Source: Lingula anatina (lineage: Eukaryota; Animalia; Brachiopoda). From it: a stretch of 64,000 bases of DNA. A program made the position numbers and the translations under genes. Positions within the stretch are counted from its first letter, which is position 1; the number at the start of each line of letters is the position of its first letter. The notes under the pieces were generated by a model, which was given only the letters and a program-made list of their open reading frames with translations, did not search any database and was not told where the DNA came from. Positions 1 to 64,000 of this stretch are shown here, piece after piece. The DNA lies in contig CM120643.1 of NCBI GenBank assembly GCA_051362555.1, positions 1,178,001-1,242,000 of the forward strand. The letters are read 5' to 3'.

Positions 1-3000
1 AGCAAAAATGGTTCTAACTTATGGAATTCTAAAAGTTGCAGTACGCGACCCCCAGGGCCAGGTTTAAAAATTACATGAATTTTAACATACCAATACTCTA
101 TCCCAGTTTAATTTAATTTCCGTTCATAATAGCATTTCATTAAGAAATGTACATTTTATCTTTTTAAAATCTGTCATAAACATAACAAATATACATGTAG
201 TATATAGACTGCCAAGGGTCATCAGAGCATAATATATCAGTAATTTCAACAGCTAATTTTTAAGTGACAATAACACTACAATGCGTGTTTTCTATATACA
301 TTTTCATCTTCGGTATTTCTGTTACTTATTTTGTTAGCAGCTAAATGGTACATATTCAACTAGGACTAGTGAAATGACTCCAACACAGCATACAAGGTCT
401 TACATATTTGAATATATAGAAAGGACAAATACTCTGTCTACACAAAGTTGATATCAACTCTCTGTCAGTTTTAAACAGCCCCCCCCCCCCCCCCAAAGAA
501 AAAGCGACCTCATTTTAATCTCACTTGGTATTAAAGATAAGAGCGCACCAACCGACTTTACTGAGGTCAAATAATCTCACATACACATGCAAGAGTGACA
601 TCAACAACACACTGACCATTTCCAAAATTTAAGACAAAATAAGAGAAGTAACATTTGAACACAATGTACCCTACTTTCTTTAAAAAACATTTTAAAAATC
701 TATAAAACTTGATTATCGTATAAAATAAACACATTTACGTATCATAAATCACGTGACAACGTGCTTGTTGCACCGCTTTGAACACAGAGAAGATAAGAAA
801 GTCACTGATCAACACTCCGCCATTTTATCTAACGGATTTCATCTGGCAGGAAACGCACAGGTACTTTATATATTTTCTAATTCAGCATGCATTGTATTTG
901 CTATAATAATGTGTTTGGGTTTTGTTTTTTTTTCAACAGTTATTAAAGTACTGTGATATTTTGAAGTGTATATTCAGCATATCATGCATACCTGTAGGTC
1001 TTTGATCTGAAGAAGCTAATCCTGTAATGGCAATCTTCACAATTACCGGTTGTGCGAATCCAACACACCCCATCTTATTTGGTAGCCTTACATTCTTTGA
1101 GTTTGTTCAGAAACAAGGTAAATCGTCCGCGAATGAAATATTGCGAACACTTGTATATCAGAATGGATTCCCACCGTCCATGCGCACCGTCTCAGTGGGA
1201 CAGAGCGAATAATTCTTGGCACGCTTTCAGATGGGCACGTCGTATTTAATACGAAGACAAGTTAGTTTGCAGATCAACTGGTTGTGAACGAGGCCCAAGT
1301 TGATATGTGGAGTATTTGATATGAGGATCAAATATATTAGAAAGAGAATGAAATATTTTTATAGCTCTGACCCTGCTGTAACAGCCTGCGTGGTAGGCAG
1401 CGATAACACACCAAGTTTTCAAGTGGGTGGCGCCATATTTGATCCGTAACTCAATTCGCCAATCAACTCGGTTATAAACAGAGGCCTTGTATGTCCTTTT
1501 AATATTCCTCTTTCAGTAAGCGTTGAATTATCGACATCTGCATGTTAGTATATTCTTCATACTTCTCCACTTTGAGTTCAGCAGTTACTGTTATATTGCT
1601 TTATTATTATATTTACTATTTTTTAATCATATAATTCAATAAATGTGGGTCGACATTTTGGTACCAATTCTCTAGGAAAGCATACTGGGTATGTCCATGC
1701 ATCAGTCAGGATCTTCAACAATGATATTAAAGTATTTCATGTTTTCACACAGTACATAGCAACCATTGATAAAGATATAGACAACTACATACAGCTGATA
1801 AACCAACCTCATTTTAAGCTCACTTGACATTAAATATTAGAACGCGCCAACTGACCTTACTGTAGTCACGGACACACATAAGTAAGAAAGCCATCAACAA
1901 CGCACTCATTTTTTCACAGTTCGAAACGGATAGAAGACCTCTTCATATAGTTTTATTTCATTAAGATATAAAAAATAGTATTTAAATTTCATTCGGTCAT
2001 GAACAAAAAAGGTTTGCATATCATAAATACGTACATGTGCTTAACATTATTGTAGCGGTTTTCCCTCCGTCTAAATTTAACAGGTAGCGTCGTCTGGCTA
2101 TTTAAGGGGGGGGGGGGGGAACGCCCGTTGAAGAAACGTGCCAGTTGTTGTTTGTGCAGCCTGGCCACAATACAAGGAACATAAGTCAATATGTGCGAGA
2201 CAGTAAAATACGTTTATGCCGACTGAGTTATACATGTATGCCCTCTTTAAGTGTTTGGAATCAAATCTAGCGTGGTATCATTTTATGGTACCATTTTATC
2301 TGCCCCACGGTCATGATTACAAATCTTTTTTTTTCATGTGGTTATCGGACAATACAGTTTTTACGCACATTGGGTGAATGTTCCATTCATTTGGGCAAAG
2401 AATTACAATCTGGCATTACACGGCATCAGCAATAACTAAGCGAATGCTTACGTTTCAGAGCAAAATGATTGCTTGGTTTCAGTACGTAAAAAGGTGCTAA
2501 TTGATATACAATTGCATGCATAAAAGTAAAAATTCTGAATAAGGGATGCATGATCTAACAGGGAGCCAGTGTAACTCTCTTAAAGCTCTTGTTATATGAT
2601 TTTACCTGGGTGTGCAGTTTAGAGGGTGCACTGACGTATTCTGAATACACTGCATTTTTCCTTTAAATTCCATTTTACCACCAAGGCAGTGCATATATCG
2701 AAATTATTCTGGAATCTGTGCTTGCAGTCGGATTACGTGGCTTCCAAATATGGCTATAATTTCTGTTATCTTACGAGATATTTCAGAGGTTTCTTAAAAA
2801 ATTAAAGATAATAGAGACTAACTTTGAATGTCGGAACGGATTCATTAACCGTTGGTAAGTATGGGAAAATTATCGTTTTTTATATTAAATGTAAACAACA
2901 CAAATTATAATGAAATCATGAGTGTAAATAAAGGTTCAATGAGGTGAAGGTGAGCATAAGGCATTTTATGTTAGATAAGAAATATAATGTTACTGTCGTC

Positions 3001-3189
3001 GACATCCTGTTTCACTTCAGGATTGGACACTGTTAACCTCCAGACTTCGTAATTAATTTTAATGGCGTCGCTTGCTTGTGCACTCGACTCGTTGCATGAC
3101 CTTACGTGTAATTATTGCAAGTGGACGTGTGCAATTTGAGTAATAAAAATTGTACCGTGCCGCAACGTACATTAGTGCAGCATTGAATC

Positions 3190-3327
3190 TACCCTCTACC
3201 AGGGCGACAGAATGATTTTCAACAGATATTCACAGATATGTATCTAGATAAATAGACAGTCATTTTGGTCTAATGTCGCTTCAGCCAAAAATGTCCACAA
3301 TAATAACTGTGGCCCTGGTAGAGGGTA
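3190..3327. mobile_element. 138-bp MITE with 9-bp TSD (Mutator-like)
   Basis: TIR TACCCTCTACCAGGGC...GCCCTGGTAGAGGGTA, flanked by direct repeat CATTGAATC (3181-3189, 3328-3336). Degenerate relatives lie near 30681-30818 and 36761-36898. Confidence 0.8.
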
Positions 3328-3815
3328 CATTGAATCCACATAAGGTAAGAAATTTGGGGAAAAAAAGACGTTCAGAAGTAATATCCAAGAGATCAGATTA
3401 AGGGAAAACGGTTGGGAGAGCTAAGAAGACTGATGCAAGTTAGGGAAAGCTTCCGAAGTTGGTGACTTCTCGTAAATCATGCAGTTAGCGAGCGTCACAA
3501 ACCAAACCGATTTAACTGGTCATAATCTATCCGTAAAAAGTTAGCATTACATATATAAAAAATGTTTCATTACACAAGCTCTAGATAGACGTACATGTCG
3601 TGATGAACAAAAGTTCTATTTAGAAGCATGTAACCTGTTTCATTCCTGTAAAATCTGACAATAATTAGTTCTGCGAGTAAAACCTTTCACGCCTCAATAG
3701 TTTTAATCATGTTTTATTTCAACAATACCTTACACGGTGTATTTTATAGTATCAATAAAATTGCTATTTTCACTATTACATATTTATATCAATTTTTTAA
3801 TGATTAGTGTACATA

Positions 3816-4020
3816 CACACAATGGACAATAGAAATGTCACCCATACTGAACCAATACTTTGGGGGAGCTTAATGACTGTGGAATGATATGCACCTGGCA
3901 TCATTTTATTAACATCAAATTCCACAAAAAGACCAACAATACAATATTCCATGGTACAGCGGTTTTATGCTCATTAATCACATTATAAGTAGACCAGGCA
4001 TTACAGCTTTGATTACTCTG
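3816..4020. mobile_element. Internally deleted non-autonomous derivative of the Tc1 element at 47074-48458
   Basis: TA|CACACAATGGACAATAGAA matches 47074-47188 and is joined directly to sequence matching ~48318-48390. Confidence 0.8.
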
Positions 4021-4168
4021 ATTCAATGTCTGTATATCAAGAAACTCAAAGGTAAATAGATAAGTTACAGTTGTTTTGGGTTTTAAGTTTGGGGAATGTT
4101 TAAAATGTTAAAACTATTAATAAAATACTTGGATTCCATATTTTCCTCATTTTCACAGGAGAAGGACC

Positions 4169-4751
4169 ATGGCAACAGCACAGATATTTCCATTTGAAAT
4201 ACCACGGAATGAAAAAGAAAATTATTTCCGCATGCACCTGCTCTTAGAGCATGCAACGGACGTGCTTCGAGATGTTCTCAGGACTCAGCTAAAAGCAGCT
4301 TATCCGGGACTGTTTGATCCCAGTAAAACTGACAAACTTTTTGACGTACTTGACAATCTACAAGTCAAACATACCTTACTGCTATTGAAAAATAGAAAGG
4401 TAAGAAACTCGAGTCAAATGAAACTCCTGTACCCCTCTGGCACCCCTTCAACAACTGTGACAACACAGGACTTAGATATTACACTTGCAGTTGTTTTATT
4501 AAGAAACATCACCAATCTGAACCCTCATGCTAAATGGGATAACCCACCAGCTACCGACACCTCCATAGAGGCCAACATTGGGAGAGTGAAGACCTACCGC
4601 AATCAGCACTCACATGGACAGCGTCTTGGCATCACTGACACAGCATTTCAGGCAGAGTTTAATGCTCTCAAGCAAGTCCTGCTGTCACTGTCCCCAATAT
4701 ATACCAGTGATGATTACGACAAGCTTCTTATTGTGCCCCTGGATGCTAAAG
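4169..4751 (+). CDS. Exon: DZIP3/hRUL138-type HEPN domain
   Basis: ENYFRMHLLL...DLDITLAVVLLRN...DTSIEANIGRVKTYRNQHSH, with RxxxxH at 4598-4615. Acceptor TTTCACAG ends at 4158. Phase-1 donor G|GTAATC at 4752. Confidence 0.85.
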
Positions 4752-7700
4752 GTAATCGAGCTTTGTAAAACAGCGTTTGGCGAGTAACAATAAAATATAA
4801 GAGTCAAAGGTAATTGATTTATAATGGTCAACATCAGCGTATACACACGTAATAATATTGGTTTGCAATTTGAAAAATTGTATTTTACCTAATTTTCTTT
4901 TACCCCTTTTCTTAATATTATGCTTTAGTGAGCACATAGTGTTTATACACTGTAGTGCATTTTTGTTGGTCCGCCGTGAAGATATTTCTTAGAAAGAAAT
5001 GTAAGCGTTTGTGATATTTTGAAGCTCTAGGTAGAACAACATAATTTAGTTTGCTTTACATGTTCGCCACCAAGTGCGTCATTTTTTTTTCGTTTGTCTG
5101 TCTGTCTGTTAGCAACATCATGCACATTGTGGACTGCTTTTGATGAACTTTTGACAAACTGTTGGCAGTGGACCAAGTAACTAAATTACATATTGCTTGT
5201 GAACTTTTTGTTTATTAATTGGTTAGTTTTAATTACAAATTGAGAGGTGAGCTGCATTGGCTATCTATGCTCCTTCGGTTCGTTTTTAGTTTTTATTGAC
5301 ATCTTTTTATTGTGTAATTTTCTATCAACTATAAATAATTATGTGAATTGTAGCATGTTTGTTATGATTGTGTTTATGGCATTCATTTAATATTTCCAGT
5401 TGCCCCATGCCAGCTCTTCTCTGTACATCTACCAAGAAAACTTCCTGACCTTAAAGGCCGCGAAGAATTGGTACAACTAATACAGCAGTATATTGCAGGT
5501 GAAACCCGACTTGTTCTTCTAACGGGGATGGGGGGCATTGGTAAGACATCGGTGGCTATCGAGGTCGGACATCGCGAGGAAAATGCACTGTACATTGATA
5601 TGAGACAAATCACCGACCTTGAAACTATCAAGTTATCTCTAGCCCAGCACTACCACCCAACACGACCCCTGATAGATTTATACAGTGATTATCAAAATAT
5701 ACTCATACAAACTTTGTCTAGTTTAACTTCAGACACTGTTATCATTTTTGATAACAACGATGAGGTTATTAAGTCAAAATGGCAGGACTTTCACAGCTTG
5801 CTTCAGAATATTTTAAATTCATCAAAGCATATTACTTTGTTGTGTACCAGCCGTGAATCATTCAGCCTCAGGTCGCATACCACGACTGTCATAATCGTAT
5901 CTCCCCTTGGTAAGGCACCCTCCATTGATATCCTTTGGGAAGGAAAAACCGCCAGTCCCACTGTCAGTGAATCAATAGCCCTAGGTGAAATAGCAGAGAA
6001 GTGTGGGGGAAATCCACTCATACTGAAATTATCATCAGCTCAACTCAAGCAAAAAACTGCACAAGAAGTATTGGATAGGATGAACAAAAATAGCATTGAA
6101 GGCTGGGGTAAGTACGCAGAAGCAGCAACATATTATAAGAAATCTCTGGAAATCCAGAAATAAATTTTTGGTAAAAAGACCCGGTGTGAGGGGAAGGGGA
6201 TGGATGTCAGCCATAATATTGCAACGTGTGGTAATATCACATGTGAATGGAGTGCACTACGTTATTGGGTGAACAAAATTATTTTTATGTCGACAGGTTG
6301 CTGCAGGAATAAATACAACAACATCCAAGGCATTTACTGGGACAGGGGTGAGAAATTTCTTTTTTGGGTTTTTGGTTTTCCTTGATTGCACAGAGGGGAG
6401 TTCACTGCCGGTGTGACAGGAATAGAAGTCTAGGTTCCAAGTGATTTTTTACTGGTTTTCTTTGCTCTGCCGGTGCGTTGTGTTAACTTGCCAACAGTGG
6501 TGTAATTTATTCACCCATGTGTGCTCATACATGTAAATTACAATGTATATATAAAACACTTGCATGTGTCAATCGACATGGTAATTTAGTGATTTGCAGG
6601 GCTACCACGACTGACAATTATGTACAGAGTTACTACTTAATTGGGAATATTATTTTTTACCAAGTAAATTTTCTACAAAATATTTATTTTTTCTCTTACT
6701 TTTTTTTAAAAATCCAAAACTGAGGTGTCACTCCATGTGTAGCCAAGTGTGTTACCTAATTACTGCACAACTCACGAAACAATTAATGCATTCAGTTGCA
6801 TGTTCTGTGGTCAGAAATGTGAGGGGTGGTCTTTTTGGCAATTTCTGCCCTTGAATAAAAACGCATGGGTTTGGTGATGAGGCCAGATATGGACGGTAGA
6901 TTCCGTGTCTGCCGAAGTGTACGAGAGGCATAAAACGAAGATTGTGCACTGCCTAGGATGGAAGCAGGGGGTGGTAACGTCTCTGTTTGGGGAGCATATC
7001 ATGTCGGTGCCCAGGACCAGTTGTTTTTTCTAGGAGGCAACCTTAACCAGGATTCTTACAGAGACATTCTACAGAAAACAATGCTTCGATTGGTAAGAGT
7101 CATCTTCAGGAACAAATTTGTATACCAAGACGACTGCGCAACCACATCGAGCTCGCAAAATCACTATTTTTCTTCAAAACCAATGGGTTCAGCAACTGCC
7201 CTGGCCTGCAAACTCTCCCGATTTGAATCCAATTGAAAAACTTTGGGCAAAAGTAACTCACAGATTTAATAGCTATGGTCATCGGTCGGTAAATAGTGAT
7301 GAACTGCGACAGGCAAATATCACTGCGTGGAATTATATCCCCATCCAAACTCTAAAAAACGTGGCACAGGGTATGCCATGTAGGATGAGGGCGCTGCAAG
7401 CGGCTGCTGGAGGTCATACCCGTAATTACTGACTTTTCATGATTAACTGTAGTGAATTCTTTGACTGTGTAACATATCACTTTCTTTAATATCTTAACTT
7501 AAAGTTAATATTGACATCAAGCTGATGACATGGTTTTCTGGGGGTGTTCCTTTCTTTTGAATGGCATCTTATGTCAGATGTGATATTATTGACCAAAATT
7601 TCTCACAACAGAAGACTGGATGTTTTTATCACTCAGTGACATACTTTTTTTGATGAATCAAGCCAAAGAATATTTAATCAGCACTCAAAAATAACAATGA

Positions 7701-10700
7701 TAAAAAATATTCCATATTAAGTAGTAACCCTGTATGTCAACAAAATTTGGAGCTCATGACTGAATTGATAAGCTACCTCAGATAGTCGTTGAGTCTACGA
7801 TTGGATGCTAAACTCCAAGTTACATAATTTTACACGCCCCTTTTCAACCTGTATAATTACAGCATATAGCTATTGATACTTCAATTAACTCATTTTGATA
7901 CCCGTCCCTGTCGTCCTGTGTAAATGTGAATGAAAATTATGTTCGACAGCAATATATGTCCTACAGCTGGGATGTCCTGGTGGGACAGTAGATCTAAAGC
8001 CCCCGTCACACTGCGCTTGCAACCTTTTGGCAACCTCTTTGCAACCTTAGTCGCAAGGAGGCTGCCTTAGGTTTAAAAGTGGTCGCATAAGGCTGCTAAC
8101 AGGTCGCCTGCGATCGTTGACATACGAAGGCCATTTTTGTGTACCGACAACCAGTGCGACTAACTATGAAAAGGCGCTCAGAGCTAATATTTCATTTCTG
8201 CACTGCCAGACCAGGTCCCTGCTTCAACCCCTTAGTGCTGATTGCCAAGCGGGGAGACCGCAGGTATCGTTTATAAAGGGCTGGTATGGCCCCGGACGGG
8301 CTTGAACCCGCGTCCTCCTGCTCCGGAGGCGGACACTCTAACCACGGTTGGTCGTAAAGCCTAGGTCCCAACTACGTTTTGGGCGCACGGTTTTTATGTA
8401 CCTTGCATCCGGCTAAGACGTAGCTAGATCGCACGTAACGTCTGTTAATCATGTCGAAAAGTTACTACGTGCTGTTGCCTGTAGCAGTGTCATAAATTAC
8501 CGGTATATTGAAACTGAGGGTCCAGTCCGTGTAACACAAAGTCCGCACTCCATATAGTTATAACATTAAGGTTTAGTCTGATCATAGTGGATCAAAATCT
8601 AGGAAAAAGCTCACCTGTTCAAATGAATGGGAAGCGGACTCTCTGATATGGGGGACTCTTTGTCACGTTACACCTGTTCTGTTTATTACCAGATTTTAGA
8701 GCAAAGTTTGACCGCTTATGTGCCAGTGGTGCAGTCCCAGTTTACAGACAGCGAGTAGCTATTGTTGGTCCCTACGGTGTGGGGAAGACTCATCTCGTCA
8801 AGCGCCTCCTTCAAGAGGAATATGACGAAGAAACAGACGCATATACACCTGGTGTGAAGATATACCGCCATAGGTGCATCGTCCATAAAGACGGCCGATC
8901 TTGTTGGGTCAGAGGGAAAGGTAATGAGACTTAGAAAACATATTTGACACTAGGGTATTTGGGAAGGAAAGAACAGAATGGAGCAAAATTAGGGGCGCTG
9001 TACTTTTCCATAAGCTCTAAAGTGGTTAAGATTTTTCCACCACGTTGGGCTGGAAGACGAGGGGGGTACCATCAGTGCATATTCATGTATGGCTATCAAC
9101 AACTTTGCTGAAAAAGTGCTCGTTCAAAAGCTTTGTGGGTTTCTTGTCAATATTCAGACACCTGCGATCGTGACAGTTTCATTTTCCAAGATTCTTCGTA
9201 TTTTTGTAAACCTTCGTCTGGTATATTTTTCAAACCAGGCTCTAGGCCCTATGGCCCCTATAAGTCACACAGCTCCATAACCTGATGCATCTTGGGTTAG
9301 AAAATATCATGTCAATATCAATGTTCTTTTCACAATCCTCAGATGACCCAGAAGATCATCTGGTGCAACACATGGTAATTGGAATCCAGAATCCAGACGC
9401 ATTCCGCCGGGTAGACCAAGTGGACGAAGAGCCACCAGTGAAATCCCGAAAGGTGGAGAAGGTTATTTATAGCAACACTCGGGAGTCAGAAACAGGTACA
9501 TGTTCCTCACTTACGGTTTTTTTGATAGAACAGAAACAAATTATATTTCTTTACTTTCCATCCATTTCGTAAGAGTTCACTTAATATCGTAATATCTGGG
9601 GAATGTATGAAACAGTATTCTTTGGTATAAGACAGTGTGAAATATGTTACGGACAATGAACTATTTCATTGTCACCACTCTTTCAGCAATCAATGGGAGC
9701 ATTCACATCGAGATGAGTCAAGGCCTAATAAGGCCGCTACCTAAATATGGCGGACCTACATGTAAGGAAAACCGCTTAATCCTGTAATGGTCTCCCCGCC
9801 TCTCACTCGGCTCCCCCACGCATCGTCCCTCGACAGGTTGAATTGAGCCGAGATTTAATTAGTGAGCCCCTTCAGGGACGACGCGCGGAAAGGCGTGTGA
9901 GAGATAGAGAGACCATTAACGATTTAAGCGGTTTCCCTTTCATGTAGCTCCGCCATATTAGGTAGCGACCTTACTAGACCTCGGCTCTTCTCGATGTGAA
10001 TGCTCCCAATGTTACCTAACTTAAATATACCTTAAACCACGCTCATAAGACCCTTCCAAATTAATCGTATTTATAGCAGAGACGGCCAGTTTCAAAATTT
10101 TCCATCCGGACCTTGTGCAAAAAATAAAGTCAGTTGCTCGTGGAGAACCTGTGGATCCTGAGAAACAGATTACAATTTGGGATTTTGGTGGCCAAGATGT
10201 CTATTACACCACTCACCAGACTTTCCTCTCAGAGCAAAACATCTACTTGTTGGTGTTCCGACTTGATGTAAACCTCGATACCAAAATCCCGGTATACAGA
10301 GGAGAGAAGACGGTGAAAGGTATGATGAAGATTACATTTAGATGCATTTTTTAGGTAACTGTGAAAGCCCATGTTAGATGTTTTATCTGTAAGCACTAAT
10401 ACAAGTGCAATTATCCTTTTGTTTGAATTGGAAACGACGACCGTTCCGTTGTTTGCGCCTTCTGTTAATAATCAACAGAACTGGCCGTGTTATTTTTGTT
10501 GGGGAAATAAATAAACAGTCTTCTTTACCTTAATAAACAGTCTTCTTTACCTTAATGTTTCTTTTACATTTTTCAGAGTTCATAGTGTATTGGTTGAACT
10601 CTATCCATATGCACACAGTTAGAAAATCAAAAGAAAAGAAGAGCGTCATCCCACACGTTTTGATTATTGGAACTCATAAGGACAAATTGGCTTCAGAGGT

Positions 10701-13700
10701 AATAAATATGTTTTTTTATTCAATTGTTCGATTTGTTTTATACCATACGTCCCACCCGTACCACTGCACTCTTCATATTACAAGGCATTGCGAGTCATTT
10801 AGACTTTTGGAGTGTACACCTTGTATTTGCCCTAAGTATCAGAGCTTGTTCACTATTCATATATTTTCATGGGGTAGCTTTACAGTCTTCCCTGAAGAAC
10901 ACCGGTAATCTGGAGTATTGTCAATCTAAGGAACTGCTCCGCAGTGAATCTGCAAATGAATGTCATTAGTCCAAAATCCAACGTTTAGCATATTTAATTT
11001 TCCTAATTAATAAAGATATGAATTGAAAAATAAATAATATCTGTAACAGACAGACTCTCTTTGTGGTATAAAAAGCCTTTATTGATATAACTAAAATTTC
11101 ACCCTGACATAAACGGTGTCATATAATTAGATACAATGACATTAAACAAAGCCGACTTTCCATTCTTCTGTCCCATCCCTGCGTTATATACTTCATCTCG
11201 TCTAATAGGGCCATTAAGCTGAATTTCGTATGAAGAGTTCCTCTAATTTAACCCCTCATCGTTTTCCGCGGCGATTACCGAATTTAAGAATTTATCATAG
11301 AAGCTGTCGGGTGAAACATTATTAAAGAGTTTCTGGTAGTCTCTTTGCCATCTTGCAAGCACTTGCCTTTTATCAGTTATTATTTTCTTGTCATCAACAA
11401 CTTCCCAGGTACCGTGTTGCACCTCTTTATATCCAACTTTCCTATTTGTTTCTAGAACTCGCAATAATTCTGTTTACTTTCAGCGCAGGGCTTATCCTTT
11501 TGGTGTTTATGCGAATAGCTTTTTAACTTTCGATCGAAAGATCTTTGATCACATTTTTTTTTTTTTTTGTTTTAACCTTCGTAGTTACATTTTTATATCT
11601 GATCCACTCTCTGTGATCTGTTGGATTAGTTTATTATTGAACTCCCGACCTTGGTCTGACAGCATTGTCTGTGGGAACCCAAAACTTAAAACGAAAAACA
11701 TTAAGATTTATATATGGTTCATAAACAATGAAATGAATGTATAAGTATAAATACACTTGTAGAAATAAGTATATGACTGGCGTTCTCAATTATTTTGTCA
11801 TTTAAAACTTAAAACCCATAATCATTGGATTTGTAGTAGTATTAATAGGCAGTAAGTAAATCATACAAAGTTCAGATATTTTTCAAGTATGGTATTTAAT
11901 GTTTAAAAGCATGTTTCATGTGCCAAATTTAAAACTACACCAAAAACAAATCAAGCAAAAAATTTGCAACACCAGTTGCCTCTTTAGATTGCAATGCTGG
12001 AGGTGTGCCATCTTTGAATAGTAACAAACCACAGTGCAGATGTACACATCGTTATTGGTGGTCTCCTTAAGCGGGCCAATCAAATCTATTCCAATCTGAA
12101 TAAAATAAATATAATGATAGTGTACGAAATCTATTTATTATACAAGTAAGTAAAGTTTTCGTGAATATTGATGAAATTCAAAAATACTTTTATTTATAAA
12201 AAAATAAATATAAGAAAATGTGCTAGTGTGCTTTCTTGACAAACAAGCCTCGAGCATGAAATATGTGAGTGCTATCTGCATGGGTAATAACAATGTAAGG
12301 AACAAATACCCCTGTATTTCTTACCATATTCCAGGCTTCTGGCGTTGTGACTGGTATTGGTTGAAGAGGTGGGTCAGATTGTTTATTTTTGTGTGTTGCC
12401 TTCTGGCAAATTGCGCAGCAGGCTATGAATTTTCTAACATCCTCGGCCATATTACGCCAGTAGTACTTTTTCTGAAGCTTATCAAGAGTTTTATCCCGCC
12501 CTAGATGTCTGACAATAACAGTACATTACGTATTATTAAAGTTGTTGTTAACAAACATCATAGTGTTACAATTATTATATAAATATATATTATGGTATGT
12601 AAATAACGTTTCTTAACACAACACGTGCGCACGCACTGTTGCTCACATGAAGATACGCCCGCACAAATATGCATACCTATGACCGAGGAGTGCATGTTAG
12701 CCACAGTGTCCTTGATTTCTTCCTGGTTTGTCATAACTTTTCTCCATGATATTTCAGTTAACATTGAAGAGGTGCCTTCACCCCCTGATTCATCATTGGT
12801 TTCAACATTTTGTTTGGGTTTTTATTCTGAACTTATTAGAAATGTTCTCCTCTTTCGAGCTAAAAAAAAGATAATTCATAAATAAAGATAACATTTCCAA
12901 ACGCATATCAAGCATTGAAAACAGCAATTAACATTTTGCTAAACCAAATAATATGCGTACTGAAAGTATATATCCACTAATTATATTTGCTAGAGCATGC
13001 TTCCTAATGTCTGTAGGCCGCCGACGTGGATTAGAAGTGACAATGGTTTTGTGGACATGCTTTACTAGTAATAAAAGTCCCACGCACATGCTGTCCTGGT
13101 AGTAAAAGTCCGTGGGCATGCTGTCCTGGTAATAAAAGTATTTTTGGGGTATACAACTTAATACTTATAAAGCTTTAAGGTTAATATGAATTTTAAGAAA
13201 ATGATTTACCTTGTAGTTGTCGTTACTGGCTCTTCTAATTACCCCTTTTTCTTTGAGTGAAGCTTCTGGGGGATATTTATTTTCCCTGAGATATGTCAAA
13301 ATTGTTTGAATATCTAGCTTCGTGCATCTCTTCGCAGCTACTGCGTGGGGGTCACGCACGTGCGACGCATTCCCAATGTGCTGTCCACTTTGTTCTTTAG
13401 TTCAGAGGGCTGGTGCCTTACTCAACACGCAAATGGCATTTGCTTCTTCATTGCTTGCGACGTGCGTCTTGCACTACGCGCGTCTCTCTTGCTAACTCCG
13501 GGCGAGGGGAGCAAGTTACGCTTGCGGCCTCGCTGTTCGCAGACTATTCGTAGAATCTTTTCGACATGTCCAACATCCTCCGTACGTGCTTACGGGCTGT
13601 CGGCTAGCTCGAAATTGCGTAAAGACTTGTGTGGGACGTGAGATTCTGCGCAAAATCTGGACGCAAACAGCCCGTAAGAGCCCGAGGCTTATGATATGCT

Positions 13701-16700
13701 TGTCATTCTCGCCTATTTTACCATTAAGCACGCAGATGTTTATGTCTGTTAGTAAATTTAAAAAGTGCGTTCCATGGCTATTTGTATGCTCATCTAAAAT
13801 TTTACGCGGTTCTATTTCATCAACAGCCTATCTCGATCTCGTCTGCAGGCGCATTGAAGTCACTACAAATTATTATATTTCACAAATTTTGGTAACCATA
13901 TATATCTGTTGCAAGCTTTAAAAATGCTTTTCAGTGTCAGTTTTAGGAGCGTGCTCTCTGGGGGAAGGTAACATACACCCAAGCAAAAGTTGTTTCTCTC
14001 TGTTTGTGCTTTGGAAAACAACAACTCCTTTCATCTCAGAGTCAAGGACTTTAACGTCGTAGGTTGATACCAATCTTTTCCGTAGTAAACAGCCAACCCC
14101 ACCCGATCCTCTATGCGCATTCACATGCAGATTGGTGCGGGTTTTTATCAATCCAGAAATAATCATCAATTTGTAATTCATCATTCCCTTGCAAAAAATG
14201 TTTCGGCGAGGCAACAGATATCGTAATCTTGTTGTTTTACGAGTGTTTCACGAAATAATATTGGTCCTTGGCCACCCGTTGCAGTTTCAAAAACCGAGCG
14301 TTAGACACCCCTGCTATTCTGCGTCTTCCTGGCGCCACCGGCGTTGTCCTTGGCACGGATCTGCTTTAGATTGCTGACAATCGTTTCTGACCAAGCGTCC
14401 ATTCACTCATCTATAGTCTTTTTCACATCTTATCTGTGTCAGAATGGTGCGCTGTAATACATGTCATTATCTCCATCATCACTATCGTTGTCATAGGCTC
14501 TATGCACTTGTGCGTGTGCGATCACCGTATTGCCGTGATATATTGTGTCGTTTACAGACATCATTTTGGTGTTAAAAGTGTTCAGTGTGTATAGGTAGAG
14601 GTCGATTTGGCGGTGTCACTAGATATAGTCAGATTTTTGTTTTGTTTTGTTTTGTTTTTCAAAGAATATTTTTAGAAGCTTCCAATAATGTTGTCAGCCT
14701 AGTCTTGGTTAGTTCATATGTATATAACTTAAAAATCAGAATTCTTCGTAGCGTTCGAATCACATAAAATCTTAATATGGCGTAAGCCGTACACGACCCA
14801 GTCTACTGTTACTGACATGCGCATAAATGTGTCTAATACTAGTACTAGTGCAGCATACTTTTAAAGTTTTGACATCAGAGCACAGACATATAAGACAGTT
14901 AACAGGTAAGCCAAAATATCTGGATCTATCATAAATGAAAACTTAAAAATTAAGACTCCTTACTTAATCTTTAAGATCGCTTCATACCAGTTTTAGTCTT
15001 GAATTGCACTTAAAGACCAACTCAGACCACTAATGTACACTGTATGTCCGACACCACTATAAGGACTGCGCAATGGCTACACCAAAATCAGTTTTAAAGC
15101 AGAAAGGGGCTTGTGTTGTGGCATCGATTTTCGATTGCAAGGTATTCTTACTTCAAAATTCAATCTCCGGGTCAGCCTCTTTTCGTCTTTGTCTCGTCTG
15201 CACGAGGTGACGTCAGCCCAAGGCGGGAAAGGCAGCTCCAGGCGGGACAGATCTGTGACGTTCGCGACATGTGGCTTTCAAATATGGAAACGCCCCAGGC
15301 AAAATGTTGCCGAACACGCCCCTAGTATGACTACAGTCAGAATTGCTGATATGGGTTATATAGAAATCATGATCGAGCTGGCAATACTGAAATCTAGAAC
15401 TTAAGGACCTACTTGTACCCAGAACACGGAAAAGGTGACTGATTTTGGTTGACATGATTCGGTGTCGAGATAAGCGTCTTCCGCTCCTTCCTTCTCTGGG
15501 ATTTTATTATCTCACACACACAAGCAGTCCACTTTCCTCCCTTTTGTTTAAGTGAAATGTACTGTACTTGAATGTGAGTGTACACTGTAAAGGATAATGT
15601 TTTTTTTTTTCCAAAGGCAAACTTAACATTTTAATATGAAATTGAACAAGATTTTAAACCCCATACCGTGTTATTTATAGGTAGCCGCTGATGAGATACT
15701 TGGTCAACTCTTGGACTATCTGGAGGACAAGCAGGAACTCGCAGAACACGTCTACCGTTGTTTTGCCATAAGTAACTTGGCCGACGTTGAGGAGTTTGAT
15801 GAAATAAAAAGCGAGATCGAGCATCTTTGTGGCTATAGCAGAGACAGAGAAGCTGGCCGCCAAATGCACCCAGTGAGATGGTTCCAGTTGGAATTGGATT
15901 TGGCAAAGAAGAGTGAAGAAAGGCCGATCATATATATTAAAGAACTGCGTGATATGGCGCGCTTAGTTGGAATCCGTGACGCGGAGTTAGATGAAATGTT
16001 TATTCCTTACCATCATCATCTGGGAGACGTCCTACACTTCAAAGTGGATGGACTGGAAAATATCGTCATATTGGATCCACAGTGGTTAGCAGATCTGTTT
16101 TCTGCCATCATGACCCCGCCTGTTAGTAAAAGTGGAAAGGATCGCCTCGATTACTTGAAACGAAGTCTGGAAAAAGGAGAACTGAACGAGGAGGTGTTCG
16201 ATGTATATCTGCAGAAGGAAAAGATGACCGACATGAAAAACGAAGTGATTCAACTTATGGAGCATTTTGACCTGATGTTGGACATATCTAAATCAGTTCA
16301 AAATCCAATGCTGCCGTCTGGAAAGAGAAAATTCGTCGTGCCTTGCATGCTGAAATCCAATGACCTGGTGAAATATCGGCCTCCCGAGAAGGCTCGAGAA
16401 ATATCTTTATTCATTTCATTCCCTCACGGCTTCTTTCCTCCAGGGCTATTCCATCGTTTGATCATCCGTCTGCTTAGGAAGTATAAACCTTACCATTGTG
16501 TAAATGGCATCCCAGATGTTGGTTTTGACCACGCCTCCTTCCGTCTGGAAGACAAAACATCTGTGCTTCATCTCTTCACTGCAGAAAAGGACATTGAACT
16601 GGTGATAACGAACGCTGCCGGCCCACCAAAGCCTCACGTATATTTTAATACACGACAAACAGTTGAAAACGAGTTGTCTTATCTACAGAAGACATACTGC

Positions 16701-19700
16701 CCCAGAATGCACTTTGGCTACTATATCCGGGTAAACCACGGCAAGATCCCAATAGAAGCAGAGACCGTTCTAGAAAAGGATGTCATATGTGTATGTGTAG
16801 AGAATGCGGAAGTACCGATTGATTTGAGGCCATATCGTGTTTGGTTCTCAGGTAAGCAGTTAAAAAACATAATACCTGCTGTTGCCGTAAGTGAACAAAA
16901 TAAAAGTTTAAATTTTGGTGATATGTGACTTGAACCATAACTAGATGTAGCTAGCTTTTATACCTTGAAATACCGACTGTTATACACTCTGCACAATACA
17001 CAAATAATAATTACTATGAAAAGATATGTATGTCAATTATTTCAGGAGAAGAAGCAGTGAAGAAAGCCCCACTCGTGGCTCGAATGCGTCTTTCAGAAAG
17101 CAACAGTGTCAATCATGAGCAAGGTAAGGTTGTGTGCTGAACTCTAGCCTTGGCGTTGTTAATAAGCAAGTCTCGTAAAATTAAAATTATATGTTACCGG
17201 TGACAGAAATGAAGATTATTTATCCAAACTCTTGCGTTTAGTCACTACAATAAAACAGCGTTTTATTTCTAGTACACAACTCATATGATTCACCTTCTTC
17301 CACGTGTTTATAAGTGGGAAATTGTGGTTTTACATTTATACATTGACAGTAATGTTGAACATAAATGACCTTGATATCAAGCGTTCAATTGTGTGTGTGT
17401 GTGTGTGTGTGTGTGTGATTGTGTTTCCAAGAATTTAGTGTAAATGATATAAAAGTATTATTTAATGCCTATAAAGTGTGATTATCTCGCATTTGCCAAC
17501 CAGGTAGGACAGAAGAAAAAGAAAAAGGGCTGCCCCACAATCAGTCACTAGAAACTGCTTCTGCTCAAACATCAAGTACGTACTGATCTGGTATTGATCG
17601 TGGTCACTGACATTGGAATGTTTTAACTACCTTTATTATATGTTGGTAAAAAATGCACCATTAATAACTGAACAGAGTATAGGGGTTTACAAGAGTATTG
17701 CACCCGTTTGCTATAAGGTGAACAACAGCTGGATTTGTAAGGTTTTTCAAATAGTTTCTTTATGAAAACTGGTAAAGTCAAGTTAGTATCTTCACGACCG
17801 GTTAACAGACCAGTGCTCATTTATTATGTTAGTACTAATATTTTGTAGGATGGCCACGTGATCTCAATATTGGTGAGAATTCCTGTAGCATGGAGCCTTC
17901 TTTAAACTGTTCTTTTGCTTAAAGATGCATACGAAGTCAATGTTTTGCCACAAAAGCCGACCAGATGCCATTGTTACGAATAAGCAAACTTCTTTAGTCT
18001 TTTTCACATCTATTTTATTTGCTTGTCATTGAAATTGTCACGTAGAAACTGAAATGAACAAAATACATCAAATTAAGAAATTATCCTTAAATTATGTTAC
18101 AATTACAACTTATAAAGTTCTTATTAACTGTTTAAATTACTAAATGATTCATAAAGTCTTACCTCATTGCGGGAATTAGTGACTTTTAATGATCAGAACA
18201 TAACTAACTATAAGCGCGTGCTCTAGTCAAAAAAGTAAAACGCTATCTCCACCGATGTGCATAACAGCTAAGACGGGCCAAAACCTTAACATGGCTCCCC
18301 TAAATTGTGAAAGCAATTTACACAATATACACTGTTTACCTTATCATTACGTATAAAAAATATTTGCTCGGAAATTATTAAGAATTACCGTACCTTAAAC
18401 ACTTTTAAGGAACATCAAAACTTACTGTTAATTACCGTATTAAAACATAAAATACTTTGCAATCCCATAAACACAAATAGCTCGACATGTAACTGTCTTT
18501 AGAAAACAAAAGTGTTCATTAAATCTACACAAACTGTAGCATAGAATCATAACAAAACTGACATTATTGTCACAGTTAACAGTTATTTTGGCTCCTCGAC
18601 GGGGTCTTCTCCGGTCAATAAAAGAATTAACTTGTGCACTGGTCTCTCATATGTAGAGTCCCTAACTTTCAACTTGACCTTACGCACATATCCATCTGCA
18701 CTTTGAAAGGTTTCTACTATGCGACCAAGTGGCCACTGATTTCTTGGTGCACTGTCATCTATCATGAGAACAATATCTCCAACTTGTACATCTCTATGTT
18801 GTTTGATCCACTTTTTTCTCTCTTGTAATGTAGGAAGAAATTCCTTTCTCCACCTGTTCCAAAATTCATTGGCTAGATATTGAACATGTCGCCATCTTCG
18901 ATGAAGGTATGTGTCTTTCCTTATGAAATTCCCAGGTGGTGGCATCACGACCTTAGTTTTCAGGGTCAGGAGCTGATTTGGAGACAAAGGCATTGGAGAA
19001 TCTGGTGACTGTGTATCAATGTAGGTCAAAGGTCTACTGTTAACTATGGCTTCTGCCTCAGCTAACAATGTGGACAAGGAATCATCATCTAAACGGTCAC
19101 TGTGAGCTGTGAGAAGTCCTGATAAAGCATTTCTGGCTGATCTGATCATCCTTTCCCACACGCCTCCCATATGTGAAGCATGAGGAACATTCATTTCAAA
19201 CTGAATCCAGTCACAATGGTCTTTCAGAAGTTCTCTCCTGATCTTGTCCTGATCCATATCCATAAAGGCAGTTTCTTGCTCTCCCTTAACTCCAATGAAA
19301 TTGGTTCCACGGTCTGCTCTGAGTAGACGTACTGGTCCACGCCTGCATACAAAGCGTCTGTAGCAGTTAATGAAAGAATCTGTGCTGAGTGAATATGCAA
19401 CTTCTATATGAATAGCACGTGATGCTAAACATGTAAACATTGCACCGTATCTCTTAATCTGCTTTCTTCCCTCCTTCACATAGAATGGTCCAAAGAAATC
19501 TACTGCACTGTAGGTGAATGGAGGTGCTGGTTCCAGTCTGTCAGCTGGAAGATCTGACATTTTCTGACTCTGTGGGTTTGCTCGAAGCTTACGACAGGTC
19601 ACACATTTCCATATATATGATCCAATCTTGGCACGGCCAGAAATTATCCAATAACCACTAGCTCGGACTTCATTAAGAGTAATGCCACTTCCTGAATGTC

Positions 19701-22700
19701 CGCATCGTGTATGATAGTGGTCAATTATGAGATTTGTAACGTGATGATCCTTAGGCAGAATCACTGGGTGTGTAAGCTCTCTGGGTAGATTTGCCCTCTT
19801 TAAACGACCACCTACTCTGAGTAGTCCATCTTCACATAAAAATGGGTCTAGGCGGTATAGTGAACTGGTTTTCTTGATTTGTTCGTTGCGATATCTTGCC
19901 TGTTTTCTCTCTGTGTGTTCACTGTTATCTTCTCTGTTAATTGCTTTCAGTATTTCAATTTCCTTCTCAAATGTAACAGTCTGTGTTGACTTGAGAATGA
20001 TCTTTTCTGCCACTTGTATTTCTTGAACATTCAACGGTTCATTGCTGGTCTCAACTGTGTTCTGCTGTGTAGATTTCCTGTTCTTAGCTTGTTTCAGCTT
20101 CTGTATGAATCGTAAACACCACGTAACAACTCGTGTTGCTCTGTTCCAGGAAGAAAACCTTTTCAATACATCAGACAAGTGATCGTGGTTGGTTTCTACT
20201 TTAGTAGCAAATACATTGACTTCAGATTTGCGTACTTCTGGGTCATCTGGTGCTAGTCTGAATTGGGTATCAGTGGTAGATAGTGGTTCATCAATGCGCA
20301 GAAAGTCTGGCCCACTCCACCACTGTTCATTCTGTAGTAGCTCTGTCACACCTGTTCCCCTGGAGGCTATATCAGCTGGGTAGGGTTGTCACTGGACTTA
20401 ACATGCCTCCATTGCGATGGCTGACTGACTTCTCTAATTTGTTGTATTCTATTTGCTACAAAGACATGAAATCTCTTAGCATCATTATTGACATACCCTA
20501 GAACAACTTTGCTGTCAGTCCAATACACATGGGTGATGTCCTCATACTCTAACTCCTTGGCAAGAAAGGTCCCCACCTTTATAGACATCACTGCTGCTGA
20601 CAACTCTAAGCGTGGGACTGTAACTGGTTTAGAGGGAGCTACCTTGGACTTGCCCAGAACTAATGTGGTTGCTATTCTTCCTGTGTTGCTTTTAAGTCTC
20701 AAGTAACTGCACTGACCTAGGCCTTCTACACTGGCATCTGAGAAGTGATGAAGTTCTGCAGTAGTCACTTCACCAAAATCATTTGGCTTATAGCACCGTG
20801 GTATATTCAACTTGGTTAAGTTCAGCAAATCTGAGCGCCATCTTTCCCATCTGCATCTAATACTCTCTGGCACTTGATCATCCCACTCTGCACCGTCTCT
20901 GCATAGCTCTTGGAGAATTTTCTTACCGGCAAGGATGAAGGGTGAGACGAGGCCTAAAGGGTCAAATATGGAACTTACAGTGGAGAGAATTCCCCTTCTT
21001 GTTAATGGCTTATCATTGATCTGGACCTTAAACTGAAAACTGTCCGCTTCTACACACCACTGTACTCCTAAAGCTGGGCATATTGGCAATGTGTCTCTGT
21101 TAAGGTCAATGTTTCTCATTTCTTTGGCTCTCTCTGACATTTGGATTGTATTCATCACTTCACGGTTGTTTGATACTAGCTTGTGAAGTCTTAGGTTACC
21201 TTTGTTCAGCAGCTCTCTTGTTTCACTAACAAGACGTATAGCTTCTTCACTTGACTCGATGCTCTTGAGTCCATCGTCTACATAAAAGTCATTCTTAAGA
21301 AAGGCAATGACGTCTGGTGAATACTCATCTTGGTAGTCCTCTGCTAGTTTCCTCAGTCCATACAATGCGCATGCTGGTGAACTTATCGCTCCAAATATAT
21401 GAGACGTCATTCTGTATGTGATGGGATTACTACTGAGGTCACCGTCTTTCCACCATAGGAACTGTAAAAACTTTCTATCCTCTTCTTTCACTTTAAACCT
21501 GTGAAACATGTTCTCCATGTCACCCATGATTGCTACTGGCTGCTCTCTAAACCTCAATAAAACACCTATGAGCGAGTTATTCTGATCAGGTCCTTTCAAC
21601 AGGCAGTCGTTTAGCGCAACATTTTCATGTTTTGCACTGGCATCAAACACCACTCGTAATTTCTCACGTTTCTTGGGGTGATATACACCATGATGTGGTA
21701 AGTACCAACCTCCATCTTCATGAGGTGATTCTTCTGCATAGCATTTATCTATGAGGTCCTGCATAAAACTGTTATAGTGCTCATAATACTTCGGGTTGTG
21801 GATTAGCCTTTTCCTTAGCTGCTCTAGCCTGATCTCAGCTGCTGGTTTGTTGTTTGGCAATGCTGGATGTCCATCTTTAAATGGTAGTGGCATCTCATAA
21901 AAACCCTCGTTGAAATGTATGCCTTCCTCCATAATCTTCATGAACTTCTGGTCTTGAAGGCTTAACTTCTCATCTTTCTGTTGGTCGAAACCTTGGTCAA
22001 AGAGACTGCAAACCTCAGCGGGGCTGATCTCTGTCACTTGTGTTCTAAAGGCAAAGGCATGTGTTCCAAAGCTCTTGTTCTCATCTATGGGTCTTGATTT
22101 GTCCACTGGCCCTACTATACCCCAACCTAGGTTACATCTGTATGCATATGGCTCCTCTCCTCTACCATGTATGTACTCCAGACCTCTAATGGCTTTCATA
22201 CAGTTTACTCCCAACAGCAGTCCTACCTCTATGTCTGGGCGATAAGGAGTAATCTTATCAGCAATTGAGTGCAAGTGTGGCCATTTCTTAGCAGTTTCTG
22301 GTCTGGGTATCTGTGATCGCTTAACTGGAATGGAGTCTCTGGAGTATGTATCTGGGAGCTCAATCAATGTCTCTTGGTTCAGACCTCTCACAACAAGTCC
22401 TCTAACTTTCCTGCTCGGGACGGTTTTTTCTCCAAGTATGGTTGAAAGTCTGATGTCTACATGCTTCCCTTTACATTCGAGTTCACTGAGGGTCGAGGAC
22501 TTTACAAAGCAGGCATCTGACTGCTCGTCTAGTACTGCATATACCACTGAATAAATGTCTGGATTATCCTCGTGGTGTACTACAACTGGCACTATCATGG
22601 AATGCACATTCTCAGAACTGTGGGTGGTATGGCATACAGCTGCTCCCACTACTTTACTAGTGTAATTGTCATCATGTAGAATTGTTGGGTGATAAGAGTT

Positions 22701-25700
22701 ACATTTTTGGCATTTCATTTTACTTCTGCATTCATGTTTTCTGTGACCATATGCAAGGCACCCAAAACATAACCCATTATTCTTTATAATGCCGATTCTT
22801 TCATCCATTGTCTTTTCTTGCATTTCTGGGCATTGGTGAAGTTTATGTTGTTCCTTGCATAATATACACTTGTGAACGTGTCTTTCGTTGCTGGATGCAG
22901 AGGTACTAGACAGTACTGTTTGTGCTGGAACTCTTCTCCTTGGTGCTGGTATAGGTCTCTCTGGTGGCGGTGGAACCTTTCCAAAAATGGGGTCAGCCAA
23001 TTTTCGTGCTTCTTTCTGCACAAAATCGACGAAAACCTGAAAGGTTATCTTCTGTCCCCTTTCCTTCCTTTCATATACTATGCTTCTCCATTTATCATGC
23101 AATTTGAGCGGCAGCTTCGTCATTAGCCTCTTAAGGTTATCGGGATACTCGAGGACTGGAATGGCATCTATTTCTTTTACTGCATATTCACATTCCCTTA
23201 AAAATATGCCGTATTTGTCTAATGCGACATAATCATCATGCTTTATCACTGGCCACTGTAAGGCACGGTTTATATACGATGTCGCAATCTGTTCTTGGTC
23301 CCCATACCTTCTCTCAAATTCCTTCCATGTGGCCTTGAAACCAATGGATGCATCTAAGTGAGCGAATCCTAGCGTAATTTCATGAGGCTCACCTCTGGTG
23401 TATTGCAGTAGATAGTTCAGTTTTTCATCGTCAGAGTCGCATGTTTCTATGATTCTACTTTTAAACTGTCTCTTAAACAGCACATATTTGATCGGGTCAC
23501 CTTCAAATACTTGAATCTGAATTCTTGGTTTACTGAGTTCCTTTGCTATCGTAGTTTGCTCACACAAAGTGAGTGGGGCACAAGATGTTAGTGCATTTTT
23601 GGGCGTAGATGTCTTTTTTATATTTGACTTTGTGAAATTAAAATGCTTTTCCAACTCACACATGGTTTGGTCTATATCCGACTCTACCCTTTTTAGTTCT
23701 GCTTGCAGCAGTAACATTTCCGCTTGTGTTGCCATCTTTTCTAAATACTATGCTGATCGTCTTTCACTAAATCGTCGCTCAGTTTCTATTATCTTTCACT
23801 AAATCGTCGCTGAGTTTCTACTGTTACGAATAAGCAAACTTCTTTAGTCTTTTTCACATCTATTTTATTTGCTTGTCATTGAAATTGTCACGTAGAAACT
23901 GAAATGAACAAAATACATCAAATTAAGAAATTATCCTTAAATTATGTTACAATTACAACTTATAAAGTTCTTATTAACTGTTTAAATTACTAAATGATTC
24001 ATAAAGTCTTACCTCATTGCGGGAATTAGTGACTTTTAATGATCAGAACATAACTAACTATAAGCGCGTGCTCTAGTCAAAAAAGTAAAACGCTATCTCC
24101 ACCGATGTGCATAACAGCTAAGACGGGCCAAAACCTTAACAGCCATTATATAGTTTAAAATAGTAAATTTAGAGAAATACCAAAAGACATTGTTTAATAT
24201 TACCCAAAATGATATTTGAACGGATTTTCCTGTTAGCTTTCTATGCTGTATATCTATGGGGCAGATAAGTAGGTCAGGTAAGTAGGTTAAATCTACAACC
24301 AAAAGTTTAAAGAAAGGAGCTTTTTATGGTTTATAGAGCGTTTTATTTGGTTCATCCCTTGGTATGTCGAATTTAGTTAGAAGTGGTTTATGTGCATTAC
24401 TTGAAATCAACGCTCCACAGACACTGGGTTTATATGCACCTTTAACTCAACCACCGTAAAGCTAATTCACAGCACGGTTCAAATTTCCTGAGCCTTGGCA
24501 GCATAAAAAGACGCCTGTCGTCTCTGGCAGTAGTCTGCTTCATGTTGTTTTATGGACATCACCAGTGTCCCCCATCCTTCTGCAAACCCTGTATACAAGT
24601 TAACCAAGCATACCACATATGGGATACAGCTAAAGCCTCCAATTTCAGGGAAACAATTTCTTTGATATTTTCATTTTTGAGTTTTTTTTCACCATGATAA
24701 CAACTTGACATCTAGAAGGGCGTTAAACCTACGATGGCACCTCTTATTGTGCGCATGGATGAAAATCCATCCCTTGTTACGTGACCAATAAACCGCAAGG
24801 CACTTTTTACGAACGGGTCCCTCGTGCCCCATAGCTCCCTATTCATACAGGTGGTACAATAATTTTGTCGCCCCCACCCCCTGTAGATCGGGCATTTATG
24901 TACTCTGGTATGGTCCACTTAGTTTGATCTTTAATCTTAACAGTTCTTCCAGAATGCTATATGCAGTCAAGGAAAACTAGTTTTTTTTTTGGTTCATAAA
25001 TCACTTTTACCAAATTCTTAACACTGTACATATTCTTAACACTGCACATAATAACTCATTAACCTTCTCATTGGAGGATAATTTATAATTGTAGGCTCAA
25101 GCATGGATGATATGACCGAGGTCAAAGTAAAACCTTGCTCAGTTGACCTCTTCCAGGAGAAGGCATTCGATCATAAAAATGTTAGTGGCCCCGTTTTATT
25201 CTGTTTTATTTTTATATGCAGGTGTATTTGTTACCGTATATAATGTTCAACAATACAGTAGCTTTGTCATGAAAAAGACATTTATTACAACACCAACTGA
25301 ATGTTTCACACTTTATCTTGTTGGTGCACCAAGAGAAGCATGTACTGAGGCAATAGCAGTGCAAGATTACACTTAAATTGTCAACAACCCTTTTGAATAT
25401 TGCAGGTCTACAAAAACTACAGAGAGTGGAGAGGGAGAGCTGTGATCATCAACAATGTCAGCTTTGACAATAACTATCACCCCGACAGAGAAGGCACAGA
25501 GATTGATGTTAAACGTCTGGAAAGTTTATTTCAGCAGCTACATTACCTGGTGTCCAGGCATGACAACATGACTGCTAGGGTTTGTAGATCGAATTTAAAT
25601 GTTCACTTAGTCCGCCGCATATTTTACCCTTTAGATACAGTTGGTAATATATCAACTATAAACTATGTGATGGTAACATATTAACTCTTTCTGTCATTAA

Positions 25701-28700
25701 GTATATGATAACTCGTGCATTTTCATATGTGATTATGGGTTAAGGATGTAAATATGTGAATAATTTATTCTTTAACTATGTTAAAAAATTTGCAAGACTC
25801 CGACCGTTGCCAATTCATTATGATGACAGAACTCTTCCCTCAGAGAATTACAAACACTGATCTCGCTGATGAGATCAGAAAAATGAATTTCTCTTTGACA
25901 ATATAATAGTATCAAAGTGTACTGTCATTAACCTATATTGACCAAACATTGCATTATACAGGGTATCAGTCAAATAGCCGAACGTGAGTCAAGAACTGAT
26001 CACAGTGTTTACTCTTCCTTCATCATGGTGATCCTGAGTCATGGTGGAGAGAACACGGTGATAGGCACTGACGGTTATCATATAGGGTATGACCAAATGC
26101 TTGCACACTTTGAGGCCTCCAAGTGTCCTACGCTGAAAGGTTGCCCCAAGATGTTCTTCATATCTGCGTGTCAGAGTCCCTGTCGTAAGTGTCCATCTTC
26201 CACATGGGGCATTGGTGTGAACCATACTTTGTGAAACAAGTTTTAATTTCATGAGTAAAGAGTGAGAGGTTAAATTGATTCCCTGTTTTCTGCTTTGATG
26301 TTTAAAGCTATAATGCTGTATAGTACTAGATATGTACTTTGCCCTCTTATGCGAACGGAGGGCGTTTCTATTATTATTATTACATATATAGTTGGTTGAT
26401 ACTGCTCTGTCAAAATATAGTTCGTTTGTGTATTTCATGCGATGTGTTGTTCAATTTTGGCCATTATAAAGTAAAAATATTTTTGTCAATTACAACTTGG
26501 GAATCGCTGCTTTATACTTCATTGACATGTCATTGTCTAATATTTAACAATTATCCTTTATTTCACAGAAGGTGAGGATGAAAGTGCGTCAGATGTAAAA
26601 ACGAAACCCAAGCAAATGACAACAAAGCCACAAAATACTTCCTCAAATACCGAAGACCGCAAAATAGCAGAAAAGGCCGATATGATATTAGTTACTTCAA
26701 CGACCACAGGTAATATTGTGAAGTCTGCTTGTTCTTTTTCAGCGGTTTCCACTATTAATACTTTCTCTTGGTCGACAAGAATCCTTCACAAATAGCATAT
26801 AAAATAAGTATAATTGGATAAGGTATAACAGTCAACCTTCTGTTAAAGCACCAACATCTTTAACGGTTTGATATCCGGCCGTCAAACTTAGGTTTGCTGA
26901 ATTGACGTTTCAGGTGACAAGTCTTGGCGATCTCCTACACATGGCACGTGGTTCATTCAGAGTCTGGTGAGAGAGCTCTCGGAAAGAGCATGTGACACCC
27001 ATCTACTTGATATATTGACACAGGTAATCACGCATTACAACAGTATATCATTTTATAAGAGTAGAGAATAAAGATTTATCTGTTGTTAATTTGTAAACAG
27101 GGTAATCAAAAATAAAAACAAAGGGTGACCGCCGTCTCTATCAACATCACATCCGGGTGTATCGGAGATTTTAGGCAGTTTAGAATCAAAGATGTGCATG
27201 ATGCAGGATGCAATCAGATTGCGTTTCAACACAGACGCAATCAGGCTTCCCATACATAGCTGTCTACCTGTCGAATCTGCAAGAACACCAGCGACGTTTG
27301 ACTTAAATTTCTTGCACCAATAACAAAAGTTGGTCAGGTCTATTAAATAGCGGTATGCTTAACTGGATTGATCTAATTTGAGCGGTTCTAAATTTTAGGG
27401 ATTTCTTTAAAATTACGACTCTTAAAAGGATATTTGTATTGTCTAGGGTATCATTGATTTGGTTCAAAATAAAGTCTTAATAATAAATGCTGAAACAACA
27501 TGTATTCCGCTGAAATATGGCTGATGGCTAAACATGTTTAGGTAAATTTATGAGATGCATTGATAGGAGAATTAAACTTTTTTGTAGATTTGATATAAGA
27601 GAAAATGTGGTATATTCTTAGTTTCAAAAATGCTCAGCTTTTTTATTAATAGAGCAACTTTCTGAACCAATCACATTGTTGATAATGAAAACAGTGAATA
27701 TGGAAAATCGCGAATAAAATGTTTTTCTTTAAACTCAGAACATGCGTAACATTTCAGAAAGAACAAAAACCGAAAAAAAAAACATTTTTGAATGGGAAAT
27801 GGGGATTGTTCCTTTATATGTACATGTAGAAATCGAAAGAAAAATAAAAAAACATTAGTTAATGAAATGTTTCAACATGAAAGAGAAGATGGCACATCAA
27901 TTTCTTGTTCTGTGCACTGGTTAAACAGAAAACAGAGCATAAATATAAACATAAGTAAGGTCTTCATATAAATGAAACATTCTGGGGTATACATGTAAGT
28001 TATGAAAAAATATAAGATAACTGGTAAAATTTATTATCATAACATTTATCTAAAGAGGGTTTTTACACAGAGTGTCATAAGCCTAAATGTGCTTTGCCAA
28101 GCATTGTCACTACATAGCATGACAATATATATCATAAATGAATGAATTTATATAGCTGTTCTGTTAGTGACCATGTCGCGCGGGGACTCTCTTACATTTC
28201 AGCCAGTCTATTAAAACTGTCAATATCTAATTGTACCGGTCCAGGCAAGTGTACCGCTAGATCTGGAAAAGGTTTAAGTGACATGTCCTTGTAAGAAACC
28301 ATAACAGCTAGACAGCTTTATACACGACTGTCATTGACGCGGTAAACTTACGTAAAGCTTTGCCCATAAGATTGTATATACCACTAGTAGACTCCTCTGA
28401 TGTCTTTGTTCAGAGAGAGGACTCCTTGTGGAGAGAGAAATGATCATCTCGTGCGTGTTGAATATAAAGGGAAGGGAGTTTTTAATCTACCAGTAATCTG
28501 CCAATGTTTCTCAATTCACATATTGCCTCTAAAAGAGGGCAAAAATACAAATCTTAAAAATGTCATATTTTGAACAAATATATTGATTTTCATATACATG
28601 TTCTCCGTGTTGATATGTTACCTAGTAATTGTTTATCTTCAAGGTGAACGGGAGTGTGTCCCAGATGACAACTCAAGACGGCTGCCGACAGGTTTCAGAA

Positions 28701-28751
28701 ATAACAAGATGCACGCTAACGAAGTGCGTGTATTTCTGGCCAGGCTTCTAA
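4169..28751 (+). CDS. Predicted multi-exon HEPN-(NB-ARC)-ROC-COR-caspase fusion gene (1399 aa; 1163 aa without the NB-ARC exon)
   Basis: Coding exons 4169-4751, 5400-6107, 8693-8920, 9343-9495, 10077-10319, 10577-10698, 15681-16851, 17046-17123, 17504-17575, 25095-25180, 25406-25579, 25962-26184, 26569-26709, 26914-27023, 28644-28751. All introns are GT-AG, phases are compatible, and the total is 4200 nt ending in TAA. The start is in a strong Kozak context (ACCATGG). Confidence 0.75.
5400..6107 (+). CDS. Exon: NB-ARC/STAND ATPase (NBD+HD1, no winged helix)
   Basis: LPDLKGREEL, Walker A GMGGIGKT, Walker B VIIFDNND, sensor-1 LLCTSRE, GxP motif CGGNPL. Phase-1 acceptor TTTCCAG (5399). Phase-1 donor G|GTAAGT at 6108. 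The unspliced read-through stops at 6161-6163 inside a TPR remnant. Confidence 0.75.
6625..7732 (+). mobile_element. Degenerate Tc1/mariner DNA transposon
   Basis: TIRs CAGAGTTACTACTTAA.../...TTAAGTAGTAACCCTG with TA on both sides. Transposase fragments GGNVSVWGA, YQDD and WPANSPDLNPIEKLW are split by frameshifts. Confidence 0.9.
8195..8348 (-). mobile_element. tRNA-derived SINE (same family as the copies at 31.0 and 37.1 kb)
   Basis: The reverse complement matches GTGGTTAGAGTGTCCGCCTCCGGAGCAGGAGGACGCGGGTTCAAGCCCGTCC and the body of the other copies. Confidence 0.85.
8693..10698 (+). CDS. Exons 8693-8920, 9343-9495, 10077-10319, 10577-10698: ROC GTPase domain
   Basis: G1 GPYGVGKT (8767-8790), G2 YTPGV, G3 WDFGGQDVYYTTHQTFL (10178-), YWLNSI and G4 GTHKD. 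The first exon has no in-frame ATG, so it is absent from the ORF track and needs an upstream phase-1 exon. Confidence 0.9.
9695..10007. mobile_element. 313-bp near-palindromic MITE with 3-bp TSD (PIF/Harbinger-like)
   Basis: GGGAGCATTCACATCGAG...CTCGATGTGAATGCTCCC with long imperfect inverted arms and AAT on both sides. Confidence 0.85.
11090..14790 (-). mobile_element. Decayed LINE (APE endonuclease and linker), interrupted at ~11600-13900
   Basis: Endonuclease remnants (CLAETF; HRGSGGVGCLLRK) at ~13918-14300. Linker peptides VLARWQRDYQKLFN and LNGPIRRDEV at ~11150-11500. Confidence 0.7.
11600..13345 (-). mobile_element. Ginger/GIN1-like intron-containing Gypsy-type integrase remnant
   Basis: Spliced pieces YLRENKYPPEASLKEKGVIRR | MHSSVIG | HLGRDKTLDKLQKKYYWRNMAEDVRKFIACCAICQK | IGIDLIGPLKET | GFPQTMLSDQGREFNN, separated by GT-AG introns. 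No RT or gag is nearby. Confidence 0.75.
15681..16851 (+). CDS. Exon: end of ROC (G5, FAISN) plus COR domain
   Basis: PVRWFQLE, HHHLGDVLHF, VILDPQWLADLF, LMEHFDL, KFVVPCML, FPPGLFHRLIIRL. Phase-0 acceptor at 15680. Phase-1 donor G|GTAAGC at 16852. Confidence 0.9.
17046..17575 (+). CDS. Two short symmetric phase-1 linker exons (17046-17123, 17504-17575)
   Basis: TTTCAG/G|GTAAGG and CAG/A|GTACGT boundaries with open hydrophilic frames of 78 and 72 nt. There is no homology support. Confidence 0.6.
17390..17417. repeat. (TG)n microsatellite
   Basis: Direct read. Confidence 0.95.
17972..24141 (-). mobile_element. Full-length BEL/Pao LTR retrotransposon in an intron, antisense to the host gene
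   Basis: 320-bp LTRs 17972-18291 and 23822-24141 (TG...CA, identical by eye), TSD GCCAT, and PPT AGGGGAGCCA next to the 3' LTR. Gag has three Cys/His knuckles, followed by protease LDEQS, RT YVDD, RNase H FSDAS and integrase. Confidence 0.97.
18583..23735 (-). pseudogene. BEL/Pao gag-pol polyprotein with a single frameshift at ~20380
   Basis: ORFs 20367-23735 and 18583-20349. The conserved NPADIASRG is restored by removing 5 nt. Confidence 0.9.
25095..28751 (+). CDS. Exons 25095-25180, 25406-25579, 25962-26184, 26569-26709, 26914-27023, 28644-28751: caspase (peptidase C14A) p20+p10
   Basis: RGRAVIINNVSF, PDREGTEIDVKRL, VILSHG, CPTLKGCPKMFFISACQS, ADMILVTSTTTG, SWRSPTHGTWFIQSL, LLDILTQVN, TLTKCVYFWPGF-stop. 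Confidence 0.92.
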
Positions 28752-29267
28752 GTAAAAGATGAAGAAATTAAGAAGTTTCCTGGGTGAACACAATGGATAT
28801 GTATACAATCCTATCAGACAAGTTGCCCTCTTTCGCCAATTTGTCTTTTCATATTGAGACGCTTGACAAACCTAGATGATTAAATGCATGTTCATTTATT
28901 TTTACCTAATGTGACAGTATACATGTGAGAATACCATTCATTATATTGTTTTCAGATACGTAACTGCGTACTGTCACTCTTTCTCTTTTTGTAATAATTC
29001 CTTGTCAAGTATATTACATTTATACATGATATTGTATATATACAAGCTATGGAAAACGGCAGATTACTCTATATATAAAACATGAAAAACGTCTTGTCTT
29101 TTGATTTGGTAATTGATTTTCAATCACAAAACATTTCAAATCCAAGCCACCTTTTAACAGTTAAATAGGCTTATAATGTCATTTTTACAATATTACTAAT
29201 ACTTACTAGTGAATTGCGGTATAATATGTATACAAAATTAGTCTTTATAACAAGTAGACTTTTTTTA

Positions 29268-31632
29268 CGAATTGCTTGTTTTCTTACCAACAGTTCTTGA
29301 ACACGTGCACCCCCTCTTGTTTGTAAACAAACCGCTGCACCGCTCATAGTCAGTAGCTCCCGCCGTCAGAGGTCTCGCACTGATCGACACCTGTGCCTGG
29401 TCCTGAAAAAATAGGCAGTAGTTTACACCCTAGCCTGCTAGTTGACACCATTATAACCTTAGCAACTTACAAAAAAAATACCGGGAAAATTAAAAAAAAA
29501 AAACACTATTTTTTTATCTCAGCATTATACAGTCGTCTGTAACAGTCCGTGAATGCATGGTGACGTCTATTATGGTGTATTCTGTCCTACAGATTCACGG
29601 AGGACGCTACACCGGGCTCCCGTATGTTTAAAGAAAAGACGGTATAACGACAAATAATTGCCACACATATTTGCCCGGTCCTTCGTTAAATTAATTTTTA
29701 TAAGAACACGTGTTTTTAGCGCATTAAACTTTAGGCGTGTTTCACGACGAACAAGCCTTCTCAAGCCCATTAGTTTAACTTTATTTTCACATTCTTAATT
29801 ATTCAGTATGCTAGTCTCAGTTAGCAATATCATTACATGCAGTTCTGCTTTAAAATCATCACAGTACCAGCAAAAGCACAAAATCAGTAAAATTATAAGT
29901 TATCAGTGTGAAGTATTTACAAGTCTATGTAAGACGCCACAAGTTTATGTAAACTGTTACAAGATCAATAGGCTTTTGGCAAGTTCGATCTAGAGTGAGT
30001 AGCTAGCCTATGTATACTATCATTCATTCTCTGCAGTTATCATTGTTCTTTTAAGTAAGCAAGCAAATATAGAATGTATGAGTACATTGTGCCTATATGA
30101 ATGACATGAAAGTGTGCTTTCATTGTGATTTTACCACCGCTGAGATGGTGTTTTCTAAAGATCCGTGGGACAAAGAGTCAAACAAACAATTTTAATATAC
30201 CAGTACGCGACGGCAGCTACCAGTAAATGAATCGAACAGGTAAAAACAGAGAACCCCCTTTCATCGAACTGCGTCTGTACATAAACTTGGTTTTTATTAA
30301 AAGGCTGTTTCCATTACGTGCTCCGCTAAGCACAGAGCATACGTACCAGTACTTCTTTGTGTTTGTGTTTTTCGAGAAGCAATAAAACGCTTGCAGTCCA
30401 ATGTACGGTTTTGTTAGTTATTTTTAACTTTGCTTTTAACTTAGCTGTTACTACAAGTTGCGCAGTTAACGAGCCCGTCAAATCTAAGAGAGACAGCATT
30501 AGGAAGAGGGGGAAATAAATTCCAAATTATCTGAGGTTTTCGATATCGGAACTGTACCGACAAATTGCACAAGAAGACATTTCGGTAAGTTGATCAAGGG
30601 CGGTTATACATTAATGTGTCCATTAACTGGATTACAGGCGTGATTCCTTTATATTAGGAAGAGTGTTTTAGAAGAGTCATGTAACTCTCTACCAGGACCC
30701 CATATTGCTTATGACTAGATATCTACAGGTATGCCCTGGCTGATTCTAATAAAGATAGATATCATAGTATATTTGTGAATACCTAGTGGATACCAATTAT
30801 TCGTCCCGATAGAGGGTACACTGTATAAGGCGATGGGTGGAGAATGGACCTCTTCTAGAAATACATGGAATGTACAGGACAAAAGGAAAAGTAGAAAAAT
30901 AACCTCAAGCCAGTGAAAGTGCAGTTACATGTATCATCCATATTCAGTTTTAATAATATGACATTTACCTGTGTATTTCATTACTGTACATAAACCGACT
31001 GGATGGCCTTGTGGTTAGAGTGTCCGCCTCCGGAGCAGGAGGACGTGGGTTCAAACCCGTCCTGGGACATATCAGTCCTTTATAAGCGGTACCTGCTGAC
31101 ACTCTGCTTGGCACTCAGCAGTAAGGGGTTGAAGCAGGGTGGCAGGCCTGGTGTGGCAGTGACGCTGTGGTCTATATTTGTCGCTAATTTTGGTCCTATA
31201 TTATATGACTGTGCAAAATGTAACTAGCATCCTGGTTAAAAATAAAATCATAGTCTAGAAAATAGACGTCCGGAAATCATTATGATGAGTGCAGTACAGG
31301 TTAATGACTAGTAAAGGAAGTGTGGGTCCCTTATAACTGGCAGAGATAGGTCCATAGTTACTATTGAACTTGAATCGGAAGTCATACACTGGCAATCTAA
31401 ATGTGACCTTGAAATTGGTTAAATTTAGCCGGTGTGACAGTAATGGTAGTCCTAGGAATGGAGTCCCCATGTGATGACTGCATATTGGGGGTAGCGGTCA
31501 CAAAATGGATGTTGGCCCGTTATTGTTTACACTGGCTCTATTCAGGGTAGGCAAATATGATATTTGCTACTTCAATTTGGATTTTATGGTTCACTGCATG
31601 TGGTTAAATGGTTGAAAGTCAGGTTTTGTCAC
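29268..31632 (+). repeat. Segmental duplication, copy 1 (~2.3 kb non-coding block)
   Basis: Colinear and highly similar to ~35362-37598. Confidence 0.92.
30997..31243 (+). mobile_element. tRNA-derived SINE with Meta-domain-like core
   Basis: A box TGGCCTTGTGG, B box GGTTCAAACC, then GGTACCTGCTG...CTTGGCACTCAGCAGTAAGGGG and an A-rich tail. Confidence 0.85.
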
Positions 31633-32699
31633 TGCGAGTTGGTATATAGTATTTGCAATTTACCTGATGCGATCGTTTTTCTTGCATTCCATACTGTAAG
31701 ATAAGTGATTCCTCCTTAGTTCCCTTTCTACTGTATTTTAATGCATAGGGAACTGTGCCTGTTCTATGAAAAATTGGAAAAGCTTTCTCCATGGTATTTA
31801 ACTTCCGTTTAACCTCAGTCACACACCTTTTATTTTTAACCATTTTAATGAAAAGTAATTCTTTCCTACATGTAGGCAAAATTGCTCCAATGTGGAAAAA
31901 GCATGAAACTTGGCACAAATGTTCTTTGGTCTATGCTGATAATTTTCAAGGGCAGTGCCCAAAATTTCAAAGCATTGCTTAGCAACCGTGACTATGAAAG
32001 TGAATTTCCTTCGTAACAAGCTATTTAGACCTTTCTTGTCCTGTTTAAATGGTTTAGAAATGCTAATCACTATGTTTCAGGACATCAAAGCTATCACTAG
32101 ATTATTTTAAGGCAATCAAAACCCAAATTAACCTTAGCCACGATTGCTAAGCAGCATATTACCCTAGCAACAAGCATTTAAAGTTGTGTTAGTCTATTAA
32201 GTAAGGCAAATCTATAATACTAGCTAAGAACCACAGTTTTGTGCAAGATGTTCATACTATTAATCCAGTAAGTTGAAACAATTGTGTGTTAACACATCCA
32301 ATCAAATACATTGCCAGTGCAGATACTTACATGTAAGGCAGCATGTTCAAAGTTAGTAACCAGCCATTTCCATGCTTTTATCACCTTACGACTCTTTATA
32401 AAATTTAAAACTGCAATAGTTAAGACGTTAAATTCTCCCTTGTATGTGCGATATACAGTGCATTTTGCCCTTGCACATTGTCAGCCTCTACATCTGCACC
32501 TACATGCACACTGGAGCAACTCTGGGCAGGTCAATAGTTTCCGGCAAATGTGTCCACAAGGGCCCACTGTTCCGCACAAGTCCAACCAGAGTGAACACAT
32601 GGTATCTGATGATATGGCACCGTAGTGCTGATTCAGAAATGTTCATCTCTCAATAATACTCTTATATTGTTGTATAACAGCCTTGGAGGAAGTAAGATA

Positions 32700-34150
32700 T
32701 GGCATCTAACGGCCTTTGGGTAGGAACAGAAACTTTTGAACTTCATTGATTAACAAAAAGAATCAAAATAGAACCATGCAGGTGTATTTAAGTTACTCGG
32801 TAGAGAATAGAAACTGACAAAATACTATGTGAAAAAAACTTTTTAGTAAATATTGAACAAAATGAAAATATCTTGGAAATCTGGTCTCTGAGAAACCTTT
32901 CAATACAGTGTAATAGGAAAGTCAACAGTGGTTAAACCTTTAGCATTTCTCATCTTACATAGGGCATGTATAAACTCTCCTACCAGCCCCCCCCCCCCTC
33001 CCTCAATGCTTAAAAATATGCTTATCATATTTAACTTTATCAGGAATGGAAAAAGATACAAAATAAAATGAGAAAGGATGGCGTCTGATTACAAAAATGG
33101 ACGGTAAAAGGTGCCACAAATAAAACATTTTACCAAGGCCCTAAACTTTACATGACTTAAAAGACTTCTTTATGAAGAAAATAAGAGTAAGTGGAGAGCG
33201 TTTTTCTCGGCGAACTATCAGGAATCGATAGTAACAAAAGGTGGATTAAAAACACTTAAAGGAATTCTTATCCCTTTTGGCAAAGATAATTGGTTCTTTG
33301 AGTGAAATTCAGGAAATGTCAATTTAACCCCAGATGAAATCTTATCACAACCATTATGTCAAAACTCAAAAATTGGAAGAAATTAAAAACTATTTTCCAT
33401 AAAATATGGCGTAATTTTTTTCATCAATGATATTATAAATGCCATTTGAATTCCCCACGGTCTAGAGGAACTCAACAAAAAAAAATCAACCTTAACACTA
33501 ACTTTCTTGGCTAATTCAGCATCCTAAAGACCTTACCATCTGAATGGCTATCTCTTCCCATGGAAGGAAATTACTCATAGCATTCCAAGAAATAATGGAC
33601 TCAATTAAACAAGTAACCAAACCATCAAGATATTTTTTCGCCAAAAATCCTCCAAAACCATATAATATCACCAGATAAAAGTGTAGGTGAATGGCAGACA
33701 TATTAAAAAAAAAAAAAAAAAAAAACTTGAGTACTGATAATTGGGAACAAACATTAAAGAAACGGATCACAAGAAAATGAAGTTGCTCCATTTTAGAATA
33801 AATAATAGAATATTCAATACATGTACTTATGCTTAACTTATGAAATTAACAAATTTGCAATACTGCTAGAGAAAATATTCTGTACGTTTTTTGGGATTGT
33901 CCATATGTAAAAAAGTTTTGGATGTGCATCATTTGCCCCGCTAAAGATAATTTAGGTGTGGACATTGATATATCTCCAGAGATATTTTTATTTGGGTTTG
34001 TGCAAGCATACACTATTTATGTATCTATCTTAATAATTAAGAAACAAGTTAGTATATGTAGAATGGGAACAGAAAGATGGGAAGGAACTCGAGGGTATGT
34101 AAAATGCTACAGAGATATCTGTGTATATATTATTAAATATATATTATATA
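32700..34150 (+). mobile_element. Decayed 3' part of an L1/Tx1-like LINE
   Basis: Frameshifted remnants of the W-R-LS-GK...NFIW-GK-KIK motifs and a C-terminal FWDCPYVKKFW motif. It is flanked by an inverted repeat pair (~31940-32180 / ~34166-34330). Confidence 0.6.
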
Positions 34151-35361
34151 TAAATATATAATGTTAAATACTTGTTGCTAGGGTAATGTGCTGCCTAGCA
34201 ACTGTTGCGATGGTTTACATGGGTTTTACATGGTGATATTTCTGGTGGTTTGAAACATAATTAAAAGCCTTTTTAATTATTTAAACTGAACAAGAAATGT
34301 CCAATTAGCTTTTTGCACCAGTCGTCTAGACTATATAGAATGGCTCTAACATTTGTGGCATTTTTACATTTGAAATAAAACCTGTTTACAAGGGTAATTC
34401 CGACTGGATATATGGTTGAAAGTTAAACTATCCAAACAGTTGACATGACTATTCGTAAATTCAGTTGCTTTGAACACATTCCCATCACTCAACATGAATA
34501 GGTAGATTATAAATGTATTTATTGTCCTTTAACGGGTCAATGATGACGTGTCTTAGGAGGAATGTCCTTAGGAGATACAGGGGCCGCTGTATTCAAAAGG
34601 TGAGCAGATCACGTGAGGAAGGGAAACGATCATTCGAAGTCGAGCTACGCTGCTGTACGGACATTCTAGTTTATTCCAAAGTTTTTTGTATAAAACATTT
34701 GTATAAAGTGAGGGTTTTTCTTATGCGATGCAAAATCATCAGATTTATATAAGTACAAACTGTACCAGAATTGGAATTGGGCTATGCGGGAGATCTAACT
34801 GGTGACGGAGCAAACGTTTGTATGTAATATTGTATCGTCTGCACAAAGACAGAGGCACATCGACTACTTCCTATTTATAAATAAATGATTTGATGTTTGG
34901 AGATGAAGTGATTTTGTTTGTTGAGAGTTATTAGACGACCAATAATTTATATACGTTTAAGGGTAATCGAATTAGAATATAACTGAATGCAGTAGATTGT
35001 TTAAAACCAATCAAATTAGTTAAGATTAACCGTTTTGGTGAGTTACCAGTCACTGATTGGAGGCAACCGTATATAAATGGTTATAATTGAAATGGTTTTA
35101 TGTAACTGAATGCATTGCTTAAAAGTAACCGAAATGTTAACCGCTTGGATCGGTTAAAAGGCCAACTGATTTTGATACAATTAGGTCAAGTGAATATTTA
35201 GTCGGCTGTATATTGAATATATTTTCGGTTAAGTTTAACTGATCAATTTTAATTTTGATATGAAATCGTACTTTAATCATGTAAGAGGATGTTTTTTTTT
35301 TTTTTTCATAACATAATTATTCGGATAAAACAAGTACTTTTTCTCGTTTTTTAATTTTAAA

Positions 35362-37598
35362 CAAATTGCTTGTTTTTTTACCAACAGTACATAAACACGT
35401 GCACTTCTCTGGTTTGTAAACAAACTGCTGCATCCCTCACAATCAGTAGCTCCCACTGCCAGAGGTCTCCCACTGCTCGACACCTGTGCCTGGTCCTGAA
35501 AAAAATAGGCAGTAGTTTACATCCTAACCTGCTAGTTGACACCATTATTACCCTAGGAACTTACAAAAAATAACCGGAAAATTGAAAAACAATATTTTTT
35601 TTTATCTCAGCACTAAACAGTCGTCTATAACAGTCCGTGAATGCATGGTGACGTCTATTTGGTGGATTCTGCCCTACTGATTCACAGAGGACGCTACACG
35701 GGGCTATCGCATGTATGAAGAAAAGATCGGATAACGACAATTAATTGCAACACATATTTGCCCGGTCCTTTGTTAAATTAATTCTTATAAGAACACGTGT
35801 TTTAGTGCATTAAACTTTAGGCGTGTTTCACGACGAACAAGGTTTCTCAAGCCCATTAGTTTCACTTTATTTTCACCTTCTTAATTATTCAGTATACTAG
35901 TCTCAGTTAGCAATATCATTACATGCAGTTCTGCTTTAAAATCATCACAGTACCAACAAAAGCACAAAATCAGCAAAATTATAAGTTATCAGTGTGAAGT
36001 ATTTACAAGCCTATGTAAGAGGCCACAAGTTTATGTAAACTGTTACAAGATCAAGAGGCTATTGACAAGTTCGATCTAGTGAGTAGCCAGCCTATGTATA
36101 CTATCATTTATTCTCTGCAGTTATCATTGTTCTTTTAAGTAAGCAAGGAAATACAGAATGTATGAGTATATTGTGCCTATATGAATGACATGAAAGTGTG
36201 CTTTAATTGTGATTTTACCACCGCTAAGATGGTGTTTTCTAAAGATCCGTGGGACAAAGAGTCAAACAAACATTTTTAATATACCAGTACGCGACGGCAG
36301 CTACCAGTAAATGAATCGAAGAGGTAAAAACAGAGAACCCCCTTTCATCGAACTGCGTCTTTACACAAACTTGGTTTTTATCTAAAGGCTGTTTCCATTA
36401 CACGCTCCGCTAAGCACAGAGCATACGTACCAGTACTTCTCTGTGTTTGTGTTTTTCGAGAAACAATAAAACGCTTGCAGTCCAATGTACGGTTTTGTTA
36501 GTTATTTTTAACTTTGCTTTTAACTTAGCTGTTACGACAAGTTGCGCAGTTAACGAGCCCGTCAAATCTAAGAGAGACGGCATTAGGAAGAGGGGGAAAT
36601 AAATTCCAAATTTTCTGAGGTTTTCGATATCGGAATTGTGCCGACATATTACACAAGAAGACATTTCGGTAAGTTGATCAAGGGTGGTTATACATTAATG
36701 TGTCCATTAACTGAATTACAGGCGTGATTCCTTTAGGAAGAGTGTTTTAGAAGAGTCATGTAACCCTCTACCACGATCACATATTGTTTATGACTAGATA
36801 TCCACAGGTATGCCCTGGCTGATTCTAATATAGATAGATATCATAGTATATTTTTGAATACCTAGTGGATACCAATCATTGGTCCCAGTAGATGGTACAC
36901 TGTAGAAGGCGATGGGTGGATGATTGACCTCTTCTAGAAATACATGGAGTGTACAGGACAAAAGGAAAAGTAGAAAAATAACCTCAAGCCAGCGAAAATG
37001 CAGTTACATGTATCATCCATATTCAGTTTTAATATGACATTTACCTGTGTATTACATTACTGAAACCGGATGGCCTTGTGGTTAGAGTGTCCGCCTCCAG
37101 AGCGGGAGGACGTGGGTTCAAACCCGTCCTGGGACATGTCAGTCCTTTATAAACGGTACCTGCTGTCTCCCCGCTTGGCACTTAGCAGTAAGGGGTTGAA
37201 GCAGGGGCCTGGTGTGGCAGTGACGCTGTGGTATATTTTTGTCGCTAATTTGGGCCTAAATTACATGACTGTGCAAAATGTAACTAGCATCCTGGTTAAA
37301 AATAAAATCATACTCTAGAAAATAGACGTCCGGAAATCATTATGATGAGTGCAGTACAGGTTAATGACTAGTAAAGGAAGTGTTGGTCCCTTATTATTAG
37401 TAGAGGTTAAATTTAGCCGGTGTGACAGAAATGGTAGTTCTAGGAATGGAGTTCCCATGTGATGACTGCATGTTTGGGTTAGCCCGGAGTACCGAGGTCA
37501 TTATATATATACTGAAATTATTGGTTGTATCCAAGGCAGTCAAATCGCATGGTTCACTGCATGTGGTTAAATGGTTCAAAGTCAGGTTTTGTCATTGC
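35362..37598 (+). repeat. Segmental duplication, copy 2
   Basis: Colinear with 29268-31632 and directly abuts the NB-ARC-TPR pseudogene. Confidence 0.92.
37066..37306 (+). mobile_element. tRNA-derived SINE (duplicated with the block)
   Basis: Near-identical to 30997-31243. Confidence 0.85.
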
Positions 37599-37604
37599 AA
37601 TGAC

Positions 37605-39575
37605 TTTCAAAATATGTTCATACAAACTTTGTCTAGTTTGTCTTCAGGCACTGTTATTATTTTTAATAACAATGATGAGGTAATAAAATCCAATTTGCAA
37701 GAATTTCATAAGTTGGTGCAAACCATTTTGAATTCAACAAAGCATGTCACTTTGTTGTGTACCAGTCGTGAAGCATTCAGTCTTGTGTCACATAACATGA
37801 CTGTTGTAGATGTACCCCCCCTTGATAAGGCACCCTCCATTCATATCCTTTGGGAAGGAAAAAAAACCTAGTCCCACTGATAGTGAGTCATTAGTGTTAG
37901 GTGAAATAGCGGAGAAATGCGGGGGGAACCCCCTTGCACTCAAATTATTAGCAGTTCAACTCAAGAAAAAAACTGCGCAGAGAGTATAAGATAGGATGAA
38001 AAACAAAAATGTTATTGAAAGCCTTAAGGTGGCAAATCTTCCAGCTTCTCAAGAAATGATGTCATGCCTGGATATGACTTATGAAACACTGAATACTGAA
38101 GAACAGAAATTATTTCGAGCTTTACATATGTTCCCAGTTTCATTTCATGTGGAAGAAGTTTCAGAAATGCTAGAAATAGATGAGGATGAATGTGAATCTA
38201 TCCTTGACAGTCTTTGCAACAAATCCCTTCTTAGTTCAGATCTTAGTTTTTATGATCTTCACCCCTTATTGAGAGCGTATGCAGCGTTTCAAGCACAGAA
38301 TCATCAAAATGAAATAGAACACATACAAGAAGCTTACTGTAAACATTACATGAAGCAAACACCTCTTCTGGTATCCGAATTTGATACCCTTTCGTCCAAG
38401 GAAACATATGAAAAAGCCCTAAAAATACTACCACACCTGAAGGCTATAGCTTGTTTGCTATCTGATCAACTTAGCAACAAAAAACTTCATGATAAAAAAA
38501 TAACAATTTTAAAATAAAAAAATCTGTTTTTAATTGCATGTGTATTTGAAAACGCTTTCTTGTATGCAGAGGCATTACCATATTATGAGAAATCTCTTGA
38601 AGTTGAAAAAAAATACTTGGTGAGAAACACCCTAATACTGCTGTTACCTACCAGAGTATTGGCAATGTACTAAGTCACATGGGTAAGTACCCAGAGACAC
38701 TTAAACACTATAAGAAATCTCCGGGAATCATGAAAGAAATCTTTGGTGAGAAACACCGTAATACTGCAGGGGCATACCAAAATATTGGCAATGAACTATA
38801 TCACTTGGGTAAGTATACAAAGGCGCTTACATATTATGAGAAATCTCTAGAAATCCAGAAAGAAACTCTTAGTGAGAAACAGCCTGATACTGCTGTTATA
38901 TACCAGAGCATTGGCAATGTACTAAGTGGCATGGGCATGTACTCTAAGGCTCTTACAAATTATGAGAAATCTCTTGGAATCATGAAAGAAATCCTTGGTG
39001 AGAAACACCATAATACTGCTGTGACATACCAGGACATTGGCAATGCACTATATCACATGGGTAAGTATGCAGAGGCGCTTAAATATCATACGAAATCTCT
39101 AGAAATCCAGAAAGAAACTCTTAGTGAGAAACAGCCTTATACTGCTGTTACATACCAGGATATTGGCAATATACTACGTGGCATGGGTGAGCACGTAGAG
39201 GCACTCAAATATCATGATAAATCTCTTGAAATCAGGAAAGAAGTACTTGGTGAGAACCACCCTGATACTGCAAAGGCGTACCAGAATTATGACAATGCAC
39301 TAGGTGACATGGGTAAGTACGCAGAGGCACTTACAATTTATGAGAAATCTATTGAAATTACGAAAGAAATCCTTGGTGAGAAACACCCTGATGTTGCTGC
39401 GGCATACATTAATATTGGCAGTGCACTATATGCCATGGGTAAGTACGCAGAGGCACTTCCATATTATGAGAAATCTCGTAAAGTGTTTGTAGAGCATTTT
39501 GGTCCCATGCATTCACAAACCAGGCATCTTGAAAGTTTGGTACATGTTGTAAAATATGCGTATTACAAAAAGTAA
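37605..39575 (+). pseudogene. 5'-truncated NB-ARC-WHD-TPR (NLR-like) pseudogene, paralogous to 5400-6180
   Basis: Nucleotide homology to 5690-6100. There is no Walker A and Walker B reads IIFNNND. Frameshifts or stops occur at ~37865, ~37990, 38515 and ~38610. The WHD has YDLHPLLR. The 42-aa kinesin-light-chain-type TPR repeats (126-nt period) are open from 38679 to 39575. Confidence 0.88.
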
Positions 39576-42500
39576 CCATGAATATGAGCAAATACATTGT
39601 CACTGAATTGATTGTCAAGGGCAAATATGGTCAGGCTGGTCGATTCTTGAGTTTTATTGGTTGGGATTTTAAGCTCCATTACAATTTCTAGAAACATGGA
39701 AGGTCCAACTTTTGTTTCCAAGTGAATGGGGGCAATAATTTGTATCACTATTGTGATATGCACCAATACATTATGGATGAAGTGATAGATGAAATATTAT
39801 TTTAATCAGTGTTTGCCATGCTTGAGTCAATTTTCAGTTAGTTTGTACCTGTTATCCCTGTCCCACATTTTGAACCTTGTCAGCACGCCAAACATTATTT
39901 GTATGATTCTAAGATCATCAGATATCCCATCTGAACCCAAATTGAGACAAAACAGCTTGTAGCTTTCCTTAGGTCTTCATCTCTGCATCACTGGCCAGTC
40001 AGATTTGCACCAAAAACCATGCGTTCTGTCTGGAAATAACAATTTATGTCCACCCAAATAATATCACTGAGCCAATGACAATGGTAAAAGCAAAGACTTG
40101 CGTTTATTTATTTATTTTTTAAATTATTTTATGGCTTGTATATATCCCAAGACTTGCAGATACTTTCCCCTTCATACCTGCACTACATCCACATATCTAT
40201 TACATATGCTATCTCCCCAAGATTAGACTTTTAAGTTTATATAGAGGCGTTCCGTTTTTCCTAACTTACTGTAACCTTCTCATATAGCTGTGACTTCTCA
40301 GAAATTGACAAAATTAGTCAAAACTGCAACATCACATTCATCCTCATCTGTGTGGTGGAGATTGTCTTCACTTAATTACAAATGTGTTTAAATTAAACAT
40401 CTCGAGGAAACGTTTTATTTTGATAGTGGGAGGGTTGTAAAGTGATAAAATAGTTAACGTAGCAGTAGCTTAGTTTTTATATGTAAGCAGATCATAAGAT
40501 CATATATATATATATAGTGTACAGGCTCCAAATTCGTCAAAAAGAAATTGCTTGTTTCTGAATTACTGGGCTCTAACATTTGAAAAGGTCACTTCACAGG
40601 CAGATGCAGATTAAAGGTCAGTGGGACTTCTCCCTCCAAGACAACCCCCCCCCCCCCCTCAACACGGCACATTGCTCAACAAAACAATTAACTCACCCGT
40701 GTTCCGGAGCACTGTAGAAACAGTATATTCACTCCATTGATGTTAATATTGCTTTCCTTCTTGCTGTTATCCTGAATCCAGGATTTTTTCCCTCACTGTT
40801 AAGTAAATTATTAATAAGGTTGAAAATTTGCTTCTTGATTCATTCCTTCGTATTATTATCATTTTTAATGTTAAACACTTGCTATGTGATTTATCCCTTA
40901 GCGTTATTATCATTTTTTAAAGGTTGAACACTTGCTATGTGATTTATCCATGTAGTTAAAAAAGGGACGCATACAAAGAAACTAGTAACAGCATAACGCA
41001 TTCAAACTTCTATGACTTAAATTAAATTATATGTATATAAAAATATGTCAAAATATATAGAATCCTATGATGTACATATTTCTAAAATCATATTTTATCT
41101 GTATACAAAATGGATGTTACGTTGTTGTTTTCGACAGAATTATGAGAGCAAAATGATGTAATCAATGGAGTCTATGTTTATAAATGATAATATGTAAAGG
41201 AAAATATAAATGTACCCCTGTATTACAAGTTACTTTTAGTTTAATATGATGTCGTCAAATATGAATTGATATGGTATGACATATCATATATCTGCCTATA
41301 TTATATCAATTTTTATGGAGCTATCACCATATGCTTATTGCACATCTTGTGAATTTTGTTATATAAATATTTAACTGCTTTACTACAGATTTATGTTGTT
41401 ATCTATGGTTTAAAATTCTGATATAAAGAAAATAACGCGCTATTATAAAATTACCCTATTTCAAACTGACATTTTATTTAAATTAAGCATTATTTATTCA
41501 CCCAGAATTTTCATCTTTGTTAAAGAAACTTATAACACAGGCAAACAGTCAATGTGGCGTAGTGAAGTAAAATGTTACAATATTGAGTAAATTTGGGACG
41601 AGCATAAATACCATATTTTTTAAGATAATGAAATTTAATAGAAACGGACAGCTATTTGAGTTCACACATACGTGAAGGTATAGAGCATTTGGCGAAATTA
41701 TCAACTAGACACCCCGTAAAACCTATATTGTACTTTCCACACTTTTCCTAGCTGTCTTTCCAAACGCGTTTTAAATAAAACAAATTTTTTTTTTCCGATT
41801 CATTTACTTAGAAGATCACCTGTTGTAAATGTTTATCCTTAAATGAAAATTTCTTTCAAGTCAGACATTCTATTAAAGATGACCTTTAAGCATATTATTT
41901 GTCAAATTATCGTCTTTAACCTGTCAAGTACAATCATAGCCTTCGTTTTAAATATAATATGTTAAAATGGTTCAAAACAGATTTCTACGCGTCTTTTATG
42001 AGTGCATGAATTGAGAGGGGTCGCTGAGGCTAGTTTGCTGTCAAAATTTGTTATTATACACAACACAAAAAAATCAAATAGATGTAGGTTGAAAATATCA
42101 TTTTATTGGCATTTGCACTTTGATTAATGTTCAAAGTACGAATGAAAAATACTGAGAGTTAGATATAAATCTATGAATGACGATCATGCATGTTATATAA
42201 TTTTCAAGCTTAAAGATATAATTTACATTTCAGCAAAGATGGAGGGGAAAAAGGGCCCACACATGGCAAAATGTTTTAGATAAATTTTATGTCCAAAATT
42301 CGGCCGAGGCTGAGAGCGAGCTGCGCAACCCCTAACCTTCAGGAAGGGGACGTAGGTTTCCTCAATGCTCTGACAGCCCTTTAATAGAGTTGTCTCTCTT
42401 GGCCTTATAACTGCCATATGTGCCCTATGCTAAGGTTATGCCCTGTATGTTGACTTAAACAAAATGAGAACTGCTAACCCATAGAGGCTTACCTATATGT

Positions 42501-43112
42501 CAAATGTTTCTGAACATAAATACCATACATATAATAATGATACATAGAATTAATAATTGTTTTGTAGTGTTAATTAATCAGGGAACATTAGGGAGGGACA
42601 GGGTGGGTTTGAGAAACTTTATGAAATTCACTAAAAACTCTTCTCTCCTGAGCATGTACTGCTAGGTTGAAAATTTCTAAGGAAGTGAGAGAGAGTGTTC
42701 TTTGTTTTTGGTGAAGCTGAACTCCTTATGATTCTGATTGGCTGATCATAATGAGACTAGGTTGTACTGTCCAATCAGGTTTTGCTTTACTGGTATCTGA
42801 CCAGTGTCACTTGGTAGTAATTAACTTAACAGCGTGAAATACAAAGCGGAGACACCCTGTCTGTAATTATGGAAGAAACATCTGGAGCTTATCTTTCTAT
42901 CAACATATCTTAGTCCCTGGGAGTTTCCCTGGGCATCTTACATCACATTAATACCCTCATCACACATAAATCCCTTTATTGTGACCAATGAATTATATTT
43001 ATGTAAAATAGTCATCTAGGCAACCACACCTGGCAACATGGACAATCGCCACAGATGGAGATGACACATTTCCTCGTGCACCAAACTCCCTCCCTGACCA
43101 ACCTTAATATTC

Positions 43113-46100
43113 ATGGCGTACCAATACTACACAGAGTGGAGGGGGGGGGGGGGGGCTGTGATCATCAACAAAGTCAGCTTCGACAATAACTTTCACCCTG
43201 ACAGAGAAGGCACAGAGGTGGATGTTGAACGCATGGAAAGTTTATTTCAACAACTACATTATCTGGTGTTCAAGCATGACGACATGACTGCTGAGGTTTG
43301 TCTAATTTAAATATTCACTTACATGTAGCCTGCCGCATATTTTAACCCTCAAGATAGAGTCGGTATAATACCAGGTTTAAACTATGTGGAGGTACATGTA
43401 ACATATTAACTCTTTCTGTCATTTAAAGTGATAATAACTCTTCGTTTTGGCCAAAAAATGAATTTTCCTGGAGTAAACAACAATTTTCCCATACTTACCA
43501 ATGGTTAATGAATCCATTTTTACATTCAAAGTTAGTCCCTGGTTTTTTTCTAAAAAGTTTGGTTTTTTGTTAAAATCTCTTAAGAGATTTTAACAGAGTA
43601 TAGCCATCAATGGAGGTCACGTGGTCTGAAGACAAGCTCAGATATCAGAATAATAGCTATAACAGCCGTTTTTGTGGGAAAACAGAATATATTATATTTT
43701 TATGAGTCATTCACAATGTTTTTACTGTGAAATACAGATTTCATACGAAGAGTTATTATCCCTTTAATATATGATAAGGATAAAATATTTGATTATCTTT
43801 TCTTTGATTATGTAAAAAAAAAATATATATATATATATATATAAATTTATATTGCTGCTCAGTTAAAGTTGCCATGTTACGTGTCGTCCAACATATTAAA
43901 CTGTCAACGTTTCTAAGTGTACCGGTCCAGGCAAGTGTACCTCTAGGTCTGGAAAAGGCTTAAGTGGATTGTCCATAAAAGATACACAGCTTTATACACG
44001 ACTGTCATTGTCGCAGTAAACTTCAATCCAACTTGCCCATAAAACTGGTAATATCAAAAATACACATTTTTAAAATGCCATGTTTTGAAGAAACATATTG
44101 ATTTTCAGATGCATATTATCCTTGTTGCTATGTTACCTTATAAATGTTTGTCTTCAAGGTCAACAGAAATGTGTCCCAGATGAAAACTCAAGACGGCTGT
44201 CGACAGGTTTCAGAAATAACAAGGTGCACGCTAACGAAGTGTTATAGTGAGTAATAACGACAACAGTCTGGAGCTTTTGAACGTTTATTCACCGACTATT
44301 TCTTCATACAACTTCACGAATATTTATACTCAATTTCTCTTCACTGATCACGCATTGACTTGTTTTCTTTTCCATTGTCTTTGCGTGATTAAAAGGATTT
44401 TTCCATTCTCATGTTGTGAGTCACCGTGCAACATTTCCTCATTAGGTAATCCCTAAGATACTTGTTTTCAAATAAAGATATCTAAAATATTATTTGAATT
44501 ACTCATGCTTGGACCTTATCCAAAATTAAAATATGTTATGAGATTAACCAATCACATTAACTGTTACTGACTTTGACCTTTTCCATCTTTTTCTGACACT
44601 AAATACATGTTCTACACTTGTTGACTCTTGATGAGACTTAACTTACACTCAATAACTCTCTATCCTTTTACTCGTTTGATTCCGTTTTAATTGTTATCTT
44701 CAATTAGTGAAAGTGTAAGTAATTTGCTTTACAACATACACCCCTTTTTCAAAAGAATTCGTCCTCGAATTCTCAAACTTTACAACGCTCCTTTTCATTT
44801 TTTAAAAGCAAAGCAAATAGAAAATCATATAAAATACGTACATTTTCAAAAAACTTAAATAACAATAACAGTTCTCTCATCAATTTAAATGTTATAACTT
44901 TATTAACTCACACATGAAATTAGAAACACAGTCGACATGAAACCTAAAATATAGCTGGAAGGAAAATAAAGTAATAACCTTTTAGGAAAATACAATTGTC
45001 CGTGGATATATTCCGTAATATCAGTCACAATATTCAATCTGTGGCCCAAGAGTACGATACTTTTTTGTTTTTTCCCTGTGGATATTTTAAACTGTCGCTC
45101 TCTTATTATGGCTTTGACACATTGTATTATACAGTTTTCTCTTTCGGTTGACATATAAGGAATGCACTACATGAGACAATAGGGTCGGCCGTCCCCTGTC
45201 CAATGAACAGCAATCTCCACAACGTTGCGACCAGCGCATCGTTCATGATGAAGTAACCTGTTCATCTTCATATTTGTCCGCACTGTAGCTCTCCTCTGTG
45301 ATGACTATACGAGAAACGCTGTGTTCATATCAACTTATATCCACGAATTCACTTAAATTATACTGATAAATAAGTCCCAAAATGTGAGAATCTTCCTTAA
45401 TGCATATCATCAGTTTCATGTCTTCATCATTACAATAAAGATTAAATACCAAGAAGGATGAATATATAATAATAAACATTTGGTCAAATATCTATAACTA
45501 ATGATAATGATCATGGTGAACACACAATAAGATGTTCATTATTACATATCATAATACATAGTGGTTTTTAAAAAAGCCATAATATTTATCAAGACTTACA
45601 AGTGTTATGTTAATTCCGTGCATCTCACTCACTCTCAATAATAATGATACCTAGATCAGTGTCTGAAATCACTGAAGTAACAATAAGGAAGAATGAATCA
45701 TAAAGTCATTAAAATGTTGTGATAGTACACACACTTCTTATACCAAAAGTTTGCTCGCAATAATTAATACATTATGTTAACTATAGACATACATGTATGT
45801 AGAAAGTTGTATTTCTTGTATTTCTGGCCAGGCTTCTACGTTAAAATGGAGAAACTAAGAAGTTTCCTGAGTGAATACAATGAATATATATACAATCCTA
45901 TCAGTCAAGTTGCCCTCTTTCGCCAATTTGTCTTTTCATATTAGACCCCGCCCCTCCTCCATCAAGTCTCTTTAATAAAGTTACTTTAAGATGCTAAATT
46001 ATTTCATTTGGACTCACTGCCGACGCTTTCTTAGCACTATTGGATACGGTCACTTTACAAAATGTGATCAATTATTTTACCCCATAGTTACTTTTGTCAT

Positions 46101-46550
46101 AAATTGATGGGGGGCAACTTAATTACCCCAGGGTCCAACTAGCTCCGGTCTCCCTTACGCCAGACAAATCTAGAAGATTAAATGCATGTTCATTTATTTC
46201 TACCTATTGTGACAATATACATGTGAGAATACCATTTTTTATATTGATTTCAGATATGTACCTGTGAACGGTCATTCTTTCTCTTTTTGTAATAATTCCT
46301 TTTCAAGTATATTACATTTATACATGATATTGTATATTTACAAACTATGAAAACGGCAAATTACTCTATAAACCAACATAGGAAACGCCTTGTATTTTGA
46401 TCTGATTATTGATTTTCAATCACACAATTTCTAAATCTAAGTTGTCTTATCCAGGTAAAGAGACTAATAATGCCATTTTTTACAATATCACTAGCACATA
46501 TTACTGAATTATAATATTTGTAAAAACTTAGTCTTTATCACAAGTAGACA
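43113..46550 (+). pseudogene. Caspase paralog remnant
   Basis: 43113-43295 is homologous to exon 25406-25579. 44159-44242 plus ~45817-45840 is homologous to terminal exon 28644-28751, split by a ~1.6 kb insertion. Intron and 3' UTR homology runs to ~46550. The region matching ~25790-28150 (catalytic exons) is missing. Confidence 0.88.
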
Positions 46551-47073
46551 CGATAGCTGCATAGCTGATTTTGATTTTCTGTAGCAGTTAAGCTGTATCC
46601 TATGATCGCTCCATTCATTAAATAATTAATCAAAATCTTAGCTGTGAACTTGTGTTATTTAATATCTCCATCATGTCTGTGGTGTTCTAGCAAGTTTAAA
46701 ACGTGTAATATCATTTGTACATTATGTGTATCACCTAAGTCAACACAATGTCTTAATATTAATGGATCATGTCAACTAAATGAGAAGTCGAATAATAAAT
46801 AAAGTTAACATATCTTTATCACTAAGGGGTCTAAATTCAGTTTTAATGCGAGATGGCCATTGCTATTTGATAATTATTTCTTTTATTTTAATAAAAATCG
46901 TCTAAATAAGCTATCCAAATTTTGGTCGTAATTTAAATTAAACAACTACTTTATTGGGTCATTTTCACGTTTTTAATTTTAAACAAATTGATTTAAGTTT
47001 AATGTTACCGAAATTGGCACAGTCATCCTAATTCAAGTTATTCCGTCAGTGAACATGTGAGTAGGAAGAGGTA

Positions 47074-48458
47074 CACACAATGGACAATAGAAGTGTCACC
47101 CCTACTGAACCAATACTATGGGGGAGATAAATTACTGTGGAATGATATGCTCCTGGTATCATTTTATTAACATCAAATTTCACAAAAAATCATAAAATGA
47201 AAACAAAATATGCATTCTACTAAAATATGCAGTTCAAGTCCAAAATTAGTACTTAGTGGCATAGCCACGTGACCTACTAATAGGTACCAGTCTACAAGAC
47301 AAGGATTCGTATAATTGTCTGATGCGTTCAGGGCTTATGCTGGCCCAAGCATGAAACACTGACAATAACAGAGTTTCTCTGCTGGTTAGACGGGCATTTG
47401 TCAAAAGTTTTGACATATCATACCACACATTTTCTATTATGTTTGCATCCAGACTCTGGGCAGGCCACATCACCCTGCGAATGTCCTGTTGGTCAAACCA
47501 ATCACAATCTGCTCTGGTCCTGTGACAAGGGGCATTGTCATTCTGGTGAACAAATGGATAATTCCTGTCACCAAACATGTTAGTAATAGATGGTAGCAAG
47601 CCTGACTCCAAAATATCGATATGTTTCTAGTGATTTATGTTTCCATCAACCGCTATCAATTCGCCCACGCCATGGATGCTGATGCAACCCCACACCGTGA
47701 TGAATAGGCTGCTCCGGGTTCGAAAATTCAGTGCATGTGGTTCAAATGCTTTACCAGCAGTTCGCCAGCATCTTACCCGTCTGTCATTAGAGGTCAGACC
47801 AAAGCGACACTCATCAGAAAAAATATATAGGACCAATTGTCATGGACTGTCCAGTTCCAGATCCTGTTGACCCTAGTTCACTCTACGTTGCCTGTTTTGT
47901 AACGATATAAGAGGTTTCAGTCTTGCTACCCTACTGTACACTCTATGAGCATGTAACCGACGCTTAGCAATTTTCACAGACAGATGCTTTTGTGTGAAAT
48001 TGTTCCACTGTGTTGTCAACTGACAAGCAGTGTCGAACTTTGACAACCTGGACTTAAAAATCAGTCGTCGGTCTTCACGGCCAGTATTTTTTCTTGGATG
48101 ACCCATCAGAGGCAATTTGTCTCTTGATCCAGTGTTTCTATACCGAGACCAGGCCCTCTGCACGGTTCTGACTGAACAATTCAATTGTATCGATATTCTG
48201 ACATTGCTTACATTCCGCCTCTTCAGGATAATAACTTGCACCTATAACCGTTAGATAATTGCCTGTATCTTGCCATTTTGGAGGAAGACAGGAATAACAT
48301 TTGCTGTACATGTACAAGACCAACAATACAATTCCATGGTATAGCGGTTTTATACTCATTAGTTACATTATAAGTAGACCAGGCATTATAAGTTCCCAAG
48401 ATCTGCCTACTTTTATTACTCTGAGTTAGGGGGTGACACTTCTATTGTCCAGTGTGTG
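47074..48458 (-). mobile_element. Tc1/mariner DNA transposon, full length, transposase disrupted
   Basis: TIRs CACACAATGGACAATAGAAGTGTCACCCC / GGGGTGACACTTCTATTGTCCAGTGTGTG with TA TSD. Motifs SVRTVQR, IFSDECRF, VWGCIS, QNDNAPCH and WPAQSLDANIIENVW are spread over three broken ORFs. Confidence 0.93.
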
Positions 48459-48769
48459 TATATCACAAAAAGGCATGTTTACCATAAAAACACGTCAATA
48501 TCTAAGACGTAAAGAATGTAACCATTTCACTATTGTTCATTCTCAGTCTTCTTGCCTTTGTTATAAATGGACATAACATGGATTCCGTTTCCTTCCACAG
48601 TAGTACACGTGATGGCAGCAATATTCCCGTCGTCTTCTACTTTGATTTGTGAAAACATATCCGCCAGTTTCAGTCCGCTATCACAGTCCTGAAGTTCTAT
48701 ATCGGGCGTGTGCTGACTGCCTCCTGCAGCTGGCGAGTGCCATTTTGTCAGTTTTGTCCTGCAGCTTGT

Positions 48770-49030
48770 TGGAATAGACATTCAAAGTCCGGAAAACGGG
48801 CGCCCGCAAATCTGTAGGGAAAGTACAGTGCAGGTTAAGATAAGCCAGTGTGACAAAAATTACTAGGTAAGGAATCATATGTCCCATATTGATAGTTGAG
48901 GTGAAATTTAGCCGGTTTGACAGGAATGGTAGTCCTAGGAATGAAATTCCCATGTGATAACTGGATACTTGGATTAGCCCGGAGTACCGAGGTCGTATAT
49001 ATCAGGAAATAGTGGGTCCTGTTAACCATG
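48770..49030 (+). repeat. Dispersed repeat also present at ~31260-31500 and ~37320-37510
   Basis: Shared AAATTTAGCCGG...ATGGTAGTCCTAGGAATG...CCCATGTGAT. Confidence 0.7.
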
Positions 49031-52000
49031 TTATCAATGCGTTATCATTGTCCTCTGCCAAGTGTGTGGTCATCCTAACGGTCACTCCAAAAATTGATAT
49101 TGGTCACGTTTACTTTGCAACGTTTGGTGATATTTTCTACTTAAATGTGGACTTCATTGTTCAATTCATGCTGTGGTACACAATATTTGCAGTTTACCGG
49201 ATGCCCGTGCTTTTCTTGCCTTTCCTGTTCTTTTCTATATTATTTATTGGATTAAAATGCTTTATACTGATAATTGGAGAAATTTGGTAACTCTATACTA
49301 GAGTTTGTCTTATTACCACAATTAACCTATCTACCCGTGTTTTATGTTGTTTTCCCGGTATAGTACAATTTACGTGTTACCAGTCCTCTGCTGGAAGCAA
49401 CTAATGTCATATACAACTAATATCAACAGGCAATTATTATATCAATCCAAATTTATTAAATGGTATAACCCTAAATAAGTTCATTTATATAACCTCACCC
49501 TGTAACACACATGAAATTTAAAAGTACAGGTGTTATGTCACGGTGCTGATCTGGCCTTCCCCTCATATAACAGCCACAACAAGCGTCCAGGGTGCGTTCA
49601 CAATCAAACTTTCGTACTAAACAGTTTGTGTTTACTCAGCGGGGGTTTTTCCACTGAATGCAATTATTTTTACATATCCTAACTACTTCATTGTGCACGC
49701 ACCAATCGAAATGTGTTGCATGAGGCAGTGTTTTGATCGAACGATATTTTGTCAGTGATATTTCTGACATTATATCCACCACGCCGTTAAAAACACTGGG
49801 TGAATTCCATATTGAAGGAGCTTAAATGATAGGAAGTTTGATACCCTCTTCCCCCTGTTCCCCCCCCAAAAAAAGAAATAATATTTTGAAAATGAACCCC
49901 AGGGGGAATTGCAGAACTTATTTCTCTTGAACCAAGTTCACATTCACTCTTTCAGTCACTCAGGTGTGCAGTGTAGATACCTGTATATTGCTTTGTCAGC
50001 AGCGTGCGCATAAGGTTCTGTACCTGTATATTAATTTGTTTAGCCGAGACCTGATTTTGCGGTCATTTGCATTTCATTCCGTTTGCACAGGTATCGACCA
50101 TGGATGTTTTTAACAAATCGATAACCTATTTCCACTGCTGTTCACGACACGCGGTTCAAGAGTTCCATTACTGAATGTTTTTGTGGTCGCCATTTTGCTT
50201 CACATCTGCTTTGGTAGTCCGGGTTGCGTCGTAGACGGATACATTTTGTAGATAGATATAAGCTGATGCACTAACAGAGAATTTTTACGAAGTCATCGCT
50301 GCATCGTACAAGGTATGTTTTAACTTAAAAGAAGCTGATAAAATACTACAAGGCCTAGTAGGACTATCAAACATATTCACAACGTGCATCACAATGTATG
50401 TGACTTATTGAAAAAACAATTTCAATTTTATGAACAATTTTGGTCCAGTATAGTTCTGTTGTATCGCTACCAGGAGCTAGGTATATGTAAACTAAATGTA
50501 TGCTACTTTGAAGACCGCAAAACATTCTAGAATGCAGAGCAAGCACTTTTAAATGATGAGTCAGCGTTTTAAATTCAAAAGACCTTTATCCGCGAGTGCT
50601 TATCTTTGAACAATACAGATCATTCTAAAATGCTGATCAAGCACTTTTAAGTGCCTGTACCCTTAGTTATGTCAGACACAGAAGCGGTCCTCTAATTTTA
50701 CAAGTAAGTTGTCCATTTTCATTAGATTTTGTGAATATTCGAACTTACCAAACTCACGGCTGTTCTCGTCAGAGGTCATTCCTTTGTTCATAGGTTCTGC
50801 TCGTATCTTGACCAAGGACGGGATGACCTAAATTACGGAAAAAAGACTTATTTCCCTACTCCGTACACTGGCACGGGATAGGTGACCGTACAGTCCCTAA
50901 ACTGGCCAGATTCGACTTGGGCATCCTTTGCCAGGTCCGCCGACTCGGTCATACTTATCACTGGGTTCAGTTACATCTCTCATCTCCCCTTTGGTCTAGG
51001 TAAGATTTGTGCATTATTTGTTTGGAAACTACGTATATACAGTAGATTTTTCAGGCGTAAACATTACGTAAATACCATAACTCGCCACTGATCAATGTTT
51101 AAAACTAAACTTCTTCACTCCTTTATCAGAGGGCCTTCAAGAAATGTTGCCGTCATCGGCCAAATTTCGAACATTATATTAACCTATTTTTAATGGTATG
51201 TCATATGTTATGGCGTATGTTCAAATATTCAGTCGGTTTAGATTAAGGAAACATGAATCTCCTATGATGTCACTTTCATCGGTTAATTTTCTGATTTTCA
51301 AAGAAAGCAGTTGTTTATTGCGCTAAAGAGAAATATATACATCTACGTGTTACGTTGGTGTTTCATTGGAATTAGGATAAAAAACTACAATTAAGAGAAT
51401 TAATTGTATTTATGTAGCAAATGGTTTGTTTTAGTGGTGCTATTAACTTTTTGGTAATACATCAACGTTTTGTTTGGGTCTTGTGTCTGCACGTTTTGAC
51501 CTTAAGTAGTTGACCAAGACAAGGTGTTAACAGATGTCCAGGGTTAAGGAATGTCTTAGCTGCTGTGTATCAAGGCACACACAAGTATATTCTATGAAAG
51601 ATGTTTTGGAGATTAATTCCATCGAGCTGCATTCAGTGAGAAGTCCTTCAGCTTTGTAGCTGCGGATATATTTACCCGCAGTTTTAGCAGCTACACTGTA
51701 TTATTACTTACGTTTCTTTATTGTTATTTGTACACTGGTTACCAGTCATCACTTTTGTGGTTCAAGATTTGGGGACGACTATTTGTTACTTGGTGACTAT
51801 TTTCTTCGGATTATTCAGTTTTCCCCAGCCACCAGTTTTGGTATTCAAGATTCAGCGACGGCTGTTGACGGTTATTTGTTACTTGGTGACTTTATTTTAT
51901 TTGGACAATATTCACTTTTCTCCAGTCACCAGTATTTGATATTCGAGTTTCGGCGACGGCTGTTTCCTTTTACGGGATGACTTCAAGTTTTGGATCACAC

Positions 52001-52364
52001 ACAGGCTAGTATTTGTTTTCATTTCCCCCCCCCCCCCTTTTTTCACGTGTTCTTATCAATACATTTATAATTGTTGTGTTATGCAACTACAGTTGTTACC
52101 TATTTTGTTTAGGTGTCACTCATCATGTTATTTTTGATTTTTTTTTTTCTTTTGTGTGCATCTATTTTATTTATGTTTATATTCCTATCGGGCCAGGTGT
52201 TTTTGCAGTTTTCATATTTCCCATTTCCTGGCTGTCATTGACATGCCGTAATCTATTTATATCCTATTTCCGATTGTCTCCGTGTCCGCATTACCAGGTG
52301 GAGTATTATTAGGGGTTTCTGGTCGACTAGGCGATATGCATTTTTGGAGTTTTTATGCCCTTTG

Positions 52365-52662
52365 TTCTGGGTGTACTTCCCAGGTTTTTAACTGTTTGCC
52401 TAGTAGTGAGAACCCTGTAGTGGTATCTGGTATACTAGGTTCTGGGTGTATTTCCCAGGTTTTTTAACTGTTTGCCTAGTAGTGAGAGCCCTTTGTGGTA
52501 TCTGGTATACTAGGTTCTGGGTGTATTCCCAGGTTTTTAACTGTTTGCCTAGTAGTGAGAGCCCTTTGGTGGTATCTGGTATACTAGGTTCTGGGTGTAT
52601 TCCCAGGTTTTTAACTGTTTGCCTAGTAGTGAGAGCCCTTTGGTGGTATCTGGTATACTAGG
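52365..52662. repeat. Minisatellite, 4 x ~74 bp
   Basis: Unit TTCTGGGTGTATTCCCAGGTTTTTAACTGTTTGCCTAGTAGTGAGAGCCCTTTGGTGGTATCTGGTATACTAGG. Confidence 0.95.
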
Positions 52663-53639
52663 TTTTAATTTTTTGGGAGCTGTTATGCCCCTATTCTGGG
52701 GAGTCACCCAGCTATATGTTCGTTGCCTAGTCGGTTTTCCAGATATCCCTGTTTTTACGTGCACGGCTAAGCTGAGGCTGTTGCCTGCATGGATTTTCTC
52801 TGGCGGCGGACTAGGAGATGTTTAATTTTTTGCACTTATTATATCTATATGGCTCATGCCATATCTACCCAGGCTATTCGTTGGGTTTATGCCGGGTTTA
52901 TATGTTCTCTGTACAAGTGTATATTTTATTCATATTACTTATTCCGTTTACTTACTTGAATTACCTGGCCCGGGAAATTTTTATTACTGAATTGTCTTAT
53001 ATATAAATGCAACTGCCTTCGGTCTTCTTAGTTTCCTTTGTTTTTATGTTACCATGCCTTCCAAGACCCCTCCCGGGTGGAGTACCGTAAGCGGTCCAGG
53101 ATGTCGGTTGTCTCCAATGCGCGCTTATTATCCAGCAAACGCCGATTGGCTCCTGCATCCACTGCTCCTGGTGGAAAGAAGCCGAGTCACACCGGCACAG
53201 TAATGCCGTGCGCTTCTCCTTCTCCCGACTCCTCCCTGCAAGAGACTACGTTCAGCAGCAGATACCCTGTACCCAGTATCAGCAGACTCTCGACACTGTA
53301 AATACACGGGTCCAGCCGATGAAATTGGAAGTGATCCACTTGCCCTCGTAAAAATCGCTGATTTCCCTTTATCTTTGGACTGAAGTTTTTTTTTTTTGTT
53401 TTTGTTTTCAGCGATTTTCTAACAAAAAATTTATATGATTCTGTAAACTTACTTACGTACGGCTTATCTATTAGAACATTAAGAAGCTCCTTATGCTAAT
53501 GATTGGCGTCTTTATGATGACGCCTTTTGCAACTTACGACCAACACTACTGGTCCCGTGGGATAAGTTATCCCCGTGTTACCGTTAAAAGTGGCAACCAT
53601 GGATACCCCCCCCTTTTTTACGTCCCTTTTGTCTAGGCA

Positions 53640-53670
<31 letters not shown>

Positions 53671-54144
53671 ATAAAAGGGAGTAATACACCTTTAGTCTAT
53701 GCTAATTTAGCACTGTTGCCAGTACTGGGATCCCATCCTAAAATCGATTGCCCCACATCCCACGCCCAGTTACAGACCCCGCCTACAACATTGTCTAACA
53801 ACTCCAATTACCCATTCCCTGTTACAATTGGTACTTAAGGTTAGGATCCTCATCAGGTGATTTTCTCATCAATATATTTCCAAGGGTTCCTGCCTTCATT
53901 GCACCACCACTCCTAGCATTCACGCATTTCATAATCATTTATCAGCCCGTACTCATCCTGAAGCGATTTTGGATTATATTAATCAGGTTTATCCTCTGGG
54001 CGGATTGCTGGCCAAATTTTATCTCCCTCTTCCATATTTTAAATGTTCACCATTACCCATTATTACTAACTCTGAACCTTATAAATTCCGTGTTATTCGC
54101 GACCTTTCTTATCCGCGGGGATGTGAGCTTCTCTCACATCATAT

Positions 54145-54515
54145 GGCCTTTTATTTTCATTTGCGCCAACTTTTTGCTCCTATAGCTGTTGTGATTTCTC
54201 ATATTTTTCATAATTAATCCTGGTTACATTTCATTAACATACTTTATTATTTTTATATTTTATTATATATATAGTTTGGGGGATGTTTATTATCTCCCCA
54301 GTTTTGTAACTTTGTATCTTATTGGTTTTCGGCCTTTTATTTTCATTTGCGCCAACTTTTTGCTCCTATAGCTGTTGTGATTTCTCATATTTTTCATAAT
54401 TAATCCTGGTTACATTTCATTAACATACTTTATTATTTTTATATTTTATTATATATATAGTTTGGGGGATGTTTATTATCTCCCCAGTTTTGTAACTTTG
54501 TATCTTATTAGTTTT
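54145..54515. repeat. Tandem 186-bp unit x2 (B1)
   Basis: Units start at 54145 and 54331. Confidence 0.93.
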
Positions 54516-55609
54516 CGTCATTAATAAATGACAATTTCAGTCATATGGACTTATCCTACTTAATTTGGAGCAAAAACAGAGCTTCGTTGTGCTTGTGAAC
54601 ATTTGGCTACATAAAACTACAATTAAGAGAATTAATTGTATTTATGTAGCAAATGGTTTGTTTTAGTGGTGCTATTAACTTTTTGGTAATACATCAACGT
54701 TTTGTTTGGGTCTTGTGTCTGCACGTTTTGACCTTAAGTAGTTGACCAAGACAAGGTGTTAACAGATGTCCAGGGTTAAGGAATGTCTTAGCTGCTGTGT
54801 ATCAAGGCACACACAAGTATATTCTATGAAAGATGTTTTGGAGATTAATTCCATCGAGCTGCATTCAGTGAGAAGTCATTCAGCTTTGTAGCTGCGGATA
54901 TATTTACCCGCAGTTTTAGCAGCTACACTGTATTATTACTTACGTTTCTTTATTGTTATTTGTACACCCTCCACCCTCCCCTACCACCTGCCTTCATCCT
55001 TGTGGTGTTTTTAACACTTAGACTTATTTACTTTCAAGCGGCACCTGTGTGACATAATTAAGGGGGGCACCTATTTGGACAGTGCCACTTTGCCTCTGGT
55101 GGGCCTGCTAATCAGAGGCATATGAGTTCAGTTATTCAGGAGACAGTTAATGCTCTCCCTCACTTTTCTCGTAAAATTCACAACATTAGAAGTGCATTAT
55201 TCAGGAGTAAAAATTTTGAGGTGATGTTTGGTAACTTATTCAAACCCCCCCCCCCCCATATTTTTTTTCTCTTTCCATGACTAATGAAGCAGATGTGAGC
55301 ATTGGCTCAATGTAACATGGTTGTATTTATGCTTGTTAGCTATAACTCATTTGGCACATTAATTAGTCATTTCAGATTATCTGGTTATCATTTGTTTATT
55401 GATATATATCATACATGTGAGATTATTACTTTAAAACTATAGTTAGGTAAATGTACTATGCAGGGCATATGAGGCAGTGCGTAGGCCAAGAGAGACAACT
55501 CTATGATTGGGCTGTCAGAGCAATGAGGAAACTTACGTCCCCGTCCTAAAAAGGTAGGGGTTGCGTAGCTCGCTCTCAGCCTAGGCCGGCTTTAGAATGT
55601 GCCTTTTGC

Positions 55610-56242
55610 CTTTTCTTTTCATTTGCGCCAACCATTTGCGCCAACTTTTTGCTCCTATAGCTGTTGTGATTTCTCATATTTTTCATAAGCCTTTTATTTT
55701 CATTTGCGCCAACTTTTTGCTCCTATAGCTGTTGTGATTTCTCATATTTTTCATAATTAATCCTGGTTACATTTCATTAACATACTTTATTATTTTTATA
55801 TTTAGCACTTATATAGTTTGGGGGATGTTTATTATCTCCCCAGTTTTGTAACTTTGTATCTTATTGGTTTTCGGCCTTTTATTTTCATTTGCGCCAACTT
55901 TTTGCTCCTATAGCTGTTGTGATTTCTCATATTTTTCATAATTAATCCTGGTTACATTTCATTAACATACTTTATTATTTTTATATTTAGCACTTATATA
56001 GTTTGGGGGATGTTTATTATCTCCCCAGTTTTGTAACTTTGTATCTTATTGGTTTTCGGCCTTTTATTTTCATTTGCGCCAACTTTTTGCTCCTATAGCT
56101 GTTGTGATTTCTCATATTTTTCATAATTAATCCTGGTTACATTTCATTAACATACTTTATTATTTTTATATTTAGCACTTATATAGTTTGGGGAATGTTT
56201 ATTATCTCCCCAGTTTTGTAACTTTGTATCTTATTAGTTTTC
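55610..56242. repeat. Tandem 185-bp unit x3 plus a partial unit (B2)
   Basis: Units start at ~55689, 55873 and 56058. Confidence 0.93.
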
Positions 56243-57415
56243 GTCATTAATAAATGACAATTTCAGTCATATGGACTTATCCTACTTAATTTGGAGCAAA
56301 AACAGAGCTTCGTTGTGCTTGTGAACATCTGGCTACATAAAGCAGGTTTTACTAAGAACGAACAGAAAAAATGCTACACTGTTTGGATGTGAGTCGAAAA
56401 ATGCTGTTTTTCTTCAAATAAAAAGAAAATACATCTAAATATTATGTCGATGTTTCATTTGCATTGAACAAGGAAAAACATTCCGATTTTTAAAGATGAA
56501 GAAAAAAAATACTGGAATATTTAGCTTAAAGAAAAAAAGCAGTGGTGTTTAAATCGATCAAGAAAAAAGCGCTCATTTTTAAAGTCAGTCAGAAAAATAT
56601 TTAATATTCTTTAAATGGGAAAAAAAGCTGCGACTTAATTCTCGCATTTCAAGAGAAAAAATTGGCAAAAATGCTTTTAGATCAGGTCATTTACAGTAAA
56701 GAAACTGTAAATCTCCTAATATTATATAGAGCTTCCAGTAGAAATGACATTCCACACCTTTATCTATTGATTTGAGAATGTTGACTCAACATTACAGATC
56801 TTTCTATCCGTGTGTAGCCAAAATTGAGATGACAGACAAGGGACAAGATTTAAAACTAACAATGTCCAATGCAACAAAAGTGTGGGCTTTTCTTTATTTT
56901 GCTGATGCGATACAATAATTTCCTATTCGTGGTGTAATTTATTCACACATATATGTTTATACATGTGAGATTACATTCTTATATATAAAATTTACCCTAG
57001 CAAGACGCAAAAATTCCCAGGGAAGACAATTGGGAAAAGTACTAATTTTTTCTTACTGCATTTGTGATCTTTGCTTGGTGGTTTCTGCCCTTTATATTAT
57101 CTTTTTGTCAGGACGCCATTATGCTTTCATTTTTGTGCCTTTCAAAGCTGTACGTATGTAACATGTTCCTAAAACAATCTACACGTTAGCTATTAGTTTT
57201 CATGTCTCTCAATTGATAATGGAATATTTGCCTCATGTGGCGATTTTACGAGGTCTAAATGTTCACTTCTTTCAAGAAACCATGTTATCTAAAATGGTAA
57301 GTCTGAAACTGAACATAGATAAGTAATATGATTTTTATTAATACGGGAGCTGAAATCTCATCTTATATACAAACACAGATATGCGCCTAAATTCAAGAAA
57401 ATGATTATTTAACAA

Positions 57416-57462
<47 letters not shown>
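57416..57462. repeat. (AAT)n microsatellite
   Basis: Direct read. Confidence 0.95.
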
Positions 57463-57465
<3 letters not shown>

Positions 57466-60220
57466 GGGAGTGTTCTTACCCTTCTCAGAAAGACCAGAAC
57501 TCTCAAATAACTGATCGTGATGACCTCCGCTTAAGAATGAGTGCTTTTGTTACAGGTATAGGGACGATCAATACATGTACCGGCAGTTCTCCGCTCAATA
57601 TACAATGAGCAAATAAAAAGCGCCCCATGTGATTTATTTGTATAAGATGGATGTACGATATTCAGACTTGACATTTTACATGGAAAATGTCAGTTTCAAA
57701 GGTATGCCTAGGTAAAATGGGTTCTTAAAAAACATGATCTCATATACCTGTATGATACGTGAATGGCGAAGTGTTAATTCAGGTGTGTCGCTACCAATGA
57801 ACTGACTAGCATGTCTGTCGCACTTCTGCATTGTGTAATATGCAGTGATTTAAATGGGTAGTGCTCCTTTGGGCTGCTCAAATTTGGCTTTGGGAAAGCT
57901 TGGTTGTGTCAAAAAGTATCCATATGTTGGCAACTACTGCATAGAAGATTTTGAATTTTTGCATGCAAACAGTCGGTTTTGCAGTGCGTAAAATGAGCTA
58001 AGCAGTCGTTTAAACATTGTCTATCTGTGACAGACTGGCGCATAAGCGAGCAATGGCCAAACTGATTTATTTATACAGATGCCACGTCCAATGTATCAAA
58101 GTCTTACCGCCATGGTACAGGACTCACTGTCTTTCCGGATATGCTGCTGCAGCTAAAAGAAAAAGTCACCAAGTCTGTTCAGAATGAGGGGTACACTGCC
58201 ATCGAAAAGTGTTTTTCAAGTCCCTTAGTGAACACCAAACTGGTTTTAGCAGGTTAGAAAACCAGATGACCTCTGAGGAACCCACAGCATATGAACGTCA
58301 TCTGCTACTCTAATGAATTGCCACTTAATCAAATGAAGAAGTGTGATCTGATCATGGACCTGGGCAATACAATAAGCTGTGAAAAAAGTCTTAACATGTG
58401 TGGCCTTTAACAGCTAAAGTCGGCTTTTGGAGATCGATTTGCATACACAAATTCGCCGCGAATTAATATTGTGTTATCCCATCATGGATCCTTTAAATAA
58501 GTTTTGTATTTTTGTTTATTATATTTTCTATTATCGATGGGCAAGTACTAGTAAGGCCATTCTCTTCCACAATGGAGACTGGTGGGCTATGAAAATTGAC
58601 TTCTTTACATATTTAACAGACCTCTCCATGGGTATATATTATCATGAACAGTGCTGACACAATAGGAAAAGTGCACATACATAACATATTTGTGTGATCA
58701 GGAATGTGTTGTTTATGTTTTGTAGGAAGCATAATCTACTATACCATTTTTATCAGAATGTCATATACCTGTACGTGTAAATTGTGTATTAACAGAGGCA
58801 AATTCAGGCCGTCTTCTGGGTCTTCCGGAAGACGGTCAGAATTTTCAAGTTTAATTTTCAAGTTAATTTTTGCTGTCGGAAGACGTTAAAAATGGAGGAT
58901 GGATGCAAAGATAATTTGGAAGACTGTATTATCGATATTATTTGATTCCTGTACCGTATTCATTTGCTAGTACATGTAGCAGTATTATAGTATTTTGATG
59001 GAAATTTCAACTGTATAATTAACGTAAGGAGTAAATGTCACACAGCAGTCTAAGTTGCAATGGATGGATTTAATTAATTTATTTCAAGTTAAAATTCTGT
59101 GCCGTATCTCTGGGTGATAGCAGCAACCTCTGTCTGCCTGTGTATAGTGTGACAGAAGCAGGTTCACTGGTGATCCTGGATATGTTTACATACTACAATC
59201 TCTCCATGACCAGTCACATCGGAAAGTATGGCATTTACTGGCATTTCATATCAGCCTGAAAGATAAAGAGTAAAATAACATGAAAATTAATTTGATAGAT
59301 CTGGGACATCCCTGCTAACATCAATTTATCTTCCACTGGGAAGTATAAGTGTCTTTCACGTTATAACTAAGTTTAAATAAATTTATTAAAACCTCACCTT
59401 CTTGCATTTCCTATAATGGTACTTAAACAGTCTAAGGCCTTTTCTTTTCCCCATGTTTATCGGTCATAACAGACATGTAAAACAGACAGTAAAAATATAA
59501 ACTGTACATTTTCCCACTGTGTGATCATCCGAAAATTTAACGAGATAATTTTCTACATCTATCACAGTCTATGTTTAAGATAGCTTATAATGTCCCCTAT
59601 CTGAACATGCCATTTTACCTGCCCAGGTAAATTTTTACAGGTATAAAAACAGTCAGGCAATTAAATCACAGGTAAAGTGTTTTAGACAATAGCAAGGATC
59701 GCCCATAAAAATTGCAACGCTGATAAGCTGTGCATCTAATCAGTTCTAATTACAGGGGAGGGCATCATCAACAATTGTAGCAAAAGAATACTTGTACCCA
59801 ATTACAAAGTGGTAAATATAGCAAGGTCTTCATGATATAGATATATAGAAAGGAAATGCTGATTTAATAGAACTGGCACAGTCCTGGTCATATAAAGCTT
59901 TCTCTAAGTAATTAAGAAGCATATTCAGAACTGGCTAGAAAAAAAATGTTATTTCCCACTTACATTTCCTTTGAAGATATGGAAAACACAAATTCAAAAT
60001 TGTCTTAACACACACACCTGTCATATTCCATTCCCAGAACGAGGTTGGTGAGCTAAAAAGTGCCACCATAGAGGATAATAAAGACCAATGATATTGCTTG
60101 AAATTGTCACACACCCCACCCATTTCCATTCCCTCCGATATTATTCCCTGATCTTATTAATACTGTACATCACATTGCATGCTGTCTTACAAACATACTG
60201 TAGTCGACATTTTTTTTTTT

Positions 60221-60225
<5 letters not shown>

Positions 60226-60252
<27 letters not shown>
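60226..60252. repeat. (TG)n microsatellite
   Basis: Direct read. Confidence 0.95.
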
Positions 60253-60257
<5 letters not shown>

Positions 60258-60284
60258 GATAGCAAACGTAATTTTGTATCCATA

Positions 60285-63200
60285 CATGCATTTTGGGTGG
60301 GTGCCGTTCCCCTGTTGGGTGACGAGATATTGCATCTGCGGCTTTCTGCTTAGCACCTGGAAGATGAATGACACGGAACTTGTAACGGAGAGTACGTTCC
60401 TTGAGGTTCCTGAGACGTGTGTTGGATATGGAATCAAGGGATCTGTCTCCAAAGATTTTGAGAAGTGGCTTATGGTCAACAGCTATCACTAGGTCAGTGC
60501 ATCCCAGAACAAAGAATCTTGCTTTGCCTAAAGCATAAGCCACGGCTAGTGCCTCCCCTTCCACAGGTGCATATCTGGATTCAGCAGGATGTGTGAATCT
60601 ACTACCTACAAGGACAATTTTCCATCCCGTTTTGCAGCAAAATGGTTTTGCCATTATACAATTGCAATGTTTCTGGAATAACCAATATCCTATTCCACTT
60701 TTAGACCAATCTGTGGCTAGGCAAGTTGTTTTGTTATATCCTGACACCCTCTTCTATTTCGTTGATGATTACTTGTTTGGATTCCTGAAAAGTTTGATCT
60801 AACTCTTCAGTCCATTTGAAAGGTGTGCCAGGTTTGAGTAGCTCACGAAATGGTAACATCCAATTGGCCATGCTGAACGCATAAGAAACCTGATTTAGGA
60901 GACCAAACACAAGAACGTACATCTGTGATGTTTTTAGGTGTTGAGAAATCTGTGATTGCCTGCAGGTATTGTGAATCCAGCAAAATCCACCTGGTCTGCA
61001 GCAAATACAAATTTATCAATGTTGAAAGTTATCCCGTTTTTTCCACATATATCCAACCATTCAACAGCTTGCCAAAAGCTTTCTTCAATAGAATCTGCCC
61101 ATAGTAGAGTATCACCTACACATTTAGTTTTTCTGGGAATGTTGGAAACAATATCATCATAACGGTGGGTGTAGGCATCACCAGAAGCGATATATCCTTG
61201 AGGAGCAACGCAATACCAATAACGCCCCCACGGTGTTATGAATGTGGTGAGATGTCTGTCATCTTCATGAAGTGGGACGCTATGATAGCCGTTCCATGCA
61301 TCAAAGACGGTCTTCTTTTACCTTGTGGAACAGATCTTGCTTGATGAAACGGTGATTGAGTATGATGTGTTTCACGTTTAGCATGGGCATTTAATGCTTG
61401 TAGATCAACAGTTCTGCGAAGTTTGCCATTCTTCTTTGCACAAACGACCATCCTATGGCACCATGTAACTGGTTCTCCTAGTGCAACGGGTTCAATAGCA
61501 CCTAGTTTTACATCTTGGTCTAAGCCAGCTTTGACTTGGTCTTGCCAGTGTAGTGGTACTGGTAGAGGGGTATGGTATGCTTTGGGTTCTGCATCAGAGT
61601 CCACCATTAGTCTCATAGGGGATCCATTCATCATTGTGAGTGGCTGGTGGGTACACATGTTAAAAGAGCTGGATCTGTAATAGTCAATAAGCCATTGCTG
61701 AAGCCGCTGACGGTTTTCTTCTGTTGCTGGATAAGGAATAGATGCTGGACGTGAAGGCGGAGGTTGTCGTTTTGGGCATTCACAATCGGCATTTGTTTCA
61801 TATCTTTTTGTATCACCGGCTGTTTGACAAGCATCTCCAACTTGAGGGAAGTCAATGGAAATGAGACCGAGGTCAACGGATGCTTCTGTGCTGAGGAATA
61901 TTCTGTCTGAGTTGTCTGTGATGTAGACGATCTGTCTCGTTGTGTGGTGTTTTCCAAGCTTGTCCTCACCAGAGAATCGTAATATTACAGCACCCAGAAT
62001 GTTAATTCCTTTGTTATTTGCTGCTTGCATTTTCATTTTAACTGGGATGAGATCCCTTTCAGTTAATTGAAGGGGTTGGATTGCTTTAATACCAGCAAGA
62101 CAGCTTTGGCATCCAGTGTCAGCCATTACATCGAGCATTGTAGATGTAGTTGGAAGGTCTACATTGAAGCCAAGGTCAGAATAATCTTGAGAGGATACAG
62201 TGGCTTGTAATGATATGTATGGTTGAGGTCTTGATTTACTTTTGATCCACTTGTCATTCAGCTGATTATATAGGTGGTGATCTAATGCAATGGCATTTGC
62301 AGCTCGGTCGTGGTCCAATTCACCTATTGTGCATAGCGTATAAAATGACTCATTGCTATGCTCCATAAAATCAGATTCCCCATGATTAGTGACTGACTGT
62401 GTTTTGGTGTTTGATGAAGATGGGGGACCAAGCTTGGGTTTGTTCTTGTTGCGACACATGTGGTCGAAGTGGTGACTGCGTTCACAGTGTTTGTAGATAT
62501 GGTTATATGCTGGGCACATTTTCTGACGTGTGCGAAATGGTGCTTTAATACCATGGCCTTTTTCCACACAGTAACTGCATATCTCAGCTTTATCAGACTT
62601 TGCATACCTTTGAGCGCGTCTGTACGAGCTAGTGGCATGGGCACCTTCGGAAGCATTTAATGTCGCAGATGAACGTTTCCCAGATTCTTTAGATTCAATA
62701 AATCTGAACACGTCTTCAAGGTCCATGTTCTGGTTCATATTTCCAAGCAGGTCCAGCTGGATTTCATTATCGGCTATGCCACGACTTAAAATGTCCCTTA
62801 ATATGCAATCTGTGTAATCTACATCTGTTTCACAGTTAGGGCATTTCAGTGTAAATTTACAAATGCCAGCTTGACCTTTGATTCTTGCCCCAAACTGACG
62901 AATTGGTTCTTCTCTGTCTTGCCGCATCTCGTGTAGAATGACTCGGGCAACCATGGGATTTTCTTCACGTACTGCCAGTCTGTTGATAGCAGATAGTACC
63001 TCTTCTTCACTTTTGTTTGTAAGAGTTCCACCAGCTGAGCGGGTGATATTTTTCCTAAGAGTTTCATCACAGCATTCTAGTAATTGTATTACACGATCTT
63101 GGCCAGTAATTTTGGTTGCTATGGTATATTCTTTCCATCTAGTCAGAAAGTAAGTCCAATCTTCACTAGTGCCCGCTGTAGATATTGTGGGGCGACGAAT

Positions 63201-63347
63201 CTTGTCAGTTTTGACCTTTGTAGATGACTGAGAGGAAGTGGCATTATGGCTTTGTGCATGTATTGTCAACAGTGTGTTAACAATGGTATCTGCCACATCT
63301 TCTGTCTCATAAGTGCAGTTTGGGAATGGGCACTTTACAACTGGCAT
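60285..63347 (-). mobile_element. Ty3/Gypsy LTR retrotransposon internal region (gag-PR-RT-RNase H), frameshifted and 3'-truncated
   Basis: Gag with Cys/His knuckles, protease MADTGCQS, RT RRTVDLQALN with the catalytic motif decayed to CVGD, and RNase H TDWSKSGIG...ESRYAPVEGEALAV...DHKPL...ADAISR. No integrase or paired LTR was found. Confidence 0.9.
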
Positions 63348-64000
63348 GCTGGCCTGTAGGATGGACTGTTTACCGGTAGACTATGGTCATACCTGAGCCT
63401 TCATAGATAAGATGGACACTATTTGATTTCCAATCTTTATTAACTGGAAACAATGAAGGCTGAAATGCATACAAACAAACTATTAGTAAACTCAATAATA
63501 TAATTAATGGAAAAATGTGAAATACACAACAAAGAACTAGGTTATGAAATACTGATATATGTAAAAAAAATGAAAGTCACCTCAGGTATAAAAAGTCCTG
63601 CACACCTCCTATCAGGGTGAAGTCCAGTGTCTGAATGATTCACTATATAGGCCAACACAGTGTGCATATAGAGAATGACATGTTCTCCAGGTAAGTACTG
63701 ATGCAACATAGCCTTTGGCTACATCTAATATCTGACTTAGTACTCTTGGTAAGCAATTACCTTTGAATGAAAACAACAGTATGCTCATTATCCTCGATAA
63801 TAAAAACAATGTGATTTATTAATGGTACCCAATGGATGTTTTAAACAGCTGCTGTCATTAATATAGGAATCATAAGCCTTCAGACAATTAGTTGTGATTA
63901 AGCTTATCGGCATAAACACTTTTTCAATAATATACTCTATGTATCTTTTTGTATATGGACATTCAGAAAACGTAGTTAGTATAAGGCTTTAGGCAGTTCA

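What the first reader, a model, noticed from the sequence alone, without database searches (positions are those of the whole stretch)
4169..28751. Single reading frame joining HEPN RNase, NB-ARC ATPase, ROC-COR GTPase and caspase
Seen: 15 GT-AG exons join in frame without a stop into 1399 aa, with catalytic or nucleotide-binding motifs kept in each module (RNQHSH; GMGGIGKT; GPYGVGKT/WDFGGQ/THKD; SHG plus Cys). The ROC exon has no start codon, and the HEPN and NB-ARC exons are the only coding partners I found upstream. Known: HEPN_DZIP3, STAND/NLR, ROCO and caspase domains are each shuffled in invertebrate immune and death proteins. Inference: one protein with two different NTPase switches between a nuclease effector and a protease effector. 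I do not recognise this architecture from any characterised protein. It resembles the sensor-switch-toxin logic of prokaryotic and fungal abortive defence systems. Novelty is unverified.
Basis: partly seen in the sequence, partly recalled or inferred. Interest (0 to 1): 0.92.

Follow-up and report, generated by a model that had tools for sequence, protein, structure and literature searches.

The report
Fused RNase-ATPase-GTPase-caspase gene in a brachiopod
In a lamp-shell (Lingula) genome, exons for an RNase-type HEPN domain, a cut-down immune-receptor ATPase, a ROC-COR GTPase and a caspase join in one reading frame; this is likely a young fusion of two immune genes in which the GTPase would switch on an RNA-cutting and a protein-cutting end, the ATPase exon is likely often skipped, and a sea-anemone gene model has the same four parts in the same order.

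Summary
In detail: 15 GT-AG exons join into 1398 aa with all quoted motifs. The locus is Lingula anatina LOC106162424. Its first two exons come from a Lingula family of HEPN-NB-ARC-TPR receptors; a deletion removed the winged-helix latch and nearly all TPRs and left a TPR-encoded splice donor in frame with a ROC-COR-caspase gene. One protein with all four modules is not shown: RefSeq splices HEPN straight to ROC (exon 2 is frame-neutral) and lists the caspase as a separate gene beyond a fresh retrotransposon; exon 2 shows relaxed constraint; four RNA runs were uninformative. ROC-COR-caspase and HEPN-ROC-COR are recurrent in invertebrates. The surprise is that an Exaiptasia RefSeq model (XP_020902336.1) has HEPN, short STAND ATPase, ROC-COR and caspase in the same order, and an unnamed protein has HEPN-type, short NACHT and ROC-COR; their ROC-COR units fall in three separate clades. 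Best reading: a young chimeric HEPN-ROC-COR-caspase effector with an optional ATPase cassette (0.5); full four-module product as main form 0.22. Not found described in eight literature searches.

The parts
4169..4751 (+). Exon 1 (coding part): start codon and HEPN_DZIP3 domain, RxxxxH motif RNQHSH; phase-1 donor
   Evidence: Pfam 1.4e-33; 86-94% identical to HEPN of close HEPN-NB-ARC-TPR paralogs; 98% to RefSeq P0001
5400..6107 (+). Exon 2: NB-ARC nucleotide-binding domain plus helical domain 1 (Walker A, Walker B, TSR, GGNPL); no winged-helix motif; frame-neutral cassette
   Evidence: Pfam NB-ARC 8.4e-8; 76-81% to close paralogs; model folds like NB-ARC of plant NLRs, CED-4, Apaf-1; absent from RefSeq isoforms
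6103..6182 (+). Remnant of one TPR repeat behind the deletion; its G-K-Y codons supply the donor G|GTAAGT; in-frame stop at 6161-6163 overlapping an AATAAA
   Evidence: 73-85% identical to TPR repeats at 38.6-39.5 kb, with a stop and a 1-nt gap; 5 such repeats there carry GGTAAGT; AATAAA at 6159 and 6308
8693..10698 (+). Exons 3-6 (8693-8920, 9343-9495, 10080-10319, 10577-10698): ROC GTPase with G1, G3, G4 boxes
   Evidence: Pfam Roc; identical to RefSeq P0001
15681..16851 (+). Exon 7: end of ROC and the COR domain
   Evidence: Pfam COR-A 1.2e-21; one difference from P0001
17046..17575 (+). Exons 8-9 (17046-17123, 17504-17575): linker; RefSeq reads through donor 9 to a stop
17972..24141 (-). 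BEL/Pao LTR retrotransposon in intron 9, antisense to the gene; 320-bp LTRs 100% identical, 5-bp target duplication GCCAT
   Evidence: self-BLAST, flanks, Pfam Peptidase_A17, DUF1759, DUF5641
25095..28751 (+). Exons 10-15 (25095-25180, 25406-25579, 25962-26184, 26569-26709, 26914-27023, 28644-28751): caspase with SHG, SACQS, SWR
   Evidence: Pfam C14; paralog P0002 caspase aligns to caspase-8 over its length, 1.9e-37; RefSeq XP_013395174.1 covers exons 10-12 as a separate gene; older model P0027 joins exon 9 to exon 10
37598..39575 (+). Broken paralogous NB-ARC-winged helix-TPR exon without its 5' part; shows what exon 2 looked like before the deletion
   Evidence: 79.5% nt identity to exon 2; blastx to P0010-P0014 in changing frames; Pfam TPR
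43106..46549 (+). Decayed second copy of caspase exons 11 and 15 and the 3' region
   Evidence: self-BLAST 79-92%; tblastn

Best explanation
This locus holds HEPN, cut-down NB-ARC, ROC-COR and caspase exons in one frame and is likely a young fusion of the front of a HEPN-NB-ARC-TPR receptor gene with a ROC-COR-caspase gene, whose main product is likely HEPN-ROC-COR-caspase (1162 aa, NB-ARC exon mostly skipped) and would act as a two-ended death effector switched by ROC-COR dimerisation. Shown: family origin of exons 1-2, the deletion, the TPR-derived donor, frame compatibility, intact catalytic motifs. From annotation, not from reads seen here: the HEPN-to-ROC splice (RefSeq) and the linker-to-caspase splice (an older model; paralogs). 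Inferred from family knowledge: ROC-COR works as a nucleotide-dependent dimer (PMC4104024, passages), HEPN RNases and initiator caspases are activated by dimerisation (recalled), so one dimer switch would turn on RNA cleavage and proteolysis together. The protein has no sensor repeats, so the trigger is likely indirect (a partner such as an intact HEPN-NB-ARC-TPR paralog, or nucleotide state); this step is a guess.
For: 11 Lingula hits for exon 2, 10 of the 11 with HEPN and all 11 with TPR families, none containing exon 2 itself. Exon 2 stops matching them at about residue 428, some 80 residues before the Y/F-D-L/F-HPLL winged-helix motif, and runs into one TPR. RefSeq isoforms X1 and X2 both join HEPN to ROC. 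Exon 2 end branch 0.21 against 0.053-0.086 for five close paralogs, while the HEPN end branch is 0.028; changes fall equally on invariant (7 of 73) and variable (8 of 78) columns, unlike paralogs (9 of 374, 28 of 453). ROC-COR-caspase is one RefSeq model in three Lingula paralogs (P0002, P0025, P0029) and in Owenia, Branchiostoma and Exaiptasia; the SACQS variant is kept in the distant P0025; model P0027 has the exact 17575/25095 join. HEPN+Roc+COR clusters of 128 and 103 members, mostly molluscs.
Against: No read seen for 4751/8693 either, and 17575/25095 was not tested with reads. RefSeq ends the ROCO gene in intron 9 and gives a truncated separate caspase; a 6.2-kb retrotransposon sits in that intron in this haplotype. 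Exon 2 is still open over 708 nt with all motifs intact, the deletion and a 3-nt gap are both in frame, its donor matches consensus at 7 of 9 positions (range of the other 13 donors 5-8), and dN/dS against the broken copy is 0.24 over 139 codons. 8 of its 24 private changes are shared with distant paralogs and may be ancestral. RefSeq was built on another haplotype (4 substitutions in 885 aa), where exon 2 may differ. A short STAND sits between HEPN and ROC in two other proteins.
Confidence: 0.5

Rival explanations
1. The full 15-exon, 1398-aa protein is the main product. The latch-less, sensor-less NB-ARC half is kept as an oligomerisation or docking module that would couple the protein to activated HEPN-NB-ARC-TPR paralogs, upstream of the ROC-COR switch.
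For: Open frame, intact Walker A/B, TSR and GGNPL, strong donor, in-frame deletion. Chance of staying open under neutral drift only about 3-16% by my rough simulation (products of the stop and frameshift terms). The adjacent TPR remnant has taken a stop and a 1-nt gap in about 75 nt. 3 reads cross 4751/5400 in one run. Same order in Exaiptasia XP_020902336.1, and HEPN-type+short NACHT+ROC-COR in P0163, with Walker A-to-G1 spacing of 219, 184 and 197 aa, all shorter than the 273 aa to the winged-helix motif.
Against: Skipped in both RefSeq isoforms; no protein of 413-2000 aa with this exon among the hits; relaxed pattern of change; the 4751/5400 join is shared with at least ten paralogs and 2 further reads there carry paralog-like letters; no joint listed at 6107/8693; the Exaiptasia protein is itself a model that GenBank splits in two, and tandem arrays are known to yield chimeric models (PMC10236652, passage).
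Confidence: 0.22
2. The unit is split: a HEPN-ROC-COR mRNA ends in intron 9 (885 aa, as RefSeq) and the caspase exons are a separate short gene from the Met in exon 10 or are orphaned by the retrotransposon; a 448-aa HEPN-NB-ARC stub may also be made.
For: RefSeq XP_013395172/3 and XP_013395174 are separate; fresh retrotransposon with identical LTRs; a near-identical 174-aa caspase model lies on another scaffold (P0023); AATAAA at the exon 2 read-through stop.
Against: The RefSeq caspase lacks the small subunit although exons 13-15 are intact and in frame, which looks like thin read support rather than biology; exons 9 and 10 are phase-matched; paralogs are fused; no AATAAA/ATTAAA on the + strand between exon 9 and the end of the first LTR.
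Confidence: 0.2
3. A dying by-product of turnover in a tandem immune-gene array, transcribed little and without function.
For: Neighbouring copies are broken; depth near zero over exons 3-4 in four runs; several transposon remnants in the introns.
Against: 4197 nt without a stop; all catalytic residues kept; HEPN exon has 0 changes at 143 conserved columns; RefSeq lists two isoforms differing at one tandem acceptor, which usually reflects read support (recalled practice, not checked).
Confidence: 0.08

Closest known systems
Exaiptasia diaphana XP_020902336.1 (uncharacterised RefSeq model, 1429 aa)
   Same: HEPN_DZIP3, short STAND-type ATPase, Roc, COR-A, caspase in the same order; no sensor repeats
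   Different: 24-32% identity per module; ROC-COR in another starred clade, AU test rejects joining it with the window (p=2e-49); QACRG instead of SACQS; its ATPase is cut earlier, before the GxP region; GenBank splits it into KXJ13111.1 and KXJ13106.1
Lingula HEPN-NB-ARC-TPR receptors (e.g. XP_013412328.1, XP_013393438.1); HEPN-NACHT/NB-ARC receptors of corals and bivalves (PMC8260672, PMC9646362, PMC10236652, passages)
   Same: Source of exons 1-2; same HEPN-to-NB-ARC splice
   Different: Window copy has lost the winged helix, second helical region and nearly all TPRs, and continues into ROC-COR
ROC-COR-caspase proteins (Lingula XP_013401300.1, XP_013412607.1, XP_013407220.1; Owenia CAH1786849.1; Branchiostoma XP_035660786.1)
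   Same: Source of exons 3-15; an Owenia caspase with a ROC pro-domain is in print (10.1101/2023.12.11.571055, passages)
   Different: They carry other N-termini (Bcl-2 in Owenia) or none annotated, not HEPN
Bacterial LRR-AP-GTPase-COR-effector systems (PMC8195603, section 15) and Trichoplax ROCO proteins with AAA or Ras domains (PMC4104024, section 5 part 1)
   Same: ROC-COR next to variable effectors including caspase; two NTPases in one ROCO protein
   Different: Those have LRR or TPR sensors; the window protein has effectors at both ends and no sensor

Membership tests
ROCO family | ROC GTPase with G1, G3, G4 boxes followed directly by COR | tested here: met
   Pfam Roc and COR-A on exons and on P0001; motifs
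ROCO family | GTP binding and nucleotide-dependent dimerisation | not testable with these tools
   needs biochemistry
NLR / STAND receptor (effector-NB-ARC-sensor) | NB-ARC nucleotide-binding domain with Walker A, Walker B, sensor 1, GxP | tested here: met
   fold matches to NRC4, ZAR1, CED-4, Apaf-1 (model pLDDT 64.5)
NLR / STAND receptor (effector-NB-ARC-sensor) | Winged-helix domain with MHD-type latch | tested here: not met
   Paralogs have Y/F-D-L/F-HPLL about 80 residues past the break; absent from exon 2. Equating this motif with MHD is my reading; role of MHD from 10.64898/2026.09.02.748808 (passages)
NLR / STAND receptor (effector-NB-ARC-sensor) | C-terminal sensor repeats (LRR, TPR, WD40) | tested here: not met
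   Only a broken TPR fragment, in the intron of the spliced form
HEPN RNase, DZIP3/hRUL138-like | Family profile and Rx4-6H motif | tested here: met
   Pfam 1.4e-33; RNQHSH (RefSeq haplotype RNQLSH), Rx4H as in PMC9646362 (passages)
HEPN RNase, DZIP3/hRUL138-like | RNase activity | not testable with these tools
   needs assay
Caspase (C14A) | His-Cys dyad, large and small subunit, S1 arginines | tested here: met
   SHG, C1275, DREGT and SWR in the model; paralog P0002 aligns to caspase-8 throughout
Caspase (C14A) | QACxG pentapeptide | tested here: not met
   SACQS; shared by P0002 and P0025, SACQG in P0024; effect on activity or specificity unknown
Single four-module protein | One mRNA crossing 6107/8693 and 17575/25095 | tested here: inconclusive

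The most novel reading that the evidence does not exclude
Animals have repeatedly and independently built a sensor-less, double-effector death protein by splicing the front of a HEPN-STAND receptor (cut before its winged-helix latch) onto a ROC-COR-caspase gene: here in a brachiopod, in a sea anemone, and in part in a third lineage. The full protein is made; the latch-less ATPase docks it onto activated sister receptors and the ROC-COR dimer then fires an RNase and a caspase at once. In Lingula the TPR repeats themselves carry ready-made phase-1 donors that make such fusions easy.
Probability: 0.2. Interest if true: 0.85.

Novelty: new variant of a known kind. Interest (0 to 1): 0.58.

Why it matters
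ROC-COR is the switch of LRRK2 and DAPK1, and its output is still debated. Natural proteins that put two dimer-dependent enzymes (an RNase and a caspase) on either side of it would give a direct read-out of the switch. The locus also catches gene fusion in the act, with a visible route (deletion, then a donor hidden in TPR codons), and the same layout in an anemone suggests convergence on one design for coupling RNA destruction and cell death in invertebrate immunity. If exon 2 is skipped, what remains is a further case of known domain shuffling, though HEPN-ROC-COR-caspase in one chain was not found described either.

Tried and rejected
No whole genome is held, so paralogs could be compared only as proteins and no dN/dS among intact genes was possible. 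The look-up of sequencing runs: no RNA holder listed; 9 raw-read runs added by species label. 4 of these 9 were laid on 3300-10900 (about 6% of three runs, 25% of one): one GT..AG joint only (4751/5400, 3 reads, one run); most laid reads were repeat-derived at 90-95% likeness. This neither shows nor excludes expression. The caspase junction could not be tested with reads. Single-sequence fold of exon 2 was unusable (pLDDT 39). ESM Atlas gave no usable hit for P0171. Three look-ups of earlier scan findings were empty. My first exon 9 acceptor (17508) broke the frame and was replaced by 17504. Lingula-seeded NB-ARC profile missed the P0163 NACHT; it was found by a P-loop census and Pfam. 3 of 36 rows picked for the ROC-COR tree were dropped for lack of the anchor motif (P0110, P0129, P0154). 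Rejected: shared ancestry of the Lingula and Exaiptasia fusions (HEPN 94% identical to an unfused Lingula paralog); an independent start of the ROC exon (no Met). Complex prediction was not used. PMC4715348 and PMC7836458 had no relevant ROC or HEPN passage.
Full report
Observation. I rebuilt the gene from the window. Fifteen exons from 4169 to 28751, all introns GT..AG, give 4197 nt, 1398 aa and a stop. But the frame does not force this form. Exon 2 is 708 nt with phase 1 on both sides, so skipping it gives an open 1162-aa HEPN-ROC-COR-caspase; reading through donor 2 gives a 448-aa stub; reading through donor 9 gives 885 aa.

Identity. The COR exon matches Lingula anatina XP_013395173.1 (LOC106162424). 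Both RefSeq isoforms go from HEPN straight to ROC and stop in intron 9. The next accession, XP_013395174.1, is a separate 174-aa 'caspase-8-like' from exons 10-12 without the small subunit. An older unannotated model, P0027, does contain the exon 9-to-10 join but is otherwise odd (it lacks exons 5-7 and 14), so it is weak support. The window differs from P0001 at 4 residues before the divergent end, so it is another haplotype or assembly (inference).

Origin of the front. Exon 2 finds 13 proteins, 11 from Lingula; 10 of these 11 carry HEPN and all 11 TPR families; the best is 80% identical and none contains exon 2 itself (proteins of 413-2000 aa only). The window HEPN is 86-94% identical to the four close paralogs that have one. 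In these genes NB-ARC runs on into a winged-helix motif (Y/F-D-L/F-HPLL, about 80 residues past the break) and many TPRs. In the window the match ends at about 6103 and jumps into a single TPR, G-K-Y-A-E-A..., which then has a stop and a 1-nt gap. A broken copy at 37.6-39.6 kb shows the undeleted layout; five of its TPRs carry GGTAAGT from their G-K-Y codons, and this is the donor used at 6107. So a deletion removed the latch and sensor and brought a ready-made phase-1 donor next to the ATPase, in phase with the ROC exon. An alignment-based model of the exon (pLDDT 64.5) matches NB-ARC folds of NRC4, ZAR1, CED-4 and Apaf-1.

Is exon 2 kept? Mixed. For: no stop or frameshift in 708 nt, motifs intact, deletion and a 3-nt gap both in frame, donor 7 of 9 to consensus, dN/dS 0.24 over 139 codons against the broken copy. 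Against: end branch 0.21 versus 0.053-0.086 for five close paralogs while HEPN has 0.028; after dropping changes shared with distant paralogs, 7 of 73 invariant and 8 of 78 variable columns are changed, versus 9 of 374 and 28 of 453 pooled over paralogs (p=0.008 for invariant columns). That is the pattern of relaxed constraint, though the changes are mostly mild and the exon may simply have branched early (its place in the tree is unresolved). A neutral simulation leaves the frame open in roughly 3-16% of cases, depending on 12-24 changes and an assumed indel rate, which is suggestive only.

Origin of the back. A profile of P0001 and P0002 against 1.84 billion representatives gave 11,064 hits, of which 150 were listed. 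Among the 169 proteins then held, local profiles found ROC-COR-caspase in 8, ROC-COR-HEPN in 11, HEPN-ROC-COR in 4, caspase-ROC-COR in 2 (isoforms and the queries are included); 17 were checked with Pfam and 10 looked up: Lingula, Owenia, Exaiptasia, Branchiostoma, Mytilus, Pecten, Potamilus, two unnamed. Three Lingula RefSeq models join COR to caspase, and the unusual SACQS is shared with the distant P0025. So exons 3-15 look like one ancestral gene. In this haplotype intron 9 holds a BEL/Pao retrotransposon with identical LTRs and a 5-bp target duplication, which may or may not disturb splicing.

RNA. No RNA holder was listed. Four of nine added runs were laid on 3300-10900: the only GT..AG joint listed was 4751/5400, 3 reads in one run, a join shared by the paralog family; two more reads there have paralog-like letters. 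Depth on exons 3-4 was near zero. This is inconclusive for every form.

A second case. The cluster of one hit held Exaiptasia XP_020902336.1: HEPN_DZIP3, an ATPase with Walker A and B (AAA_22, 1e-7), Roc, COR-A, caspase, 1429 aa, no sensor. A census of double P-loops (6 of 173 proteins) gave one more, P0163: DUF4559 with RNEIFH, a short NACHT, Roc and COR; that DUF4559 is the CXorf38 HEPN family is recalled, and PMC3710099 (passages) describes that family as HEPN fused to NACHT. Walker A-to-G1 distances are 219, 184 and 197 aa, all below the 273 aa to the winged-helix motif of intact Lingula paralogs. On a 33-row ROC-COR tree the three lie in three starred clades, and holding the window with Exaiptasia is rejected (p-AU 2e-49; LG+G4, long branches present). 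With the 94% HEPN identity to an unfused paralog, this points to separate origins. Caveat: both are gene models; GenBank splits the Exaiptasia one, and PMC10236652 (passage) warns of chimeric models in tandem arrays. A recurrent short STAND could be a selected module or just what is dragged along when a receptor's long exon splices out at an internal donor.

Mechanism. Shown: parts and motifs. Inferred: ROC-COR as a nucleotide-dependent dimer (PMC4104024, passages and section 5 part 1); HEPN RNases and initiator caspases need dimers (recalled). One dimer switch would then turn on both ends. With no sensor repeats, the trigger would come from a partner or from nucleotide state. If exon 2 is included, it lacks the MHD-type latch that holds NLRs off (10.64898/2026.09.02.748808, passages), so it would be a docking or oligomerising piece, not a second regulated switch. 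I give 0.5 to the skipped form with caspase, 0.22 to the full form as main product, 0.2 to a split locus, 0.08 to a dying copy.

Literature. Eight full-text searches found no description of the four-module protein or of HEPN-ROC-COR-caspase; the library lacks most subscription papers and I opened no supplements, so source tables (notably of PMC8195603) may list it. In print: HEPN with NACHT or NB-ARC in corals and bivalves (PMC8260672, PMC9646362, PMC10236652; passages), DZIP3-type HEPN fusions (PMC3710099; passages), an Owenia caspase with a ROC pro-domain (10.1101/2023.12.11.571055; passages), bacterial LRR-AP-GTPase-COR with caspase and other effectors (PMC8195603; passages and section 15), Trichoplax ROCO proteins with AAA or Ras domains (PMC4104024), amphioxus shortcut fusions (PMC2575513; passages), Aplysia TIR-ROCO (PMC9334734; passages), ROCO exon shuffling in brown algae (PMC3341825, PMC11378527; search listing and abstract start only). 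PMC4715348 and PMC7836458 were searched by term without a relevant passage.

Verdict. A real, young chimeric immune gene; a new variant of known invertebrate domain shuffling, lifted by the independent anemone case and the visible fusion route, and held down by the lack of transcript evidence and the signs that the ATPase exon is a remnant. Interest 0.58.

Noticed in passing
P0030 (Owenia CAH1786849.1) and P0029 (Lingula XP_013407220.1): P0030 has Bcl-2, ROC-COR and caspase in one chain (Pfam Bcl-2 5e-23); P0029 is its close relative in the ROC-COR tree and has a Bcl-2-like stretch by eye that did not reach the 1e-5 cut-off. A conserved Bcl-2-ROCO-caspase may deserve its own look.
   Followed up: partly
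P0050 (Lingula XP_013379953.1), P0003, P0004, P0008: The same Lingula ROC exon is joined to NHL repeats in P0050; sister ROCO genes end in HEPN instead of caspase; an older model P0008 has a caspase fragment (QADQG, no catalytic Cys) in front. The family swaps modules at both ends.
   Followed up: partly
window 29261-31345 / 35355-37405, 37598-39575, 43106-46549, 47072-48388: Tandem array in decay: a 2-kb duplication (92%), a broken NB-ARC-TPR exon, caspase remnants and a copy of the sequence upstream of exon 1 interrupted by a DDE transposon remnant.
   Followed up: partly
window 8170-8345 (also 31011-31161, 37078-37222): A short repeat in intron 2 draws depth of 5000-7000 on one strand in two poly-A runs: an abundant transcript elsewhere carries this element.
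   Followed up: no
window 9691-10011: A 320-bp imperfect palindrome (76%) in intron 4, MITE-like.
   Followed up: no
window 60190-63380 (-) and 12226-12525 (-): LTR-retrotransposon remnants with RT, RNase H and integrase zinc-finger hits.
   Followed up: no
P0023 and P0011 (same 678,655-bp scaffold): A caspase model differing at 2 residues from the window's lies on the scaffold that also holds a HEPN-NB-ARC-TPR gene: a second copy or haplotype of this array.
   Followed up: no
P0114, P0037, P0102, P0082: Other ROCO layouts among the hits: Ras-ROC-COR-Death, tandem ROC-COR, GT4-ROC-COR-GT4, DED-Macro-ROC-COR-Death.
   Followed up: no
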